DNA of 64,000 nucleotides from contig JBBRDO010000001.1 in the NCBI GenBank assembly GCA_038203825.1, positions 64,590 to 128,589 on the forward strand. Direction: 5' to 3'. A program made the translations under genes and the position numbers. This DNA is from Chloroflexia bacterium (lineage in GTDB: Bacteria; Chloroflexota; Chloroflexia; QHBQ01; JADMIH01). The notes below the pieces were generated by a model. The model had not been told where the DNA came from and did not search any database. It worked only from the letters and a program-made list of their open reading frames with translations. This document shows, in pieces, positions 1 through 64,000 of this stretch. Position 1 is the first letter of the stretch; each line of letters begins with the position of its first letter.

Positions 1-252
1 GTTGAAACGGTGGCGCCACACAACTATCCTGAAGCCGGTTTCCTGAGGCTCGACATACAACTGGTAGCTCTTTCCATTAGCGATAATGGAGTAGAGCCCC
101 TCGCCAGTCTCGACATTCGAGTGTACCGTAGCGAAGTCGATCGCGACGGCAGGGTCGTCCGCAGGTTGCACGGGGAAAATGATGGTGCCGCCCTCAGTAT
201 GGTGCACGTCAAGCCCGAACTCCTGGTTTTCAATTTCAACGAAGTACTTCAT
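1..252 (-). CDS. Biotin carboxyl carrier-like protein, N-terminal part (gene runs off the window start)
   Basis: Missing from the ORF track because it is truncated. A minus-strand ATG at 252 reads MKYFVEIENQEFGLDVHHTEGGTIIFPVQ...IANGKSYQLYVEPQETGF and stays open to position 1. It starts 10 nt after the stop of the biotin carboxylase gene. The N-terminus resembles small biotin/lipoyl carrier subunits. The biotinyl-Lys motif would lie outside the window. Confidence 0.45.
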   Translation of the reverse strand, partial: MKYFVEIENQEFGLDVHHTEGGTIIFPVQPADDPAVAIDFATVHSNVETGEGLYSIIANGKSYQLYVEPQETGFRIVVWRHRFN

Positions 253-262
253 GGCATTGCTC

Positions 263-1804
263 TCATCTCATTGCCTCGCGGCGTCCGGCGACACGCCATT
301 TAGACCCATCGTGCACCGGGCCCGTTCCATTGACAGGTTGTGACTGACGGCCCAAAGCTCCGCCGGCCAAACGCTTCTGATCGACCACCAGCGCCCCCAG
401 ATAGGCAGCTGTACGTTCGAGTTCTTTGTCGTGTGCGTCTTTCTGTGTTAGCCAGCCGGTTGCCATAAACTCCTCGACGAAGCCTGTATCAATTCGTCCC
501 TCCTGAAAGGCTGCATCGCCCAGGACGGCCAGGTGGAACGGTATGTTGGTCTGGATGCCCCTGACGCCATACTCTTCGAGGGCGCGCCGCATCCGCGTCA
601 TGGCGTGTTCACGAGTGGGTGCCCAAACTATCAGCTTGGCGATCATTGGGTCGTAGTAGATCGAGACTTTCCCGCCGCGATACATGCTACTGTCAACGCG
701 CACGCCAGGGCCACCCGGCTCGGCAAGTGAGGCGATCGTGCCCAGGGACGGGGCGAAGTTGTTGAAAGGATCTTCTGCAGCGATACGGCACTCGATGGCA
801 TGCCCCCGCACCTCGACATCGTCCTGAGTGATGCTGAGCGGCTTGCCTTCTGCCACCCGAAACTGTTCGAGGACGATGTCGATGCCCGTGACCCATTCCG
901 TGACCGGGTGCTCAACCTGTAGGCGCGTATTTACCTCCAGGAAGTAGAAGTTGCGGTCTTTGTCAAGAAGAAACTCAACAGTACCGGCCGACGTGTAGTG
1001 GGCGGCAAGTGCCGCTGCCACAGCGACTGAGCCCATCCGTGCGCGAAGGTCCGCATCGACGACGGGCGACGGCGATTCCTCGATGAGCTTCTGATGGCGT
1101 CGCTGGATTGAGCATTCACGCTCCCCCAGATGAACGGCGTTGCCGTGGCTGTCGGCTAGAATTTGTATTTCGACGTGCCGGACATGTTCGAGGTATTTCT
1201 CGAAATAGACCACGCCCGAGCCGAACGATGACTGAGCCTCGCTCTGAGCCGTTCGCAGGGCCGCTTCGAGTTCGTCCTTTGAGCGGACCACTCGCATGCC
1301 TTTGCCGCCACCGCCGGCCGACGCCTTAATCAACACGGGATATCCAATTCGCTCCGCGGCCGCGACGGCCTGGTCCAAATCGTCAACTGCGACGTCGCTA
1401 CCGGGGACTGTGGGTACACCCGCTGCCTGGGCAGTGTGGCGGGCCGTTAGCTTATCACCGAGCAGGCGCATCGCGGCCGGTGGGGGGCCTATCCAGATGA
1501 GACCGGCATCTATGACCGCCTGCGCAAAATCGGCGTTTTCAGCCAGAAATCCGTAGCCGGGATGGATTGCATCGGCACCTGACTTGCGGGCGACTTCCAG
1601 GATTTTGTCTACCCTCAGATATGAGTCGCGAGAAGGTGCGGGACCGATAGGATAGGCTTCATCAGCAGCGCGCACGTGCAGGGCCGTGCGGTCGGCATCG
1701 GAAAAAACTGCCACAGAAGTAATGCCAACTTCTGCGCAAGCTCGCACAATCCGTAGCGCTATCTCGCCACGGTTAGCGATGAGGATCTTACTTATCTTGG
1801 GCAA
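263..1804 (-). CDS. Biotin carboxylase (ATP-grasp) subunit without a fused carrier domain
   Basis: 513 aa. The N-terminus ILIANRGEIALRIVRA, HPGYGFLAENADFA, glycine-rich loop KASAGGGGKGMRV and ECSIQRRHQKLIEE are canonical biotin carboxylase motifs. No AMKM motif is present. Confidence 0.9.
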   Translation of the reverse strand: MPKISKILIANRGEIALRIVRACAEVGITSVAVFSDADRTALHVRAADEAYPIGPAPSRDSYLRVDKILEVARKSGADAIHPGYGFLAENADFAQAVIDAGLIWIGPPPAAMRLLGDKLTARHTAQAAGVPTVPGSDVAVDDLDQAVAAAERIGYPVLIKASAGGGGKGMRVVRSKDELEAALRTAQSEAQSSFGSGVVYFEKYLEHVRHVEIQILADSHGNAVHLGERECSIQRRHQKLIEESPSPVVDADLRARMGSVAVAAALAAHYTSAGTVEFLLDKDRNFYFLEVNTRLQVEHPVTEWVTGIDIVLEQFRVAEGKPLSITQDDVEVRGHAIECRIAAEDPFNNFAPSLGTIASLAEPGGPGVRVDSSMYRGGKVSIYYDPMIAKLIVWAPTREHAMTRMRRALEEYGVRGIQTNIPFHLAVLGDAAFQEGRIDTGFVEEFMATGWLTQKDAHDKELERTAAYLGALVVDQKRLAGGALGRQSQPVNGTGPVHDGSKWRVAGRREAMR

Positions 1805-1840
1805 ATGCGCCTCCCCGGTCTTGCGCGGTGTGATGGTTAG

Positions 1841-2773
1841 TCATGCGGCGCTCATACCTTTCTTTGTAATATAAGCTTGTAGATACTTGCTTGTGGGTTG
1901 CTTGCCCAGCACGCCGAGGATGTAGATTGAGGCTTCGGCCACCTTTGCGAGATCAACTCCGGTTTCGATGTTCATGCCGTCGAGCATATAAAGCAAATCT
2001 TCAGTCGCCAGGTTGCCGGCCGCGCCGGGAGCATAAGGGCAGCCGCCCAGGCCACCTGACGAAGAGTCTATTGTAGTGATGCCCAGTTGCATGGCTGCCA
2101 GCACGTTGGCCAGAGCCGTGCCTCGCGTGTCATGGAAGTGTGCAGCAAGCCTTCCCGCCGGGATCGACTTCAACAGAAGTCCAAAAACTGACTCGACTTC
2201 TGCTGGTGTGCCAACTCCTATCGTGTCCCCAATTGAGACTTCGCTTACTCCAATATCAAGCAAGGCGCGTGTGACTTCCAGAACGCTGGGGGGCGCGACA
2301 TATCCCTCATAGGGACAACCGAACGCAGTACTAACATAGCCGCGCACCGCGATCCCGTTCGCGAGCGCTAGCGCAACCACGGACTCAAAGTTATCCAGAG
2401 ACTGTCGGATCGTGGTGTTGATGTTAGCTTTCGTGAAGGACTCAGAGGCTGCGGTGAAGACCGCCACCTCGCGCACACCCGCCTCAACAGCTCGCACCAT
2501 ACCACGGTCGTTTGGAACGAGCACAGGGTAGCGAGTATTCGCTCCGTGGGAGATACCAGCCATAACGTGGGGCGCGTCGGCGAGTTGGGGGATGGCTTTC
2601 GGGCTGACAAAAGATGTGGCCTCGATCGCTGGCAGACCGGCAGACGTGAGCAGGTCAACATAGCGGACCTTATCAGCCGTTGGTACAATGCTCTTCTCGT
2701 TCTGCAAGCCATCGCGCGGCCCGACTTCGTATATGGTTATACGTTCAGGATACTGAGACATAAGATTCCACAT
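1841..2773 (-). CDS. liuE: Hydroxymethylglutaryl-CoA lyase
   Basis: 310 aa. It has the HMGL-like TIM-barrel signature EVGPRDGLQNE and the motifs HFHDTRGTALANVLAA and GGLGGCPYAPGAAGN. It sits inside a leucine catabolic operon. An alternative start MSQYPE lies at 2761. Confidence 0.88.
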   Translation of the reverse strand: MWNLMSQYPERITIYEVGPRDGLQNEKSIVPTADKVRYVDLLTSAGLPAIEATSFVSPKAIPQLADAPHVMAGISHGANTRYPVLVPNDRGMVRAVEAGVREVAVFTAASESFTKANINTTIRQSLDNFESVVALALANGIAVRGYVSTAFGCPYEGYVAPPSVLEVTRALLDIGVSEVSIGDTIGVGTPAEVESVFGLLLKSIPAGRLAAHFHDTRGTALANVLAAMQLGITTIDSSSGGLGGCPYAPGAAGNLATEDLLYMLDGMNIETGVDLAKVAEASIYILGVLGKQPTSKYLQAYITKKGMSAA

Positions 2774-2806
2774 TGGCCGAGGGCTATTAACTTGTGGCCA
2801 TTACTG

Positions 2807-4879
2807 TTACTCGGCGGGTTGGCCCATCTCTACAAGTATATCACCAACCGCCACTTGATCGCCCGCCGTGCAGTTTACTTTGACAACCAATCCGGTGTGC
2901 GGTGCCCGAACCATGAACTCCATTTTCATAGCCTCAATGATTACGAGCGGCTGTTCTTCCTCTACATCGTCCCCTGCTGCAACCAGAACCTGCAAAACCT
3001 TCCCCGGCATCGGACTTTCCAACGAGTTCTCGTCGCTTCGATGGACATTCACGTTCATGTGCTCGGTCGAAAGGGGTGCGGCGCTCTGAACCAGATATAT
3101 GCGGCGCTCCCATGTTATCGACACGCGATCCTCCGCTCCCCAGGCGTATTCGATAGAATAAAGTGGCATGTCGGGTAGGGCTATCTGCACGACTGACGGC
3201 ACCCGGTCGAACGACTCGGCAGCTTCTGACTCCGGCCGCAAGCTCAGGACAATTGTCGCATCTAATAGTACATCGTCGCCTTGTTTCACAAGGGTCTGCC
3301 ATGTGTCAAAGCGCTCGCCCGCGCGGGATAGTTCAACCGCGTACGTGCGACCTTCTATTAGGAACTCCCCTGGAATTCCCTGCCCCGCGAGACGCCAGGC
3401 GTTGGCACTCCAGATACTGCGGGGAGGCTCTCCAGGTACTCCATAGTCTTCTGAGAGCAGCAGGACCGCGGCCCCAGCGACAATGACTGCTACGGGTGCA
3501 ACAAGGAACGCTCCGGGCCTGTAATACTTATCGATGAACCCGGTGGACAGGTTTCCCATGTCAACCTGTGGGTGGCTAACTAACCAGCGCAGGAAGTCGA
3601 GGTTTGTTGTGACGCCTTCGATCTGAAGGGCGCCCAGCACTTCGCGCATGCGCCGCAGCGCTTCGGAACGGGTATCGCCTGAAGTTATGATCTTGGCGAC
3701 CATCGGGTCGTAAAAAGGTGTGATAACGTCGCCCTGGCTCACTCCTGCGTCAACGCGAACGTCAGGATCGTCGAAAGGAAGTGCAAGGTGAGTGATTTTG
3801 CCTGTGGCCGGCAGGAAACCGCGTTCAGGGTCTTCAGCGTAGAGGCGAACTTCAATCGCGTTGCCCACGAATTCAACCTCGTCCTGGTCAATCCAGAGCG
3901 TTTCTCCGGCTGCTATTCGGAGCTGAGCTTCGACCAGGTCCATGTCGAGAGCCTCTTCCGTCACGGTGTGTTCGACCTGGAGGCGCGTGTTCATTTCCAG
4001 GAAATAAAACTCACCGTCCTGGTAAATGAACTCGACTGTACCCGCGTTGGAGTAACCTGCTGCTTTTGCCAGGGCAACGGCGGCCGCTGTCAGCCGCTCG
4101 CGCATCTCGGGGGTGACGATAGGTGACGGGCTCTCCTCCATCACCTTCTGGTGACGGCGCTGGATTGAACATTCGCGTTCCCCCAGGTGAATGACGTGCC
4201 CCTGCGCGTCCCCCAGCACCTGAACCTCGATGTGACGCGGCTGGCTCAAATACTTCTCCAGCATCACCGTGCTGTCGCCGAAGGCCGCGAGGGCCTCGCG
4301 CTGGGCGGCATCGAGCCCTTCCTGGAGGTCGCTCGCGCTCTCGACCACACGCATGCCCTTGCCACCGCCTCCTGCTGATGCCTTTATCAAAACCGGGTAA
4401 CCGATCTTGTCCGCTTCTATTGCGAGATTGGCCGCGGATTGGTCATCGCCGAAATAGCCCGGTACCACAGGCACGCCGGCTTGCGTCGCGATCTTCTTGG
4501 CCTCAATCTTCGACCCCATAAGCGTGATTGCCGCAGGCGACGGGCCAACCCAGGTGAGCCCGGCCTCTATCACGGCCTGAGCGAAGCTCGCGTTCTCAGC
4601 AAGGAAACCGAAGCCCGGGTGGATCGCGTCACACGCTGCTTGTCGCGCTACGCTGATAATGACGTCGCCGCGCAGGTAGCTGTCACCGGCAGCAGCAGGG
4701 CCGATACAGTAGGCCTCGTCGCAAGCACGCACATGCAGGGCATTGCGGTCTACCTCGGAGTAGACTGCCACTGAGCTGATGTTCAGTTCGCGACACGCGC
4801 GAGCGATGCGGACGGCGATCTCGCCACGGTTGGCGATGAGCAGTCTACGAAAGGGCAGGGCTGGCGTTTGAGACATCAT
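2807..4879 (-). CDS. liuD: 3-methylcrotonyl-CoA carboxylase alpha subunit (biotin carboxylase + BCCP fusion)
   Basis: About 690 aa. It carries biotin carboxylase motifs (IANRGEIAVRIARA, KASAGGGGKGMRV, ECSIQRRHQKVMEE) and a C-terminal biotinylation motif (IIEAMKMEF). The ATG at 4879 forms an ATGA overlap with the upstream stop. The track ORF starts at a GTG at 4888. Confidence 0.88.
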   Translation of the reverse strand: MMSQTPALPFRRLLIANRGEIAVRIARACRELNISSVAVYSEVDRNALHVRACDEAYCIGPAAAGDSYLRGDVIISVARQAACDAIHPGFGFLAENASFAQAVIEAGLTWVGPSPAAITLMGSKIEAKKIATQAGVPVVPGYFGDDQSAANLAIEADKIGYPVLIKASAGGGGKGMRVVESASDLQEGLDAAQREALAAFGDSTVMLEKYLSQPRHIEVQVLGDAQGHVIHLGERECSIQRRHQKVMEESPSPIVTPEMRERLTAAAVALAKAAGYSNAGTVEFIYQDGEFYFLEMNTRLQVEHTVTEEALDMDLVEAQLRIAAGETLWIDQDEVEFVGNAIEVRLYAEDPERGFLPATGKITHLALPFDDPDVRVDAGVSQGDVITPFYDPMVAKIITSGDTRSEALRRMREVLGALQIEGVTTNLDFLRWLVSHPQVDMGNLSTGFIDKYYRPGAFLVAPVAVIVAGAAVLLLSEDYGVPGEPPRSIWSANAWRLAGQGIPGEFLIEGRTYAVELSRAGERFDTWQTLVKQGDDVLLDATIVLSLRPESEAAESFDRVPSVVQIALPDMPLYSIEYAWGAEDRVSITWERRIYLVQSAAPLSTEHMNVNVHRSDENSLESPMPGKVLQVLVAAGDDVEEEQPLVIIEAMKMEFMVRAPHTGLVVKVNCTAGDQVAVGDILVEMGQPAE

Positions 4880-5682
4880 TCGGCCCACGATGCCTTGCGT
4901 TTTTCGAGGAACGCGTGCAGCCCCTCTTGTCCTTCAGGACTGACACGTAAAGCGGCAATGGTCTCGGCGGTGAACTGCATGGCGTCCTCACGAGCAAGCG
5001 TGGGCACCGTCGCAATCAGCAGCTTGGCACGAGCGATCGCGGCGGGCGCACTCGACTTCAACTCCCGGACCAGCCTATCGACTTCGCCGTCCAGTGCGTC
5101 AGGCGGGACTATAACGTGGACCAGGCCGATTTCGAGCGCGCGTTGTGCACTAAAGCGCTCGGCCGTAAAGAATAAGGCACGGGCGTGGCTTCGGCCGATT
5201 TTCGCCAGCACGTATGGCGAGATCACGGCGGGCGCGATCCCCAACTTTGCCTCAGAGAACGCAAACCTAGCGTTATCGGCAGCTATCACGATATCAGCAA
5301 CGGCCGCCAGGCCCACGCCGCCACCGAGGGCAGCGCCCTGGATTCGCGCGATTACAGGAACGGGGCACTTGTCAATGGCTTCAAACGTGCGCGCCAGAGC
5401 CAGCGCGTCGGCCACATTCTCTTCCTCACTGAAATCGAGACTTGCGCGCATCCAGTTGATATCGGCGCCAGCGCTGAACGATTTGCCCGCTCCCGCCAGC
5501 ACCACCGCGCGTACCGCGCCGCGTTCCACATGGGCGACTGAATCGAAGGCAGTACGCAATTCGTCCAGCAGTGCACGATTCATAGCGTTGTGCAGGTCGG
5601 GCCGATTGAGAGTGATTTTGCATGCGCAGTCTTCGATTGTAAAGAGTAGATTGCTATATTCCATAGATTGCCTGTTGGCCAC
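4876..5682 (-). CDS. liuC: Enoyl-CoA hydratase/isomerase family protein (methylglutaconyl-CoA hydratase by context)
   Basis: 268 aa crotonase fold. Motifs: VVLAGAGKSFSAGADI and the oxyanion-hole region GAALGGGVGLAAVADI. It lies between the carboxylase beta and alpha genes. Confidence 0.8.
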   Translation of the reverse strand: MANRQSMEYSNLLFTIEDCACKITLNRPDLHNAMNRALLDELRTAFDSVAHVERGAVRAVVLAGAGKSFSAGADINWMRASLDFSEEENVADALALARTFEAIDKCPVPVIARIQGAALGGGVGLAAVADIVIAADNARFAFSEAKLGIAPAVISPYVLAKIGRSHARALFFTAERFSAQRALEIGLVHVIVPPDALDGEVDRLVRELKSSAPAAIARAKLLIATVPTLAREDAMQFTAETIAALRVSPEGQEGLHAFLEKRKASWAE

Positions 5683-5700
5683 TAGATACCGCGAGTGAAG

Positions 5701-7308
5701 TTACATTCGGAATACGCCGAACTTGGTTTCCGCAATCGGCGCGTTCATAGCTGCGGAAATGCCCAGCCCAAGTACCATTCGCGTGTCGAGTGGATCGATA
5801 ATTCCGTCGTCCCAAAGGTGGGCCGTTGAGTAGTAGGGGTTGCCCTCTGATTCGTATTTGTCGAGGATCGGCTGGGTGAATGCAGCGCGTTCGTCGTGGG
5901 CCATATCCTTTCCTTTGGATGCCAGGTTGTCGAGTCGAACTGTCAGGAGCACATTGGCGGCCTGTTCGCCTCCCATCACCGAAATCCGGGCATTGGGCCA
6001 CATCCACAGTTGGCGAGGGCCATAGGCGCGGCCACACATGGCGTAGTTGCCCGCGCCGAAAGAGCCACCGATTACCACGGTGAACTTGGGTACCTGCGCA
6101 TTCGCCACAGCCATCACCATCTTGGCGCCGTTCTTGGCGATGCCACGATTCTCGTATTCACGGCCTACCATGAAGCCTGTGATGTTCTGCAAGAATACCA
6201 GTGGAATCTTGCGCTGGCAGCAGAGTTCAATGAAGTGCGCACCCTTGAGTGCACTCTCCGAAAAGAGAATGCCGTTGTTCGCGATGATGCCAACCGGGAA
6301 ACCCATTAAGCGAGCAAAGCCGCACACGAGAGTGGTGCCGTATAAGGCCTTGAACTCCTGGAAGCGCGAAGCGTCAACGATGCGTGCAATAATTTCGCGC
6401 ACGTCGTATGGCCTGCGGCCTTCGGGCTCGATCACACCGTAGAGCTCTGAGGGGTCGGCAGCAGGCGCTTCAGGCGCCGCCACTTCCCACGGATAAGTCT
6501 TCGTTCGTTGGAGATTAGCCACGATGTCGCGCGTTATAGCGAGTGCGTGCGCATCGTCCACCGCGTAGTGGTCCGTAACACCACTGGTACGGCTGTGCAC
6601 GTCCGCTCCGCCGAGGTCTTCGGCGCTCACTTCCTCGCCGGTGGCAGCCTTCACGAGAGGAGGACCACCGAGGAAGATTGTCCCGTTGCCCTTGACTATA
6701 ATCGACTCGTCGGACATGGCAGGCACGTACGCGCCTCCTGCTGTGCTGGAACCCATCACTGCTGCAATCTGGGGGATACCACGAGCCGACATTGTAGCCT
6801 GATTGTAGAAGATGCGGCCGAAATGTTCTCTGTCTGGGAAGACTTCGGCCTGTAGCGGAAGAAAGGCACCGCCCGAGTCAACCAGATAAATGCAGGGGAG
6901 ATTGTTTTCCAGCGCGACCTCCTGTGCGCGGAGGTGCTTTTTGACTGTGAGTGGATAATAGGTGCCGCCCTTGACGGTGGCGTCGTTAGCGATTAGCAGG
7001 CACTCCTGGCCTTCGATCACGCCGATCCCTGTAATCATGCCGGCGGCCGGCGCTTCTTCACCGTAGAGGCCCCAGGCTGCCAATGCGGACAACTCCAGGA
7101 AGGAGGTGGCGGGGTCGACCAGTCTCTCTATGCGCTCGCGGGCCAACATTTTCCCACGAGCGCGATGTTTGGCAATAGCCTCGGGTCCGCCGCCGAGCCG
7201 AACCTTCTGCAGATGGTCGCGCAGCTCCGCCACGAGGGCGTTCATATAAAGTTTGTTCGCCGCAAAACCGTCCGAGTTGGTCTCAAGGCGCGACTTAATT
7301 ATGGACAT
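5701..7308 (-). CDS. liuB: 3-methylcrotonyl-CoA carboxylase beta subunit (carboxyltransferase)
   Basis: About 535 aa with two carboxyltransferase halves ([31 protein letters not shown]). The probable start is [18 protein letters not shown] at 7308. The track ORF begins at a GTG at 7326. Confidence 0.88.
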
Positions 7309-7420
7309 AAAGCAAGTGCGTAACACGAAGGAGGAAGTGCGACTGCAACGGGCAATTTAGCCGCCGCTTTCACTTTATTCGAGGCTCGCGTCCGGCATTC
7401 CACTTCCCGATCGCAGGTCG

Positions 7421-7678
7421 TTATTTGAAGAAGTTCAGATTCTTAGCGATGTACGACTGGTACTCATCGGGCACATCGTCTTCGGGGAAAATGGCGTTAA
7501 CCGGACATTCGGGTTCACAGGCGCCGCAATCAATGCACTCATCGGGGTCGATATAAAGTTGGTCGACCGGTTCGAAGCCCGGCTCGTCTTTGCGAGGGTG
7601 GATACAGTCCACTGGGCAAACGTCCACACATGCCGCATCTTTAACGTTAATACACGGTTCGGTTATGACATAAGTCAT
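7421..7678 (-). CDS. fdxA: 7Fe-type ferredoxin ([3Fe-4S] + [4Fe-4S])
   Basis: 85 aa. The cysteine patterns are C-x7-C-x3-CP ([14 protein letters not shown]) and CxxCxxCxxxCP ([12 protein letters not shown]). Confidence 0.85.
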
Positions 7679-7820
7679 TGTAGGTATTCCTCCTGTGGAA
7701 AAGTGCGAACCACATAAATTGTCTTCGGAAAATCAACTACAGATCTGCGGCCATTATACCCAACGCGTGCGTGCGGTGCAAACGAAATCTGTGCAACCTT
7801 GAGTCACTAAGAACGTTTTA

Positions 7821-7850
7821 TTGTAAAGTTGAGTGGTCGCACAATATTAA
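7821..7850 (+). promoter_or_regulatory. Candidate sigma70-like promoter for the wall hydrolase gene
   Basis: TTGTAA (7821-7826), then a 17-18 nt spacer, then ATATTA/TATTAA (7844-7850), in an AT-richer gap about 25 nt upstream of the GGGAGG Shine-Dalgarno. The match to consensus is weak. Confidence 0.3.
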
Positions 7851-7874
7851 CACGTAAGGACAGGGAGGTTGCAT

Positions 7875-10196
7875 ATGCCCGTTCTCCATTTTGCCTCCAA
7901 AGAAAAGTACGCGTCCCGTAAGGTTCGCAACTTCTCCGCATTGGTCTCGGTCTTACTGTTCTTGCTTGTCCTGCCGGCGATGGCGGGCACAGGAAGCGCG
8001 GTCCAGGCAGCCGACAGGCCTGCCACGGCGGGGCCAGGCAGCGGGCTTGTGGCAGAGGCCTTCGCGGCAGTAGCCCGCAAGTGGAACGTCCCTCAGCAGG
8101 TGCTGATGGCAGTCGGCTGGGTGGAATCGCACTGGGAACAGCGAGGGGGCACGCCCTCAACGGACTTCGGTTACGGCATCATGCACATAACTGACAGGCC
8201 GGACGGAACCATGGCCAGAGCCGTGCAACTCACGGGCTTGAGCAGCGACCAGATACGAGCAGATGACGGCTCCAACATCGAGGCCGGCGCCGCATTATTG
8301 AACGACATATCCCATCAGTCAACAAACACGAAGAACGCAACCGGCAACCTCGCCGATTGGTACGGCGCGGTCGCGGCCTATTCGGGAGCTACCGACCCGT
8401 TTGTCCGCGACCAATACGCCCAGCAAGTTTTCGGAATTATCAAGACAGGAAACGGCGCCGTCCTGCAATCGGGGGAGCACGTGTCGCTGGTCGCGCTTGA
8501 CGTGCAGGGCGTACCTACTGCCATGCCTGCGCCGCCTGTCGCGCCAGATAGTGATGACTACCCCCCTGCCCTGTGGGTGCCGGCATACGCCGGGAACTAC
8601 ACGGTTGGAAGGCCCTATCCGCCGCTCAATACGATAATAATTCACGATACCGAGGGCTCTTATGCGTCGGCAATATCGTGGTTTCAGAACCCGGCTTCCC
8701 AGGTATCAACCCACTATGTGATCCGCTCAGCAGACGGGCAGATAACACAGATGGTGCGCGATGCCAATACGGCCTGGCACGCGGGCAACTGGGACTATAA
8801 TGTGCGCGCCATCGGGATCGAGCACGAAGGTTACATGAACCAGCAGGGGTGGTACACCGAGGCCATGTACCAATCGTCCGCCGCACTGGTCCGGTATTTG
8901 ACCGAGCGATACGGGATAAGGAAGGACAGGGCGCACATAATAGGACATTACCAGGTGCCGAACCAGAGCCATGTGGATCCGGGTCCGCTGTGGGACTGGA
9001 ATTACTACATGACACTTGTGCGCCGTGACAACCAGCAGGAGGCTAGAGTCGACAACACTGATCCCGGCTTCGCTGCGATACCGTCCCAGATCGACCCGCA
9101 ACACTACTGGTGGATCTACGGCGGTGGCTACAACGGGTCGAACACGTTTGTCACGACTTCAGTAGTGAACCAGTCAAGCAGCACAAACTCAGCCACTTGG
9201 ACTGCTCAAGTCCCTGTTACCGGTTACTATGACCTCTATGCCTACATCCCATATGTTGACAACCAGACTCCCGACACACTGTCTGCTCGCTATCATGTTT
9301 TCAGTGCGAGTGGCGAGCAAGTTGTCACGGTCAGCCAGGGGGCAATTACAGACGTTGGCTCGGGAAGCTGGGCGAACCTCGGCAAGTTCCTGTTCAACGG
9401 GGGCGCTAACTCTTCCGTGTCGCTTAGTGATTGGACGGGCGAAAGCGGCAAGAACGTGTGGTTCGACGCTATGATGTGGATACCAGCAACCACGGGCTCA
9501 CCTCCGCCTACGCCGCAGATCTCACCGACAGCAACTGCTCCGGCCGGCAACACTCCTACCCGCACGCCAACCACCGGCGTACCCACGAACACCCCGACCT
9601 GGACACAAACGCCGCTACCCACTGCTACAGCCGGGCCAACGTGGACACCGGGTCCGTGTGGAATGCGGTTCCTTGACCTTCCAGACACTCACTGGGCTTA
9701 TGGTTACGTGAGCTATCTCTACTGCCATGGCGCGATTACCGGTTACTCGGACGGTACGTTCAGGCCCAACAACAGCAGCTCGCGCGGACAGTTCACCAAG
9801 ATACTGGTACTCAGTTTCGGGTGGGCCCCGTATGCCCCGGCGCTGCCCACATTCAGCGACGTACTACCGCCCAGCACATTCTATCCATACGTCGAATCCG
9901 CTGTACAGCACGGGGTGATCAGTGGCTATTCGGATGGCACGTTCAGGCCGGGCAATGACGTTTCCCGGGCTCAGGCTGCCAAGATTCTTGTGCTTGGCAA
10001 GGCGTGGCCCCTGGTATCCCCGCCAAACCCAACATTCACCGATGTACCACCCGGTGACTGGGCATACAGCTACGTCGAAACCGCAGTCCAGCATGCGATC
10101 GTGACCGGTTACCCGGACGGGACGTTCCGACCTGCCTTGTCGGTCAGCCGGGCACAACTTTCCAAAATGACCGCCTTGTCGGCCCAGTCGCCTTGA
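7875..10196 (+). CDS. Secreted peptidoglycan hydrolase: SLT lytic transglycosylase-like domain + N-acetylmuramoyl-L-alanine amidase (amidase_2) + beta-sandwich domain + Pro/Thr linker + 3 SLH repeats
   Basis: GGGAGG lies 6 nt before the ATG at 7875. A signal-like segment is LLFLLVLPAMAGTGSAVQAA. SLT-like: VLMAVGWVESHWEQ...GYGIMHI. Amidase_2: IIIHDTEGSYASAISWFQNPASQVSTHYVI...AWHAGNWDYNVRAIGIEHEG. The PT-rich linker spans about 9480-9650. There are three SLH repeats (FLDLPDTHWAYGYV..GYSDGTFRP; FSDVLPPSTFYPYV..GYSDGTFRP; FTDVPPGDWAYSYV..GYPDGTFRP). Confidence 0.88.
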   Translation: MPVLHFASKEKYASRKVRNFSALVSVLLFLLVLPAMAGTGSAVQAADRPATAGPGSGLVAEAFAAVARKWNVPQQVLMAVGWVESHWEQRGGTPSTDFGYGIMHITDRPDGTMARAVQLTGLSSDQIRADDGSNIEAGAALLNDISHQSTNTKNATGNLADWYGAVAAYSGATDPFVRDQYAQQVFGIIKTGNGAVLQSGEHVSLVALDVQGVPTAMPAPPVAPDSDDYPPALWVPAYAGNYTVGRPYPPLNTIIIHDTEGSYASAISWFQNPASQVSTHYVIRSADGQITQMVRDANTAWHAGNWDYNVRAIGIEHEGYMNQQGWYTEAMYQSSAALVRYLTERYGIRKDRAHIIGHYQVPNQSHVDPGPLWDWNYYMTLVRRDNQQEARVDNTDPGFAAIPSQIDPQHYWWIYGGGYNGSNTFVTTSVVNQSSSTNSATWTAQVPVTGYYDLYAYIPYVDNQTPDTLSARYHVFSASGEQVVTVSQGAITDVGSGSWANLGKFLFNGGANSSVSLSDWTGESGKNVWFDAMMWIPATTGSPPPTPQISPTATAPAGNTPTRTPTTGVPTNTPTWTQTPLPTATAGPTWTPGPCGMRFLDLPDTHWAYGYVSYLYCHGAITGYSDGTFRPNNSSSRGQFTKILVLSFGWAPYAPALPTFSDVLPPSTFYPYVESAVQHGVISGYSDGTFRPGNDVSRAQAAKILVLGKAWPLVSPPNPTFTDVPPGDWAYSYVETAVQHAIVTGYPDGTFRPALSVSRAQLSKMTALSAQSP

Positions 10197-10210
10197 GAAT
10201 GGTGTAAGCC

Positions 10211-10255
10211 AGGCAACACTTGGCTCGCCCATCGGAGCAGAGCCAAGTGTTGCCT
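10211..10255 (+). terminator. Perfect 16-bp stem hairpin downstream of the wall hydrolase gene (terminator-like, no U-tract)
   Basis: AGGCAACACTTGGCTC (10211-10226) and GAGCCAAGTGTTGCCT (10240-10255) are exact reverse complements around a 13-nt loop. The hairpin starts 15 nt after the stop codon. Confidence 0.5.
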
Positions 10256-10376
10256 TGCGCAACGGGAAATCGATAATGATAGGGCCAACCTAGAGTACCT
10301 CGGAAGCGCACGCGATGCCGCTATGGTTTATAATAGTGTTTGATGGCTTTCTAAAATCTGCTTTCGGAGGATACGA

Positions 10377-11441
10377 ATGGCTCTGTCAACGGACGCTGGC
10401 AACGGTGCCACAATGCCCGACCAACAAGCTGAACTCGGCGGTACCGCCGATGCTCGGGACATCTATGACGTGACGATTATTGGGGCCGGTCCAACCGGCC
10501 TATTTGGTGCATTTTACGCCGGGATGCGCACAATGAGAACCAAGATCATTGATGCTTTGCCTGAACCCGGGGGGCAGCTAACCGCTCTTTACCCCGAGAA
10601 ACTCATCTTTGATGCCCCGGGGTTTCCAAAGGTGATCGCGAAAGACCTGGTCAAGTTGCTGATGGAGCAGGCCGTGCAATGGAACCCGGCCGTTTGCCTG
10701 GGTGAGCGCGTGATGTCTCTGGCCCAGGATACCGACGGCATCTGGATACTGACTACCGACAAGATCACGCACTACACGCGCACGGTCGTAGTAGCAGCAG
10801 GCGTCGGCGCATTCGCACCAAACAAGTTGGCGGTTGCCGATGTTGAGAAGTACGAAGGCAACAGCCTCTTCTACTTTGTTAAGGAGAAGGCAGCTTTCAA
10901 GGGTAAGCGACTCTTGATTGTGGGAGGTGGCGATTCGGCCGTGGACTGGGCTATCAACCTTCACGGGGTTGCAGAGGCGATCACACTCGTCCACCGCCGC
11001 GACGAGTTCCGCGCGCACGAGAGCTCAGTTACGGAGATGCGGGCTCTGCCTATCGACATACTTACGCCGTTCGAAGTGAAATCGGTTGTCGGCAACGGCA
11101 AGATTGAGAAGGTTGTTATTTTCAACAACCAGACCAAAGAGGAAACCGCTCTGGATGTGGATGCGATCCTGGTGAACGTTGGCTTCAAAGCTGATATCGG
11201 CCCGATTCGCGAGTGGGGTCTGGAGCTTGACAAGAAAGGCCGTGGTGTCGTGGTGAATTTCCGCATGGAAACCAACCTGCCCGGGGTCTTTGCCGCCGGT
11301 GACATTGCTGCCGAGGAAGTCAAAATGAACCTTATCGCGACAGGCTACGGGCAGGCTGCCATGGCCGTCAACGTCGCCAAGAACTTCGTTGACCCCAAGT
11401 CCAGCATCTTCCCCGGTCACAGTAGCGAGAAGTTGTCATGA
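10377..11441 (+). CDS. Ferredoxin-NADP+ reductase, thioredoxin-reductase-like type
   Basis: 354 aa. Motifs: YDVTIIGAGPTGLFGAFYAG, PGGQLTALYPEK.IFD.PGFP, a second dinucleotide site LIVGGGDSAVDWA, and FAAGDIA. This pattern matches YumC-type FNR. Confidence 0.8.
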   Translation: MALSTDAGNGATMPDQQAELGGTADARDIYDVTIIGAGPTGLFGAFYAGMRTMRTKIIDALPEPGGQLTALYPEKLIFDAPGFPKVIAKDLVKLLMEQAVQWNPAVCLGERVMSLAQDTDGIWILTTDKITHYTRTVVVAAGVGAFAPNKLAVADVEKYEGNSLFYFVKEKAAFKGKRLLIVGGGDSAVDWAINLHGVAEAITLVHRRDEFRAHESSVTEMRALPIDILTPFEVKSVVGNGKIEKVVIFNNQTKEETALDVDAILVNVGFKADIGPIREWGLELDKKGRGVVVNFRMETNLPGVFAAGDIAAEEVKMNLIATGYGQAAMAVNVAKNFVDPKSSIFPGHSSEKLS

Positions 11442-12931
11442 GCGTTCAGGCCCCTCCCAATCTCAGACTGGTCAGTGGAGCTCTCGGAGATATCGACTCG
11501 GACCTTCTGGTTGTGCTTCACGGGCAAGACGGCGGAATGAACGGACTTGCAGGTGAGGTTGACAAAGTTACGGATGGCGCTGTCAAGGCGCTCATCGACG
11601 GTGGCTCTCTGACGGGCCGCGCTTTTTCGACCGAGTGGTTCTATCCGGCGCCCATCAAAACTAAGCGCATTTTGCTGCTGGGATCGGGCAAGGCCGACGA
11701 ATTGAACGTACGCACCCTGAGAAGATTGGCGGCAGCGGCGGTGCGGCACGCACGTGCGAAGAAGGCGCAACGAGTCTGTCTGGCGTTTGATTGGCCCTCT
11801 TCGATCGATAATACTGCTGCAATCCAGGCATTGGCTGATGGTGCTGTCACGGGCCTCGCCGACTCGGATTTGTACAAGGATCACGAGAAGAAGGGCACGA
11901 TCCTGGAGGTAAGCATCTGGTCCGAAAATGTAACCGATACCGCGGCAAAGGCAATGGAACGCGGGAGCAGGATCGCTCAAGAAATCAACTTCGGCCGATG
12001 GCTCGCGGACGAGCCCAGCAACATCATGTACCCTTCCCGAGTGGCCGATGAGGTCTCGCACCGTGCCGACAAGCTAGGCATCAAGTGGTCTGTATTGGGT
12101 GAGGACGAAATACGCGTTGCGGGGATGGGGTCGCTTCTGAGCGTAACACAGGGTAGCGCTCGCGCGCCACGTGTTGTCGTCCTTGAATACCGGGGCGGCG
12201 CGGACGATGGCGAAACACTTGCGTTTGTCGGCAAGGGCGTTACGTTCGACACGGGCGGCATTTCGATAAAGCCGGCCGCCGACATGCATTACATGAAGTA
12301 CGATATGTGCGGCGCCGCTGCCGCTGTGTCCGCGCTATTCGCGCTCGCGTCGCTTGGCGCCAGGGTAAACGCGCTGGCTGTTGTGGGTCTAGTCGAGAAC
12401 ATGCCTAGCGGTACTGCTATGAGGCCCGGCGACGTGGTTCGCGCAGCGAACGGCAAGAGTATAGAGATAATCAATACCGACGCTGAAGGCAGGCTGGTCC
12501 TGGCCGATGTGCTCGATCTCGCGCGCAAGCTTGGGGGCAGCAAGCTCGTGGACATTGCCACCCTGACGGGTGCGATAAAGGTTGCGTTGGGAACGGCAGC
12601 GGCTGGCGCTATGGGCTCGCCCCAGGCGTGGGTTGACACCGTAATTGCAGCATCGGAGCGCGCCGGCGAAAAACTGTGGCCGATGCCGCTTTATCCGGAG
12701 TACTTCGACCAGATAAAGAGCAACATTGCTGATATGATGAACAGCGGCGGCCGGTATGGAGGGGCGCTGACCGCCGGCATCTTCCTCAAACAATTCGTCG
12801 GGGACACGCCGTGGGTACACCTCGATGTGGCGGGCACTGCGTGGACTGAAAAAGACTCTGCTTGGCAGATGAAGGGTGCCACCGGTTCGATGGTCCGGAC
12901 ACTGGTGGAACTGGCAAGCGCGCAGAAGTAA
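11438..12931 (+). CDS. pepA: Leucyl aminopeptidase (M17)
   Basis: 497 aa. M17 catalytic-domain motifs: VGKGVTFDTGGISIKP, MKYDMCGAAA, NTDAEGRLVLAD. Its ATG overlaps the FNR stop (ATGA). Confidence 0.9.
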   Translation: MSVQAPPNLRLVSGALGDIDSDLLVVLHGQDGGMNGLAGEVDKVTDGAVKALIDGGSLTGRAFSTEWFYPAPIKTKRILLLGSGKADELNVRTLRRLAAAAVRHARAKKAQRVCLAFDWPSSIDNTAAIQALADGAVTGLADSDLYKDHEKKGTILEVSIWSENVTDTAAKAMERGSRIAQEINFGRWLADEPSNIMYPSRVADEVSHRADKLGIKWSVLGEDEIRVAGMGSLLSVTQGSARAPRVVVLEYRGGADDGETLAFVGKGVTFDTGGISIKPAADMHYMKYDMCGAAAAVSALFALASLGARVNALAVVGLVENMPSGTAMRPGDVVRAANGKSIEIINTDAEGRLVLADVLDLARKLGGSKLVDIATLTGAIKVALGTAAAGAMGSPQAWVDTVIAASERAGEKLWPMPLYPEYFDQIKSNIADMMNSGGRYGGALTAGIFLKQFVGDTPWVHLDVAGTAWTEKDSAWQMKGATGSMVRTLVELASAQK

Positions 12932-12940
12932 AACGCTAGA

Positions 12941-14590
12941 TTACGTAGTCGGCGTTTCCGCCTGTGCCTGGGTCTCGGCTTTTGCCTGCAAACCATCGCC
13001 ACCGGAGCCTGGGTGGAAGCTCCACTCTGCGGGAATATGGATTAAGCCCCAACGCTCCGCCAGGCCCGGGGTCGGCTGAACGTAGAAACTGTAGGCGCGA
13101 TGCTGGTGGTCGAGAGTTTCAGCTATGTCAGCGCCGGTCAGGGCCACAGTAACGTCATACATACCCGCCAGCAGGGGCAGATTATCAATGTGGTAGTCAA
13201 CGTGACCTGTTCCGTCAATGTAAGGGATTTCGAGCCCGCTGAAGCGCGTGTTGGGCCCGTTCAGATGGACGCCGTTCTGCGTATAGAGTGCGATCCCGAA
13301 TACGGGGTTCTCAATACGATCGTGTGCCGCATAGTAAATGCGGATCGTAAATGGCTGGTCTGTCAGGAACGTCTTAATGTCCTGGCCATCCGCATTGAAG
13401 AATCGAACATCGAAGATTTCAGCGCGTCCGCTTGTCCAATGCGTGCCCGGTGCGTCGTATGTGAACTTGCCGACGTTTTCTTCGGTCTCCGGGTCGGCCT
13501 GCTCAGGAGAGTCTTGGCCTGTCTGTCCCTGCTCTTCCAGGTCCTCCTGGGTTGGCTCCTGTATTTCAACAGCAGCGTGAGAGGCGCCCGAGGCGTATCT
13601 GGCTGACGTGCCATCCCGGCGCGCTTCGTATTCCTCGCGGATCCGATCAGCGTGCTTCTCGTTCTCGAAGGTGAGATACTGATCTATAACATCGTTCGCC
13701 GGACCGTCGGCAATTAGCTTGCCGTGATCGAGCCAGATAGCCCGGCTGCACAGGCTGCGCACCGAGTCCAGGGCGTGTGAAACATAGATGATGGTTACGC
13801 CACGCCTGCGCAGTGCAGCTATATAGTCGAGGCATTTGCGCTGGAAAGCTTCATCACCCACAGCCAGGACTTCGTCGGTTAGCAATATATCCGGGTCCAC
13901 ATTGATGGCCACGGCAAACCCCAACCGCATCACCATGCCTGACGAGTAATGTTTGATGGGCGTATCAATGAACTCGCTCATCTCCGCAAAATCGACGATG
14001 GCATCGTATCGATCGGCCATTTCCTTGCGTGGGATGCCCAGTAATGAGCCGTTGAGGAATATATTCTCGCGACCCGTAAGTTCCGGGTGAAAGCCCGTCC
14101 CCAGTTCTAATAACGCCGACACTTTGCCGCGGACGGATACACTGCCCGATGTAGGATCGAGGATGCGCGACACCAGTTTCAGGGTGGTAGATTTTCCCGA
14201 GCCATTCTCGCCGATTATGCCAACTGCTTCCCCCTGGTAGATGCCGAAGTTCACGTCCTTCAATGCCCAGAACTTCTCAGTAGCAGGGCGAGGCATCGGC
14301 TTACCAAGCCGCGAGGGGCTGCGCAGCCCGAAAAGGCTTACCACCATATCCTGGAACGATTGAGGACGCTCGTGTCGCAGAGTGAACTTCTTTGAAACGT
14401 TGCTGAACTTGATTACCTTGGCACGCGCTGGACTTGTTCGCACTGCTACGGCCTGCGGGGGAGTCACCTGCTGCCCAGATTTGGCGCCCGCAACTTGCTC
14501 CTGTGCAGGATGCTTTTCACTGTCTGTAAGCCCATTCGTGTGAATAAGGCCGTCGCTGTTCTCAATCGTTTCTTCTGTACCGTGTGCCAC
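12941..14590 (-). CDS. wzt: Polysaccharide ABC exporter ATP-binding protein (Wzt/TagH-like) with a C-terminal glycan-binding beta-sandwich domain
   Basis: 549 aa. Walker A GENGSGKST, signature YSSGMVMRLGFA, Walker B ILLTDEVLAVGD. An acidic linker is followed by a Wzt_C-like segment (AEIFDVRFFNADGQ...FTIRIYY...NPVFGIALYTQNGVHLNGPNT...LPLLAGMYDVTVAL). Confidence 0.85.
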   Translation of the reverse strand: MAHGTEETIENSDGLIHTNGLTDSEKHPAQEQVAGAKSGQQVTPPQAVAVRTSPARAKVIKFSNVSKKFTLRHERPQSFQDMVVSLFGLRSPSRLGKPMPRPATEKFWALKDVNFGIYQGEAVGIIGENGSGKSTTLKLVSRILDPTSGSVSVRGKVSALLELGTGFHPELTGRENIFLNGSLLGIPRKEMADRYDAIVDFAEMSEFIDTPIKHYSSGMVMRLGFAVAINVDPDILLTDEVLAVGDEAFQRKCLDYIAALRRRGVTIIYVSHALDSVRSLCSRAIWLDHGKLIADGPANDVIDQYLTFENEKHADRIREEYEARRDGTSARYASGASHAAVEIQEPTQEDLEEQGQTGQDSPEQADPETEENVGKFTYDAPGTHWTSGRAEIFDVRFFNADGQDIKTFLTDQPFTIRIYYAAHDRIENPVFGIALYTQNGVHLNGPNTRFSGLEIPYIDGTGHVDYHIDNLPLLAGMYDVTVALTGADIAETLDHQHRAYSFYVQPTPGLAERWGLIHIPAEWSFHPGSGGDGLQAKAETQAQAETPTT

Positions 14591-14593
14591 TGC

Positions 14594-15433
14594 TTAGATC
14601 TCCTCCCCAAAGCTGTGGCTGAGACGCATGAAAAACAGGTACCCACCCACGAGTAACACAGTACATACAATCAAGTTACGCAGCATGAAGAACGGATCAG
14701 GGCTCGCCGCGTCGCTGTAGTAGAACACTTCTCGGAAGTTCGCCACGAGCGAGGCCATCGGGTTCAAATAGTACATCCAGTTCGCCAGGTCGTGCACAAC
14801 ATCGCGCGCGTCGTAGATGATGGGCGTAAGGAAGAACCACGCGCTCAAGCCAACTTCAACCAGCACGCTCGTATCGCGGAAGAAGACGTTGAGGGCAGAG
14901 ATGAAGAAGCCAAGGCCCGTAAGGAAGATGGTCTGAGTAAGGATCAGCAGAGGAACCCAGAGCAGGTGGGCATTAAAGCAGGCGTACTGGCAATCCGAGC
15001 CAAACGGTGAGCCCGACCCTTCGGGCCTCAAGATGATCATGAACAGTACCAATGCAGGAAGCGCCAGCAGAAAGTTGATCATGTTGGCTAAGACGACTGC
15101 TACTGGGAGCATTTCGCGCGGGAAGTATACCTTCTTTATCAGATAGCCGCTGTTCACAATGCTACCGAGCGTGCCCGTGACTGCCGAAGCGCACCAGTTC
15201 CACGGCAGCAGCGCCACCAGGAAGAAAACGTGATACATCGGGTGTGTGGGGTTATTCTCGCTGCCCAATAACTGCTGGAAAACGAAGGTAAAGACCAGCA
15301 TCAACAGGACGGGGTTCAGGAGCGACCAGAAGAAGCCGAGAACGGAGTGCTTGTATCGCACCTTCAAGTCGCGAACGACAAGGTTATAAAGGAGGTCCCG
15401 ATAGTCTATGGATCGCTTTGCGCGTGCTAACAA
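14594..15433 (-). CDS. wzm: Polysaccharide ABC exporter permease (ABC-2 type, Wzm/TagG-like)
   Basis: 279 aa. The N-terminal motif YRDLLYNLVVRDLKVRYKHSVLGFFWSLLNP is typical of Wzm/TagG. About 6 TM segments. Its stop lies 3 nt before the wzt start. It uses a TTG start. Confidence 0.85.
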   Translation of the reverse strand: MLARAKRSIDYRDLLYNLVVRDLKVRYKHSVLGFFWSLLNPVLLMLVFTFVFQQLLGSENNPTHPMYHVFFLVALLPWNWCASAVTGTLGSIVNSGYLIKKVYFPREMLPVAVVLANMINFLLALPALVLFMIILRPEGSGSPFGSDCQYACFNAHLLWVPLLILTQTIFLTGLGFFISALNVFFRDTSVLVEVGLSAWFFLTPIIYDARDVVHDLANWMYYLNPMASLVANFREVFYYSDAASPDPFFMLRNLIVCTVLLVGGYLFFMRLSHSFGEEI

Positions 15434-15480
15434 ATGAATGACCGCCTTCCGGAAGGTAGGCTAATTAGGGTACTTCAAGG

Positions 15481-15510
15481 ATTATAAGTTGGTACATGCC
15501 GCATAGTCAA
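15481..15510 (-). promoter_or_regulatory. Candidate sigma70 promoter for wzm-wzt
   Basis: The minus strand reads TTGACT (15510-15505), an 18-nt spacer, then TATAAT (15486-15481). It lies about 48 nt upstream of the wzm start codon, in a 362-bp lower-GC gap. Confidence 0.5.
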
Positions 15511-15795
15511 GCAGTGTGCGAAACGGCGCAGGTTCAGCGTACCTACTTTTGGCGCCGCAGTCGGCCTCTAGCCGATGACTCCTATATTGGAACGTTTCAG
15601 CTGAGACGCGGTTCCAACAACGCGTCATTGACATCGCTATTTATGACCGTCAAAGATGTCTATAACGCACCGACCAGCAGCCGATTTTACGAACGAATTG
15701 GCTAAGTGCGTAAAGAGCCATTTGGCAATGCATGTGGCATTTCACACTATTTGCGCGTCAACACGCTTCAGGAAGCCTCGTGACGCCCGTTGCGT

Positions 15796-16779
15796 TTATC
15801 TTGGCGACTTAATTCCGACGAAGACCGGGAATCTGGCCTCTTCGCGTTTTTGGGGCTGCAAAAGAGCTCTAATCCGCCGCCGAACACGTCCGAGAGGGCG
15901 TTCAGTCGATACGACTCGCACTCGAAATCCTGCCTCATGGAGGTGATCCAGAAGTTCAGACTCGACCAGGAAACCGTGCCCACCAGGCAGGTCTGCAGGC
16001 TCACGGCCAAGAACGCGCGACAGTGTTTGACGCTGTTCCATGGCCATTATCACGCCAGGTGCAGGTGCGCTGTAAATCGGACTGTCGGAGATAACGAGCA
16101 TACCGTTTGGGCGAAGTACCCGGTACGCCTCAACCAGCGTTGTTGGAACGTCGGAGTAGTAGAGCGCGGCACTCACCGTACATAAGTCGAAGGCTTGATC
16201 GCCAAACGGCAAGCGATCCATAGAGGCCTGCACGCGATCGAACCATAACTTGTCGTGTTGTATGAACATCAGACCGGTCGTAAGACTGTCACTTCCCTGG
16301 ACATTCAGATCCAGGGCGACCGTGGTAAAGCCGAGCTGAGCCAGGCGGCGGGAGAGCCAGCAGTTGCCCGCGCCGAGGTCAAGTGCCACCGCGCCGTTGG
16401 GATTGCCGAGGTGCCTGTGTAGTTCGTCCTCAATCGCGATCAAGCTGCGCCTGCGTATCCGCCAGATCTGCGCGGTAGGATCGTCTTGGGGGACCTGCGG
16501 TAGGCTCAGATAGTATGCCTCGTCGCGCTCCCAACCCTCCCGTGAGCGCTGCAAAGGGTAGCTTTCGAGAAAAGGCGCAAATCGAGCCCGTTGTTGCTCT
16601 GTAAGCATTCGCCAGATGCCATCGACGCAGTCAAACCGGTCGACGCAGTCAAACCGGTCGACGCAGTCAACACATACGACCGTCGATGGGCGTGTGAGGC
16701 GACACTTCGCACCGCAACGTGGGCAACGCATGAGCTCGCTGAAGCCGACGGTGCGTTGTCGCTCTAAATCGTCCATCAT
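15796..16779 (-). CDS. Class I SAM-dependent methyltransferase with an N-terminal zinc-ribbon (Trm112-like) segment
   Basis: CPRCGAKC...VVCVDC is followed by the SAM-binding motif ALDLGAGNCWLSRRLAQLG and by LRPNGMLVISD. The start MMDDLERQ at 16779 forms an ATGA overlap with the upstream small ORF. The track ORF extends to 16857. Confidence 0.8.
   Translation of the reverse strand: MMDDLERQRTVGFSELMRCPRCGAKCRLTRPSTVVCVDCVDRFDCVDRFDCVDGIWRMLTEQQRARFAPFLESYPLQRSREGWERDEAYYLSLPQVPQDDPTAQIWRIRRRSLIAIEDELHRHLGNPNGAVALDLGAGNCWLSRRLAQLGFTTVALDLNVQGSDSLTTGLMFIQHDKLWFDRVQASMDRLPFGDQAFDLCTVSAALYYSDVPTTLVEAYRVLRPNGMLVISDSPIYSAPAPGVIMAMEQRQTLSRVLGREPADLPGGHGFLVESELLDHLHEAGFRVRVVSTERPLGRVRRRIRALLQPQKREEARFPVFVGIKSPR
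16622..16670. repeat. 18-bp tandem repeat, 2.7 copies, in frame inside the methyltransferase gene
   Basis: TCGACGCAGTCAAACCGG occurs at 16622-16639 and 16640-16657, with a partial copy at 16658-16670. On the minus strand it encodes CVDRFD-CVDRFD-CVDG. Confidence 0.95.
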
Positions 16780-17045
16780 TTGGGGTCCACCGTTGCGAGA
16801 AGGGCTTGCGGCGGGCCCATAGTGCCCGCCACGTTCCGGACAGGCGACGCACTGCACCAGAGGTCATTCCGGCCGAGCGTTGGCTCTCGACCGGCGCACA
16901 CGGCGAAAATCCGCCGGATCCACTTAAGGGCCTCGTCCGAGGCCTCCGGGGCGTTTGTAATCGAGCCGCCCCGCGCAGCTTCCAAAACACAACTTACAGT
17001 CGCAGGGTTGGCGGGCTCGTCTACACAGAAGATCACGTGCGCCAT
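16776..17045 (-). CDS. Hypothetical small protein (89 aa)
   Basis: The ORF MAHVIFCVDEPANPATVSCVLEAARGG... has a TGA stop that overlaps the methyltransferase ATG (ATGA). It fills the gap between the GT-C gene and the methyltransferase. It has no recognisable motif. Confidence 0.3.
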   Translation of the reverse strand: MAHVIFCVDEPANPATVSCVLEAARGGSITNAPEASDEALKWIRRIFAVCAGREPTLGRNDLWCSASPVRNVAGTMGPPQALLATVDPK

Positions 17046-17114
17046 CGTGCTTACAGTATATCAAACTGTACCGGCGTGTTACACAGGAAAGCGAGCAGTT
17101 GGCAATCAGGCGAA

Positions 17115-18476
17115 TTACACACTGGTCAGTTGCGGTACCCAGGGTCTCGGCGGCGGGTGTGCGAGCACTCGGTATAGGAGCTCATCCACACCATAGAGGA
17201 CGATCGGCGCACCGGGCATCGTGTGCTCGCCCATCCAGGTCGCCAGTGGTGCGACCGTGATCGCATAAGGCGCGGCTACCGGCGGCAGCTGTGACTGGAT
17301 CCTGACCGAGGTAATCGCTTCGCTTACACCAGCCAACATATAAACGACAAGTAACAGGGTCGCCGCAACAGATAGGAAGCGCGACTGCCACTCTCGCTGC
17401 CGCAACACGTTGTAGAGAATCACTGCCGTTGCTCCAGCTGCGACGGCCAGTAGTGGAAGCGCTGCCTGCAAATGGAAGCGCCCGTACCTCGGCCAAACCG
17501 GCAGTGTGGCTGCCAAGAGCAGGCTAGGTCCCGCTATCAAGGGTCGTGAATATCTGCCTGCTACGTGCCGCACGCCCAGAGCAGCCCCCGCCAACGTCAA
17601 TGCAACCAGGGGCGCGAATGCCACGAGCAGCCAGAAGCTATCGCCGGAAGGTGGTGCCATGCCGGCTGCCGCGGCGTAATTCCCCTCGAGCGAGTACGTG
17701 ATTATCCAGTATGCAGCTGCGGGACCTGCCCCCTGAGACGTGAGGTAGACCGCCGCGAGGGTTAAAGGCACTAGCATGCCAAAGGCGAATGCCGAGAGAC
17801 GTCGCCACCGCCCTCGCCGTTGCCTGTCCCATGCAAGAGCCAGCAGCACTCCAAGTACAGCAAACACCGCATGCTGTTTCAGCAGCATCGCAACGGCAAG
17901 CAACCCCCCCAACGCGCCGGCCAACGGGATTTCGGTGGCCGCCCGGGTACGGTCAGCGGTATTTGCAGCGTTTTCGTCCTGCAAAACCAGTAAGAGCACG
18001 ATGACAAGGTAGACGGGAGCGAGCGCGCCGTCGTACCACAAGTGATCCGCGTTGGCCCCAACCGCCCAGAATGCCACGCCTGTCAGGGCGACAAGTGCGC
18101 CCCATGCTCCGCACAGTTTCCTCGCCACAATGTAAGTCAGCAACAGCGTCACGGCTCGAAGAGCAACGATGAGGACTCGGAGAGGTAGGCCAGGGTCACC
18201 ATCGAATGGCACCAGTAACCAGGGAAGAAGTGGCGGGTGCTGGTCAATGAGGTCCGTATAAAGTACCCACCCGCGCCTGATCAGCCACGGCAGTAGGGTA
18301 GTCTCAGCATCGACCGAGTATTGCTCATACCAGGCATAGACTAGCGCGGCAACAGCAACAAGGATGGCTAATGGGCCCGCGGCACCGATCCTAAGTCTCC
18401 TCAGTCCTGCGGGTGTGGCGGAACGCCGTTTTTCATCCAAGGCTGCCCGTGACGGGGTGGAACTCGTCTGAGCCAT
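17115..18476 (-). CDS. Polytopic membrane protein, GT-C-like glycosyltransferase (family unresolved), paralog of 23749-25296
   Basis: About 453 aa from MAQTSSTPS (18476), with at least 10 hydrophobic segments. The first-loop motif is LLPWLIRRGWVLYTDLIDQHPPLLPWLL. The C-terminal soluble tail is PIVLYGVDELLYRVLAHPPPRPWVPQL. Confidence 0.6.
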   Translation of the reverse strand: MAQTSSTPSRAALDEKRRSATPAGLRRLRIGAAGPLAILVAVAALVYAWYEQYSVDAETTLLPWLIRRGWVLYTDLIDQHPPLLPWLLVPFDGDPGLPLRVLIVALRAVTLLLTYIVARKLCGAWGALVALTGVAFWAVGANADHLWYDGALAPVYLVIVLLLVLQDENAANTADRTRAATEIPLAGALGGLLAVAMLLKQHAVFAVLGVLLALAWDRQRRGRWRRLSAFAFGMLVPLTLAAVYLTSQGAGPAAAYWIITYSLEGNYAAAAGMAPPSGDSFWLLVAFAPLVALTLAGAALGVRHVAGRYSRPLIAGPSLLLAATLPVWPRYGRFHLQAALPLLAVAAGATAVILYNVLRQREWQSRFLSVAATLLLVVYMLAGVSEAITSVRIQSQLPPVAAPYAITVAPLATWMGEHTMPGAPIVLYGVDELLYRVLAHPPPRPWVPQLTSV

Positions 18477-18495
18477 CAAATGCCTGGGCCGCGCA

Positions 18496-19896
18496 TCATT
18501 CTGCTTGATTCTCTCCGTGCGCCGGGACCGCAGAGTGTACACCCATACCACCGGCACTGGCCAATAGGCCCACGTAAACCCAGGGGAACGCGAGCCACGA
18601 ACCCTCTGTCACCTGGAAAGCCACTAGAAGGGCCGCAAGAGCACCAAGCAAACCGAGTGTGGTCCATTGAAACACCTGGCTTTCAGGGTAACGCTGGAGC
18701 CCGCGCGCTGATGCCCAGATCAAGCCCCCGATGCCGGCCAGCCAGCAGGCCAGGCCGATGAGGCCGCTGTCATAGACCACATGAAACTCCAGATTTGAGA
18801 TCCAGCCAGGGTTGCCCTTAGCATCCTGATGGCCGACGGCGAAACTACCGGCGCCGTTGCCCACGAAGGGGTGTGCCTCGATACCCGGCATGGCGTCTTG
18901 CAAACTATCCACACGAGCGCGCAATGAGGGATCGGCCTGAGGATCGTAGGCGCTCACGTTCACTCTGCTGAAGAGAACAGAGCTTGTACCGGGAAATACC
19001 AGCGGAGCGAGGCCGACGAGGAATAGCGCAGCTGCAGCAGTTGCCGACACCGCGAGAGCCAAGTTTGGTCTTCTCCTTAGTGCGGGCTTACTGTCGATGC
19101 GAGGCGCGCTGGCGCGCTTGCGAGATAAAGCTAATCCGACGACCAGCACAAGTACTCCCGCAGCGAACCCCAACCAGGCACCACGCGCTAAGCTGAGCCC
19201 AAGTGCAGCCAGGATTAGTGCCAGGCCACAAGCCAGAACTAACGCGCGGCGTCGCGATGCTTCGGCAATCAGGGTAGCCACGGTTAGGATAGCGCCTGCA
19301 GCCAGATAGCTTCCCAGAAAGTTAGGCTCCCAGAGCGTGCCCGTAGGCACGGCAATACCCCCGGTTCCTATCTGTGCGCCAGGCGGCACCCATGACCAGG
19401 CCAGGCCGAGCACCAGAAAGGTCAGCACGGCTTCTGCGCAGGCAAGTGTGATAAGCATGTCAACGGCCTGAGACAGACGCCTTCTCGTGTCGACCAGTCC
19501 GTACGCCAGCCATGCCGCGGAAGTCACTAGTGCAACCATGACCGTGTGGCGCACACTCTCAGCTGGGTCGGGCGCGTTCAGAACCGATGCTACAAGTAGC
19601 GTAACAAGTAGCGGAATCGTCCATAAGAGAAGTCGGGCCTTTGCGAACCGCCCATTGAGAACTAGACGCCAGCCAACGAGCGCCCACAATACCAGCAGCG
19701 CCACGTGTTCGGGTTTCACTGTTAGCCCCGCGACCACAAACGCAGGCTGCTCAAGGCTGACGCCGACAATGAGTAGTAGCAGAGCCGCCAATTGTAGGCG
19801 GACCCCGAGCATACCCACCGCCATGCCGCCGGGCCTGTGGCTGGTCAAATCCGGCACTTCAGGTACAGCAACTCTGCCTGTTCTGCTCGGCTCCAT
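18496..19896 (-). CDS. O-antigen ligase/polymerase-like (Wzy_C family) membrane protein
   Basis: 466 aa with about 11 TM segments. A large external loop holds HPFVGNGAGSFAVGH, resembling the O-antigen ligase family motif. Confidence 0.65.
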   Translation of the reverse strand: MEPSRTGRVAVPEVPDLTSHRPGGMAVGMLGVRLQLAALLLLIVGVSLEQPAFVVAGLTVKPEHVALLVLWALVGWRLVLNGRFAKARLLLWTIPLLVTLLVASVLNAPDPAESVRHTVMVALVTSAAWLAYGLVDTRRRLSQAVDMLITLACAEAVLTFLVLGLAWSWVPPGAQIGTGGIAVPTGTLWEPNFLGSYLAAGAILTVATLIAEASRRRALVLACGLALILAALGLSLARGAWLGFAAGVLVLVVGLALSRKRASAPRIDSKPALRRRPNLALAVSATAAAALFLVGLAPLVFPGTSSVLFSRVNVSAYDPQADPSLRARVDSLQDAMPGIEAHPFVGNGAGSFAVGHQDAKGNPGWISNLEFHVVYDSGLIGLACWLAGIGGLIWASARGLQRYPESQVFQWTTLGLLGALAALLVAFQVTEGSWLAFPWVYVGLLASAGGMGVHSAVPAHGENQAE

Positions 19897-20128
19897 CGGG
19901 CGCGCTCTCCTCCTCTATCTTGCCGAAATTATAGCGAATCCGCGGTTCGTACCGCAAGGAATGTTCGTGCGCCTCCACATCGTCCAAGCGTCCTGGTAAC
20001 AAGACCGACTCGGGTGAACGCGCCACGCCACAGGTACACCGCGCACATTATCCGCTCGGTGGTGGTAGAATTGTGCCGGTATGCACTTCCAAGCGGACCA
20101 TAGCGAGAGCACTATCTCTGAGTGGTGA

Positions 20129-21834
20129 GTGTTTAAACCAGCCCCTGTGCCGGACTCCATGTCCGTTTCCCCGAGTCGGTCGGCAATCAGCAGGCCCGGC
20201 TCCCCGTTGTCTTACAAGTTGGCGCTTCTTGGTTTGGTGCTCCTAAGCCTTGGGTTGCGGATTTTCGCGATCGGCTGGGGAATACCGGACTTTGACCCTG
20301 CGCGCATCGCTACAAGCAGTTATCGCAACTCATACCACATCGACGAAGACAATTTCATCTGGGGGCCAATGCAGATGCGCCCCGCTCAGGGCAACTTCGA
20401 CGTAGTCGACTATCACTGGGGCACGCTTCAACTCTTTCTGGTCGACGGAACCTTCCTGGTTGGAGAATCAGTGGGCATAGTCCCGACGCCCTGGGAGACC
20501 GCGTTTCGGGACGGCGATTTAGGTACCATCCCGAAACTCTATATCCTGGGGCGCTTAGTGTCGGTCCTAGCTGGACTACTTGGTACCGTGCTTGGGGCCG
20601 CTCTAGGCTCGCTTGTCGCAGGACGTACCGGGGGCCTGGCCGCCGGTGCGGCCTACACCGCGACTCCCCTGGCTGTGGCCGAGGCCCATTACCTGACCAA
20701 CGACGTTGTGATGAGCGTTCTTGTGGCGGGGTCGGTGCTGTGCGCAGTGATGGCAGTTCAACCTATGCGACTTCGTTGGCTGTTCCTGGCAGGCTTGCTG
20801 CTGGGTCTTGGCGTCGCGGATAAATATTCAGCCATTTTCGCTGCCCCAGCGCTTCTTGTTGCCCAGTTCTTCTACTTGCGACAGGACAGCGGCGCAACGC
20901 GGAGTACGCGCAAGCAAGGTGTTTTCGCCTTCGTGGCACCTTGGTGCGGCCTCGTGCTTGGGTTCGTCGTGGGCGAACCGTACGTGATTTTCGTGCCCGG
21001 AAAGATAGTGGCTGGCATCCAAACAACTGTGCAAGGCAATGCATCCGATCTGACAGCGGGCATAAAACAGATCCTTGGGATGTTGCTCTGGCAGGCACAG
21101 AACGTGGCTGAATTAGCTCTTACGTGGCCGCTGGCGCTGTTAGCGCTCGCTGGCGTAGGTGTGCTGCTTTGGAGTGCCCTCCGCACCGTTATGAGGGTGA
21201 GGCAGGAGCCCATTGAGCAAGATGCAGGCACTCCGCCGCCTGCGACTGCATCTTGGATCGTTCTGGCGGCACTTGCTGGCTTGATGTTAGGGCTTGCGCT
21301 CAACGTGTGCCGATGCTCCGCTATAGCCAACCGTTCTTGCCGTTGCTGGCGGTTGGAGCGGGTGTCGCCCTGGTGGCGATACCAACGCGCTTCCTCAGGT
21401 GGACAACTGCGGCGCTCGTTATTGGTACAGCCGGTGTAATTACGCTCGGCCAGCTTTCGATCATGGCGGGGCCGCACCCGGCGAACGAACTGCTCGCCTG
21501 GTTGCAAGCGCACTTACAGCGTGGACAAACTGTGGCGCAAGTCTGGCCCGAGTACCCCCCTCTCGACGGTACAGGAGAGTACCGGCTGGTAAGCATGGAC
21601 CGGTGGAATCCCCAGTTGCCGGAAGGATCCACTCCGGACTATATCATCACGGACAACATGGCTTTTGCCCCACCTGCACCCGCTTTATAAGATCTACTCG
21701 CCGCTCATTATCATGAGGTAGCCGAATTCAGCGCTCGCCCACGCATAGGACCGTTCACCTGGGACGAAGGCACAACGCCCCATGATTGGAAATACAGTCA
21801 CCCTTCTTTCAAGGTCTACGCTCCGCTGAAGTGA
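20129..21834 (+). pseudogene. ArnT/PMT-like GT-C glycosyltransferase gene disrupted by a frameshift (about 21300-21312) and an in-frame TAA (21688-21690)
   Basis: Frame 1 (20129-) carries NSYHIDEDNFIWGP and LLGLGVADKYSAIFAAP, then degenerates after ..LMLGLALNV. The sequence continues sensibly in another frame as PMLRYSQPFLPLLAVGAGVALVAI...DYIITDNMAFAPPAPAL, then hits TAA. The same frame then reads DLLAAHYHEVAEFSARPRIGPFTWDEGTTPHDWKYSHPSFKVYAPLK to a TGA at 21832-21834. Confidence 0.6.
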
Positions 21835-21849
21835 GGTTCATGACCGCAC

Positions 21850-23607
21850 TTAGCGCCTTGTGTCTATGCTGTAAACGGAATATGCTCCCGCAGTTCCTTG
21901 AGGCGTGAGGGAGTAGTTTTGCTGCAGCCAGAGCCAGCGAGCCGCGAGTGGCGTGTTGGCCCACTGCCCTGACATATCAGCCTCGGGGATGACAAGGAGG
22001 TGAGTGCCCGGCGCGTCCAGAAAGTGAGCTACGATATTCTGGTCGCTGTTGAATAGCTCAATTGTCGGCCACTGAGTGTAATGATAGAGCACCGAAGTCA
22101 TGCCAAAGGCAACCACGCGCGGCGGGGTTTCCTCTGCATAGGAGCCCGCTGCCTGCCGCGCAAGAGCTACCACCGCCCGTTCTTCAACCTTGAACGATTC
22201 GTGGATTCCCATCCAGCCCCTGACTGAGCCCTGTTCCCTGTAGATTCCGGCTCCGACGCAAGCCATTACCACAAGGGCCGTAGCTGCGGCAAGCGCCCTC
22301 CTTCCCCTGTCCCCTCGGCGCACTGCATCGATAGCCAGGTCAATACCCTTCGTGGCTCCTATGCCTATCAGGACCAGGAACGTCGGCAAGTACGTTAGTG
22401 CGAATCGCTGAGCCTGGTATGGCGCACCTGCGAAAAACAGGACGGGCGGCAGCCACCAGGTCACCAGTAGGGCAATGACGGGCCATATACGCGCACGGAC
22501 AAGCACGACAGCCCCCAAGAAGAGGGCCGGCAGATAGAATCCGGAGAGGAAACCCGAGTCTGAATCGAAGAATGGCGCGAGAAGATAGAAGACAATCATG
22601 GGCTGTCCGAATGTACTCGTGCCATCGGGGCCTGTGACCGTCCTGCTGAACAAATTGGCTGGCGACCAGTTATTTAGCCAGTACGCGGTACTGGCGCCGG
22701 CCCCGCCCGCGAGGTTAAGTTCTTTGTATGCTATCAAATAGAAAAGCTGTGGCAAGATGCCAGCCGCAAACCCCGCTAATGCCCACCACGGCGTGGGATA
22801 GCCCGCGACCAGGCGGCTTTGCCGATGATCAGTAGGGGAAAATCGCCGCACCAGATAATAGACCACCACCGGTACTACGAAGAATATGGCTCCGTAGCGC
22901 ATCAGTACGGCGAGCCCGAGCGCAACCCCACCTGCAACAGCCCATGCTACCCCGCGCTTTGCACTCGAATTCCTTCTCACCTGCACAGGCCACGCCCGTA
23001 AGCTGCAATAAATGCCTAGCAGACCGCAGAAGAGCGCCGGGACGTCAGCCATCACAGATAGGCCCATTCGCGTGAAAGTGGCAACGAGCGGGAGCAGTCC
23101 TCCTGCAACCAGGCCCGCCAGGACCCGTGCGCGGAACGCTGCACCGGCCCACATCTCACCAACTAGCAAATAGAGCATTATGACGGCCCCGCCTGCCAAG
23201 AAGAGAGTTGTTTCTCGCCCCCCGGCCACACTGCCCGTGATAATCTGACCTCCAATTATGAGCAGGTGATAGCCCACCGGCCAATGGTAAAGTTGGGCAC
23301 CGCTGAACAGCTGCCAGGGCTGCGATGCCTGGCCTGTCATGTCCTGCAATATCGCGCGGGCCTGGTAGTAATATGCGTAGGAGTCCTGCCCATACAGGCC
23401 ATCATAAGGATAATGGGCCAGGAGGTACCAAAACAGTAGCGCACACCAGGCTACTAACATGCCAATGGCCAGGGCGCTGATTGCGGCATGGGACCTTCCA
23501 AGCGCGACCATTCGCTCGTGGACTGACAGACGCTGTGGTACCTTTGCTTGCATGCTATAGACTGTCGCACAGGACGAGAGTGCCCGGGCTTGCCGGCCCG
23601 CAGGCAA
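21850..23607 (-). CDS. GT-C membrane glycosyltransferase (ArnT/PMT_2/YYY-like)
   Basis: 585 aa (or about 567 aa from MQAKVPQ at 23553) with more than 12 TM segments. The first-loop motif is YDGLYGQDSYAYYYQARAI. The C-terminal soluble domain ends LTPQGTAGAYSVYSI. Confidence 0.65.
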   Translation of the reverse strand: MPAGRQARALSSCATVYSMQAKVPQRLSVHERMVALGRSHAAISALAIGMLVAWCALLFWYLLAHYPYDGLYGQDSYAYYYQARAILQDMTGQASQPWQLFSGAQLYHWPVGYHLLIIGGQIITGSVAGGRETTLFLAGGAVIMLYLLVGEMWAGAAFRARVLAGLVAGGLLPLVATFTRMGLSVMADVPALFCGLLGIYCSLRAWPVQVRRNSSAKRGVAWAVAGGVALGLAVLMRYGAIFFVVPVVVYYLVRRFSPTDHRQSRLVAGYPTPWWALAGFAAGILPQLFYLIAYKELNLAGGAGASTAYWLNNWSPANLFSRTVTGPDGTSTFGQPMIVFYLLAPFFDSDSGFLSGFYLPALFLGAVVLVRARIWPVIALLVTWWLPPVLFFAGAPYQAQRFALTYLPTFLVLIGIGATKGIDLAIDAVRRGDRGRRALAAATALVVMACVGAGIYREQGSVRGWMGIHESFKVEERAVVALARQAAGSYAEETPPRVVAFGMTSVLYHYTQWPTIELFNSDQNIVAHFLDAPGTHLLVIPEADMSGQWANTPLAARWLWLQQNYSLTPQGTAGAYSVYSIDTRR

Positions 23608-23748
23608 TCAATATACCACGGTGAAGATTGGTCCGGCAAAGAACTCTAGCGAATTCAGGACCATGAACAGGGGTTCGCTGGCGCCCTCGGACTTGATCGA
23701 TTGTATATAATTGCGGAGTTCGTGAATGCCCGTCAAGGAGTGGAAAGC

Positions 23749-25296
23749 ATGGTTGGACCGGAACACACAGGGAGTTCGCGGGCCGAGCCTTCGGTCCGCA
23801 ATAAACATGACTTCCTCAGTGGTCATATGGGCGCAGTGTCGCTTACGGCGGTGGCTTGTATCGCCCTGGTAATCGGCGGACTGAGCGCAACCGTGGCCCG
23901 CAATGGCCTGCACTGGGACCAGGAGACGGCCCTGTACCCATGGTTGATGAACAATGGCTGGGTATTGTATCGCGACATTCGCGACCAGCACGGCCCCCTA
24001 TTTCCCAGCCTCCTTTCACTCTTGCCTGATCCTGGGAGTGCGGGCACTCAGTTCGTCTTCATGCTCCTGCTGGTGGCGCTTGTCGCGCTGTTGACCGCAA
24101 TTGCTGCCTGGCGCACGTCCAGTCCGGCGGCTGCGCTCTTTGCGGTCGGCCTCTACGCGCTCTGGATACTACCATTTGACGGGGCGCATGTTTGGTACGA
24201 TCTCGGCCTCGCCCCATTCTACCTGGCCGCATTCCTCGTCGCCTGGGACATGCTCGCCAAGCCGGCCGAGAATTGGCGTCCCGTGGCGCTCGGGTTGCTC
24301 CTGGGTCTGGCGTTTCTGCTAAAGCAGCAGGCCGCGGTTGCCCTCTTGGGCGGGCTTGCGGTTGTGCCATTGCACCAAAGGCGTTCTGTTGCCTTGTACG
24401 TAGGCGCGGCTAGCTTGCCGGTACTCATCAGCGTTCTAGTTTTCTCAATCACAGGTGCAGTGGGGGACTATTTCTACTGGGTCGTGACATATAACTTGAC
24501 GCCCACATACGTCCAGGGAGCTTCCGCCCTCGTCCCGCCGGCGGATTGGCCCCTCATTCTTGCCCTCCTGGCACCGGTGCCTGCGCTTGCTGCCGGCCTT
24601 TCCCCTATGAAAAGCATTTGGCGCAGGCGGCTCGGCTTCATCATCTTTTCAGGCGGCTTACTGTTCGCAGCAATAATTCCGATCTGGCCGCGCTATGCAC
24701 GTTTCCATCTGGCAGGCGCTCTGCCCCTGCTGGCCTTATTCGGCGGCATTGCCATCTGGAATTTGTTGGTACACTTTCCGGGATTCCGTTCTCGCGCTGT
24801 ACTTCCTTGGGCGGGAGGAGTTCTGCTTATCCTCCTTTCTCTCAGGCTCACTGGGCCGTCGGGTTTGCGGACGCTGGCGGGCGTCTGGCGAGTCCAACCT
24901 GCTCCCTTACCGTATAGCTCCACTATCGCTCCGCTTCGTAACTGGGTTCAGTCGAATACGCCCCCCGACCGTCCGATCCTCGTGTATGATCTCGATTCCA
25001 CGCTGTATCGGGTGCTCGAACGACAACCGCCAAAGCCGTGGTCTCCCTTCTTCCCCTGGATCATGGAAGGCGATTCCACAGCTGCGCAGTGGGTCGCAGG
25101 CATCGAAACCGCGCGCCCGCGCATCGCCCTCGTCACGCCTGAATTTGTTGCCGGGCGTCACCTACCGATCCCCGACGGAGGACGCAGCGAAGAATTCCTC
25201 AGAGCGAACTACGTGGCAGGGCCCGTGTTCACGGTCGAGAAATATCCCGGTTCAGGACAGCAGCAGATCGTCGCGCTGCAATTAGCAGGCCCATAA
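23749..25296 (+). CDS. Polytopic membrane protein, GT-C-like glycosyltransferase, paralog of 17115-18476
   Basis: AAGGAG lies 9 nt upstream of the ATG at 23749. Motifs shared with the paralog are ALYPWLMNNGWVLYRDIRDQHGPLFPSLL and PILVYDLDSTLYRVLERQPPKPWSPFF. The track ORF starts at a TTG at 23701. Confidence 0.6.
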   Translation: MVGPEHTGSSRAEPSVRNKHDFLSGHMGAVSLTAVACIALVIGGLSATVARNGLHWDQETALYPWLMNNGWVLYRDIRDQHGPLFPSLLSLLPDPGSAGTQFVFMLLLVALVALLTAIAAWRTSSPAAALFAVGLYALWILPFDGAHVWYDLGLAPFYLAAFLVAWDMLAKPAENWRPVALGLLLGLAFLLKQQAAVALLGGLAVVPLHQRRSVALYVGAASLPVLISVLVFSITGAVGDYFYWVVTYNLTPTYVQGASALVPPADWPLILALLAPVPALAAGLSPMKSIWRRRLGFIIFSGGLLFAAIIPIWPRYARFHLAGALPLLALFGGIAIWNLLVHFPGFRSRAVLPWAGGVLLILLSLRLTGPSGLRTLAGVWRVQPAPLPYSSTIAPLRNWVQSNTPPDRPILVYDLDSTLYRVLERQPPKPWSPFFPWIMEGDSTAAQWVAGIETARPRIALVTPEFVAGRHLPIPDGGRSEEFLRANYVAGPVFTVEKYPGSGQQQIVALQLAGP

Positions 25297-26611
25297 CCAG
25301 CCCCCAGAGCACCAGAGTGCCATAGAGGCGCGGGTAATAAAGCAGCGAACGCCAACCCTCGACGCCAGGCACATTGAAACGCCAGGGAGCGCCAAGTAAC
25401 AGTGCTGAAACGAACAGGGCTATCGACCCCGCCAGGATTGGCAGACGCGCTTGCAGGTTTCTCGTTCGGATATTGGCGGCATACATATCCCATATGACCC
25501 TCAACACAACCAGTAACGGAAACAGCGTAAGCACAAAATGGTAATCCTCAGCCACGGGTGCCAGAACAAGCGCCAGCGGCACTACAAGAGCCACGGGAAG
25601 TAACCCCTGCGCGACAGTCGCCGGGCGTGTATCGACGACTGTGCTACGTATGTACAACGTCCAGCTGGTTAGCGCGACCAACACCACAGCCCAGGCCCAC
25701 CAGAGCCACCCCGCCAGCGCGGGCATGTTCACCACAGGCACCGGGTTATAAGTGGCGTCGTAGCGCAACAAATGAGTAAGCCAACTGTTGAGCGTCTGGT
25801 AGGCAGTAACCGCAGTTTCAGGCCGGTCGCGCCATGTGACCGCGAACCTCAGCGCGCGAACCCACTGCTCAGTACCCCATAGTGCAACGGTAACGCCGGC
25901 TGCGGCAGCAAAGAACGCAAGGGCCGAAATCAGCAGGCGCCAGCGCCTCCAGAGTAGGATAGGAAGCAGCAGGATAGCCGCGTAATAGAGCTTAACAATA
26001 GCGAACAGGCCCAAAGTCAAACCCGCCGCAATCTGGGTTCGACTCGTGCCCTTTGACTGTGTTCCCTCCTGAAAATCGTGCAGACGAAAGCCCAGCACGG
26101 CGCCCACAGCCAGAAGCAACAATAACAATGGATAAGCCTGCCCCCGGCTGATATTCTCGCGCCAGGGGTGAAATAGCGGCGCGAGCGCCCATAGCCCAAA
26201 TTCCATGGTTCGGGTCGGCGCGAGCGCTCGAAACAATAATGCGCAAGACAGAATATAGCAGAATAGCATCAACATGTCCCAGATCGTGCGTGCTGTTGTC
26301 TCGCTAAAGGCCGCCAGCGGCAAGAACACCAGGATCGTCGTGGGCATGTTCGCTTCGAAGATGTCGGGCACTGTTCCAAGGCGCGTGGCTTGCTGGAAGA
26401 ATACATCTCGATCTGCGTAAATGAGATTTGCATTTCCCTCGATAGCGAGCCGCGCCGCGACCCAGTAGGCAGGGTTTGGCCAATGCGGTGCCTGCACGGC
26501 CGGCAGCAGCACTCGCACACCAAAGTCGGACCATGTCAGCACTGCAATCAGCAGCAGAAGCAAGTGCAGCAGGAGTCCAGGCTTTTGCGCCGAGAAGATT
26601 GAGGTACCCAT
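25229..26611 (-). CDS. Polytopic membrane glycosyltransferase, DUF2029/GT87-like
   Basis: 460 aa with about 11 TM segments. The N-terminal loop AYWVAARLAIEGNANLIYADRD resembles the GT87/DUF2029 pattern. It starts 2 nt after the methyltransferase stop. Confidence 0.5.
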   Translation of the reverse strand: MGTSIFSAQKPGLLLHLLLLLIAVLTWSDFGVRVLLPAVQAPHWPNPAYWVAARLAIEGNANLIYADRDVFFQQATRLGTVPDIFEANMPTTILVFLPLAAFSETTARTIWDMLMLFCYILSCALLFRALAPTRTMEFGLWALAPLFHPWRENISRGQAYPLLLLLLAVGAVLGFRLHDFQEGTQSKGTSRTQIAAGLTLGLFAIVKLYYAAILLLPILLWRRWRLLISALAFFAAAAGVTVALWGTEQWVRALRFAVTWRDRPETAVTAYQTLNSWLTHLLRYDATYNPVPVVNMPALAGWLWWAWAVVLVALTSWTLYIRSTVVDTRPATVAQGLLPVALVVPLALVLAPVAEDYHFVLTLFPLLVVLRVIWDMYAANIRTRNLQARLPILAGSIALFVSALLLGAPWRFNVPGVEGWRSLLYYPRLYGTLVLWGLVMGLLIAARRSAAVLNRDISRP

Positions 26612-26613
26612 TG

Positions 26614-27525
26614 CTAGACTGACAACTCGTTATCCGAGGCTCCCGAGGGGTGCGGTTTGTCGAGTACAAATAAGCGAGGTTCAATGTACATCCCGTCGTC
26701 GTGGTGCTGCCGGTTTAGCACGCGATAAAGAGCCCGCGCCCGGCGCCCGGATGGTGTAAGGTAGCTGTGCAGCCAGTAGAAGCGCGACAAGGCGTTAGAC
26801 GCAAGAGTTCGCAAGTCCAGACTTGAGCGCGCCGTCTTCCGGTCCCCGGGTGCGGCGCTAATAATGTCGGAGCTTACAACCTGGAAGCCGGCATCCTTCA
26901 TAACGCCCAGCCACTCATCAAGCGCCCAGGGTGAATCTGACGCCATGCGCAGGCCGAAGTCCGCGAGACATGACGCGTTGATGGCAGCAATAGTTTTGGC
27001 GGGTACTCCGGTTCGCCAGATCGCTTCGTTCGCCACATATCTGCCGCTCGGCTTCAGGACGCGGTACATCTCTTGGAGCAGTGCTTTCGCGCCCTGAGCG
27101 TCCTGGAAACCCAGCACTGATTCCGTGTAGACCCTGTCATATGATGCGTCGGCGAAAGGCAGGCGCCCGTCAGGCTCCACAAGGTGTACGGCAGAGCGCT
27201 TGCCGAGGCCCGACAGGCGAATGCGTTTGCGTGCTACTTGCAGCATGGCAGGTGTAACATCGACGCCGTCAATCCGCGCCGGCTTGTACTGAGCCAGGCG
27301 CGCCATCGTACCGCCGGTCCCGCAACCCACGTCCAGCACACGCAAACCTCCACGCAGCCCCAGTCGTTCGATCAAAGCCGCGGTGGCTGCCAGGCCGAGT
27401 GGGTGGATCTCCGTTGCGCCCGTGCCAGCGAGATGCACCAAGAATCGCAAGTCCATCTGGCGATTTTGGTCGACAGCAGGGTGGCCGGACTCATCAGTAT
27501 CGGTAGAATAATCTGATTTGAGCAT
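26614..27525 (-). CDS. Class I SAM-dependent methyltransferase
   Basis: 303 aa. Motif I VLDVGCGTGGTMARLA, post-I DGVDVTPAML, and the motif LKPSGRYVANE. Confidence 0.8.
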   Translation of the reverse strand: MLKSDYSTDTDESGHPAVDQNRQMDLRFLVHLAGTGATEIHPLGLAATAALIERLGLRGGLRVLDVGCGTGGTMARLAQYKPARIDGVDVTPAMLQVARKRIRLSGLGKRSAVHLVEPDGRLPFADASYDRVYTESVLGFQDAQGAKALLQEMYRVLKPSGRYVANEAIWRTGVPAKTIAAINASCLADFGLRMASDSPWALDEWLGVMKDAGFQVVSSDIISAAPGDRKTARSSLDLRTLASNALSRFYWLHSYLTPSGRRARALYRVLNRQHHDDGMYIEPRLFVLDKPHPSGASDNELSV

Positions 27526-27630
27526 GTTACAGTTTCGGGTGCCTCAAGTAATCTGCGGCCAATATAATCTGCACACGCACGCACGTCAATCGAGGGCAGC
27601 CCGAACAATGCCAATTTGGCCTCTCGAGCC

Positions 27631-29396
27631 TCAATACTGTAGGGCTTGTTTGATCTGATCGACAGTCAAATGTCTGATGTTGCGGAAGATGCGTACGGTG
27701 GGGTGATCGAACACTTGAAATGTCTCTTCGGTACTATCGTCTGGGAAAACCAGCGGTCCAAGCCGGGGCGAGCTCTGAAACGTGGCCACGGGCGCGTACC
27801 CCAGGTCACCAGCGAACAGCAACCGGTAATAGCGCCCCATGAGTCGGAAGTTGGGCAGGCGCGGTAATGTACCTGACCAACGCCTGCTGGCTATTACCAG
27901 ATATTCCCCTCCGGCAAGTTCGGATGCCATCCTAGACAACTTTGCAGGCGAATCGGGTGTTGTAGGCGCTATGACTCCGAGCTTATAGGTCTGCACCGGG
28001 TATGCTGCGTCCGGAATCGGGATCAACGTGTCCTTGTCCTCCACCACTACACTCGTGCCCGCAGGCACGGTACTGTGAAACCAGTCAGTTGCCGCCAGCC
28101 TTGTGTCGGCGAAGCATAGATGGTAAGAAACGCGAGCCCCCACAGCGCGCTGAATGTTACCACCATCGCCGCAATAGCGCGCGAAAGCGTTCGCAAACTA
28201 GCACCTTTGCTCTCACCCCACGTCATCAGCGCGCCAATAGCCCCGGCCGCAAAGAGGCAGAGAAAAGGCACTAACAGCAGGGTGTGTCGCACGAACCGGG
28301 CCTCCCAGGTGCCTATGTACAGAAAATAAAGGGCAGGCCACAACGTAAGCAGAAGAGTGGGTAGCAGTTCTACCCGCCGAAGCACCATGCGCGTTACCGA
28401 TAGCGCCCAACCCACAACGCCGCTAATACCCGTGGCAAGACCCACGCTCCAGACTATCAGATTGCTCCCTTCGAACATGTAGGGCGTTGTGCCAATGAAT
28501 TGCCACGTGTAAACCAATGTGTACCCACCATTCAACTCTTGAGATTGTTCCACAAGAGCAGCCCGGAACTCGTTCCAGTCCAGCAAGTAGTAAGGCGATG
28601 CGACCAGAGCTATTACCCCGCCAATCGCCACGAAGACCAGATAACGAGAAGCACGGAGCAAGAACCGACTTTCACGGGATACCGGGCACTCGACACGAGA
28701 AAGGCGAGTGTTGGTATGACTATGAATGATGCTGCAGTGAGCTTAGTTGCGACTGCGAGGCCAAGCACAACTGCTGTCGCGACGAGGGTGCCCGTGCCTC
28801 CGCCATCAACAATTCGCAGAGATAGCCACAGAATGGCAACTCCCGCAAGCGTAACCATTGTATCCACGGTGCCGAAATGGGCAGCCTGGCTAAGTAGTGG
28901 GGCTGCGGCGGTGATAAAGGCCGCCACCAGCCCCGATGTAACGCCCAACAGTCGCCGCCCAACCAGGAAACACAAGGGGCAGCGTTAAAGTGCTGCAGAG
29001 AGCCGCGTAGAAGCGCCCAATCAATGCCAGGCGCGATGTGTCGAGCCAGTCCAACCCGGTGAGCCAGCGCAGCGCCTCGGCTGTGCCCTTGTACAGATAT
29101 ATCGGAAATGAACCATAGAAGAAGAAGTGCGGATTAAGGTCAGGCCCGAGCCTGCGAATTACCTGGTTAAGCGCCCACTCGTCCGGGTGAAGGTTATGAG
29201 CACCGCCGTCCCAGTTCAGGTTCCAGAAACGAGCCACGCCACCAAGCAGCGCTATGCAGAACAAAAGCAAGGTCGATAGACGTCCCCACGCGGCACGTTT
29301 TACTTCGTTAGGTGCTAGAGACTGCTCTTCAATTTCTGTATTGCCTGCTCTTGCTGCCACATTCGACTCCACGTGCTGATATGACATACAAGCCAC
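27631..29396 (-). pseudogene. ArnT/DUF2298-like GT-C glycosyltransferase gene split over four reading-frame segments (three frameshifts)
   Basis: The four minus-strand ORFs 29396-28890, 28975-28613, 28661-28047 and 28143-27631 read as one protein. The sequence runs ..RFWNLNWDGGAHNLHPDEWALNQV..NPHFFFYGSFPIYLY..TLTLPLVF / LVGRRLLGVTSGLVAAFITAAAPLL..ATKLTAASFIVIPTLAFLV / RASRYLVFVAIGGVIAL..WGLAFLTIYA / DTRLAATDWFHSTVPAG...EETFQVFDHPTVRIFRN. The junctions lie near 28970, 28640-28690 and 28105-28120. Confidence 0.65.
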
Positions 29397-29462
29397 TTAG
29401 CTGCATCTCACGTCTCGCACACCATGGCCGCTGCGGTCCCATCATAACCCAGAGCCCATTGA

Positions 29463-29491
29463 TTGACACCCTTAGCAGCCCACTCTATAAT
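29463..29491 (+). promoter_or_regulatory. Consensus sigma70 promoter upstream of the flippase gene
   Basis: TTGACA (29463-29468), an exactly 17-nt spacer, then TATAAT (29486-29491), about 90 nt upstream of the wzx start. Confidence 0.55.
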
Positions 29492-29581
29492 TCACCTGCA
29501 CTCGCGGCCAACTCAGTCACAATTCGCATAAGACAATTAACGGGAAGCCAAACGCTTAAAGTCCGCTTATGAATCGATAGC

Positions 29582-30898
29582 TTGGACCAACTGGACGTCG
29601 AAAATCCGACCCTCTGGATTCGTATCCTCAGCCTGGCACGCAGACGTGTAACCGGTGATTTGATTGTGACCTTCGGTGGTCGCGGGGTCCAAGTCTTACT
29701 GGGCTTGATTGGCAGTGTTGTCTCTGCTCGAGCCCTCGGTCCCTCTGAGCTTGGACGCTTCGGGATCATAATCTCAGTTATTATGGTCTTCGGCACTCTC
29801 GCCGACGCCGGACTTACCTATTCCGCAATCAGGCTTATCGCTCGCGGGGCTGAGCAGGATTATCAAAGAACTCAAGCGGTGGCGCGCAGTTACTTCTTGC
29901 TTCGCGTGCTGACGGGCGTGACAGTGGCTCTCCTGGGCATTCCTCTGTCGTGGCCCCTGGCCTGGGCGCTCGGCTATCCGGACCTTGTGCCCTTACTGCA
30001 ACTGTCCTTCCTGACTCTGTTCAGTCTCTCTTTGAGCAGTTATCCTGGCACCATACTGATCGGGCTGTCAAAGTTCAAAGAATACGGCGTCGCCGGGGTT
30101 CTGAATGCAGTCATCACGGTAAGCGGTATCCTTGTCCTGTACTTCACAGGCGTCCTTTCGCTTGGCACACTGATCGCGTGGAACGTGTTACTTCCACTCG
30201 TGAGCTCTATACCAGCCTGGTTGCTGATGCCGAAGGAGTGGCTCCCATGGAGACTATGGACAAAGCCGGATCCACGTTTGGGAGATGAGGTCAGGCGAGA
30301 GCTGGTTAATTTCGCAAAGTGGATGGGCGTGTCCCTGGTGGGCACTGTGCTGGTTACACAGGGCGACATCCTGCTGCTGGGCAGGCTGACCACTCCGGCA
30401 GTGGTTGGCGTCTACTCGGTCGCGCTTGCGCTCGCATCACGCCTCGACACTCTCAACCAGAGCCTCTTTACGGTCATGATGCCTCGCGCCAGTCGTCTCG
30501 AAGGCGGAACAAATATGCGGCAATACTGGAGGCGAGTTGCACTAGGATCGCTGGCACTGGCAGGCGCGCTGGCACTGGCTGCAGTGGTTGCCCAACCTGT
30601 TATTATCTTGCTCTATGGTGAGCGGTATGCTGCTTCGGCGGGACTATTCTTCGCCCTGCTTGGAGTGGTACTGTTTGATCTCGCAACCAGTTCTCTCTTC
30701 CTGCTTGTCTTTCCGCTCAACAGGCCGCGTCTACTTGCCGCTGCCGATTGGCTGCGCGTGGTCGTTCTGGGCGGTTCAGGTTGGCTGCTCATTCCCCTCT
30801 ATGGAGCCTTCGGCGCAGTTGTTGCTCGGTTCCTGGCCCGCGTAATCGGCACCACAGTGGTTTTGCTAAGTTTGCGCCGCTCGATAAATGAAGAATAA
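29582..30898 (+). CDS. wzx: Oligosaccharide/polysaccharide flippase (MOP superfamily, Wzx-like)
   Basis: 438 aa with about 12-14 TM segments. The N-terminus LIGSVVSARALGPSELGRFGII is typical of Wzx/polysaccharide biosynthesis proteins. The TTG start is uncertain. Confidence 0.7.
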   Translation: MDQLDVENPTLWIRILSLARRRVTGDLIVTFGGRGVQVLLGLIGSVVSARALGPSELGRFGIIISVIMVFGTLADAGLTYSAIRLIARGAEQDYQRTQAVARSYFLLRVLTGVTVALLGIPLSWPLAWALGYPDLVPLLQLSFLTLFSLSLSSYPGTILIGLSKFKEYGVAGVLNAVITVSGILVLYFTGVLSLGTLIAWNVLLPLVSSIPAWLLMPKEWLPWRLWTKPDPRLGDEVRRELVNFAKWMGVSLVGTVLVTQGDILLLGRLTTPAVVGVYSVALALASRLDTLNQSLFTVMMPRASRLEGGTNMRQYWRRVALGSLALAGALALAAVVAQPVIILLYGERYAASAGLFFALLGVVLFDLATSSLFLLVFPLNRPRLLAAADWLRVVVLGGSGWLLIPLYGAFGAVVARFLARVIGTTVVLLSLRRSINEE

Positions 30899-31192
30899 TA
30901 GGGGATTTTGCTCCTCTCTAATTTCTTGCCATTTACGCCGCAGCGGCGTGTACACGCCGGAAGGGTGCCGCCAGCCTGGTAAAATACGGGACAGAAGGCC
31001 GGGCCATTTTGTGCACGAGTGATGCAAATTTGAATTTCACTGCTTTGTGGTTTTTGGTTCCACTATTTCACCTGTTAACCACCTGATAGAGTTGGGAGAC
31101 ATTGAAGCCGATATCTCGCACGAATACCAGAATAGAACGATAGGCGGCCAAGAGTTGCTCGGTTTCCAGCTCAGCATATTGCGAACAGAGAT

Positions 31193-31648
31193 TCAGCGTG
31201 CCCCTGGTTTTGACTTACCTTCGAGAATGTCCTTCATCCGCTCAAGACTCTGCTGATTCTCAGCCGGCACCTGCTCCTTCCGCATCAACAGTATCTGCTC
31301 TCCGAGCGTACCAATCGGTTCAAAGCGGACGCTCTGCACGAGATGCGTGCCGCCGTTTCGCCCGCTCAATGCCATGGTCCAGCGTGTTCGAAATATCTGG
31401 TAATCAGTGGACTCCCAGCCGATTAGAGTAGGTCGATCGAGTGCGCTAATGCGCGCAAAGCTCACAAGTTCTTGCGGCAAGGTTTCGCTAGCTTTGAACT
31501 CGGTGCCCACGCCAACAGGCCCGGGCGTAACCTGCTCAAGCTTCGCAACGCTCATTGACCACTCAGCATGCCGCCAAAAATCTGCCAGGTAACCATACAC
31601 GTCGTCAGGCGGCCTGGCAATATCGATACTTGTCTCATACTCCCACAT
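31193..31648 (-). CDS. SRPBCC (START/polyketide cyclase-like) ligand-binding protein
   Basis: 151 aa. The opening MWEYETSIDIARPPDDVYGYLADFWRHAEWS is the typical SRPBCC N-terminal pattern. It overlaps the upstream cyclase gene by 14 nt. Confidence 0.7.
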   Translation of the reverse strand: MWEYETSIDIARPPDDVYGYLADFWRHAEWSMSVAKLEQVTPGPVGVGTEFKASETLPQELVSFARISALDRPTLIGWESTDYQIFRTRWTMALSGRNGGTHLVQSVRFEPIGTLGEQILLMRKEQVPAENQQSLERMKDILEGKSKPGAR

Positions 31649-34600
31649 GTTGTCCCCCTCCTATGACCTTTCGTACGTGAGCCGTCGCTAGAAACGAATT
31701 GCGTAGCGAAGGCTGCGGCAGTCGCTCAGCAATATGCGCAATTATACCTTGCGCCTCCTCACGGTATGCTTCAGCCGTGAGCGCGTTTCCCCGAGCTCTT
31801 TCGAGCTCGGCCAGGGCGATGAGGATTTGCCACAGGTCCCAAGGCGCGCCCAGCGTTTCCGCCTCAGCACGCCCTTGCTCCAGGCTCTCACCCGCAGCTT
31901 GGGCTTGTCCGAGCTCCCGCTGCGCCCGCGCAAGAATGAAAAGCGTCTCCGGAATGAACAGACGCATCTCGGAAGTGCGTATTTGGTTAAGAAACGCCTG
32001 CGCCAAATTGAGGACACCCGCGTAATCATTTTGCGCCATGCTGAGGTGGAGACTCCCAAACGTTATAAATGCCGAAAAAAGTGGGTCATAGTTGTGCTCA
32101 GTGCCTTGATACGACTTCATGAGTGACGCTGCTTTATCGAGTTTTCCGGCCAGCAAAAGGGTTTGGATGAGCGACGCTGCCGCATAGGGGCTTAATGCCG
32201 CATAGTGCGCTACTGCAAATTCAAGAGCGCGCTCCGCGAACTGGATGCCCTGTGAGGTCGCGCCCAGCTTGGCATAAACGATGGCAAGATCCGCGCGAGT
32301 TATCACTTGCGGGATGAGATAACCAGACAAATCACTCAAGCGCAGCGTTTCCTCCATCGACTCGATAGCTCTTCCCGGCTCGCCACACGCCCAATAGACC
32401 ATGCCTACGGTGGATAGACTGTAGGTTTGCCCCCACAGATTGCCTATAGACCGGCTAATCTTGAGGGCCTCTTCACCTGCCTGGAGCGTATTCGGAAAGT
32501 CGCCGTGGAAGATTCCATTTAGCGCCATTGTCGCTAGACTGTCGGCGAGCATCGGGAGGTTGCCGAGTTCGCGCCACAGCCGCGTCGCTTCCTCTATCGT
32601 GGCTCTTGCCTGGGCGAAATCTCCGCTAAAAGTATAGACATGGGCGCTATCGTTGAGCGTGAACGCCAATTGCTCCCGCAGGTTCAACTCACGCGCGATT
32701 GCCGCCGATTTTTCACCGGCGGTACGCGCTTCCTCCAATCGACGCGTTAGACGATAAAGATTACACAGATTCCAGTAAACTTTGGCCTCGACTACGCGGT
32801 CGTTTAACTCCCGCGCCATTTGCGCGGTGCGATTCGCCAGCTCCTCTCCCAGATCCGGATTGAATTCCGGATTCGGAGTGCAGCGGATCTGGCACTGCGC
32901 TGCTAATGCCGCCAGCTCCAGACCGCGGTCGCCGCGCGTCCGGGCGAGGGCTTGCATCTCCTCATAATAGTCTAACGCAGCTTTGAACTGCGAGGCCAAT
33001 TCCAACACACGCCCACGTCGCTGGAGCAAATCGCACAGCAATTGGCTGCCTGCGCCTGAATCGCGGCGGGCAAGATTCAGAGCGCGTGTGTAATGCGTTA
33101 GGGCCTCGACGTTGGCATGCACGCGCGCGGCCACACCTCCGGCGCGCATCGAGAACTCTAGCGCCTTCACATCGTTACCGGCCTCGGCATAGTGTTGTGC
33201 CAACAGCGGAGAGTATTCGTCCAACTGATCGGCAAACATCTGCTCTATCGATTCTGCGACGTAGAGATGAATCTTGCGCCGCGATTGTTTCAGCAAAGTG
33301 GCGTACGCCGTCTCTTGCGTGAGCGCATGTTTGAAGATGTAGGCCGGATCGATCTCTTTGGTGCGCCGTAGGAGTTGCGCGGCTTCAAGTTTGTCAAGTT
33401 GCTTTTCAACCGGCAACGTCCATTCCTTTGTCACCTGCATTTCCAGAACACGCTCCAACACTTTGACGCTAAATTTGCGCCCGATCACCGCCGCAATTTG
33501 TAGTATGTGTTTCGCCACTTCGGACAGTTGATCGATACGCGCGGTCAACACGCCTTGCAGGGTGTCGGGGATATCGATGCTGCTGATTTCATGTGTAACG
33601 ACCCACTGACCGGCCTGGAACGCGATGCCGCCGCGATCAATCAGCATCCGCAAGACTTCCTCCACGAAGAACGGATTGCCATCAGCTTTAGCGAGGATCA
33701 ACTGCCGGAGCGATTCGGGCAGCGATTCGACATTGAGCAAGTTGTTGATGAGCTGCCGGCTGTCGTCCTCCGAAAGCGGCGCGAGGTAGACCTCGGTGGC
33801 GCCTATACCCGCGATTTCGCGCGCCTGCGCGATCAATTTCCAGCCTGCCGATGTTGGGTCGTTACGTGTGACAAACACAAAGACAACCGGGGCGTTCGCC
33901 GCAATCGGGATGATTTGCGAGCAAAGCTCAGTGGAGGAGGGGTCTGCCCAGTGAATGTCCTCGCACACGATGACGAGCGGCGCGGTATGCGACAGCGCCT
34001 GCAGCAATCGTTTGTACGCGGCGATGTATTGCGCTTGCAGAGCGGGGCCCTCGAGATATTTCACGCGTGCCGCCGCTTCGTCTTCCAATCTCAATCCGAG
34101 CAAATGGCCCAGGAATGGATAGATTTCTCTGCCGTCGGCGCCCAAAGAGTCGAGCGTGTGCCGGAGCGCGGCGTGTGTCTCTTCTGCCGACGAGCCCGAT
34201 GGAGCGCTGATCAGCGCGCGCAAAATCTCTGTGCTAAGATGATGCGCAATGGATGAGGCGTAGGACAAACAGCGTGCTTCTATCCAGCGCACCGGAGGGT
34301 CCATTTCGGTGAAAGCGGCTTTGCGCCATTCGGCAATCAGACGTGACTTACCCAGTCCAGCCTCGCCAATGACGGCTATAATTGAACCCTCTCCCGTGCG
34401 CGCGTCCGAAATGACTTGCATCAATGTCGAGAATTCGCGTTGGCGACCGACCATGGGCGAAGCCAACCCCGCGATGCCGCGCGTTTGAGTAACGCCCTTG
34501 CGCTCGCTGATCGGCCGATACGTTTGAACCGATTCTTCTTTGCCTTTAACGGCGATCTTGCCGAAATCCTCGAATTCAAACAATGGCGCAATGAGCCGAT

Positions 34601-35339
34601 GCGTGCTCTCTGAAATGAGAATCGTGTTCGGTTCGGCAGCGGTCTGCATCCGCGAGGCAAGATTGATTGCATCACCCATCGCGGTATATTCCGATTTCAA
34701 GTTATTACCTATGTTTCCGACGACGACGAGTCCGGTGTTTAAGCCGATGCGGACACCAAAGTCCAGACCTTGTTCCGATTGCAGTTTTTCGCGGTACTGA
34801 TTCATACCGGAGAGAATAGCGAGCGCGGCCAGCACACCGCGCTGAGGGTCGTCTTCATGCGCAATGGGCGCGCCGAAGAACGCCAGGATCGCGTCGCCCA
34901 TTAGCCGCGCGACTATGCCCTCGTAGCGGTAAATAGGCTCAATAAGAAACTCAAACGCGCTGTTCATGATCTCGGCCCAGTCTTCCGGGTCAAGTTTCTC
35001 CGCCAGGGCTGTCGATCCTTTGATATCGGCAAAGAGAATCGTGACGATGCGGCGCTCGCCTTCGACACCCCCTGCGAGCGCGGCGGCAATTTTGGACGCT
35101 ATCTCTTTTGTCACATATCGATCGATTAGTGCTTGTGGTGATGCGGCGGCGCGAACGGGTGTTGCCGGGGGTGCTGCCGAGGGCGCAGGGTGCAGAGTGT
35201 AACCGCAATTCTTGCAAAAGCGCGCACCTGGCGACGTGGGCCTGCCGCAGTTGGGGCATGTCATCTCCAGCGACTTGCCACAGTTCTCGCAGAACTTTGC
35301 GTCACCGGGATTTTCAAACGAGCAGTTTGTGCATTTCAT
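31635..35339 (-). CDS. Double zinc-ribbon + class III adenylate/guanylate cyclase + STAND P-loop NTPase + TPR signalling protein
   Basis: 1234 aa. Zinc ribbons: CTNCSFENPGDAKFCENCG and CPNCGRPTSPGARFCKNCG. Cyclase domain: VTILFADIKGSTAL...RLMGDAILAFFGAP...RIGLNTGLVVVGNIG...YTAMGDAINLASRM. Walker A: GEAGLGKSRL. The C-terminal half has degenerate TPR-like repeats. Confidence 0.88.
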   Translation of the reverse strand: MKCTNCSFENPGDAKFCENCGKSLEMTCPNCGRPTSPGARFCKNCGYTLHPAPSAAPPATPVRAAASPQALIDRYVTKEIASKIAAALAGGVEGERRIVTILFADIKGSTALAEKLDPEDWAEIMNSAFEFLIEPIYRYEGIVARLMGDAILAFFGAPIAHEDDPQRGVLAALAILSGMNQYREKLQSEQGLDFGVRIGLNTGLVVVGNIGNNLKSEYTAMGDAINLASRMQTAAEPNTILISESTHRLIAPLFEFEDFGKIAVKGKEESVQTYRPISERKGVTQTRGIAGLASPMVGRQREFSTLMQVISDARTGEGSIIAVIGEAGLGKSRLIAEWRKAAFTEMDPPVRWIEARCLSYASSIAHHLSTEILRALISAPSGSSAEETHAALRHTLDSLGADGREIYPFLGHLLGLRLEDEAAARVKYLEGPALQAQYIAAYKRLLQALSHTAPLVIVCEDIHWADPSSTELCSQIIPIAANAPVVFVFVTRNDPTSAGWKLIAQAREIAGIGATEVYLAPLSEDDSRQLINNLLNVESLPESLRQLILAKADGNPFFVEEVLRMLIDRGGIAFQAGQWVVTHEISSIDIPDTLQGVLTARIDQLSEVAKHILQIAAVIGRKFSVKVLERVLEMQVTKEWTLPVEKQLDKLEAAQLLRRTKEIDPAYIFKHALTQETAYATLLKQSRRKIHLYVAESIEQMFADQLDEYSPLLAQHYAEAGNDVKALEFSMRAGGVAARVHANVEALTHYTRALNLARRDSGAGSQLLCDLLQRRGRVLELASQFKAALDYYEEMQALARTRGDRGLELAALAAQCQIRCTPNPEFNPDLGEELANRTAQMARELNDRVVEAKVYWNLCNLYRLTRRLEEARTAGEKSAAIARELNLREQLAFTLNDSAHVYTFSGDFAQARATIEEATRLWRELGNLPMLADSLATMALNGIFHGDFPNTLQAGEEALKISRSIGNLWGQTYSLSTVGMVYWACGEPGRAIESMEETLRLSDLSGYLIPQVITRADLAIVYAKLGATSQGIQFAERALEFAVAHYAALSPYAAASLIQTLLLAGKLDKAASLMKSYQGTEHNYDPLFSAFITFGSLHLSMAQNDYAGVLNLAQAFLNQIRTSEMRLFIPETLFILARAQRELGQAQAAGESLEQGRAEAETLGAPWDLWQILIALAELERARGNALTAEAYREEAQGIIAHIAERLPQPSLRNSFLATAHVRKVIGGGQHVGV

Positions 35340-35864
35340 CGACAGTCTTTATCAGGTGGCTTCAGCAGAACACGCCCCTCAGTCTATTACATATTTCGCC
35401 CAATGTCACATCATCTTCAACGCACGCTAGATAGGGTGACGCTTCGTCCCTGGTGGAGCGACGACCCTGTGCGGATGAACGAGAGAGGCCGCGACCCTGG
35501 TGGGCGCTTGTATTGTGAGTCGATGGCGTGCTACCGCAGACTGGACATCCGTGTCCAAAGTCCAAATAATCGGAGATCCCCACGCACGTTGCTAGCACGA
35601 CCAAGCATTAACCATTTGATTAACCAACATAGCTAACTCCCTTAACTTCGTTAGAAAAAATCAGGAAACGAGAGCTACAACCAGGTTGGCTCCCCGGCTG
35701 CGTCCGTAAGACCTCCGATCAGGTAAGCGGAATTCTTTGACTGATACTACGCAAATTGTCTGCGGGTCGGATATGAGCAAGAGGAAGGCGCACCAGGTTA
35801 GTCATGTCATTCTGAATACCGCGCTAACTAAGGTATGGCAGGAAAGCGAACCCTTTTGGGTGGT

Positions 35865-35981
35865 GTCATTCTGAAAGCAGTGAAGAATCAGTTGGCTTGC
35901 CTCATGGTTCGCGATCAAGCAACCTTGCTGACAACGCACATTCGGGTAAGGAGGTCGATTCTTCGCTGCGTTCAGAATGAC
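35865..35981. repeat. Palindromic (MITE/REP-like) element with 25-nt imperfect inverted arms around a 67-nt core
   Basis: GTCATTCTGAAAGCAGTGAAGAATC (35865-35889) pairs with GATTCTTCGCTGCGTTCAGAATGAC (35957-35981) at 23/25 positions. A third partial arm GTCATTCTGAAT lies at 35806-35817. Confidence 0.8.
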
Positions 35982-36139
35982 AAATCCGGGTTTAGCGCTC
36001 TATCTTCCTGCTTTGCTGCCTCTGCGTAACATGAGTCTGCCGTTTCGTCACGACGGAGGGAAATGGCGCGGCCGCCGGCACAGCAAGTGCTCTACCGGCG
36101 GGGGAATGTTCAGCACTGACGACTTCGTGGTCCGACGTA

Positions 36140-39100
36140 CTAAGGAGCTACCACCAAACTGAGGTTCGACGTTTTGGCCAGCAGGTTCGTACCCCCGTCA
36201 GTCAACTGTAACCGGCCGCTTGAAAGGGGCGCGAAGTCAAGCTCAGTAGACCCTGCCTGTAGGGCGCGGAAGCGGATCGTGGCAAGTGTGAAGCGCCCTT
36301 GCGGTGGTGTGCCCTGCAACATCGACGTAGAGTAACCAATCGAGCCGCCCTGAGGGTCGATCCAGTTGCCCAGCACGGCAGGTAGGGCCACACCGGGTTC
36401 ACTCGAAGTGACTGCGTTACCATTCCTGTCAACGGGCGCGAGCCACGCCGGGTCGTATTTCAGATTGAACGCGCCGCCATCGACGGCCTGCCCGCCCGTG
36501 TTAGCCATCACAGACAGGACCACAATGTCACCGACTTTCACCGATGGGGCTGACGTCTGCAACTCCAGAGCGAGCCCGTGATCGAGGCCCGCCGGATTCA
36601 TCCATGGGGACAACTGCTGCTCGAACGTCGGAGCACCCTCGGCGCTGTCTGTGTGGAACTGCACGTCAGCAGAAATGTCACCGCACTTGTCAAAGCCCGA
36701 CCGCAGCAGGCTCACGTCTTCGGCGGTGACCTGACCGTCATTATTGAGGTCTGCGGAGGGATTCCAGCCCGGTGTATCCTTGTTCGCCCCGACCATCACC
36801 TGTACCACCTTGAAGTCATCGACCGTCACGCAGTTATCGCCGTCCACATCGCCCTCGACCTGCGACTTCATGTCGACCTCGGCAGCCTGATTGGCGCTCA
36901 GGCTGATGTTAGCGCGTGCGCTCTGTAGGCTGTGAAGGCCCTTCACATGAACGTCATAGGTGCCCTCGGGCAGACCGTTATAGACAGCCACGCCGTTCGG
37001 GTCAGTCGTCCCTGCATAGGAGCCTATCACCGCCGGATTGCCCGGAGCCGACAGTTGCAGGGTCAAGGGCTGTACCCACTGTTCGCTCGGGGGATTGGCC
37101 CGTCCCAGCCACTGAACCGACACCTTCAACGACGCATTCCCACTCGCTCCAGTCCGGCCCGGAACCGCGGGCGGGACTTCAGGTGCCTTTGCCTGCGGCG
37201 GGGCACCGCCTGAGCCTGCATCGCGCCTTGCCAGGGCAAATGCCAGTTTGGCAGTGCCTGACGAGCTCAGATACTGGATGCGCACGGTGTGGGCATATCC
37301 GTCAAGTTCGGTATTGTATTGCTCGGTGTGAGCCGAAGTTGCGTCCCATTTATTGATAGCCAGCAGGTTGTCTATCCAGACACGCACGCCGCCATCAGCG
37401 CTTATCGTCAGGTCATAGCTGCCCGCGTTGGGCTGCAACTGTCGCGTGAACTGGGCCGACCAGGCCGCCGAACCGAGGCCCATCGTTTGCGGCGCACCTG
37501 AACCTGCGGGCCAATCCATGCCGGGGTCGGGCTGCTCCATGACAAGAGCCGGCTGGCCGGGCAAGTCAAGCAGGGGACCTGTCAAAGACTGTGGCTGTGC
37601 GCCTATGTAATACTGAGCTTCCCAGCCGTTGAATTGCGTTGGCCAGGGCGTAAAGACGACGCTGCCGTTGCTATCTTGCAGGACGCCCTTCGAGAATCCC
37701 TGGCTCGGCGTGCCGCCGGCGGTTACATAGGGATCGGAGGTCGGGGCGCCTACCCATTCGGGCCCGGCGGGATCATGTGCCGCGTATTCGGCGCCGATAT
37801 TGCCCTCGAGCAAGAAGGCGCGTGAAATGCCGCTGACCTGGCTCTTCAACGTATCAAACACGAGCCACATATTCCCCTGTCCATTAGCTCCCGAAAACCG
37901 CTGGGCAACCACGTTGGCGTCGGTCACATAGGCCAGCCACCAGTGTACTTCGCTCACCGGTCTCCCCAGCAGGGCTTCGCCGCCATTGCGGTCGTATGCC
38001 TCGACGAAAACGTCAGGCTGCGTTGAGCCCTGCCCGATCGCTATCTGGGCTGGCCGCGAGGTCGGCATGGAAGGCGGCACCGGGGGCGGAGGCTCACCTG
38101 CGTTCGGCGAGCCCGGGGCTATCGTGGTGTCGGGATAATAGAACTGGCAGATCCATGTCCAGCTTTGCCCCTGGTCAGCGTAATATGCAGTGCCCCACTG
38201 GGTCATGTACTCGTTGGTCCAGGGGCAATCTGTCGACGGATCTGCGCTGTATGAACCCGCGCAATACTGCGCCTGAAATAGCTCATTGTTGCGCAGTAGA
38301 ACGTATGCCCATGTGGCATCAACCGCGGCGTCTGTGCTTGCGTAGCTGACGTTGGGGTCGTATACCTGGTCATCGGTGTTGTCCTTAACGTCTGCGCCGA
38401 GCGAAGCTTGCTTACCGCCCACGCTTATCCAGTACCACGCATATTCCTTGACGGCCATAGCGCCGGCGCGTAAAGATGCGGGCGCCCAGGTTGGAACCCA
38501 TTCATTGGGTAGCACGTGTTTCACATATTCCCTGAACGGCACCACGTCGACTGCACTCGTGCCCGTCCGGTAAACTCGAATATTATCGGGCGCAGACCAG
38601 GCGCTGGAAGCAGCCGCTGCCGATACGCCTCGGAGTATGCCCGGTTGCGCCACAAGAAGCGGCGCAGAAGGCATAAGGCTCGTGCCTGTTCTTACTGCCA
38701 TACCCGCGTTCAAAACCGATGGACCAATAGCCTGTTGCCGGCTTAGCGCAGTAACGCCGGCCGCAGCAGGAGAACCGGAGCGGAGCGCCGAAGCTAAGAG
38801 CATCTGGGCAGGCTTGTCGGATGTCTCAAGGTGAGCATACAACCGGAGAGTATCGCCCTGATAATAACGGGCGCTCTGCAACGTCCATGAACTGAAGCCG
38901 TCGGCCTGCACGGATACGTTTACGAGAGTGGCCTGCGACCCAATGGAGGATACCAACGCAGCGACCTGCGCCTTGCTGAACGAGAAGTGCCCAAGGCCGT
39001 CGGTCGTCGTGCGAGCACCTGACGCGAGGCTTACCGTGGCATCAGAAACCGGCACCTGAGCGCTCGTCGAGGAAACCCAGCCTTCGATGGCAGGTGTGCT

Positions 39101-39274
39101 GCTCTGGTCCTGACTTTCCGGCCTCGCACCTGACGGAGCAAAAGCACCGGGTGCCAGGGAACCGGCCCCTGAGGCGCCCAACAGACCCGCGCTGACCACC
39201 AGGAAAAGCGCCAGTGCTATTACCAGTTTTGGTGACTTCCATCTCCGACGTCTAGAGCGCATCGGGCCCTCCAC
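36140..39274 (-). CDS. Large secreted multi-domain protein: SpoIID/LytB-like + PA14 + carboxypeptidase-regulatory-like + dockerin + cohesin
   Basis: 1044 aa. Signal anchor: RRRRWKSPKLVIALALFLVVSAGLLGA. SpoIID-like: VVPFREYVKHVLPNEWVPTWAPASLRAGAMAVKEYAWYW. PA14-like: WEAQYYIG...GSYDLTISADGGVRVWIDNLLAINKWD. Dockerin Ca-binding pair: GDVDGDNCVTVDDF and ADLNNDGQVTAEDV. The C-terminal cohesin-like beta-sandwich reads VGDIVVLSVMANTGGQAVDGGAFNLKYDPAWL. Confidence 0.8.
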   Translation of the reverse strand: MEGPMRSRRRRWKSPKLVIALALFLVVSAGLLGASGAGSLAPGAFAPSGARPESQDQSSTPAIEGWVSSTSAQVPVSDATVSLASGARTTTDGLGHFSFSKAQVAALVSSIGSQATLVNVSVQADGFSSWTLQSARYYQGDTLRLYAHLETSDKPAQMLLASALRSGSPAAAGVTALSRQQAIGPSVLNAGMAVRTGTSLMPSAPLLVAQPGILRGVSAAAASSAWSAPDNIRVYRTGTSAVDVVPFREYVKHVLPNEWVPTWAPASLRAGAMAVKEYAWYWISVGGKQASLGADVKDNTDDQVYDPNVSYASTDAAVDATWAYVLLRNNELFQAQYCAGSYSADPSTDCPWTNEYMTQWGTAYYADQGQSWTWICQFYYPDTTIAPGSPNAGEPPPPVPPSMPTSRPAQIAIGQGSTQPDVFVEAYDRNGGEALLGRPVSEVHWWLAYVTDANVVAQRFSGANGQGNMWLVFDTLKSQVSGISRAFLLEGNIGAEYAAHDPAGPEWVGAPTSDPYVTAGGTPSQGFSKGVLQDSNGSVVFTPWPTQFNGWEAQYYIGAQPQSLTGPLLDLPGQPALVMEQPDPGMDWPAGSGAPQTMGLGSAAWSAQFTRQLQPNAGSYDLTISADGGVRVWIDNLLAINKWDATSAHTEQYNTELDGYAHTVRIQYLSSSGTAKLAFALARRDAGSGGAPPQAKAPEVPPAVPGRTGASGNASLKVSVQWLGRANPPSEQWVQPLTLQLSAPGNPAVIGSYAGTTDPNGVAVYNGLPEGTYDVHVKGLHSLQSARANISLSANQAAEVDMKSQVEGDVDGDNCVTVDDFKVVQVMVGANKDTPGWNPSADLNNDGQVTAEDVSLLRSGFDKCGDISADVQFHTDSAEGAPTFEQQLSPWMNPAGLDHGLALELQTSAPSVKVGDIVVLSVMANTGGQAVDGGAFNLKYDPAWLAPVDRNGNAVTSSEPGVALPAVLGNWIDPQGGSIGYSTSMLQGTPPQGRFTLATIRFRALQAGSTELDFAPLSSGRLQLTDGGTNLLAKTSNLSLVVAP

Positions 39275-39592
39275 TTAGTTTGCAGTTGACGACCCACGTC
39301 CGGCAGGTTACGCCACAGCCCCGGAAGGCGCGCATAACGTGACATAATGAGCGTTCATTGGCATGTTAACATAAGATTCTGTTTTCAGGCAATACCCTTT
39401 AATAGCTAATTTGTACTGCCTGGCATGCCGGATTTGCTATCTTTCGTCGCTCGACGGCACATTTCCCACGCTTTCGAGCCGTCGACCGTCACCTGCGGCA
39501 CCTGGCCGCAAAGTTGTAACTGGTATAACGAGAAAGAGGGAAGTTGGTTGTGGAAAACCCCACAGGCTGTTGCTACGGGGGTGTATCCTGAT

Positions 39593-41176
39593 TTATTTGG
39601 CCGCCGAGGCGAATAAATAAACGTCGCAGTACATGTAGTGTCGCAAAGTCACTTGCCGGTACAGATCCTTCAATTTTGCCAGCAGCAGCCCGTGCGGGTC
39701 CATCACGGGCAAATACAGCAGCCAGACACGCTTCGGAGGCACGCGGTCAAGCACCGGTTGCAGGGCAGCAATCTGCGAGGGTGCAAAGTCGAGCACGTCG
39801 GGGGTAGGCCAGAGCAGATATCCGTCGCGAACATCCCGCGATTCAGGGAGCGCCTGAATCGGGCCGCCATAATACTGGGCAATGGACCACGGCAGCAACT
39901 GGTGGTTCGACAGGACGAGGTCGCCGGGCTGCTCATCTGCACTGAGCCATGCTCCTATTTCGCGCACGCCGTCACGCCCGTGCACCGGATTGGTGTAGAA
40001 CGCTGCCACGCCACCGGCCTGAGCTATGAGCCACCCTCCCAGTAGTACAACGGCAAGCGCCCTCAGTGGGGCACGACCAACGCCCGATCGGAGCCACGCC
40101 GCGACAACGCCGCCCGAGATTACCGCCAGGGCCAACGGCAGCACAAGCGCCAGGTAACGCGGTTGTACGATCCAGGCGCCCGTGGCAGCAGACGTGCCCA
40201 CGAGAAGCAAGAGGAACACCACCACCATCGCCGCTACCAGCCTCGCGAAGTTCAGGCTGCCCCGGTTGGCCGCGATGGCAACTAAGGCGAGCCCGGCACC
40301 CGCCATTATCGCCAACCAGGTCACTGCCGCCGGCCAGATCAGGGACGCACTCGCCGACACACTCAAGTAAGAGGCAAGCAGGTGAAGCTCAGGCAGGCCC
40401 GCTCGGTGCTGGAGGTGTGATAGCTCGTCCCATCGCTGGGCCAGTCGAATAACCATCGCTATCAACCATGGCGTCCACGATAGGGCAATCAAAAGGTGCA
40501 CCACAACCCAATTCAGTCGCATGACCGGCGACCTGCCCTCGCCCCGGTTCCCAGCAAGCCAAACCAGACCCGCGAGCAGCATCTCAGCGATAAGTAAGGC
40601 GCCCATGTAGTGCGTATAAAGCAGGAGCACGGCAATTAGAACGTACCACCATTGGCCCCGGCCATAGCGCAAATAGGTCAGTCCCGACCACACGGCGAGT
40701 GTAGCGAAGAGCATCGTCCACGCATACATGGTTGCCTCTTCGCCGACTTCCACCGCCAGCGGCGACACCGCGAGCAGAAGAGCCGCCAGGAGGCCCACCA
40801 CTTTGCCCGCTGTCCCTCCGTCACCGATCGATCTGCCAAGGGCATACATCGCCGGAATGGCCGCCACCGACGGAAGCACCGAGAAGAGACGCACGACCAC
40901 GTCACCGTGCCCGAAGAGCTCTACCCACCAGTGTAGCCCCAGCCAGTACAATGGAGCGGAGGGCGGCTGCGCCCAGGCGGCGCGTAACGTGTCAAATAGA
41001 GTGTCTTGCCGCGCAGCCAGCACGCGCACAGCTTCATCAGTCCATAGTCCACGGCTGTCAATAGAGATCAGGCGCAGCACGAGGGCCAGGGCCATCACAA
41101 GAGCAATAAGCGCCGGTATCAGGTACCTGTTGATCGAGACACGCGGGCTGACGTCGGTGAACTCAGAGGTAGTCAT
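39593..41176 (-). CDS. GT-C membrane glycosyltransferase (family 39/ArnT-like)
   Basis: About 527 aa from MTTSEFTDV (41176; the track ORF begins at 41206). The first-loop motif is SIDSRGLWTDEAVRVLAARQ. About 12 TM segments plus a C-terminal soluble domain. Confidence 0.7.
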   Translation of the reverse strand: MTTSEFTDVSPRVSINRYLIPALIALVMALALVLRLISIDSRGLWTDEAVRVLAARQDTLFDTLRAAWAQPPSAPLYWLGLHWWVELFGHGDVVVRLFSVLPSVAAIPAMYALGRSIGDGGTAGKVVGLLAALLLAVSPLAVEVGEEATMYAWTMLFATLAVWSGLTYLRYGRGQWWYVLIAVLLLYTHYMGALLIAEMLLAGLVWLAGNRGEGRSPVMRLNWVVVHLLIALSWTPWLIAMVIRLAQRWDELSHLQHRAGLPELHLLASYLSVSASASLIWPAAVTWLAIMAGAGLALVAIAANRGSLNFARLVAAMVVVFLLLLVGTSAATGAWIVQPRYLALVLPLALAVISGGVVAAWLRSGVGRAPLRALAVVLLGGWLIAQAGGVAAFYTNPVHGRDGVREIGAWLSADEQPGDLVLSNHQLLPWSIAQYYGGPIQALPESRDVRDGYLLWPTPDVLDFAPSQIAALQPVLDRVPPKRVWLLYLPVMDPHGLLLAKLKDLYRQVTLRHYMYCDVYLFASAAK

Positions 41177-41241
41177 TTCGCAGCAGTGTAGCACCGCCCA
41201 TGGCACGCGTCAAGACACGCTTCGATGTGGCATAATAGCCC

Positions 41242-41979
41242 TTGAAACCTATGCTGCTCCAGCAAAGCTATACCAGGTCGCAGGCGCCTTTAAGACGGCT
41301 CGCCCGCAAGTTATTACGCTGGCGATACCGCAAGTTCCAGCCGGAATCCCAGCCGGAACGGTCCGTGCGCGTGGGTGGGCTTCAGCTGAGCGTGCTACCT
41401 GACGTATTCAGCCCTAGCATCCATTTCACAAGCCGAGTGTTCGCGCGCTTTCTCTCTCGGCCGGGCGTCGTCCCGCAGGGCGGCAGTGTGCTTGACCTCG
41501 GCACCGGCTCCGGATTGCTGGCCATCGTAGCGGCCCGCTGTGGCGCCCGACGTGTGGTAGCAATCGACATCAACCCAGCAGCGGTCCATTGTGCCCGGGC
41601 AAATGCTGCACGCTATGGCTTACAGTCAATCATGGAGGTCCTTGAAGGCAACAGCTTTACCCCGGTGGCCGGCGAGCGATTCGACCTGGTTGTATGCAAC
41701 CCACCATATTTCCGCGGCGAACCTAAGAGCTTGGCGCAAAGCGCCTTTATGGGCGGCTCCGACCTTGAATGGGTCACGAACTTCGGCCGCGAACTTCATG
41801 ACCACCTCAACCAACGCGGGCACGCTCTCATAAGCCTGGGAGATGCGGCTGAGATCGATACCATTCTACGGCTGCTGCGCGAATGTGGATGGCGCATCGA
41901 CCAGGTATCCCGCCGCGATATACTTGTGGAGATCATCTACCTCTTCAAACTAACGTCGGATGTGGAAAAGAAAGCATGA
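41242..41979 (+). CDS. SAM-dependent methyltransferase with NPPY motif (HemK/Mtq2-related small-domain type)
   Basis: 245 aa. Motif I VLDLGTGSGLLAIVAA, then AIDINPAAV, and motif IV DLVVCNPPYF. The substrate (protein glutamine or nucleic acid) cannot be decided from the sequence. Confidence 0.7.
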   Translation: MKPMLLQQSYTRSQAPLRRLARKLLRWRYRKFQPESQPERSVRVGGLQLSVLPDVFSPSIHFTSRVFARFLSRPGVVPQGGSVLDLGTGSGLLAIVAARCGARRVVAIDINPAAVHCARANAARYGLQSIMEVLEGNSFTPVAGERFDLVVCNPPYFRGEPKSLAQSAFMGGSDLEWVTNFGRELHDHLNQRGHALISLGDAAEIDTILRLLRECGWRIDQVSRRDILVEIIYLFKLTSDVEKKA

Positions 41980-42087
41980 GTAAGATAGAGGCGATATATT
42001 AGTAACGAGAATGTCCCTTCTCGGAACATATAGTGCGTCGCCACTCATAACCACCGAAATCTCCCCACCAAGCAAGGAGGCCCTATA

Positions 42088-42867
42088 TTGACCTTTATTA
42101 TCACAGTCTACGTTAACGAAGGTATCGTCATGGCGAGCGATAGTCGTCTCACTTTGAGTCGTACCCTTACCAATGAGAATGCGTTCAAAGCCCAACAGAA
42201 CCAGGTGCTGATGGACATAGTGCAATCGGACGCCAACTTCAAGTTGTTCCTCGCCCCCAACGGCGTGGGAATCTCGACCTGTGGTGACGCCAGCGTAAAT
42301 GGCGAGCCACTTGCCGGGTTCATCGAAGCCTTTATGGATGAGGAGATCGCCCAGGTATTCAACTCGCCCGTCGAGGGCGACGACGTTATAGAGGGGACCG
42401 AAGTAGATAAAGTGGCGGACCAGCTTCTCGAATATTTTAAGAAGCTGCCCGGACCGCCTGACACGGCCTTCCACGTCGCGGGCTATAAGACCGAAGGCGC
42501 AAAGCGCGTTCAGCAAATTTGGCGCGTGTCTGTGAAATCGGGCGAGAAGACGCTCGTGAACTCCAACGGCGAGAAGGGCGTGCTGTGGGACGGCGAGGGC
42601 GACGTCATGTACCGACTAATGCAGCCCATCTATCGCAAGAATGACCGGGGAGAGTACGTGTCAATGGAAAACCCTGAGGTTGCCTTCCACTACTTCACGA
42701 TACAGGACGCCATAGACTTCGCTGTTTACGCCACGCGCACCACCGTCGAGACCATCCGCTTCGTCGCTACACGTTCAAAGACTGTGGGCGGTCCCATCGA
42801 CGTGCTGGTGATCAAGCCCCGCGATACGTTCTGGGTGCAGCGGAAACAACTGCAGGTGAACCCATGA
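42088..42867 (+). CDS. Proteasome beta/HslV-like (MEROPS T1-like) N-terminal nucleophile hydrolase, orphan
   Basis: AAGGAGG lies 7 nt before the TTG start. The sequence MTFIITVYVNEGIVMASDSRLTLSRTLTNENAFKAQ puts Thr1, Asp17 and Lys33 at canonical positions once the initiator Met is removed. Later segments NFKLFLAPNGVGISTCGDAS and VGGPIDVLVIKPRD resemble conserved proteasome-fold strands. Confidence 0.6.
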   Translation: MTFIITVYVNEGIVMASDSRLTLSRTLTNENAFKAQQNQVLMDIVQSDANFKLFLAPNGVGISTCGDASVNGEPLAGFIEAFMDEEIAQVFNSPVEGDDVIEGTEVDKVADQLLEYFKKLPGPPDTAFHVAGYKTEGAKRVQQIWRVSVKSGEKTLVNSNGEKGVLWDGEGDVMYRLMQPIYRKNDRGEYVSMENPEVAFHYFTIQDAIDFAVYATRTTVETIRFVATRSKTVGGPIDVLVIKPRDTFWVQRKQLQVNP

Positions 42868-43919
42868 ACCGGAACGTTCATACTGACCACAGCAGCGCGA
42901 GTGAGCGCACGGATCAGGTCGATTTCGTGCAGATACCCCTCCCTCCCGCAAGCACCGGCCTCGTCTCCAACCCGCAAGGATTAATCTCGCAGGTCCGAGC
43001 CACGGCAGCCGATCAGCACCCTGCTGCCGTCTACCTCTCGCACTTAGCGCCCGGCTCCCGAAGGACGATGCGTGGCGCGCTGGACACCATGGCGGGCCTG
43101 CTCACGGCCCAGCGGTTTGATATGCAAACTCTTGACTGGAGCGCCCTACGATACCAGCATACCACGGCCCTGCGCACAATTCTGGCAGACCTGTATGCTC
43201 CGGCAACTGCCAACAAAATGCTCGCCGCCCTGCGAGGCGTACTTCAGGAGGCCTGGAGGCTCGGCAAGATGAGCGCCGAGGAATTCCGTCGTGCAGCCGA
43301 CCTCCCCGCCGTGCGCGGCAGCACCCTTCCTCGTGGGCGAGCCGTCTCGCGATCCGAGCTTGTGGGCCTGTTCGAAGCCTGTGCTCTGGACAAGACTCCG
43401 GCCGGTCGCCGTGACGCCGCGATTCTGGCGGTGTTGTACAACTGCGGGTTGCGCCGCAGTGAGCTCGTAGCCCTCGATGTAGCTGACTACGACCCCGAAG
43501 AGGGCTCGGTCACGGTTCAAAGCGGCAAGGGAAGAAAGGCTCGCATAAGCTATGCTACAGAAGTTAGCCATAGGGCGATCCAAGCCTGGCTACAATTACG
43601 CACATCCAGCCCGGGCCCCTTGTTCACGCCGGTAAACAAGGCCGGCAAGATTGCCCTGCGGCGCATGAGCGATCAAGCTGTCCGCAAGCTGTTGCTAAAA
43701 CGCGCCGCCGAGGCGGGCGTGGCGCATTTCTCCCCTCACGACCTGCGTCGCACCATGATCAGCGACCTGCTGGACGCAGGCGCCGATATATCAACCGTAC
43801 AGCGCCTCGCAGGACACGCCAATGTCACTACCACTGCCCGCTACGACAGGAGGGGCGAAACGGCCAAGAGACGTGCCGCCAATCTCCTGAATGTGCCTCT
43901 CACCAAAGAGGACAGATAG
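42864..43919 (+). CDS. Tyrosine recombinase / phage-type integrase
   Basis: 351 aa. It has a SAM-like N-terminal domain (AAVYLSHLAPGSRRTMRGALDTMAGLL). Catalytic residues: GLRRSELVALDV (Arg), HDLRRT (His-x-x-Arg), GHANVTTTARYDRR (His...Tyr). Its ATG overlaps the upstream stop (ATGA). Confidence 0.88.
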   Translation: MNRNVHTDHSSASERTDQVDFVQIPLPPASTGLVSNPQGLISQVRATAADQHPAAVYLSHLAPGSRRTMRGALDTMAGLLTAQRFDMQTLDWSALRYQHTTALRTILADLYAPATANKMLAALRGVLQEAWRLGKMSAEEFRRAADLPAVRGSTLPRGRAVSRSELVGLFEACALDKTPAGRRDAAILAVLYNCGLRRSELVALDVADYDPEEGSVTVQSGKGRKARISYATEVSHRAIQAWLQLRTSSPGPLFTPVNKAGKIALRRMSDQAVRKLLLKRAAEAGVAHFSPHDLRRTMISDLLDAGADISTVQRLAGHANVTTTARYDRRGETAKRRAANLLNVPLTKEDR

Positions 43920-43991
43920 CACCTACGACCCACGACCCTTATGTTCCGTATCTACTGCAGTAGACCCCAATACTAAAGAGGATAATGCTCA

Positions 43992-45317
43992 ATGTCAGAC
44001 GAAGCACGAGATCTGCTCATATACGGCGTGGCGGCTGCCCAGGCTAACAGTCCGGACGAAGCTCGCAACTACCTGGAGTGGGTCCTCCGCACTGATGCTG
44101 ATCCCGACCAGCAGGCCGAGGCCTGGTACTGGCTCAGCTACATTGCCGTCGAGCCTCGCGAGAAGCGAGACTGCCTGGAGAACGTCCTGGCTCTCAGTCC
44201 ACGTTACCCTGAGGCGCTGCGCGACATGGCGCTACTGGACGGCAGGCTCAAGCAGTCAGACATGCACGACCCGCGCTTCACCGTCCCACCTGTATCGCCT
44301 TCCGCGAGCCCCACAGCCGCTGAAACCCAATCCTACAAATGTCCTCGCTGTGGGGCCAGAATGACGGCGCAGGAGCCATCAGGAGCGCTCGTGTGCGGTT
44401 TTTGCGGCTATAAGCCTGGCGTCGAGAGTCCGTCCGATCAACCGAAAGGAGTCGACGAGCAGGATTGGGTGGCCGCGATCTACGCTGTACAGGGGCACAA
44501 GTGGGAACTGCCCACCGAGCGCTCGTTCAAGTGCGCATCCTGTGGGGCCCTGGTGTTGTTACCACCCTCACAAATAAGCTCGGAATGCCCCTTCTGCGGA
44601 GTGCCCTACGTCACTCATGCGGTCGAGGAAAGGGAGCTAATTGAACCGAACGGTCTGACTCCGTTCGCGTTCTCTGCGGGCGAGGCCTACGCCTTCGTTG
44701 GCAAGTGGTTGCAACAACACAAGCTTGACTCTGACGGACGGTCCCCAACGACCCAGGTGCCTCCTCGCCCTATCTTTATCCCTTTCTGGACCTTTGATAT
44801 GGATGGAGAAATCTCCTGGCGGGGATGGCAAATCAGCACCCAGAACCGAAGGTTCGTACGGGTACCTGCCGGCGGCACCGTGCCACTCTATTATGACGAT
44901 GTGCCGGTGCCTGCCACATACTCTTTACCCACCGAACTACTATCTCGTCTACAATACGACATGCATACAATAGCACCCTATTCGCCGGACTCTTTAGCAA
45001 GTTGGCCGGCCGAAATATACAGTATCTCGGTGGCCGATGGCTCTGTACGTGCGCTCGAGCGTGCCTACAAGTCCCCGCAGACGCAGGCATTAATAAGCAA
45101 TAGCGTTTCCAGCGCAGGCAACATAGAGGACCTGCAGGTTGAGAGCCCTCGACTGAGCGTCACCTCTTACAAGCTCCTGATGCTCCCGGTTTGGGTTGGA
45201 GCGTACACTTACGAGGAAGAGAGCTACAGCGTCGTTGTCAACGGACAATCCGGCGTTGTCGAAGGTGCTGAACCGGACCGTCACCTTAAGGGCTTCCTGA
45301 ATGGTCTATTAGGGTAA
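43992..45317 (+). CDS. TPR-like N-terminus + two zinc-ribbon motifs + conserved C-terminal domain; function unknown
   Basis: 441 aa. The helical repeat region is ARNYLEWVLRTDADPDQQAEAWYWLSYI...ALSPRYPEALRDMA. The zinc ribbons are CPRCGARM..VCGFCGY and CASCGALV..ECPFCGV. The C-terminus is YKLLMLPVWVGAYTYEEESYSVVVNGQSGVVEG. Confidence 0.55.
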   Translation: MSDEARDLLIYGVAAAQANSPDEARNYLEWVLRTDADPDQQAEAWYWLSYIAVEPREKRDCLENVLALSPRYPEALRDMALLDGRLKQSDMHDPRFTVPPVSPSASPTAAETQSYKCPRCGARMTAQEPSGALVCGFCGYKPGVESPSDQPKGVDEQDWVAAIYAVQGHKWELPTERSFKCASCGALVLLPPSQISSECPFCGVPYVTHAVEERELIEPNGLTPFAFSAGEAYAFVGKWLQQHKLDSDGRSPTTQVPPRPIFIPFWTFDMDGEISWRGWQISTQNRRFVRVPAGGTVPLYYDDVPVPATYSLPTELLSRLQYDMHTIAPYSPDSLASWPAEIYSISVADGSVRALERAYKSPQTQALISNSVSSAGNIEDLQVESPRLSVTSYKLLMLPVWVGAYTYEEESYSVVVNGQSGVVEGAEPDRHLKGFLNGLLG

Positions 45318-45365
45318 CAATTAGATTGTCCTTCTGAGGGATTGTAGTACAGGAGCGCAACAAGC

Positions 45366-46151
45366 ATGGACCTGGTATTCGGCAAGACAAGAGAGAGGGT
45401 TGCTAAGTGGGCCGCCGACCCGGAGGTGCTGGGCGTTCTGCTGGTGGGCTCGCGCAGTCGGGGAAACGCTGACGCTCTTTCGGACGATGACCTTGAAGTA
45501 ATAGTCACCGAAGAAGCCGCCGCCCGAATCAGCGCCGCTGACTGCAGCGATGTTCTGATTGAGGGCAAAGGGGAGTCACGCAAGATGATCTACGACGCCC
45601 AGTACCTTTCACTGGGCGCGCTCCTCGAAAAGGAGGCTTCATACGTTGACCTCGATCACTGGCCGTACGAACGCGCCAGGGTCCTTTTCAGCCGAGACGC
45701 CGAGCTTGCGACCATAGTTGAGCGTCTGGGAGCCATGCCTGCCGACTTTAGAACCAAGCGCCTTATCCATTCGACCATAGATGCGTGGATACCGCCCTAT
45801 CGAGCAAACAAGTGCCTCAAACGCGGCCAGACGGCCTCGGCACATCTGCTTGTGGCCAGGGGTGCGCGGGCATTGTCGCGCCTCGTCTTTGCGCTCGAAT
45901 GGAGGTGGGTGCCGCTGGACCACTGGCTCGAGCCGGAGTTGCGAACACTAAGCGATGAAGCGCACGTTGGCCCGCTGATTGTCCAGGCATTGAATAGCGG
46001 TGAGCCCCAGCCACTGCAGGATGCCTTGAACGCTCTTGAACCCGCGCTTCACGCAGCCGGTGTGCCGGGGCCCGCAGAACGCCGCGATCTGTTCATGGAA
46101 CTCGTCCACCCCTCTCGTTCAAAGGAGCGCGCTATACATGGACTCCAGTAG
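45366..46151 (+). CDS. Nucleotidyltransferase-fold protein (KNTase/ANT-like) with a helical C-terminal domain
   Basis: 261 aa. Its minimal NTase motif LLVGSRSRGNADALSDDDLEV matches G-S-x(n)-D-x-D. AGGAG lies upstream of the ATG. Confidence 0.6.
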   Translation: MDLVFGKTRERVAKWAADPEVLGVLLVGSRSRGNADALSDDDLEVIVTEEAAARISAADCSDVLIEGKGESRKMIYDAQYLSLGALLEKEASYVDLDHWPYERARVLFSRDAELATIVERLGAMPADFRTKRLIHSTIDAWIPPYRANKCLKRGQTASAHLLVARGARALSRLVFALEWRWVPLDHWLEPELRTLSDEAHVGPLIVQALNSGEPQPLQDALNALEPALHAAGVPGPAERRDLFMELVHPSRSKERAIHGLQ

Positions 46152-46461
46152 CAAGCACGTAGTCGTTACGCACTGGCCGCCCGATGAGGAGCCTGGGGAG
46201 TTCGCAATACTTAGAAGGCTGCGCAAAGAAAACCTGGAGGCATTTGCGTGGTCAAATAAGCCGGGGGACATGTACGCGGCACATGAGCATTCTTACTATA
46301 AAGTCATATACTGCGTGAGCGGTTCTATCACCTTCGGCCTGCCCGATTCAGATGAGTCTGTGACTATCGTACCCGGCGATCGCCTGGAGCTTCCCGCCGG
46401 TGTGCGACACAATGCCATGGTGGGAGATAAGGGCGTTTACTGCCTGGAGGCGCACCGGTAG
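46138..46461 (+). CDS. Cupin domain protein
   Basis: About 107 aa from MDSSSKH (AAAGGAG upstream). Cupin motifs: AAHEHSYYKVIYCVSGSITF and GDRLELPAGVRHNA. It overlaps the previous gene by 14 nt. Confidence 0.7.
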   Translation: MDSSSKHVVVTHWPPDEEPGEFAILRRLRKENLEAFAWSNKPGDMYAAHEHSYYKVIYCVSGSITFGLPDSDESVTIVPGDRLELPAGVRHNAMVGDKGVYCLEAHR

Positions 46462-46484
46462 GCTCTAAACGGATCCGTAGAGAC

Positions 46485-46691
46485 CTACTTGTCGCCTTCC
46501 AGAATAAGTCCGCTCTCACGATCAAATACCGTGCGATAGCCCACATACGCGTTACGGCTCATTTTGAGCGTGCGCCCGCCGTCGGAAAACCGCTCGTTGC
46601 GCCGGATACCCACTTGGGCTCCTATCTCAGGTTTCTCACTAGCGATCGCGAGCGCGCTTGTCTGCTTAATCTTCATATCGTCGTTGGCCAT
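46485..46691 (-). CDS. Hypothetical small protein (68 aa)
   Basis: An ORF with no recognisable motif, 81 nt downstream of the ABC-2 permease gene on the same strand. A hairpin (46461-46485) separates it from the convergent cupin gene. Confidence 0.3.
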   Translation of the reverse strand: MANDDMKIKQTSALAIASEKPEIGAQVGIRRNERFSDGGRTLKMSRNAYVGYRTVFDRESGLILEGDK

Positions 46692-46772
46692 TACGCGTTG
46701 ACTCCTTTGCTACATGCTCTGCCGGAAATCTTGCTCATATTATACCGCAAGACGCCCGGGACATCTTGGCTC

Positions 46773-47735
46773 TTAATAGCCGGTTAGGCGATCTATCATG
46801 CCGCGCTCCTTGGCCTGGTTCTCCACCCACTGGTAGAAGAAGTACGACACGACCGAGCAAACAACCGCGCTTAGTCCCATTATGGCCAGCAGCTGCCAGT
46901 TGTCGATACCCGCCAGCGCCGGGCTGATTGGTTGCACGCCCGCTACAGTGCCACTTGAGCCGTCGGCCACATACGTAAGGGTTCCCCCGTTTATTGCCCG
47001 TCTCATGCCTTCTAGCCAGTAGGTAATGGGCATGCCAAGGCTAATCTCGCGTATCACAGGCGGCAGCACATCAACCGGAAAGTAAGCTCCACTGAACAAG
47101 AGAAGGCACCCGGCTACCACCTCACCGATTGCGGCGCCGTTGCGTGCAATCACGAGAGCGATGCCTGCTAATATGAGCCCGAGCGAAACCAGAGTGATCA
47201 TACCCAGCACAAAGTAGATTGCCACCCAGCCCCACTCGATCTTGGCAATGTCGATCTGCAGTCCCAGAAACAACACACCCACCAGCAACAGCACCGCCAT
47301 TGTCAACAGTCCCAGGCTTATCTTAGCGACTGCCCGCCCCATGAAATACGATATCTGGCGCGCCGGAGACGTGAAGATATACTTGAGCATCTTGTAGTTC
47401 TCGCGGTCGTCCAGCACCGTCCAGGCGAGGCCGGACATCGTCTGGATCACGAGCACGAACAAGGCGTTGCTCAGGTACAGGTAGTTGAAGAACTGCGGCT
47501 TCTGCCCACCAGCGATCACGGTGTACATAAGCACCAGGATCAGCGCCGTAGCCAGTGGCCGCAATATAGTGAAGATAAAGAACACGAACGGGTCGGCCCA
47601 GTTCCCCTCGACCTGCCAACCAAGGCGTGCAGCTATGCGAAACGTACGAATGTTGTCAGTCCAGAATGTCTTATCCGTGCTCTCCCGCCTGGTCGGTCCG
47701 GGATTAGTCCCATTCTTCGTTGCCGCGTCTAACAT
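46773..47735 (-). CDS. ABC-2 type transporter permease
   Basis: 320 aa with 6-7 TM segments. It is part of a three-gene ABC operon. Confidence 0.75.
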   Translation of the reverse strand: MLDAATKNGTNPGPTRRESTDKTFWTDNIRTFRIAARLGWQVEGNWADPFVFFIFTILRPLATALILVLMYTVIAGGQKPQFFNYLYLSNALFVLVIQTMSGLAWTVLDDRENYKMLKYIFTSPARQISYFMGRAVAKISLGLLTMAVLLLVGVLFLGLQIDIAKIEWGWVAIYFVLGMITLVSLGLILAGIALVIARNGAAIGEVVAGCLLLFSGAYFPVDVLPPVIREISLGMPITYWLEGMRRAINGGTLTYVADGSSGTVAGVQPISPALAGIDNWQLLAIMGLSAVVCSVVSYFFYQWVENQAKERGMIDRLTGY

Positions 47736-47745
47736 ATCTTGTCTC

Positions 47746-48591
47746 CTACTGCCACCGAAGGCTCAAGCGCGCTTCAACCTTAGCGAGCCACTCCATACGT
47801 TTCAACATCAGATATGCGGCCGTGACGAATATTACGCCCAGCGCGGCCATTATTCCGAGTTCGACCCACGGGTCAAACACGCCTACTATCTGCCCGGGAA
47901 AGAGAAGCTGGCGCATTGCGTCGAGGCCCAGGCTGACCGGCACTGCGGCCGACACGAACGTAACTGCACCCTGCATGAGGGCCGGCACGCTATTGAAGAG
48001 CCGGCTCAACGGGAAGTTCTGTCCCGACAGGAAGAACACGGGCTCCTGCAGTGCTAATGACACCTGCCATGCCTCCCGGCCCCACATCAGAAAGGCCGAG
48101 CTGAGCAACATTCCCAACCCGTATAGCGCAACCATCGTTACCAGGAATACCAACAGTGCAAACCCCCACTGGCTCGCGTCGAACTGGACGTTGAACAGCA
48201 GGGAACCCACGACCGCGATCGCCCCGGCTCTCAAGGTACTCATGTACAGACCACCTACGCCCATGCCCAGCAGTATCGACATAAGTGACGTCGGGGCCAT
48301 GATGTAAATCTCGAGAAGGCCCGCCTGCTTGTCCCAGTAGAGTTGCGAAGCCATCATCCACAGCACGTTGAGCCAGTACGTAGCCATGGCTCCGCCCAGC
48401 ACCACGAATCCCACATATGCCGCAGGAGCGTTCAGGGCCTTGTACAGGAACACGAACGCCGAGGTGCTGATGAGCGGGATTACGATGTCAAAAAAGAGCC
48501 AGCTGAGTTCACGGTGCGCGCCGATAACACGCGGATACCCCCGCGCAACGGCGCCCCTCAGAAATAGCTCGAGGCCAACACTCTTCCTCAT
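47746..48591 (-). CDS. ABC-2 type transporter permease
   Basis: 281 aa with about 6 TM segments. It lies between the ATPase gene and the second permease gene. Confidence 0.75.
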   Translation of the reverse strand: MRKSVGLELFLRGAVARGYPRVIGAHRELSWLFFDIVIPLISTSAFVFLYKALNAPAAYVGFVVLGGAMATYWLNVLWMMASQLYWDKQAGLLEIYIMAPTSLMSILLGMGVGGLYMSTLRAGAIAVVGSLLFNVQFDASQWGFALLVFLVTMVALYGLGMLLSSAFLMWGREAWQVSLALQEPVFFLSGQNFPLSRLFNSVPALMQGAVTFVSAAVPVSLGLDAMRQLLFPGQIVGVFDPWVELGIMAALGVIFVTAAYLMLKRMEWLAKVEARLSLRWQ

Positions 48592-48601
48592 TGCACTCCC
48601 C

Positions 48602-49747
48602 CTACGATGCCGCAGCTTCCGAGGCGTCGCCGGTCAGGCTGCGCCCCACAAGCTTGATGAACACATCCTCCAGCGTCGGTTCGTTCTTTTGCAGAGTCAA
48701 GATGCGTCCATTATGCGCGGCTAATGTGCTCACAACCGAACCGATGGCCGATTCGTCTTCGAGAATGAACTTCAGGTTGTGGGATATGCCGCCTTCATCC
48801 GGTGTTGCGATGACGCGAACCACGCCCGGCGCGGCCTCCAACGCTGCAACTGTCTTGTCGGTAATGCCAGCGGCACTTATGTCGAACGTGGGCTGCTTCT
48901 GCAATAGATGCTTCAGGTTGGCCGGCGTATCGCAGGCCAGCACTTTGCCGTGGTCAATAATAGCGATGCGGTCACACAGCTCATCAGCTTCAGCCATGTA
49001 GTGCGTCGTTAGGAGCAAGGTGCGATCGGGGTTCTCACTGAGCCAGGACCGGGTGAAGTTGCGCACGATGCGGGCCGCATGAACGTCCAACCCCAGCGTA
49101 GGTTCGTCGAGGAACATTACCTTGGGGTCCGTAATGAAGCCGCGACAAAAGTTCATGCGCTGGCGCTGGCCTGTGCTGAGAGAGCTCACCAGGGCGTTCC
49201 TCTTGTCTTCGAGCTCGACAATCCTGAGCATTTCGTCAATGCGCGCGTTGGCGTCGCGCCAGGTTATGCCATAAAACTGGCTGAACATCCATAGGTTTTC
49301 ATGGACGGTCAGGATTCCGTAGCCGCTCGTTTCACCGCCGCTCACCATGTTGATGAGCCTGCGAACGTCCTGAGCCTGCTTCACAACGTCCAGGCCATCC
49401 ACCAGGGCCGTTCCGCCGGACGGCGCCAACAGCGTCGTCAGAATCTTGATAAGCGTGGTCTTGCCCGCACCATTCGGGCCAAGCAAGCCGAACAACTCGC
49501 CTTGATAGACTTCCACGTTCACGCCGTCCAGCGCGATCATAGTCCTGGCAGGAGGACTGTCGTTCTTCTTCTTGTCTTTCTTTTCGGCCCTGATCTTATA
49601 GAGGCGCGTCAGGTTTTCTGTTTGTATAGCTAAAGGCCGTCCCGCGTACCGCAGGGCAGCGTCGGCGTTCGCTACCCTGACCGCTTCTTCAAGTGCCTGG
49701 TCAGCCACCGTGCTCCCGGCGTTCGCATTGTCTATATTAACACTCAT
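48602..49747 (-). CDS. ABC transporter ATP-binding protein (DrrA/ABC-2 exporter type)
   Basis: 381 aa. Walker A GPNGAGKTT, signature LSTGQRQRMNF, Walker B VMFLDEPTLGLD. It has a C-terminal accessory domain and an N-terminal extension of about 45 aa. Confidence 0.88.
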   Translation of the reverse strand: MSVNIDNANAGSTVADQALEEAVRVANADAALRYAGRPLAIQTENLTRLYKIRAEKKDKKKNDSPPARTMIALDGVNVEVYQGELFGLLGPNGAGKTTLIKILTTLLAPSGGTALVDGLDVVKQAQDVRRLINMVSGGETSGYGILTVHENLWMFSQFYGITWRDANARIDEMLRIVELEDKRNALVSSLSTGQRQRMNFCRGFITDPKVMFLDEPTLGLDVHAARIVRNFTRSWLSENPDRTLLLTTHYMAEADELCDRIAIIDHGKVLACDTPANLKHLLQKQPTFDISAAGITDKTVAALEAAPGVVRVIATPDEGGISHNLKFILEDESAIGSVVSTLAAHNGRILTLQKNEPTLEDVFIKLVGRSLTGDASEAAAS

Positions 49748-49993
49748 TCAACCTCCTATGATGGCCCACGAGATGCCGATTAAGGGTTGCAGCCCGCGCA
49801 AGCACCTGGGCGCAGAGTTGAGGAATGTGGACCAACATCAAATACCTCGTCGGTCAACCATAACATAGAATAGCACCAATATCTAAGTTGAGGTATCGGC
49901 CTAGATGAGCACATTTTCTACGTCTATGGTCGTAGTCGCGCAAAAAGTGGTATATTAGCTTTCAAAGGCATGCAGTTCCAGCAAGGGGGCCTT

Positions 49994-50674
49994 ATGGTCG
50001 TAATCTATCTCATAATCGTCGCAGTTGTATGCTATTGTATCGGCGCGATTCCCGTTGGGGCACTGGTGGCCGCCAGGCAGAAGATAGACATTGCCAAGCA
50101 CGGAAGCGGCATGATGGGCACAACGAACGTGCTGCGTACCGTAGGGCGGCGGGCAGCCATCGTCGTGCTTGCGGGCGACCTACTGAAAGGCGTGCTCGCA
50201 GTGGTATTTGCGCGCCTGATAGAGCCTGTGTTCATAGTTGGTGAGGGACGAATCGAGCTTTTCGGTGCCGTAACCTCTTGGTTGACGGTCGCCAGCTTGC
50301 TAGCAACCGGTGCCGTGGTCGTGGGCCATGTATGGTCGCTTTACTTGCGTTTTGTGTACGGTGAATGGCACGGAGGCCGCGGCGTTGCAACCGCCATGGG
50401 CGCGGTGCTAATCGTGAACCCCTGGGTCATCCTATTTGCCGCTGTCGTCGGCCTGCCCACGATAGTAATATCACGCTACGTCTCCCTCGGCTCCATTGTT
50501 GGCGCAACTGCCGCGGGCTTGGCAATCGTGCTGCTGGTTGCGCTGGGCCAGATGGATCTCCTCTCACTGCTCTTCATCGCGGTTTCCGTCTTTGTTATCA
50601 TTGGACACCGCGACAATATTCAACGCCTCGTCAGAGGAACCGAACGCAAGCTAGGCGAGCGCGTCAAGTTTTGA
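49994..50674 (+). CDS. plsY: Glycerol-3-phosphate acyltransferase PlsY
   Basis: About 226 aa from MVVIYLIIVAVVCYCIGAIPVG. Motifs: HGSGMMGTTNVLR and GGRGVATAMG. The track ORF starts 24 nt earlier, at 49970. Confidence 0.8.
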   Translation: MVVIYLIIVAVVCYCIGAIPVGALVAARQKIDIAKHGSGMMGTTNVLRTVGRRAAIVVLAGDLLKGVLAVVFARLIEPVFIVGEGRIELFGAVTSWLTVASLLATGAVVVGHVWSLYLRFVYGEWHGGRGVATAMGAVLIVNPWVILFAAVVGLPTIVISRYVSLGSIVGATAAGLAIVLLVALGQMDLLSLLFIAVSVFVIIGHRDNIQRLVRGTERKLGERVKF

Positions 50675-50867
50675 CGCCACGAACTGTTCGATTCCTCGGA
50701 GCAACCCGCACACCGTCCGATCAGGACAGCACCTCTCGCCGTACATGCGGGCTCTATGCCGCCAAAGTGAGGAAACCTCGTCGCACCGGAGCTGGACGTC
50801 GTCAGTAATCTGGCCGCTCATGCGACGAAGGTCCGGGTTATGCGGCCCGTCCCTCGCGCATTAGGCC

Positions 50868-51266
50868 TTACAATGGCCAGTTAGCAATCGGGATCGCCAC
50901 GACGATCACGATAAAGCTGAGAATGAAGAAGATACTCGCTTGCTGGCCCTTGATACGTGACCCATCAGCGCGGTCCGAGCGCGCCCGTCCAATATGCGCC
51001 AGGGCGACGGCCACAATCATGAGCAGCGGGTGAATAAAGCTCAGAAATGGCTCCTTGCCATCCCATCTCTGCTGCCCGATCCACACCACTACCCCGATCA
51101 ACAATTGAATATCCATCGCGAGCGTAAAGAAGAACGATAGCCTGTCGCTTACCCCGTCCCAGGGCCGTCCACCGGTCGCCGACATTACTGCCAGTGCAAC
51201 AGCCCCAAGGCCAACCAGCAGTACAACCCAACGCCATATGTTGTGTAAAGTAACAATCAGTTCCAT
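50868..51266 (-). CDS. Hypothetical membrane protein (4 TM)
   Basis: 132 aa with four hydrophobic segments and no recognisable motif. Confidence 0.5.
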   Translation of the reverse strand: MELIVTLHNIWRWVVLLVGLGAVALAVMSATGGRPWDGVSDRLSFFFTLAMDIQLLIGVVVWIGQQRWDGKEPFLSFIHPLLMIVAVALAHIGRARSDRADGSRIKGQQASIFFILSFIVIVVAIPIANWPL

Positions 51267-51329
51267 AGTATCCCACTCCCTTCCTTGTAGTAAGTCGTAA
51301 CAGGTATTAGTTCTGACGGGATATGTCGA

Positions 51330-52304
51330 CTAGCTTGCTAGGTCGCGAAGTACCTGCTTGAACAGCCCCATTAGAAGCTGCACCTTGTAACCGTTCCGAG
51401 ATAGAGGCCTCGCGTCCTGAATAAGCAACCCAGCTAGATCTTCGGCGGGAAGTTCGCCGGGCGCATGCCCCAGCATTGCTTGCTCCACTGCCTCTGCCCG
51501 TATTGGAATAGGAGCCACGCCACCAAGTGCCAGTCGAGCCTCGGCGATGGCCCCCCGCTCGAGCGTAATGGACACTCCGATGCCGGCAAGCGCAAACGAC
51601 CACGTTGCTCGTGGCATAGCCTTGCGGTAAAGCGATTTGGTGGGCTTCGCCGGCAGCACTACACCCGTTATGACTGCGTCCCGCGGGATCGTAGTCATAC
51701 TGCGTTGTTCCTCGGTGGGCAACTTGTATAAGTCACCCAGGTCCACGTCATACTGGCTCGAAGCAGTCTGGTATCGTACTCGGGCGCCCAGTGCAAGAAG
51801 CGCCGTGGCCGGGTCGGACGGGTGGGCGCTGACACACATGCTTTGCTCCGGCGAAGTCAGGAAGATCGAGTGTTGTTCGTTCTCCCCCTCGCGTGCAAAG
51901 CAGGTGTCTCCCCCCTTCAGCCAACAGTCATACGGGCCTCGAAAGTAAGCGCAGCGGCTGGCCTGCAAGAGATTACCGCCTATGGTGCCCATATTCCGCA
52001 ACTGAGGGGCCGCCGCCAGGCCGCAAGCGTCGGCGAGGGCAGTATACTGTGTGCCTATTTCCTCGTTCCGGACGATCTCACTCAGTGTCACCAATGCCCC
52101 GATCTCCAACTGCTCCGTGCCTTGCACGATTTCCCGTCCTTTGAGCCATAGGGATATGTCAACCAATTGCGCGGGGCTGGTTATGCTCTCCTTCATCAAT
52201 GGCAGGAGGTCTGTCCCGCCTGCGATGATCCGGCTGCTTTCATCCGCGAGCAAGGCAGCTGCTTCTTCCGGGCTACCCGCGCGCGCATATTCGAATCTGT
52301 TCAT
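51330..52304 (-). CDS. Molybdenum hydroxylase (xanthine dehydrogenase family) FAD-binding subunit
   Basis: 324 aa. FAD_binding_5 pattern: FEYARAGSPEEAAALL...IIAGGTDLLPLMK and NMGTIGGNLLQ. Its start abuts the stop of the large-subunit gene. Confidence 0.85.
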   Translation of the reverse strand: MNRFEYARAGSPEEAAALLADESSRIIAGGTDLLPLMKESITSPAQLVDISLWLKGREIVQGTEQLEIGALVTLSEIVRNEEIGTQYTALADACGLAAAPQLRNMGTIGGNLLQASRCAYFRGPYDCWLKGGDTCFAREGENEQHSIFLTSPEQSMCVSAHPSDPATALLALGARVRYQTASSQYDVDLGDLYKLPTEEQRSMTTIPRDAVITGVVLPAKPTKSLYRKAMPRATWSFALAGIGVSITLERGAIAEARLALGGVAPIPIRAEAVEQAMLGHAPGELPAEDLAGLLIQDARPLSRNGYKVQLLMGLFKQVLRDLAS

Positions 52305-54646
52305 CAGGCTTCTTTCGCCCCTTCGTGTGCACTCCCGGCTGCGGCCAGCGCTTCCAGAACCCGGCGCGGTGTCATCGGCAGTTCCTTCAGGCGCACTCCG
52401 GTGGCGTTGAAGACCGCGTTCGCGATGGCTGCCGCCGTTGGAATTATCGGAGGCTCACCGGAGCCTTTGGCGCCGATGTGATTTGCCAGCGTGTCGGCCT
52501 TGCCGATAGCTTCCACGATCATGACTGGCACGTCAGCGATCGTGGGTATCTTGTATTCATCGAGGCTTGCGTTCAGCACGCGTCCCGTCGCCTTGTCCAC
52601 AACCCGCTCCTCAGTGATGCCGAAGCCCATCCCCTGAAGGATGCCGCCATAGAACTGGCTTGCCAGTCCCTTAGGGTTGATCACCCGCCCGACGTCATGA
52701 GCCGCAGCAATCCTCAGCACGCGCACCTGCCCCGTTTCGACGTTCACTTCCACCTCAGCAATCTGCGCCCCCCAGGTTCTGATCGGCTCTGTCGGGTTCG
52801 GGCCGCGATAGCCCTTGCCTGTTATCATGTAGTCGCCAATCTCGTCCAGGATCTCACTCAGAGCTTTGCGTCCTTGCTGTCGCCCCTCGGTAGTTATACA
52901 GCCGTCGACCAGTTGGAGCGAGGGCGCAGGTGTCTCCATGAAGTAGGACGCGATCTCCAGCAGTTGCTTGCGTGCATCAGCCGCGGCCATTCTGACGGCC
53001 GGCCCGACCGACGGGGTCGTAATGCTCCCCCAGCTTGCGGGTCCAAATGGCCCCTTTTGTGTGTCGCCCAGCCGGAACCGGATTGACTCGAGCGGCACCC
53101 CCAACTCTTCGGCAGCAATCTGGCTTAGAGCTGTCTTAGTGCCCGTGCCAATGTCTTGCATGCCGCATTGCACTTCCACGCTTCCATCCGGATTAATCCG
53201 CACCAGGGCGTGGGCCGGCGGCCCGCCACCTCCGCCCCACGTCTGGCTCGCGAGTCCTATGCCACGTAGCCAGGGTCCGTTCGCGCCCAATGAGCCAGGC
53301 GTCGGCAGCAACGATTCGGCCTCCATGCCAATCAGTTCCAGTGCCCGGTCATAGCAGGCTAAGAGATGCTTGGACGAATAGTTCTGGCCCGACCCCTGGT
53401 CGATGTCCGAGTGATTCTTGCGCCGAAACTCCAGCGGGTCCATCTCTAGCTTCGCGCAAAGGTCGTCTATGGCACTTTCAAGGGCAAACATCCCTTCGAC
53501 ATAACCGGGAGCCCGAAATGCGGCCTGCGACCCCATGTTGGTTCGTACGCCCAGCGTCAGTGTGCGCACGTTCTCACACTTGTATAGTTCCTGGGCGGGC
53601 CCGGACACGGAAGCAGCCCAACTTGCGTAAATCCCCACGCCTGTCATCGCCTCGAGGTCTATGGCTGTCAATAGTCCGTCGCGGGTCGCCCCGACCTTGA
53701 TCTTCTGTAACGTCTCCCCGCGGTTACCCGCCAGTGTATTCTCCTCGCGCCTGTCCAGCATCAATTTGACGGGCCGCTTCGCCAACCTCGCCAGCAGAGC
53801 CGCGATCACAGGCTGCTTGAAGGTCGAACCCTTGCTGCCGAAACCACCGCCCATATACTCGCAAATCACGCGTACTTTGCTCAGCGGCATTTCCAATGCT
53901 CGGGCCACGCGCTCGCGAACGCCGAAGATATACTGGGTCGATTCCCAGATCGTAAGCTCTTCTCCCTCCCACATAGCCACGCTGCCGTGCGTTTCCAGCG
54001 AATTGTGCATCTGCGTCGAGGTGCGATACGTGCCCTCAACAGTTACCTCAGCGGCCTTGAAGCCTTTCTCGACGCTTCCCCTCGTGAACAGTTCGCCGTT
54101 GTGACCATTGTGCAGAATTATGTTGCCCTGTGGGTGAATCTCAGGTGCGCCAGGACGTGAAGCCTCCTCTATCGTCAGGACTGCGGGTAGAACTTCGTAC
54201 TCGACGTCGATAAGCTTCAGTGCGTCATGAGCTATGTCCAGATCGTCGGCCGCCACTGCCGCCACATCATCGCCAATAAATCGCAACGTGCTGTCGAAGA
54301 GCTTAGCGACGTTTTTGAACCAATCAACATCGGCATTCTCCCTTGACACTATGGCGCGGATACCGGGCAACTTTGCTGCTCGGCTGGTATCAATCGACAC
54401 AATTCGAGCATGGGCGTGTGGTGATCGCAGGATGGCAGCCGACAGCATGCCCGGCAGGCTAACATCATACGTGTATCGCGCTGCGCCGGTGACCCGCTCG
54501 CGTCCGTCGACACGGTTTACCCCTTTACCAACCAGGGAGAATTGGTGCCCCTCTTCCCACGCCTGAGGCTCTTCTTCTTCGACCACCACAGTCTCTTCGT
54601 GAACGCGACCTTCAATCTCTACTTTTGTCTTGATGACGCGGGTCAA
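52304..54646 (-). CDS. Molybdenum hydroxylase (xanthine dehydrogenase/aldehyde oxidase family) molybdopterin-binding subunit
   Basis: 780 aa. Motifs: GKGVNRVDGRERVTGAARYTYD, GGGFGSK and AAFRAPG. It lacks the AYRCSFR/AYRGAGR motifs of CODH, so it is not called a CO dehydrogenase. Confidence 0.88.
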   Translation of the reverse strand: MTRVIKTKVEIEGRVHEETVVVEEEEPQAWEEGHQFSLVGKGVNRVDGRERVTGAARYTYDVSLPGMLSAAILRSPHAHARIVSIDTSRAAKLPGIRAIVSRENADVDWFKNVAKLFDSTLRFIGDDVAAVAADDLDIAHDALKLIDVEYEVLPAVLTIEEASRPGAPEIHPQGNIILHNGHNGELFTRGSVEKGFKAAEVTVEGTYRTSTQMHNSLETHGSVAMWEGEELTIWESTQYIFGVRERVARALEMPLSKVRVICEYMGGGFGSKGSTFKQPVIAALLARLAKRPVKLMLDRREENTLAGNRGETLQKIKVGATRDGLLTAIDLEAMTGVGIYASWAASVSGPAQELYKCENVRTLTLGVRTNMGSQAAFRAPGYVEGMFALESAIDDLCAKLEMDPLEFRRKNHSDIDQGSGQNYSSKHLLACYDRALELIGMEAESLLPTPGSLGANGPWLRGIGLASQTWGGGGGPPAHALVRINPDGSVEVQCGMQDIGTGTKTALSQIAAEELGVPLESIRFRLGDTQKGPFGPASWGSITTPSVGPAVRMAAADARKQLLEIASYFMETPAPSLQLVDGCITTEGRQQGRKALSEILDEIGDYMITGKGYRGPNPTEPIRTWGAQIAEVEVNVETGQVRVLRIAAAHDVGRVINPKGLASQFYGGILQGMGFGITEERVVDKATGRVLNASLDEYKIPTIADVPVMIVEAIGKADTLANHIGAKGSGEPPIIPTAAAIANAVFNATGVRLKELPMTPRRVLEALAAAGSAHEGAKEA

Positions 54647-54687
54647 GGTCTTCTCCTTTCGCAGTAGTCTCCGTCAAGCAACGTTGT

Positions 54688-55188
54688 CTACTCATCACCG
54701 CTCGACGAGGCCGCCTGCACGGCTTCAATGATGCCCTGGTACGCGCCACACCTGCACAGGTTGCCCGCCATTCCCTGCCGTATTTCGGCCGCGCTTGGGT
54801 GCGGATTGTCTCGCAAAAGCGCGGTGGCCGACATTATCTGGCCCGGAGTGCAGAACCCGCACTGGAGCCCATCGCATTCGATAAAAGCCTGCTGGAGCGC
54901 ACTGAGGCTGCCGTCCTCAGCCGCTATTCCCTCTATCGTGCTGACCTCCGTGCCGTCGCATGCAACAGCCAGGGTAAGGCACGCCAGCACCGCCAGGCCG
55001 TCCCGCAACACCGTGCACGCCCCGCAGTGGCCCATATCGCACACTTTCTTCGTGCCCGTGAGGTGCAGATCGTCGCGCAAGAGGTCCAGCAGCGTACGCC
55101 GCGTTGGCACCGTCGCGATGTACTGCTCGCGATTCACGAAAAGCGTGATCTCGGCTCGGTCGGCTATCGTCTTATTCACGGTATTCAT
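54688..55188 (-). CDS. Molybdenum hydroxylase [2Fe-2S]-binding small subunit
   Basis: 166 aa. Cluster motifs: CDMGHCGACTV and CGFCTPG...CRCGAY. Confidence 0.9.
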   Translation of the reverse strand: MNTVNKTIADRAEITLFVNREQYIATVPTRRTLLDLLRDDLHLTGTKKVCDMGHCGACTVLRDGLAVLACLTLAVACDGTEVSTIEGIAAEDGSLSALQQAFIECDGLQCGFCTPGQIMSATALLRDNPHPSAAEIRQGMAGNLCRCGAYQGIIEAVQAASSSGDE

Positions 55189-55269
55189 CGCTTTCTGGAG
55201 CGAACGCCCAACACGAACGGGGTCGCTAATTGGCCGTCGCGACCCCGTTCGAACTATTCTGGAATCTTC

Positions 55270-56484
55270 CTATTTCTCGACTTGTACTACCCAATCAGTG
55301 GTTACAACCTGGTTCCGGTACTTAAACTCAATCCAGATTTTGTACAGGCCTTCCTCGGGGAACTTGTGAGTAAAGGCGATATAGGGACCATAACCTACCG
55401 CAGGAAGCACCAATGAAGGATTTATCACGGACACCTGCGCAGTTGCTTGTGCGGGCTGCAAAGTGACGATCGGCTGTACTGTGCGCGTGGCCAGCGCGCT
55501 GTCTATTCCTGGGGCTAAGGTCGGCGGTCCTGCTGTAGGCACAACGGGGGTAGCGCTCGCCTGCACTGCCGCGGGCGTTGGGCTGCTGGATGAGGTCGTG
55601 CCTCCGGCCTCTGTCGTGGCCGTTGCTTCAGGGGCGAACTGGTGCGGGACCGCCGCGCCTGTTTCCCAGCCAAAGTCCTTCCCCTCACTGTTGATCGTCC
55701 ACAGGTACCCAGGTGCGCCAAGGAAAGGCCAGATTGCGTCGACCGGCACATCGTGTTCAGCGACAAACACCGCCAGTTGGCTGTCTTCTCCGGCTTTGAT
55801 CGGTCCCGTTCCCGTGAACAACTCCACGCGCAGTCCGTATTGCGTGAGCGTCTTCGCTAGTGTGGAATCCACTGTAAGGGCCGGTTCGGCGCCCTCGCCC
55901 GTTTTCACCGTGCCCGGCAATAACTGCATGTCGCCGCCCGCGGGTTGGAACAAACCAAAGCTGTAGTAGCTGCCCTTCTGCGGGAAGAACGTCGCCAGAG
56001 ATACCTGGTTGTCTGACACGCGGTCACTGTAACTGTGTTTGAACGCCATCAAGTCGCCGCTGATGAGCACATTGTGGAATAGAGCGCCATCTACCGGTGT
56101 AAAGGCCGTTACAGGCTTCCCGGTACTCGGGTCGGTGATCTTGTAGTTGATTGTTGCAAACTGGGGCGGGTTTAAGCGCTGAGGGTCCATAGACACCGCA
56201 ACCGCGTACTTGCCTGAGGTTGCCGGGTAATTAACTGCAGTGGGATCGGTGCAACCGGACAACGCCCCGGCCGCCAGCACGCTCACAGTGAGCGCCGCCA
56301 CTGCTCTAAGCCTTAAACCCTCAAGTCGATTAATTGACAAGGGTTGCTTCCTCCTTTGGACGATAATCAACGAACGGATTATAGCACAAGCACTCCGATC
56401 CATCACAGGCGCTGGCGATTCAATCCGGCACAGAAACGGTAGAGGCCGGAGGCTTGACTTCCTTCCTGTACCCTCGTTCGACAC
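55270..56484 (-). CDS. Putative secreted lipoprotein with two beta-sandwich-like regions joined by a Thr/Ser/Pro/Ala linker; function unknown
   Basis: It has a lipobox-like AAGALSGC after a hydrophobic segment. The probable start is MDRSAC at 56403. FHNVLISGDLMAFKHSY and the C-terminal FTHKFPEEGLYKIWIEFKY resemble YtkA/FixH-like Ig-fold proteins, but the match is weak. Confidence 0.5.
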   Translation of the reverse strand: MSNEGTGRKSSLRPLPFLCRIESPAPVMDRSACAIIRSLIIVQRRKQPLSINRLEGLRLRAVAALTVSVLAAGALSGCTDPTAVNYPATSGKYAVAVSMDPQRLNPPQFATINYKITDPSTGKPVTAFTPVDGALFHNVLISGDLMAFKHSYSDRVSDNQVSLATFFPQKGSYYSFGLFQPAGGDMQLLPGTVKTGEGAEPALTVDSTLAKTLTQYGLRVELFTGTGPIKAGEDSQLAVFVAEHDVPVDAIWPFLGAPGYLWTINSEGKDFGWETGAAVPHQFAPEATATTEAGGTTSSSSPTPAAVQASATPVVPTAGPPTLAPGIDSALATRTVQPIVTLQPAQATAQVSVINPSLVLPAVGYGPYIAFTHKFPEEGLYKIWIEFKYRNQVVTTDWVVQVEK

Positions 56485-56569
56485 ACTTCACCTGAGAAAA
56501 GGGGTTTGCTCGTCGAGGCCAGAGCGTTAGCCGGTGAAAGCTTGCGCAACTGGACCTCGGTTCATCGGA

Positions 56570-58597
56570 CTAAGGCACGAGCAGCTCGCCACGCACGAGT
56601 TTCGGTTCATAGTGCTGCATCGTAATACAGTTTGTCGGACAAATCTGCGCGCATAAGCCGCAGCGTATACACAGCCATTCGTCCATTATCATGGCGGCCC
56701 CGTTCCGCCACCCCTTCGCCTCTTGTAGTCTGGGCTCATCTGGCTGGTCGTTGACCGTTTCCACGAGGTCGAAGTCTGCCATGTGCAGCACATTGGTTGG
56801 GCAAACTTCTATGCAGGCATTACATAGGATACAGTTGTCTCCGTCTATGAATATGTTTAGCTGGCATTGCAGACAACGCTTGGCCTCTTCATGGGCCTCG
56901 ATTGGCGGCAACCCCAGCTCCACTTCTGTAGTGAGGTTGAACCGCTCGTTCATTGGTCTCATCGGCATGTGCTGGCGTGGGACCGAATCATAATCCTCGG
57001 CATCAATGAGGCGACGCTGCATTGTATCGGCCGTCCAGATTGAGATCGGCTGCCACGACATTCGCACGGTGGCATCCGGCGCGATTTCATTACGCACGCT
57101 CTCAGCATCCGCCCACTCATTGATCTGGCGCGTCACTTCGAGGTGATAGTCCGAAACGTGATCAAGGTATGGCACCAGAGCAAATTCCGCCTGGATCGAG
57201 ACCGTATCCTCCTTGGTGTCCACCCCGCGCAGGTACTGGTCGACGGCGATGGCGGTCTTTTGTCCATCACCTATAGAAGCGATGATGGTGCGCGCGCCCG
57301 CGACGTAGTCTCCAGAGGCGAACAGGCCCGGCACATTGCTCATCCAGGTCGACGCATCCACATCAATGCGATTGCGCCTGTTGACGCTGACACCAAGGCT
57401 GGGCGCCAGCCACTCGGTCTCGGGACTCTGCCCCGTCGCAGCGATCAGCGTATCGAGCTCGATAACGAACTCGGAACCCGGTATGGGCACAGGCGAGCGC
57501 CGTCCCGACGCGTCCGGTTCGCCCAATCTATTGCGGATGCATTTTAGCCCTGCCACATGCTCGTTCTCGACTACGACCTCGACGGGTGACACGAGGAACC
57601 TGATGTCCACGCCCTCGATTTCGGCTTCTCGTGCCTCCTCTTCGTAGACCTGCATTTCATTGCGCGATCTACGGTATAGCACATAGACTTTCTCTGCCCC
57701 CATTCGCAGCGACGAGCGCGAGCAGTCCATCGCTGTAAACCCGCCGCCGATCACAGCGACGCGCTTACCCAAGTATGGATTCTGGTGAAGATTAACCTGC
57801 TCCAGGAACCATAACCCCGGGTAAAGACCCTTGACTTTCCCGTAGTCCTCGCCTGGCAGCTCCATTTGCTGTGGCTTCTGCGTGCCCGCGGCTATCACAA
57901 CTGCAGCATGAGTCTTCATCAACTCGTCCAGCGGAATTGCATTTGGATTCACGGCTTCCGCGCCCGGCCAGGTGCCCATTCCAATCGGCGTGTTCAACTT
58001 GATTTCCACCCCGAGCGCGCGCAGGTAGTCATCAATCTCGCGCTTGCACAGATCTCGCGGCAAACGCCACTCCGGAATGCCGGTTGTCAACATGCCGCCT
58101 GCAACCGGCAGCGACTCGTATACGGTCACGCCGTATCCCAGCTTAGCTAAATCACGCGCAGCCGCAATTCCGGTCGGCCCCGAGCCGATCACTCCAACTG
58201 TCTTGGGTGTCGTTCGGGGCGGCATTTCGGGAGGCGTCCATTCGCCTCTGTAGTCTGCAGCAACCCGCTTCAGCCAGCAAATAGCTATCGGCTCATCGAA
58301 GCGCCCTCGCCTGCAAGCGGGCTCGCAAGGTCGCGCACACACGCGCCCAAGGATGCCCGGGATTACGTTATCCTCCAGGTTTATCTGGTAGGACTGGTTG
58401 TAGTCCTCAGCAGCTATGTGCGCGATATACCGGGCGACGTCGGTGTACGCCGGGCAAGCATACTGGCACGAAATATTCGCGAGAAACCATTCGTTATCGC
58501 CCGTTTCAAGATGATAGGGCTGCGCATTCCGTTCGGCGTGACCCACGCTCCCCTCCGAGCGCACCAGCGCCAGCAGTCTCATTCTCTCATCCGCCAT
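56570..58597 (-). CDS. GltD-like FAD/NAD(P)-dependent oxidoreductase fused to a 2x[4Fe-4S] ferredoxin domain
   Basis: 675 aa. The N-terminal Fe-S region is CQYACPAYTDV...CARPCEPACRRG. Dinucleotide sites: VGVIGSGPTGIAAARDLAKLG and VAVIGGGFTAMDC. The C-terminal clusters are CLQCQ..CILCNACIEVCP and CIRCGLCAQICP. Confidence 0.82.
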   Translation of the reverse strand: MADERMRLLALVRSEGSVGHAERNAQPYHLETGDNEWFLANISCQYACPAYTDVARYIAHIAAEDYNQSYQINLEDNVIPGILGRVCARPCEPACRRGRFDEPIAICWLKRVAADYRGEWTPPEMPPRTTPKTVGVIGSGPTGIAAARDLAKLGYGVTVYESLPVAGGMLTTGIPEWRLPRDLCKREIDDYLRALGVEIKLNTPIGMGTWPGAEAVNPNAIPLDELMKTHAAVVIAAGTQKPQQMELPGEDYGKVKGLYPGLWFLEQVNLHQNPYLGKRVAVIGGGFTAMDCSRSSLRMGAEKVYVLYRRSRNEMQVYEEEAREAEIEGVDIRFLVSPVEVVVENEHVAGLKCIRNRLGEPDASGRRSPVPIPGSEFVIELDTLIAATGQSPETEWLAPSLGVSVNRRNRIDVDASTWMSNVPGLFASGDYVAGARTIIASIGDGQKTAIAVDQYLRGVDTKEDTVSIQAEFALVPYLDHVSDYHLEVTRQINEWADAESVRNEIAPDATVRMSWQPISIWTADTMQRRLIDAEDYDSVPRQHMPMRPMNERFNLTTEVELGLPPIEAHEEAKRCLQCQLNIFIDGDNCILCNACIEVCPTNVLHMADFDLVETVNDQPDEPRLQEAKGWRNGAAMIMDEWLCIRCGLCAQICPTNCITMQHYEPKLVRGELLVP

Positions 58598-58680
58598 AGC
58601 ACGTCCCTCCTACTAACTGTCGTCATATTACGTAATTGATTAATTGTGAAATTGCCTGAATATCATACGCTCTGCCGCTC

Positions 58681-59325
58681 TTATAGGGTTGCGAGCGTGG
58701 CTAACTCCAACAGCCAGCGCTCTTTTCCGAGCGTCGTTGGCAGTCCATGTGCTGGGAACACCTTTGTTGCATCTGGCAAAGTCGCTATCCGCGCCAGGCT
58801 CTGCATCAGTTTGCCCTGGTTACCGCCCGGGTAATCAGCGCGCCCCACTTCTTGCTGCATCAACAAATCTCCCGTGAAAAGTACCCCCGCCTTCGCCTCG
58901 TACAAACATATGCTGCCAGGCGTGTGCCCGGGCGTGTGGAGTATCTTGAAGGTCAGGTCCCCCACATTTAGAAGTTGGTCCTCCCCTAGGTGCAAGTCAA
59001 GACTCTTACCACGGACCGGCGGCACCTTCTCCTCGACCTTCTCCGTGCTAATTGCAGGGTTTGAGAGCCGCCCGCTGTCCCAGGAATGCGCCGACACGGG
59101 CGCCGAAAACACCTCGGCAAGTTGGGCGTTCTCCGCAATCTGGTCCCAGTGACCATGCGTGCTGACAATGTTAAGCACCTCGACATTGGCGTGTGCTGCC
59201 GCCTTCCGAAACGTGGCCGCCGTCCCATATGGTGCGTCAACGATTATCGCGGACCCACCAGCATGGTCGTATGCCATGTACCCCATCGCCCCGCGCGCTG
59301 CTCCTACTACAGTGTCGATTTTCAT
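58681..59325 (-). CDS. MBL-fold metallo-hydrolase
   Basis: About 214 aa from MKIDTVV (59325), which forms an ATGA overlap with the upstream stop. Motifs: STHGHWDQ (HxHxDH-like) and ILHTPGHTPGS. The longer track ORF (to 59556) is an unlikely Arg-rich extension. Confidence 0.8.
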   Translation of the reverse strand: MKIDTVVGAARGAMGYMAYDHAGGSAIIVDAPYGTAATFRKAAAHANVEVLNIVSTHGHWDQIAENAQLAEVFSAPVSAHSWDSGRLSNPAISTEKVEEKVPPVRGKSLDLHLGEDQLLNVGDLTFKILHTPGHTPGSICLYEAKAGVLFTGDLLMQQEVGRADYPGGNQGKLMQSLARIATLPDATKVFPAHGLPTTLGKERWLLELATLATL

Positions 59326-60122
59326 TGCTGACCCCTTCGCTCGGCGAGCCGTTGTGCTCGCATGGCAACCAGGCGCAGCGGCCCTTCTGCCTTTCCTGTT
59401 CGGCCGCGGTCCGGTAGCATGCCCTGTGTCCTTGCCGGGATGCCTCGTCTGCATCCCGGCACAACTCCCGGCTCGAAAGGAACAGGCGACACGGGTTGCA
59501 AAGCCCTTGCCCGCTGGATCGAACCTGCAGCCACCTGGTACACGGGCAACGAACACCCCCGCGGAATAAACAGTACCAGGCTGGCATCGGCGAGTGCCGT
59601 GGCTTCAATCGTGTAGTTGGCGCCCGCATCCCACGAAGCAACCCCTCCACGGGTCAACTCCAGTTCTTCCTGACCTTGCGTCACGCGTATGCTGCCCGAC
59701 AGAACGGTCACTACTGCCGCCCCGTGAGTTGCACCTTCGCCAATTGTTCCGGGACGACCAAGCCGGCTCCCCACCGGAATGGTCGCCAGTGAGTGTGTTC
59801 CCTCCGGTCCCGACGAAAGTGGAACGACCCCAGATTGTCCGGCCAACGCGGATGCCTCATGTAAAACAGTGGGACCGGGCACCGAGGTCGCGCCATACTC
59901 AAATACGTGAGGAGAAGCGGCTCTATCCAGGAATTCACTCACAGGGACTTCTAGTGCGGCCCCAATCTTTCTGAGGGTATTGAGCGAGGGATTTGATGCG
60001 CCACTTTCCAGCTGGCTGATGAAGCCCTTGGTGAGCCCACAAGTCGTGGCAAGCTCCACCATAGTCATGCCTTGCGCCAGACGCGCCGCCTTTACTTTTT
60101 CGCCAAGTTGCTTCTCCGACAT
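59322..60122 (-). CDS. XRE-family HTH transcriptional regulator with a cupin sensor domain and an Arg/Pro-rich C-terminal tail
   Basis: The HTH region is LGEKVKAARLAQGMTMVELATTCGLTKGFISQLESGASNPSLNTLRKIGAAL. A cupin-like region follows (VVTVLSGSIRVTQGQEELELTRGGVASWDAG). The last 75 aa or so are low complexity. Confidence 0.8.
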   Translation of the reverse strand: MSEKQLGEKVKAARLAQGMTMVELATTCGLTKGFISQLESGASNPSLNTLRKIGAALEVPVSEFLDRAASPHVFEYGATSVPGPTVLHEASALAGQSGVVPLSSGPEGTHSLATIPVGSRLGRPGTIGEGATHGAAVVTVLSGSIRVTQGQEELELTRGGVASWDAGANYTIEATALADASLVLFIPRGCSLPVYQVAAGSIQRARALQPVSPVPFEPGVVPGCRRGIPARTQGMLPDRGRTGKAEGPLRLVAMRAQRLAERRGQQ

Positions 60123-60256
60123 GAGAGTTTAACCACCCTAAACCTGTTTAGTACAGCAATACCGTTAGCCCGAATATATCACGGAAGTGCGGGACTGTCA
60201 AGATTCGCTATCAGCGTTCCTGGGGGATACCGATTAATATGCCTCGGGCCGTCCGA

Positions 60257-61564
60257 CTAAGGACGCGCCAGCACAAGCACTTTAGCGATCTGAGCCCTTG
60301 TGGCAGCGGCATCCGGCAGGAAGCAGCCGTTCGCATATCCGCTAAATACCTGGTGCTGCATAGCAACCTGCACGTAAAGCCATGACCAGTGGTCCTGCGG
60401 CACGTCACACAGCCGCACTGATGATTGTCCGCCCAAGGTCAGCGGCCAGCCGTTAGATAGCACTAACATCTTTGCTACCTGGGCTCGTGTCACGAAACTA
60501 TCTGGGCGGAAGTTCGCCCCATAGCCGTCAAACACTCCATGAGCGTAAGCCGTCTCGACATATCTGTAGAATAGATGAGAGCGGTTCACATCTTCGAAAC
60601 TTGGCTCGGCAGGATTCAGCAGTTCCCAACCGTTCGTAATCACCAGCATCTTTGCCAGTTGGGCGCGAGTGGTAGCATTATCAGGCCTGAAGGTACCGTC
60701 TGAATAACCTGACACAACGCCCTCGCAAGCCAGCTGCATAACGTAGCGGTACGCCCAGAACTGCGGCTCCACATCCCCGAAGGTCAGGCCGCACGAGGCA
60801 ACGGTTGCTGTAGCCGATGGTGGCAAACCCTCTGTCGGCTCAGGCGTGGACAATACCCCACCCGGCGGCTCCGCCAACCCATTCTGGATCGCAACCAACA
60901 ACAGCTCGCGCCCGACCTCGGCAGTGTCCAATGCTAAAATCGTGCTGCTCGTTCCGTATAGCGTGACACCCATGATCTTGGTGTCGACCAACCAACGCAG
61001 CCTGCGCTCAACCACGTTTCCGTTCGCGCCGTTCGCGGTCGCCGAGTACGCGGGATACGTGTAGAACGTGGTCGGTTCGACTGTGTAGCCCGAGAAGCGG
61101 GCATCTTCCTGCTCGGCACTGAACGCGGTCTCAGCGCTAGTCTGGTAAGCGAACGGGCGTATCGACGCCTGCGCCCACTCATTCGACGAAATGTCCAGCT
61201 CGACTACGTATTTGCCGGTACCGTCGACCACCACGACCGAAGGCCATCCCAGCCTGTCGGCCAGTTCACTAAGTACGGTCTCGTCCCACTCAGCCGCCGG
61301 TGCAGTCTCTACGACAGTCGGTGACTGACCTGGCGTCAATTCGACCGGCGTCCCGTTCCCACCCTGCGTACCCTTGGTGCTCATGGGACTCGCCAATCCG
61401 CCGGCTTGTACGCGCATCAAACCGGTGAGCAGAAGAAACAGTAGCAATACACACGCACCGATCAACCTGGCGCCAAGCGCAAAGCACCGCCTCTTCTGAA
61501 TGAGTTGATTATGATCGCTGCCGTCTGCCCGAACACTATTTAATTGCGCCACATTCTGCCCCAT
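60257..61564 (-). CDS. SLH-domain cell-surface protein
   Basis: 435 aa. It has an N-terminal signal anchor (LIGACVLLLFLLLTGLMRVQA). Three C-terminal SLH repeats are present (FGDVEPQFWAYRYV..GYSDGTFRP; FEDVNRSHLFYRYV..; LCDVPQDHWSWLYV..). It starts 2 nt after the cinA stop. Confidence 0.85.
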   Translation of the reverse strand: MGQNVAQLNSVRADGSDHNQLIQKRRCFALGARLIGACVLLLFLLLTGLMRVQAGGLASPMSTKGTQGGNGTPVELTPGQSPTVVETAPAAEWDETVLSELADRLGWPSVVVVDGTGKYVVELDISSNEWAQASIRPFAYQTSAETAFSAEQEDARFSGYTVEPTTFYTYPAYSATANGANGNVVERRLRWLVDTKIMGVTLYGTSSTILALDTAEVGRELLLVAIQNGLAEPPGGVLSTPEPTEGLPPSATATVASCGLTFGDVEPQFWAYRYVMQLACEGVVSGYSDGTFRPDNATTRAQLAKMLVITNGWELLNPAEPSFEDVNRSHLFYRYVETAYAHGVFDGYGANFRPDSFVTRAQVAKMLVLSNGWPLTLGGQSSVRLCDVPQDHWSWLYVQVAMQHQVFSGYANGCFLPDAAATRAQIAKVLVLARP

Positions 61565-61566
61565 TT

Positions 61567-62802
61567 CTACCGTTTCGATCCCGAAAGTTGCTCCAGGAAC
61601 CGTCGCAAGAGATTCAGCGCTGCGAGCCCCACTAAACGCCCAACTTCACTCGACGCTGTTTTCCAGGACTGTGTTGCCCGGACCGTTTTTGCACCATCCC
61701 GTGCGCTCAAGACGCACATTGATGCGTCAAATTTCACGGTCACGCCGTCTGTGCCTGCCGGTTCCTGCTCTACCTGTACTCCGACCAGTAGATCCGCCCC
61801 TGTTCTTGCCAGTAAGTCCTTCCCTACGTTCTCCAGAGTTGAGCCTTCTGTCTCTATATTCAGGCTCCGTGCCATCTGTTCGAGGCTGGGCGCTGCAAAC
61901 GTTCCCAGGAGCTGTTGATAATTCACGAGTGAGGGCCCTAAAGATCCGATGGCCCCACTACCCACTTCTAATACTATAACGCCCAGACCCGCATCTGCCA
62001 ATGCCCGATGAACCGCCGATTGGGGCGTTTCTGAATCGACACCATATACCGCCGCACCTAATCGCTCCCGAACCTTCCGCTCCAGCTCCTCGATCATTGC
62101 CTCGCCCTGGGCCCTGTCCGCGGCCTTGGCAGTGATTCGAAGATGCACTCCGTCAGCCTTCGCATACGGTGCAAGGGTCGGATTCGACCCCGTCATCAGG
62201 TCGTCAACCATTTCCTCTACGGCCGACTCCCCGATCCCCAACGTCTTGAGCGTACGTGAGACAATCACCGTGCCTGTGGTGGACGCAAGTCGCGGTTCAA
62301 CCTCATTCTCCCACATTCTTTTCATCTCAAACGGCACGCCCGGCATTGACACTATCATGCGCTTGCCACTTGCGTCGTCGCGCTGCACCCACCAGCCGGG
62401 TGCTGTTCCGACCGGGTTCAGTATCGCTTGCGCCGAGGGTATGAGAGTTGCCTGCTTGAGGTTGCGCTCCGGCATCACTACGCCGCGTCGAGCATACCAG
62501 CCTCGCAAGTTCTCTTCAAGAACGGAATCAACCGCCGGCTCTTCGCCTAAGACCTGTGCGATCACCTCCCTGGTGAGATCGTCGCCCGTTGGGCCAAGCC
62601 CTCCTGTCGTCACTGTAAGATCGCTGCGTTCCCACGCGCGTCGCAACACTTCAGCCAGTCTGACCGGATTATCGCCAACTTGCGAGACAAAATAACAGTC
62701 TATTCCCAGTTCGGCAAGACGTTGTGCGAGGTACTGGGCGTTCGTGTCATTTATCGTACCAAGTAGCAGTTCGGTACCAATAGAGACAATCTCGGCCTTC
62801 AT
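61567..62802 (-). CDS. cinA: CinA family protein (MoCF-like domain + nicotinamide-nucleotide amidase domain)
   Basis: About 411 aa from MKAEIVSIGTELLLGTINDTNAQYLAQRLAELGI, which is the canonical CinA N-terminus. TTGGLGPTGDDLT is also present. The track ORF begins 42 nt upstream. Confidence 0.85.
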   Translation of the reverse strand: MKAEIVSIGTELLLGTINDTNAQYLAQRLAELGIDCYFVSQVGDNPVRLAEVLRRAWERSDLTVTTGGLGPTGDDLTREVIAQVLGEEPAVDSVLEENLRGWYARRGVVMPERNLKQATLIPSAQAILNPVGTAPGWWVQRDDASGKRMIVSMPGVPFEMKRMWENEVEPRLASTTGTVIVSRTLKTLGIGESAVEEMVDDLMTGSNPTLAPYAKADGVHLRITAKAADRAQGEAMIEELERKVRERLGAAVYGVDSETPQSAVHRALADAGLGVIVLEVGSGAIGSLGPSLVNYQQLLGTFAAPSLEQMARSLNIETEGSTLENVGKDLLARTGADLLVGVQVEQEPAGTDGVTVKFDASMCVLSARDGAKTVRATQSWKTASSEVGRLVGLAALNLLRRFLEQLSGSKR

Positions 62803-62953
62803 AACCTGCCAGCCGGAACACGGGTCACGGGCAACCTGAAACATCGACCCGCAACTCGATTATAACACAGATTTGCTGCAACTAATACCGTCAATTATGC
62901 CTCCATGTTGGTCAATTTTGAGCTGCTCCGGCTGCCGTCGGTCGGCCAGTTCA

Positions 62954-63871
62954 CTATGCGCCGGTTGGTGCCTCCTTCGGACCGTTGCGCAGTTCCACCC
63001 CCGCCGCTGCCTCGTAGATTCGGGCCACTGCCGAGTAATCCAATTTGCCTGACCCCTCCGTCTGCGCCAAGCGAAATAGCTGTTGCGCAACAGCACCACC
63101 GAACACGGGAACACCCATGTCTGCCGCCCACTTGACCGAAGCGGACAGGTCCTTCATCAGCAAGTCCAGGGCAAAACCACCCGCGAGGTCGCCGGCAAAT
63201 AGGGTCTTGGGGAGCCAGCTTTGCATCAGATAGTTGGACCCGCTTGCCGTCCCGATGACCTCCGTTAGGGTTTCAAGCGGAACCCCCGCTTTAACACCAA
63301 GCGTGAGCGCCTCGGCGTTGGCGATCATTATAATCGAGATCATCAACTGGTTCACGAGCTTCACAGCTTGTCCGGCGCCCGACTCGCCAACATGTATAAC
63401 GTGCTTGCCCAGCGCGCTTAGAACCGGCTGAGCGCGCTCGAAAGCTTCCTTGCTCCCCCCGACCATGATCGTCAATGTGCCGTCGGAAGCGCGTGCCGGG
63501 CCGCCGCTGACCGGCGCGTCCAGGGCGTCGATGCCCAGTTCAGAGAGAAGCCTGTAATGCTCACGCGCTGCTGCCGGGTTGATCGTGCTCACGTCAATGT
63601 ACAGCATGCCCTCGCCACCTCTCGTGGCCAGCCCGTTGTCGCCGAACAGCACCTCCTGCACCTGGGGCACATCCGGCACGGAAGTCAGCACCACGGCGCA
63701 TTCTCCCGTCAGGTCTGACGCGTGGTCCGCTAGTCGGGCACCCGCCTCCACCAGTTCGTTTGCCGGCGCACGATGCACATGCGGCACTACATACAGGTCG
63801 TGTCCCGCCCCCAGTAGTCGTCGCCCCATCGGCAGGCCCATTGCTCCTATCCCAATCAATCCCACCTTCAT
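62954..63871 (-). CDS. NAD(P)-dependent 3-hydroxyacid dehydrogenase (3-hydroxyisobutyrate / tartronate semialdehyde reductase family)
   Basis: 305 aa. Rossmann motif MKVGLIGIGAMGLPMGRRL, plus DAPVSGG and GAGQAVKLVNQ. AAAGGAG lies upstream of the ATG. Confidence 0.85.
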   Translation of the reverse strand: MKVGLIGIGAMGLPMGRRLLGAGHDLYVVPHVHRAPANELVEAGARLADHASDLTGECAVVLTSVPDVPQVQEVLFGDNGLATRGGEGMLYIDVSTINPAAAREHYRLLSELGIDALDAPVSGGPARASDGTLTIMVGGSKEAFERAQPVLSALGKHVIHVGESGAGQAVKLVNQLMISIIMIANAEALTLGVKAGVPLETLTEVIGTASGSNYLMQSWLPKTLFAGDLAGGFALDLLMKDLSASVKWAADMGVPVFGGAVAQQLFRLAQTEGSGKLDYSAVARIYEAAAGVELRNGPKEAPTGA

Positions 63872-64000
63872 CGTTTGCTTCTCCTTTCTAAGGGCAGCGC
63901 CCTAACACCTTCCTAAGAGGGCCCGGCCATATCCGACGCTCCCGCTCCATTCAAGTCTACTCTACTACCAATCCGTCTTTGTACGCCATAGCTGGCCCCG

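Follow-up and report, generated by a model that had tools for sequence, protein, structure and literature searches.

The window analyzed here, a 64-kb stretch of DNA, derives from an uncultured soil Chloroflexia bacterium, probably with a monoderm envelope. Between 12.9 and 30.9 kb it carries wzt and wzm, genes for a MOP/Wzx-type flippase and a Wzy_C protein, two soluble SAM methyltransferase genes, and six polytopic GT-C-type genes (table 1). Farther along, the 39.6–42 kb segment holds another GT-C gene, the seventh, and another methyltransferase gene, the third. Both strands carry genes of the locus, which make up at least five transcription units, and 8 kb separate the seventh GT-C gene from the others. 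The original prediction described a locus dominated by GT-C enzymes, and this is borne out: the genes that it named are all present at or near the places it gave, including six large GT-C genes. However, it missed that two of these six are pseudogenes with several lesions and that one is truncated. Only four of the seven GT-C genes are intact.

Table 1. Features of the glycan locus and its surroundings (window coordinates)
Feature	Coordinates	Strand	Evidence
wzt, ABC-transporter ATPase with C-terminal Wzt_C carbohydrate-binding domain	12941..14590	-	Pfam
wzm, ABC-2 permease	14594..15433	-	Pfam ABC2_membrane, E 3.5e-19
MT1, soluble SAM methyltransferase with N-terminal Cys-rich segment	15796..16857	-	Methyltransf_11, E 5e-14
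X', X paralog with YTDLIDQH motif, 3'-truncated	17115..18476	-	32% identical to X; shared invariant motifs
Wzy_C-family polytopic protein	18496..19896	-	Wzy_C, E 1.5e-11, 44.7 bits (cut-off 31.7)
Gene 2, PMT_2-type GT-C pseudogene, HIDEDNF motif	20129..21876	+	Two lesions versus intact L005 ortholog
"PMT"-labeled intact GT-C, invariant LYGQDSYAYY motif	21850..23553 (or 23607)	-	PF02366 and AF2 model
X, intact DQH-motif GT-C	23749..25296	+	AF2 model and Foldseek
GT87-family (PimE-like) GT-C, intact	25229..26611	-	PF09594, E 7.8e-16
MT2, soluble SAM methyltransferase	26614..27525	-	Methyltransf_25, E 3.7e-20; Methyltransf_11, E 4e-19
Gene 6, PMT_2-type GT-C pseudogene, HPDEW motif	27631..29396	-	Four frame segments, three frameshifts
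MOP-superfamily (Wzx/PST-type) lipid-linked glycan flippase	29582..30898	+	Pfam
SpoIID/PA14/dockerin/cohesin secreted protein	36140..39274	-	Pfam matches
Seventh GT-C, intact PMT_2-type, LWTDEA motif	39593..41176 (or 41206)	-	PMT_2, E 9e-11
MT3, HemK/PrmA-like small-domain SAM methyltransferase	41242..41979	+	MTS, E 7e-18

According to a hydropathy scan, the polytopic proteins have 9–11 membrane spans each (about 11 for the seventh GT-C protein, about 10 for the GT87 protein). In the same scan, every acidic motif that had been proposed to lie in the first loop falls 8–30 residues beyond the first span. Five of the seven GT-C genes match PMT_2, PMT, or GT87 above the Pfam cut-off. At threshold, X matches no family of either Pfam or NCBIfam. 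Its AF2 model (pLDDT 84.9) was compared with the PDB using Foldseek, and the best 30 matches are almost all GT-C enzymes, with AglB, STT3, AftA, ArnT, DPY19, PglB, ALG9, Pmt4, AftB, Emb, and PimE as structural neighbors. The motifs YxDxxDQHxPL, HxWYD, KQ, and WPRYxRFH are invariant. The wider family comprises 1,668 cluster representatives at E ≤ 1e-3; 15 of 38 sampled members match PMT_2, and X' itself does so weakly (E 1.6e-4). Together, the paralogs X and X' represent a new branch of the PMT_2 clan, marked by the DQH motif.

The "PMT" protein matches PF02366 (E 1.4e-9, 38.4 bits, cut-off 22.7) over profile positions 81–236 only. Residues D57, D170, and R383 are invariant across 37 homologs. 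Foldseek searches with its AF2 model (pLDDT 91.4) ranked ArnT first (5f15/5ezm, E 5e-11), followed by AglB/STT3, the first protein O-mannosyltransferase (PMT) appearing at rank 16. As modeled, the protein thus resembles ArnT and oligosaccharyltransferases more closely than protein O-mannosyltransferases. It carries QDS in place of the DE motif, and no PMT_4TMC module was detected in it. Given these features, protein O-mannosylation is not established by the Pfam label. The GT87 protein matches its family over profile positions 5–234 of 237 (59 bits, cut-off 25), and has no sequence match to the solved PimE.

The wzt product combines ABC_tran (E 1.4e-22) and Wzt_C (E 3.6e-27) domains; its nearest NCBIfam models, TagH and galactan Wzt, are both under cut-off. 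It is 77–81% identical to its ortholog in L004, one of the contigs from relatives, and 71% identical to that in L013. Wzm, with about five hydrophobic spans, is 94% identical to its L004 ortholog. The flippase matches Polysacc_synt_3 (E 1.5e-24) and Polysacc_synt (E 3.3e-24), with orthologs 57–78% identical in L003, L004, L014, and L015. The Wzy_C protein (about 11 spans) has orthologs in L003, L004, and L005, a weaker match in L013, and no match in a PDB sequence search; its family assignment predicts a ligase, an O-oligosaccharyltransferase, or a polymerase.

Neither MT1 nor MT2 has a membrane span in the hydropathy scan, and both should therefore act in the cytoplasm. MT1, a candidate chain-end or sugar O-methyltransferase, adjoins wzm/wzt in L004 and GT-C genes in L003, L005, and L009. 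Its gene contains an in-frame 18-bp tandem duplication (16622–16670). In relatives, MT2 always lies beside the GT87 gene. MT3, which is of the PRK14968 type in NCBIfam (under cut-off), is co-conserved with GT-C genes, 52–58% identical orthologs occurring in the clusters of L009, L013, and L015.

Comparison with relatives revealed the decay of part of the array. The L005 ortholog of gene 2 is intact (584 aa) and its homology extends to 21876; in the window, gene 2 lacks one base pair near 21303, and near 21690 an in-frame TAA stands where L005 has GCA. The independent Logan contig L001 carries both lesions (99.95% identity, gap-free). Compared with L005, gene 6 lacks one base pair near 28110 and another near 28661, and it has a third frameshift near 28880–28900, where LPLIFLVGRRLL is contiguous in L003. 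Its JGI 3300047160 ortholog is intact (578 aa); the sister-sample contig L016 has the same frameshifts plus 1-bp and 97-bp deletions. Once repaired, both proteins match PMT_2 (E 3.5e-12 for gene 2 and 1.3e-11 for gene 6). X' ends in PPRPWVPQLTSV, whereas its L005 ortholog runs on for about 80 residues; the lost C-terminal domain of that length is present in nearly all full-length family members in a 16-sequence alignment. As positions 929–3253 of L005 are replaced by 16653–17123 of the window, a single deletion has taken both this domain and a neighboring PMT_2 gene kept in L005. The intact genes are under purifying selection (dN/dS 0.14–0.27 versus L005). The array is thus losing its accessory members in this genome, with two dead PMT_2 genes, X' truncated, and a further PMT_2 gene deleted. 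Given these losses, the glycan is probably simpler here than in close relatives. With nearly half of its GT-C genes defective, the full system may even be nonfunctional in this strain.

The core is syntenic across several Chloroflexia MAGs, independent MAGs displaying the same order. In L004 this order is FNR-pepA-wzt-wzm-MT1-PMT-X-GT87-MT2-WzyC-PMT_2-wzx-SpoIID, and L005, L003, and JGI 3300047160 have near-identical cores. The GT87 gene has orthologs in these four. Among more distant relatives (L009, L010, and L013–L015), GT-C arrays again occur with methyltransferases. In L013, L014, and L015, orthologs of the seventh GT-C gene overlap with the PMT-like gene at its start; in L004 and L009 they lie within the GT-C array. 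The gene for the SpoIID protein directly adjoins glycan genes in L004 (70% identity), L013 (58%), and L015 (43%); this secreted protein is a possible wall-remodeling partner, whose membership of the locus is uncertain. The clustering of the locus genes is far beyond chance. Their co-conservation suggests that they may serve a single pathway, although their spread over both strands and the distance of the seventh GT-C gene speak against this.

The ORFs outside the locus were checked by Pfam/NCBIfam scan or recognized from their sequence. As originally predicted, no cytoplasmic glycosyltransferase is encoded: among ORFs of 180 aa or longer across the whole 64 kb, we found no GT-A/GT-B enzyme, phosphoglycosyl/initiating transferase, or nucleotide-sugar gene. 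Neither the window nor the ±10-kb flanks in close relatives contain an initiating transferase, a membrane-anchored GT2 synthase, or backbone glycosyltransferases. The idea of a self-contained assembly line therefore fails, lacking an initiating transferase, a lipid-linked-sugar synthase, and backbone glycosyltransferases. In more distant relatives, the cluster itself includes genes for a soluble GT2, a PIG-L deacetylase, and a GNAT protein. The "GT-C only" appearance thus reflects the gene arrangement of this sub-lineage and not a property of the pathway. The soluble GT2 of L014 and L015 resembles PglI or chondroitin-synthase-type enzymes and not DPM/GtrB/ArnC synthases.

On balance, we slightly favor the view that the locus encodes one half of a methylated envelope-glycan pathway specific to this lineage, namely export and the outer-face steps, the backbone being synthesized by enzymes encoded elsewhere. 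In the cytoplasm, a lipid-linked backbone would be assembled by an initiating transferase together with GT-A/GT-B enzymes, and methylated by one or more of the soluble methyltransferases; MT1, beside wzm/wzt, would be the best candidate for capping the chain end. The finished chain could then be recognized by the Wzt_C domain and exported by Wzm/Wzt. The intact GT-C enzymes (the ArnT/OST-like "PMT" protein, X, GT87, and the PMT_2 enzyme at 39.6 kb), which share the fold, topology, and conserved first-loop Asp, would act on the outer face, adding branch or extension sugars from putative polyprenyl-phosphate donors to a presumed glycan acceptor. These donors would come from a synthase whose gene lies elsewhere, and the MOP flippase may flip them. 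Lastly, the Wzy_C protein may pass the product to a wall or membrane anchor or to a surface protein. Backbone and donor synthesis would both require genes unseen in the window and in the flanks of close relatives. In the Geobacillus S-layer glycan pathway, Wzt binds a methyl cap and WsaB, a Wzy_C protein, carries out the last transfer of the ABC-exported, methyl-capped glycan (PMC2943079), and a MOP/MATE-type flippase can carry the polyprenyl-phosphate sugar donor of a GT-C enzyme (PMC11127046). Thus, the Wzm/Wzt, Wzx, and Wzy_C components are present as predicted, but two export routes are not required to account for them (PMC2943079; PMC11127046).

The locus might instead serve protein O-glycosylation, which we consider rather unlikely. 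O-glycans would then be started and extended by GT-C enzymes directly on SLH or secreted proteins that have Pro/Thr-rich linkers, and the Wzy_C protein, as an O-oligosaccharyltransferase of the PglL/WsaB type, would transfer the ABC-exported, methyl-capped chain. As originally noted, the window does have genes for SLH proteins and for secreted ones with Pro/Thr-rich linkers, and an SLH protein gene adjoins the cluster in JGI 3300047160 and L013. The PF02366 match co-occurs with a GT87 gene; in mycobacteria, a PMT starts protein O-mannose chains that PimE, among others, can extend (PMC12331936). In addition, WsaB and WsfB, encoded in S-layer glycan clusters, are Wzy_C proteins acting with Wzm/Wzt and a methyl cap (PMC2943079). 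However, the PMT-like protein lacks both the DE motif and a detectable PMT_4TMC module and its model is nearer ArnT and AglB than Pmt1, Pmt2, or Pmt4, no GT-C enzyme here is tied to a peptide acceptor, and the SLH gene adjacency is inconsistent among relatives.

It is improbable that the GT-C enzymes are parts of separate multi-component transmembrane glycosylation systems that decorate different polymers, their genes being clustered by duplication and turnover. The several units on both strands would fit such a hotspot, as would the variation of gene 2, gene 6, X', and the extra PMT_2 gene among relatives. Pseudogenes and deletions are polymorphic between samples, which is typical of variable surface-glycan decoration genes, and in L008, X has just a methyltransferase and a 460-aa protein of no assigned class for company. 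Nevertheless, the order and overlaps of the core (PMT-like, X, GT87, MT2, Wzy_C, wzx, wzm/wzt, and MT1) are kept at 55–78% protein identity, and neither cognate GT2 synthases nor GtrA-type flippases were found beside individual GT-C genes. Finally, the polytopic proteins might be transporters or other non-GT membrane proteins in an ordinary O-antigen-like cluster with overlooked glycosyltransferases, which would fit the absence of a family at threshold for X and its weak, spurious NQR2/RnfD match. This reading is highly improbable given the Pfam matches of five genes, the absence of GT-A/GT-B domains among the window's ORFs (≥180 aa), and two confident models whose significant PDB neighbors are nearly all GT-C enzymes, as first proposed, with transporters only at probability <0.25 and TM-score ~0.1.

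The export and outer-face reading also has precedents. Firmicutes and enterobacteria offer well-documented cases in which GT-C enzymes, drawing on polyprenyl-phosphate sugars, decorate ABC-exported polymers outside the cytoplasm (PMC8035078; PMC11127046; PMC9574508), so that describing such systems as poorly known outside mycobacteria was too strong; the original interpretation is, overall, partly supported. The locus is an unusual arrangement of parts already known and not a new kind of machinery, akin to the mycobacterial arabinogalactan/LAM, multi-component transmembrane glycosylation, and S-layer glycan clusters.

The window has a G+C content of about 58%, and its nearest relatives are soil-catalogue MAGs labelled Chloroflexia bacterium. 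The genes of the glycan locus and its surroundings are listed in the table. A hydropathy scan gave 9-11 membrane spans for each candidate GT-C protein and placed the acidic motifs quoted in the original prediction 8-30 residues past the first span in every one of them. Genes elsewhere in the 64 kb specify enzymes of leucine catabolism, SLH proteins, a regulator, a SpoIID/PA14 protein, an integrase, another ABC system, PlsY, and redox enzymes; among these other genes we found no GT-A/GT-B glycosyltransferase, phosphoglycosyl transferase, or nucleotide-sugar gene. As the Pfam inventory, the membrane spans, the motif positions, and this lack of conventional glycosyltransferase genes all agree with it, the original description of a GT-C-rich locus with no visible cytoplasmic glycosyltransferase is correct in its core. 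NCBIfam yielded no model above its own cut-off for any window protein scanned.

Genes of the glycan locus and its neighbors (positions within the window)
Gene	Position	Strand	Description
Wall hydrolase	7869-10196		775 aa; SLT, Amidase_2, Golvesin_C, long Pro/Thr-rich linker, three SLH repeats
wzt	12941-14590	-	ABC_tran and Wzt_C (E 3.6e-27)
wzm	14594-15433	-	ABC2_membrane
MT1	15796-16857	-	Soluble methyltransferase
X'	17115-18476	-	Polytopic protein
Wzy_C gene	18496-19896	-	Wzy_C protein
Gene 2	20129-21876	+	PMT_2
PMT-like gene	21850-23553	-	Matches Pfam PMT
X	23749-25296	+	Polytopic protein without Pfam family
GT87 gene	25229-26611	-	GT87
MT2	26614-27525	-	Methyltransferase
Gene 6	27631-29396	-	Second PMT_2 gene
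wzx	29582-30898	+	Flippase, Polysacc_synt (Wzx/MOP)
SRPBCC gene and regulator	31193-35339		Between wzx and SpoIID; SRPBCC/polyketide-cyclase-like gene and 1234-aa adenylate-cyclase/AAA/TPR regulator
SpoIID/PA14 gene	36140-39274		1044-aa secreted protein; SpoIID, PA14, CarboxypepD_reg, dockerin, cohesin-like domains
Further PMT_2 gene	39593-41176		Adjoins MT3
MT3	41242-41979		Third methyltransferase, beside the further PMT_2 gene
Integrase-like gene	42864-43919		Tyrosine recombinase, near the PMT_2/MT3 pair

Several neighboring genes recur in related loci. The orthologue of the wall hydrolase flanks the cluster in L013, and the SpoIID/PA14 protein, which unusually for a single Chloroflexia protein combines dockerin and cohesin domains, is a conserved neighbor of the glycan genes in L004, L013, and L015. 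Since wzx directly abuts the SpoIID gene in L004, the SRPBCC gene and the regulator (best NCBIfam match TOMM kinase/cyclase fusion, sub-cut-off) look like an insertion. In L015, integrase genes adjoin the PMT pair, and in L013 they lie close to the cluster; the integrase-like gene of the window may mark a recombination-prone edge of the locus. X and the GT87 gene are convergent and overlap tail to tail by 68 bp (25229-25296), an arrangement retained in L004 (71 bp), L005 (68 bp), and L003 (91 bp).

The PMT-like gene matches the core of PF02366 with 38.4 bits (cut-off 22.7), over profile positions 81-236 of 245 only. A model built from 37 homologues (pLDDT 91.4) has ArnT as its nearest structures in Foldseek (5f15/5ezm, E 5e-11), followed by AglB, STT3, and PglB, with Pmt4 at rank 16 (E 3e-5) and Pmt1/2 at rank 27 or lower. 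In MtPMT, a DE motif in the first external loop (D74) is essential (PMC12331936). Here the invariant first-loop motif is L-Y-G-Q-D-S-Y-A-Y-Y, in which D57 is followed by Ser and not by Glu, and no C-terminal PMT_4TMC module was matched at E<=0.01. We therefore rejected a GT39 protein O-mannosyltransferase; given the Foldseek ranking, the replaced DE motif, and the undetected PMT_4TMC module, the protein should, on its predicted structure, rather be named an ArnT/OST-like GT-C enzyme. This non-PMT character weakens the idea that the locus serves protein O-glycosylation of SLH proteins or of proteins with Pro/Thr linkers. Potential substrates are encoded in the window and WsaB provides a precedent, but we consider this reading rather improbable.

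The GT87 protein matches PF09594 over almost the whole profile (positions 5-234 of 237; 59 bits, cut-off 25), and D67, D83, and E86 in its first loop are invariant among four close orthologues only. An exact look-up found no record of the protein, and neither single-sequence nor profile searches matched it to the solved PimE in the PDB. The same two kinds of PDB search returned nothing useful for X, the PMT-like protein, the PMT_2 protein encoded at 39.6 kb, or the Wzy_C protein; for these polytopic proteins, fold comparison alone was informative.

The conservation of the locus in related genomes, a check proposed with the original prediction, was then assessed. In L004 (GCA_035474135.1), all genes are intact in the order FNR-pepA-wzt-wzm-MT1-PMT-X-GT87-MT2-WzyC-PMT_2-wzx-SpoIID, and in L005 (JGI 3300047676), the order is MT1-PMT_2-X'-WzyC-gene2-PMT-X-GT87-MT2-gene6. 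JGI 3300047160 carries intact genes 2 (559 aa) and 6 (578 aa) and has radical-SAM genes, GT1 fragments, and a gene for an SLH protein in the vicinity. Arrays also occur in more distant genomes, as PMT-MT3-MT1-PMT_2-gene2-X' in L009 and as a methyltransferase followed by gene2-YfhO-like-PMT_2-X'-gene6 in L010. L013, L014, and L015 encode PMT-like proteins 40-47% identical to that of the window, and their loci join overlapping PMT_2 and PMT genes to MT3, wzx, Wzy_C, wzt, and SpoIID. Both flanks of the window's glycan locus have matching counterparts in L013 and L015: SLH amidase-FNR-pepA at one end, and SpoIID, integrase, ABC-2, and PlsY at the opposite end. Co-conservation of these genes is an observed property of the locus, as are their domain content, fold, topology, and conserved first-loop Asp residues.

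Some relatives encode additional enzymes inside the cluster. L014 and L015 carry a soluble GT2 without membrane span, whose nearest types are chondroitin-synthase or PglI. A PIG-L deacetylase and a GNAT (Acetyltransf_9) are found in L013 (6268-8489) and L014 (3882-5920), hinting at a GlcN-containing glycolipid or glycan; they have no counterpart in the window. The window contains no GT2 gene, tblastn found no GT2 remnant there, and remnants of the relatives' PIG-L and GNAT genes were likewise not found. The ancestral core likely consisted of a PMT_2/PMT pair, a methyltransferase, the flippase, and the exporter. In the sub-lineage of the window, it has likely grown by X, X', GT87, two more PMT_2 genes, MT1, and MT2, and the GT-C array is now likely shrinking in the window strain. 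The further PMT_2 gene at 39593-41176, the seventh GT-C gene, and MT3 belong to the glycan system.

The seven GT-C genes originally proposed are all present, but only four of the seven are intact: two are pseudogenes and X' is truncated. Gene 2 can be read in frame only after repair of a 1-bp deletion near 21303, and near 21690 it has an in-frame TAA in place of the GCA found in the intact 584-aa L005 orthologue. Gene 6 is scattered over four frames: relative to L005, it has 1-bp deletions near 28110 and 28661, and a third shift lies near 28880-28900, where L003 reads LPLIFLVGRRLL unbroken. Logan contig L001 (run SRR19962010) matches window positions 18673-27151 at 99.95% identity without gaps, and both lesions of gene 2 are therefore present in it. 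Logan contig L016 (run SRR19962014) shows all three frameshifts of gene 6, together with two more deletions, of 1 bp at 28743 and of 97 bp at about 29255-29351. As contigs from two runs repeat the lesions, gap-free at these sites, and the long housekeeping genes of the window are intact, an assembly error was discarded; slippage or phase variation was also discarded, as no located indel lies within a long homopolymer.

X' stops exactly where collinearity with L005 breaks. There, L005 positions 929-3253 hold the last ~80 codons of X' and an additional PMT_2 gene, in place of which the window has 471 unrelated bases. The missing C-terminal domain is present in nearly all full-length aligned family members, and a search of all frames past the stop codon revealed no remnant of it. 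Because the dN/dS values of the pseudogenes relative to L005 (0.14-0.20) are close to those of the intact genes (0.14-0.27), their inactivation is recent. Their decay, with the extra lesions seen in a sister sample, suggests that a simplification of the surface glycan has been caught under way.

The locus L003/L006 (MFD01213 MAG) was treated as an error-prone assembly and used only for one junction of gene 6. It is full of frame breaks; in L003 (ENA ERZ25039475 contig_10129), positions 13047-18836 include a split methyltransferase, a split gene 6, and a split radical SAM/SPASM gene. As these splits look like long-read indel error and not biology, its gene calls are unfit for judging pseudogenes.

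Gain, loss, and pseudogenization of GT-C genes would also fit a hotspot of independent decoration genes. Such a hotspot is hard to reconcile with a core that is strictly syntenic and with the absence of paired synthases, making it an unlikely explanation.

X and X' are paralogues sharing 32% identity and belong to a family with the invariant motifs Y-x-D-x-x-D-Q-H-x-P-L, H-x-W-Y-D, K-Q, and W-P-R-Y-x-R-F-H, for which we found no significant sequence match in Pfam, NCBIfam, or the PDB. X has ~10 hydrophobic spans with basic residues ahead of the first one, in keeping with the 8-13 spans and cytoplasmic N-terminus of polytopic GT-C enzymes. Its first-loop motif begins ~30 residues after the first span and contains D76 and D79, invariant in 16 sequences, as expected of the conserved acidic residues of this superfamily. 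The AlphaFold2 model built from these 16 sequences (mean pLDDT 84.9, pTM 0.85) consists of a helical bundle with a small C-terminal alpha/beta domain. Its top 30 Foldseek matches in the PDB are almost entirely GT-C enzymes (AglB with E 2e-6, STT3, AftA, ArnT, DPY19, PglB, ALG9, Pmt4, AftB, Emb, and PimE), with query-normalized TM-scores of 0.45-0.57 for the best 19 matches, and transporters appear with negligible probability only. The structural neighbors of X and of the PMT-like protein thus bear out the original view that the polytopic proteins are GT-C enzymes and not transporters, and they contradict the very improbable alternative that these proteins are not glycosyltransferases at all.

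A profile search of 1.84 billion representative proteins recovered 1668 relatives of X at E<=1e-3, 78 of them at E<=1e-30, counted as cluster representatives from metagenomes. PMT_2 was matched by 15 of 38 sampled remote relatives. Together with the GT-C fold matches, this identifies X as a divergent, uncurated branch of the PMT_2 clan; it is a putative glycosyltransferase using a polyprenyl-phosphate-linked sugar donor. A metagenome contig scan with the family returned only two loci, one duplicating L008, and a look-up of cluster members of the remote relatives gave no product names.

Turning to the pathway, the Wzm permease, the Wzt ATPase, and the Wzt_C domain of an ABC-dependent route are all present. 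Neither the 64-kb window nor the L004 and L005 flanks yielded an initiating phosphoglycosyl transferase or a cytoplasmic polymerizing glycosyltransferase; those of an ABC-type pathway may be encoded elsewhere in the genome. For a Wzx/Wzy-type pathway, the flippase (Polysacc_synt and Polysacc_synt_3, E ~1e-24) is of the Wzx type, and the window contains no Wzz/PCP, initiating transferase, or glycosyltransferases. MT1, which has no specific family assignment, adjoins wzm in both the window and L004. The C-terminal domain of Wzt binds the methylated or phosphomethylated chain end in Escherichia coli O8/O9a and, it has been proposed, the 2-O-methyl cap in the S-layer glycan pathway of Geobacillus, where the last transfer is made by the Wzy_C protein WsaB (PMC2943079). 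As the window methyltransferases have no membrane span in the hydropathy scan, methylation must, on this prediction, take place in the cytoplasm. The Cys-rich N-terminal segment of MT1 contains a perfect 18-bp tandem repeat of 2.7 copies (16622-16670); the window reads CVDCVDRFDCVDRFDCVDG and the L005 orthologue CVDCGARYDCVDG, pointing to an in-frame duplication specific to the window lineage.

Outer-face GT-C decoration of ABC-exported polymers from polyprenyl-phosphate sugars is established in Firmicutes and enterobacteria (PMC8035078; PMC9574508; PMC11127046). As the donor is flipped by a MATE-family flippase in the Citrobacter system (PMC11127046), the flippase here need not, by analogy, imply a separate Wzx/Wzy route. 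The Wzy_C protein could be a ligase, an oligosaccharyltransferase, or a polymerase. On balance, we favor a five-step model. A backbone would be made and methyl-capped in the cytoplasm by enzymes encoded partly outside the window, exported by Wzm/Wzt, and branched or extended by the GT-C enzymes of the four intact genes; the MOP protein would flip the donors or a second lipid-linked unit, and the Wzy_C protein would make the final transfer. Donors, acceptors, order of action, and product are inferred in this model. More tentatively, a clade of uncultured soil Chloroflexia might build a major methylated envelope glycan, perhaps an SLH-binding wall polymer or a lipoglycan, mostly at the outer face, with an ancestral GT-C pair duplicated to 5-8 genes, including the unclassified DQH-motif family. 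If true, it would be an independent, non-actinobacterial counterpart of mycobacterial arabinogalactan/LAM assembly, and gain and loss of GT-C genes would drive glycan diversity between strains.

The envelope chemistry of Chloroflexota is almost unknown. Full-text searches found no paper describing GT-C gene clusters in this phylum and, within the literature covered, no report of O-methyl sugars in Chloroflexus walls. For the wall polymer or the glycoprotein glycans of these uncultured soil bacteria, the locus provides concrete candidate genes: a conserved combination of ABC exporter, flippase, Wzy_C transferase, three methyltransferases, and a GT-C array that expands and contracts. It also defines an unclassified GT-C family (YxDxxDQH...HxWYD...KQ...WPRYxRFH). 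The locus is real and conserved, its biology is suggestive, and the pseudogene dynamics and the new family add useful information. Yet every type of component has well-studied precedents, so the finding is of use without being startling.

Four known systems offer a comparison. For mycobacterial arabinogalactan and LM/LAM, Wzm/Wzt galactan export is followed by the GT-C enzymes AftA-D, EmbA-C, PimE, and MptA-C, using decaprenyl-phosphate sugars. This description draws in part on PMC11127046 and otherwise on general knowledge. Like this system, the Chloroflexia locus unites a Wzm/Wzt-type exporter (the NCBIfam galactan Wzt and Wzm models are among the best matches, all sub-threshold) with several clustered GT-C genes. 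It includes a member of GT87, the PimE family, and the models of X and the PMT-like protein match AftA, AftB, Emb, and PimE at the fold level; the proposed logic, a cytoplasmic backbone elaborated at the outer face, would be the same. However, its enzymes are PMT_2/ArnT-like, GT87, and DQH-family proteins with no Emb/Aft membership at the sequence level. Neither GlfT-type backbone glycosyltransferases, DprE/UbiA-type donor genes, nor a GtrA-type flippase lie nearby; three SAM methyltransferases and Wzt_C are integral to the locus, and the host is a Chloroflexia bacterium.

In multi-component transmembrane glycosylation systems (GtrA/B/V; CsbB/GtcA/YfhO; GacI/J/L; Citrobacter youngae PPPRS/MATE/GT136), an outer-face GT-C enzyme modifies a pre-formed polymer with a polyprenyl-phosphate sugar, and the genes close by include one for a dedicated flippase (PMC8035078; PMC11127046). 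The same is proposed here, and the related arrays L010 and L015 include a YfhO-like GT-C gene. Whereas the known systems pair one GT-C enzyme with its own membrane GT2 synthase, the 64 kb hold 4-7 GT-C genes and no such synthase, the flippase is of the PST/Wzx type, and methyltransferases are co-conserved. The slg clusters of Geobacillus stearothermophilus and Paenibacillus alvei share with the locus Wzm/Wzt export, a Wzy_C-domain transferase (WsaB/WsfB, acting last, in slg), a chain-capping methyltransferase (a candidate here), and a monoderm host (probably so here) with SLH or S-layer proteins; P. alvei also has a lipid-linked glucose side-chain step (PMC2943079). Unlike the locus, they have no GT-C array; they center on cytoplasmic GT-A/B enzymes, rhamnosyltransferases among them, on rml genes, and on a WbaP-type initiator, none of which the locus contains. 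In lactococcal and streptococcal rhamnose-rich wall loci, the backbone leaves through an ABC exporter, a second lipid-linked unit has its own Wzx-type flippase, and enzymes of the GT-C fold join or decorate the chains outside the membrane (PMC9574508; PMC10821137). This dual-chain assembly resembles the locus in its ABC exporter, Wzx-type flippase, and GT-C-fold enzymes, but these loci have a full cytoplasmic glycosyltransferase set, rml genes, and only 1-3 GT-C genes, and they lack the GT87/PMT_2 array and the methyltransferases found here. In its overall logic, the locus most resembles mycobacterial arabinogalactan/LAM assembly; in its parts, it comes nearest to the multi-component systems and S-layer glycan clusters. 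It is distinct from these three in having many clustered GT-C genes, in the absence from the 64 kb of any cytoplasmic glycosyltransferase or donor synthase, in the tight co-conservation of three methyltransferases with the GT-C genes, and in an unclassified GT-C family.

Follow-up and report, generated by a model that had tools for sequence, protein, structure and literature searches.

A proteasome-like peptidase gene beside the gene of a site-specific recombinase has a precedent in Bacillus, where, as Slack et al. are said to have reported in 1995, the operon order is codV (xerC-like), codW (hslV), codX and codY. The genes of Bacillus codVWXY are cotranscribed without sharing a function. At the Chloroflexia locus studied here a proteasome-like hydrolase gene likewise adjoins a tyrosine recombinase gene, with the order reversed, the hydrolase coming before the recombinase. 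The preliminary description of this locus, which knew of no described pairing of a T1-like peptidase with a recombinase, overlooked the Bacillus operon, in which codV encodes an XerC homolog (PMC4447404). CodW itself reportedly relies on a Ser at its N terminus (PMC7468587; bioRxiv 10.1101/2024.10.15.618472). With HslV/CodW (ClpQ) the Chloroflexia hydrolase shares the Ntn fold and, by our prediction, a nucleophile that requires no processing beyond loss of the initiator Met. It is ~65 to 85 residues longer, owing to three insertions, and its family profile gave no significant hhalign match to Escherichia coli HslV (E = 0.19). Whereas HslV has HslU as its partner, none was found among the ORFs tested in the 64-kb window (the whole stretch of DNA analyzed here) or among the 25 commonest families in the neighborhoods of the hydrolase family.

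Proteasome homologs that stand apart from any proteasome are also known. Fuchs, Alva and Lupas described 22 orphan proteasome homologs in 2021, with a Thr1/Ser1-Asp17-Lys33 triad and a genomic context that was uninformative (PMC8665760). [quoted passage not shown] The insertion pattern of the hydrolase is not an exact match to any single described PMI type, and its family, at ~1,900 clusters at 50% identity in metagenomes, is much larger than any PMI cluster in nr 2020. None of the accessions recovered for the family (HEC21779.1, HST04802.1 and MEE9547757.1) is a published representative of Fuchs et al.

Layout of the locus

The hydrolase and recombinase genes are the first two of four genes that lie on the same strand of the window, as follows.

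42074 to 42080, + strand: Shine-Dalgarno-like AAGGAGG, 7 nt 5' of the TTG, read from the sequence
42088 to 42867, + strand: proteasome-like hydrolase ORF, 259 aa, starting at TTG, with no other start codon between it and the preceding in-frame stop
42864 to 42867, + strand: ATGA junction, a 4-nt overlap of the hydrolase stop with the first ATG of the recombinase
42864 to 43919, + strand: tyrosine recombinase ORF, 351 aa, with a PF00589 match
43992 to 45317, + strand: TPR-repeat protein with two zinc ribbons, 441 aa, with weak TPR and zinc-ribbon matches only
45366 to 46151, + strand: nucleotidyltransferase/DUF4037 protein, 261 aa (PF13228, E = 9.8e-8)

The start signal and the ATGA overlap are present in the sequence as first described. 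A second 4-nt overlap occurs in the same window at 11438 to 11441, and such overlaps are commonplace. Promoter and terminator scans gave counts that did not differ from those in shuffled sequence. The hydrolase ORF cannot begin 5' of the TTG, which leaves no room for a propeptide, and across the family the nucleophile position always comes directly after the start codon. The earlier statement that the protein has no propeptide is thus borne out.

Fold and predicted active site of the hydrolase

The relation of the hydrolase to the proteasome beta subunit is apparent from its predicted structure. An AlphaFold model built on 108 homologs reached a pLDDT of 93.5 and a pTM of 0.90, and a Foldseek search of the PDB with this model returned 437 matches at E ≤ 1e-3, with probability 1.0 and target-normalized TM scores up to 0.78. 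The best 50 of these 437 matches were all 20S proteasome chains, with beta subunits on top, and the comparison with the beta subunit of Thermoplasma acidophilum gave E = 2.4e-8 and a TM score of 0.73. An earlier model of the hydrolase likewise matched 20S subunits best. Among viral proteins the best structural match, at E = 4.7e-11 and TM 0.79, came from a phage and carried the annotation "proteasome beta".

Profile comparison points the same way. Aligned by hhalign with the T. acidophilum beta subunit (reference sequence 3c91_H, verified), the family profile from our deeper alignment, A2, gave E = 4.4e-6 and a probability of 87% over 176 collinear columns; A2 was used because the shallow alignment A1 was marginal (E = 0.012). 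Searches with the hydrolase sequence returned less. A Pfam scan of the 259-aa protein found no match, an NCBIfam scan found only the archaeal beta-subunit model TIGR03634 below threshold (14.7 bits against a cutoff of 224, E = 0.017), and the curated thresholds of PF00227 and NCBIfam were not reached. Profile searches of PDB sequences gave no matches, and a search of PHROGs gave nothing usable beyond a C-terminal PHROG motif. No curated Pfam or NCBIfam model covers the family. The Pfam check proposed for the protein was therefore negative for the hydrolase itself and positive, as weak PF00227 matches, in 52 of the 108 family members. Together, the model, the Foldseek matches and the profile alignment back the proposed fold: the 259-aa protein is, as modeled, a homolog of the proteasome-beta/HslV-type Ntn hydrolases, with a predicted alpha-beta-beta-alpha sandwich that can be superimposed on the 20S beta subunit.

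Five codons of the hydrolase gene bear on the active site.

42091 to 42093, + strand: Thr2, predicted N-terminal nucleophile, in register with proteasome Thr1
42139 to 42141, + strand: Asp18, equivalent of proteasome Asp/Glu17, aligned with Glu17 of the T. acidophilum beta subunit
42187 to 42189, + strand: Lys34, taken earlier as "Lys33", unconserved and inside the variable hairpin insert
42241 to 42243, + strand: Lys52, conserved predicted catalytic lysine, aligned with Lys33 of the T. acidophilum beta subunit
42283 to 42285, + strand: Gly66, equivalent by alignment of the oxyanion-hole Gly47

The hhalign residue map to the T. acidophilum beta subunit pairs T2 with T1, D18 with E17, R20 with R19, K52 with K33, and G66 with G47. 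Residue 2 is Ser in 91 of the 108 family members and Thr in 14 (105 of 108 together), the others having Ala (2) or Pro (1). Asp fills the Asp18 column in 104 members and Glu in the remaining 4, and conservation is similarly high for Lys52 (Lys in 103 of 108) and Gly66 (Gly in 104 of 108). The preliminary description had seen in the protein the exact Thr1/Asp17/Lys33 spacing of the proteasome. Its first two residues are conserved as Ser/Thr2 and Asp18, but its lysine is not: since 100 of the 108 homologs have a gap at Lys34, the "Lys33" spacing of that residue is coincidental, and the alignment identifies Lys52 as the predicted catalytic lysine, equivalent to proteasome Lys33.

The insertions that lengthen the protein lie partly next to this predicted active site.

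42148 to 42228, + strand: extended beta-hairpin, residues 21 to 47, an S3/S4-site insertion of ~13 to 18 residues between the Asp and Lys strands
42349 to 42402, + strand: H1/H2 loop, residues 88 to 105, holding a ~12-residue acidic stretch
42622 to 42699, + strand: H3/H4 insertion with a small beta-hairpin, residues 179 to 204, a gap against proteasome beta in hhalign

In the model the first hairpin is formed by strands 21 to 28 and 39 to 47, where hhalign also opens a gap against proteasome beta. The H1/H2 loop is the region of lowest pLDDT (~69), and its acidic stretch occurs in alignment A1 only in sequences at least 58% identical to the hydrolase. Around H3/H4 the model has helices at 172 to 178 and 205 to 225 and strands at 182 to 184 and 190 to 192. 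The 20S beta subunit (PF00227, MEROPS T1) is the best structural match, and the profile alignment to it is collinear, keeping the triad and Gly47 in register. In contrast to it, the hydrolase falls below the Pfam threshold, belongs to a family with mostly Ser as nucleophile, carries insertions, has no clear counterparts of Ser129, Asp166 and Ser169 in the alignment, and lacks both the propeptide and the paired alpha subunit.

The chemistry that these residues imply would follow that of the proteasome. Methionine aminopeptidase would remove the initiator Met. The newly exposed Thr2, which is Ser in most members, would supply both the nucleophile and the free amine and would then work with Asp18, Lys52 and a Gly66 oxyanion hole as Thr1, Asp17, Lys33 and Gly47 do in proteasome beta. 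Because there is no propeptide and no conserved partner, and because a hairpin lies by the active site and an insertion at H3/H4, a substrate-specific peptidase or transpeptidase seems likelier than a gated degradation barrel.

The family to which the hydrolase belongs is large, spread across bacteria and archaea, and biochemically uncharacterized. It comprises 2009 homologs at 90% clustering and 1914 clusters at 50% identity, from many bacterial phyla and from methanogens. Members from distant phyla are 40 to 50% identical, a spread that suggests horizontal transfer. A few relatives sit in predicted viral contigs, and a tblastn search of cultured phages and plasmids gave no match.

The recombinase and the gene neighborhoods

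The downstream ORF was described as a complete tyrosine recombinase, and this holds. It matches Pfam Phage_integrase PF00589 at E = 2.5e-29 (102.7 bits against a cutoff of 27.1), and the catalytic set is complete, with R197, a Lys, H292-x-x-R295, H318 and Y327. Its scores against XerC (TIGR02224, 127 bits, cutoff 335) and XerD (TIGR02225, 100 bits, cutoff 330) are below the equivalog cutoffs, and by these profiles it is best described as a putative Xer-like tyrosine recombinase.

Within the 64-kb window the hydrolase has no recognizable partner, as had been stated. A second proteasome-like ORF was absent from the ORFs tested with the family HMM and by phmmer with beta and HslV, and no unfoldase was found, the P-loop ORFs being ABC transporters and a cyclase/AAA_16 protein. 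Genes of the Anbu type (ATP-grasp, alpha-E and transglutaminase) were absent within 6 to 8 kb.

We then asked of the family as a whole whether the recombinase recurs. Our neighborhood survey covered 80 genome loci from many phyla, 72 of them with usable neighbors. An integrase adjoins the hydrolase in only 3 of these 72, all close Chloroflexia relatives (loci L001 to L003), and an adjacent recombinase is absent at the other 69. The recurrence of the pairing across genomes, which the preliminary description had proposed to check, was accordingly found among close relatives and not beyond them. The next hydrolase relatives, 59% and 51% identical, have other neighbors and no adjacent recombinase; conversely, ~60 recombinase relatives at 50 to 74% identity, many on metagenome contigs, occur without the hydrolase. 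A Pfam census of 139 immediate neighbors yielded 165 families, the highest count being 4 and that of integrase 3, with no AAA+ family among the 25 commonest. ATP-grasp appeared in 2 of the 139, both also matching D-Ala-D-Ala ligase families.

Recurrent neighbor clusters in the survey comprised response regulators, SDR proteins, an S9-type peptidase, AdoHcy hydrolase and ABC ATPases. As partners, the clusters recurrent by BLAST were set aside, as their sequences suggest either generic families or synteny within lineages. The S9-type peptidase was considered separately and rejected as well, lying within 8 kb in 8 of the 80 loci, rarely adjacent and in variable position. One further "cluster" proved to be an ORF antisense to the hydrolase gene.

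Hydrolase and recombinase are adjacent only in a single shallow clade of Chloroflexia. Because the pairing is limited to this narrow lineage, the survey lends no support to a new protease-recombinase system, and the functional module proposed earlier is not sustained.

Explanations and significance

What the pairing means within the clade depends on how its conservation is read. The array, on one strand and with short spacers, is kept in the window and in loci L001 to L003, L081, L082, L085 and L087, over hydrolase identities of at least ~76% (76 to 98%), with the two genes codirectional and tightly spaced, at -4 to about +50 nt. The TPR/zinc-ribbon gene 3' of the recombinase is syntenic in L001 to L003 and L081, and the DUF4037 gene, the last of the clade-conserved array, in L002, L003 and L081. 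The hydrolase and recombinase genes are probably cotranscribed with these two further genes, and only in this one shallow lineage. A clade-specific four-gene operon in which the hydrolase acts on or with the recombinase could account for such tight spacing, for the 4-nt overlaps in the window (ATGA), L001 (GTGA) and L082 (ATGA), and for the first ~45 residues of the recombinase, which are variable, lie outside the catalytic fold, and might be trimmed by the hydrolase. We nevertheless consider this quite improbable. In nearly all other genomes examined the two genes are separate, and the overlap, whose recurrence was to be checked, gives way even within the clade to gaps of 7 nt (L081), 25 to 52 nt (L003) and at least 45 nt (L002). 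Vertical inheritance of gene order would by itself give conservation this shallow, and, as Bacillus codVWXY illustrates, cotranscription need not mean shared function. The more specific form of the operon explanation, a lineage-specific protease-controlled recombination switch in which the hydrolase regulates the recombinase by proteolysis within the four-gene operon, for example by processing the N-terminal extension, we regard as very doubtful.

Two other explanations look beyond the operon. One is a cryptic integrative or defense element, with the hydrolase as cargo and the recombinase as integrase, an idea raised by the adjacency of a tyrosine recombinase to a patchily distributed gene, by the spread of the family over distant phyla, and by its few relatives in viral contigs. 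It is largely refuted, and we give it almost no credence. There is no tRNA in the 64-kb window, att-like or flanking direct repeats occur at chance level only, and GC3 at the locus (0.715) is like that of the neighboring genes; therefore, the locus is not a mobile element. Moreover, synteny among clade members extends over both the locus and its flanks, the surrounding genes are of housekeeping type (cell envelope, ABC transporter and lipid metabolism), the phage and plasmid collections gave no match, and no PADLOC defense model matched the hydrolase or the recombinase. A different question is whether the hydrolase could, like archaeal connectase (MJ0548, PF09894), act as a sequence-specific ligase or transpeptidase, with the same fold and triad and another chemical outcome. 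Connectase too is an orphan proteasome homolog, and the hydrolase has an insertion by the active site at S3/S4, where connectase carries its specificity element (PMC8665760); its family has no unfoldase partner, and 10 of 108 members have weak matches to PF09894, the connectase N-terminal domain. However, the Pfam scan found no PF09894 match in the hydrolase itself, PF00227 matches are five times commoner in the family, and where connectase has a two-helix lid the insert forms a beta-hairpin. In addition, H1 and H2 are both present, whereas connectase lacks them (PMC8665760), and connectase is restricted to methanogens, as the hydrolase family is not. We therefore judge a connectase-like activity unlikely.

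The explanation that we hold to be likely is that the hydrolase is a stand-alone member of a widespread proteasome-like Ntn family, and that its pairing with the recombinase is a matter of local gene order. The recombinase would then be an independent, Xer-like chromosomal recombinase. As the claim of a peptidase-recombinase module fails the neighborhood survey, the locus is not worth pursuing as a new system, and the finding is an ordinary one, orphan and partnerless proteasome homologs having been described in 2021 (PMC8665760).

The hydrolase nonetheless exemplifies, cleanly and with high confidence, a very large family of proteasome homologs, most of them with an N-terminal Ser, and it strengthens the case that proteasome-like enzymes standing on their own are common among prokaryotes. 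The predicted catalytic map, with Ser/Thr2, Asp18, Lys52 and Gly66, is ready for use in characterizing a member of the family.

Fold and active site of the hydrolase

The hydrolase, a 259-residue proteasome-like protein, opens an array of four forward-strand genes, the second of which encodes a tyrosine recombinase.

Genes and signals of the region (window positions, strand)
31635-35339 (-): signalling protein, 1234 aa, with a double zinc ribbon, adenylate/guanylate cyclase, AAA_16 ATPase and TPR repeats
36140-39274 (-): secreted protein, 1044 aa, with SpoIID, PA14 and CarboxypepD_reg domains
42074-42080 (+): AAGGAGG, 7 nt 5' of the TTG
42088 (TTG) to 42865-42867 (TGA) (+): hydrolase, 259 aa; the TTG is the earliest possible start after an in-frame stop
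42864-43919 (+): recombinase, 351 aa; its ATG shares ATGA with the hydrolase stop
43992-45317 (+): TPR/zinc-ribbon protein, 441 aa, with an N-terminal TPR and two CxxC zinc ribbons
45366-46151 (+): nucleotidyltransferase/DUF4037 protein, last gene of the array

The hydrolase frame, its TTG start, the AAGGAGG spacing and the ATGA overlap can all be read directly in the sequence. A Pfam scan and PDB sequence searches with the protein gave no match, and residues 2-37 gave a sub-threshold NCBIfam match to an archaeal proteasome beta subunit (E=0.017). A proteasome-like Ntn fold is well supported by modeling, Foldseek, profile alignment and member-wise Pfam scans. An AlphaFold model from 35 homologues reached a pLDDT of 78, and one from 108 diverse homologues a pLDDT of 93.5 and a pTM of 0.90; at E<=1e-3, Foldseek found 383 PDB matches with the first and 437 with the second. 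The top PDB matches were all 20S proteasome subunits, the Thermoplasma acidophilum beta subunit (6bdf_1) matched at E=2.4e-8 with a TM of 0.73, and the best-matching viral model was that of a phage protein carrying a proteasome beta annotation (E=4.7e-11, TM 0.79). The T. acidophilum beta reference sequence, confirmed identical to PDB 3c91_H, aligned by hhalign to the 108-member profile over 176 collinear columns (E=4.4e-6, probability 87%). Scanned member by member at E<=1, 52 of the 108 matched Pfam Proteasome (PF00227, best 1.9e-5) and 10 the connectase N-terminal domain, with every other Pfam family matched by at most three. Structure search and profile alignment thus bear out the fold proposed in the preliminary description.

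The catalytic triad and oxyanion glycine are conserved, and a propeptide is absent. The profile alignment to proteasome beta equates Thr2, Asp18, Arg20, Lys52 and Gly66 of the ORF, counting the initiator Met, with Thr1, Glu17, Arg19, Lys33 and Gly47. Of the 108 members, 91 have Ser at position 2, 14 have Thr, 2 have Ala and 1 has Pro; an N-terminal Ser nucleophile has a precedent in Bacillus CodW (PMC7468587; bioRxiv 10.1101/2024.10.15.618472). Asp18 is retained in 104, with Glu in the other 4, Lys52 is kept in 103 and Gly66 in 104. The preliminary assignment of a Thr1/Asp17/Lys33 triad was in register for Thr2 and Asp18; the Lys it chose, Lys34 of the ORF, is coincidental, with 100 of the 108 homologues gapped in its column, and Lys52 takes the place of Lys33. 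The triad spacing is unlike that of the proteasome because a long beta-hairpin (residues 21-47 in the model) sits between the Asp and Lys strands. In all 169 sequences with a locatable N-terminal motif, the residue ahead of the nucleophile is compatible with a start codon, and it is residue 1 in 133; the family therefore lacks a propeptide. Methionine aminopeptidase favors a small residue in second place, E. coli HslV being an example, so this enzyme alone would expose the nucleophile. The protein is probably catalytically competent, in either hydrolysis or ligation.

The model places a second insertion, which includes a small hairpin, at residues 179-204 between helices H3 and H4, and the H1-H2 connection of the window's clade has an additional acidic loop. 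Insertions at the H3/H4 site could prevent double-ring stacking, as argued in 2021 (PMC8665760). The hairpin by the active site and the insertion between H3 and H4 would together favor a substrate-specific, perhaps non-barrel enzyme.

Gene neighborhood and the recombinase

The recombinase is complete, as the preliminary description had it, with a Pfam Phage_integrase match (E=2.5e-29) and the catalytic residues R197, H292-x-x-R295, H318 and Y327; its score lies far under the XerC and XerD equivalog cut-offs. The two genes had been proposed to form a peptidase-recombinase module. Seen from the hydrolase, tblastn of the best 80 genome loci with the window recombinase found an adjacent copy in only three Chloroflexia MAGs (L001-L003), which share 80-88% hydrolase identity with the window and whose four-gene array is wholly syntenic; in four other loci a distant integrase-like gene lies within 8 kb, non-adjacent. 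The recombinase is still present beside hydrolase relatives of 76% and 78% identity; after a 59% relative comes a DJ-1/PfpI gene, and after a 51% relative come sugar-nucleotide enzymes on the opposite strand. When all ORFs of the 80 loci were clustered by BLAST, no neighbor family proved widely shared. A Pfam census of 139 immediate neighbors in 72 loci gave 165 families with a top count of 4; Phage_integrase numbered 3, in L001-L003, and no AAA+ family was among the 25 most frequent.

Seen from the recombinase, the hydrolase lies upstream in only the 96% and 78% relatives among 80 metagenome loci. About 60 relatives share 50-74% identity, and for many of them 2-3.5 kb of 5' flank could be searched; neither tblastn nor the family HMM found an upstream hydrolase in these relatives, and their gene contexts differ from one another. 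The junction is variable even within the Chloroflexia clade: a 4-nt overlap occurs in the window, L001 (GTGA) and the clade member L082, while L081 has a 7-nt gap, L003 one of 25-52 nt and L002 one of 45 nt or more. Such an overlap is unremarkable, as another occurs at 11438-11441 of the window. From both surveys and the unfixed junction, the pairing is a shallow, lineage-specific gene order, conserved partners are absent, and the proposed module falls on the refuting condition set for it in the preliminary description. Nor does the pairing lack precedent, as had been supposed. In Bacillus, codW reportedly comes next after codV in the operon (from Slack et al. in 1995), so a T1-type peptidase gene beside a tyrosine recombinase gene is found there too. 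We know of no reported functional link between codV and codW. The former is a XerC-like recombinase gene (PMC4447404).

An integrative or defense element, also suggested earlier, is not borne out. A search of the window found no tRNA, repeats flanking the pair are at chance level, hydrolase GC3 (0.715) is like that of its neighbors, PADLOC models match neither hydrolase nor recombinase, and cultured phages and plasmids gave no match; the DUF4037 protein has weak PADLOC matches to candidate system PDC-S09 (E=1.7e-4). The setting is one of ordinary chromosomal genes (the SpoIID/PA14 secreted protein, a PMT_2 glycosyltransferase, a HemK/PrmA-like methyltransferase, a cupin, an ABC-2 transporter and PlsY), with a local context of cell-envelope functions because the secreted protein adjoins the glycosyltransferase. 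No ORF of the window besides the hydrolase is proteasome-like, in line with the lack of an alpha subunit first reported, and the only P-loop proteins in the window are ABC ATPases and the adenylate cyclase/AAA_16/TPR protein.

Within the Chloroflexia clade the four genes are probably co-transcribed. The TPR/zinc-ribbon gene, whose C-terminal ~230 residues have no Pfam match, always lies 3' of the recombinase there and is absent beside remoter recombinase relatives; at one such locus (L136), a 134-aa ORF and then a 52% DUF4037 relative follow.

Two side observations concern the loci. A 188-aa antisense ORF (41950-42516, -) overlaps the hydrolase gene in its 5' half, and similar ORFs from other loci group together (cluster c5); these appear to be a by-product of conserved sense sequence, not genes. 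In 8 of the 80 loci (L015, L021, L023, L025, L037, L040, L043, L055), which represent several phyla, a large protein that by its sequence resembles an S9-type (prolyl oligopeptidase-like) peptidase is encoded no farther than 8 kb from the hydrolase gene, at variable positions and seldom adjoining it, which may be mild enrichment or chance.

A widespread family among proteasome homologues

Hydrolase relatives form 2009 clusters at 90% identity and 1914 representatives at 50%, 227 of them below 1e-30. With one genome per species, GTDB gave 258 loci; the best 80, all in MAGs, span Chloroflexota, Methanoregula and other Methanomicrobiales, Bathyarchaeota, Bacteroidota, Firmicutes, Deltaproteobacteria, Acidobacteriota, Caldisericota and others. 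Relatives with numeric identifiers of IMG genome style were seen only at L166 and L167, 33-36% identical and on the margins of predicted prophage regions. Predicted prophages on IMG/VR contigs (L170-L181, e.g., L170:4957-6165) encode a 402-aa distant relative of PHROG 5990 type, sharing the motifs M-TAEIGI..., GIVLASDSA, AKKLF and ETVGGPIDVLAITP, its core split by a helix-rich insertion of ~120 residues; this protein, too, may be a proteasome homologue of the "multiple insertion" kind, here borne by phages.

Fuchs, Alva and Lupas described 22 new prokaryotic proteasome homologues in 2021, all with a conserved beta-sheet core, a Thr1/Ser1-Asp17-Lys33 triad and Gly47, without propeptides and many with insertions at S3/S4, post-H1/H2 and H3/H4 sites; the authors found neither genomic context nor a co-occurring AAA+ partner (PMC8665760). 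The hydrolase family fits this class, and its spread resembles the broad bacterial and euryarchaeal spread of the PMI clusters (Proteasome homolog with Multiple Insertions) (PMC8665760), although the NCBI accessions recovered differ from the published cluster representatives. Of the preliminary description the fold stands, but the recombinase module does not. Listed members lack a Pfam domain and are labeled "hypothetical" in their sources, with an occasional JGI label of "20S proteasome alpha/beta subunit", and we found no characterization of the family in literature after the 2021 paper. The weight of the finding lies in the size and uncharacterized state of this family, and not in the recombinase.
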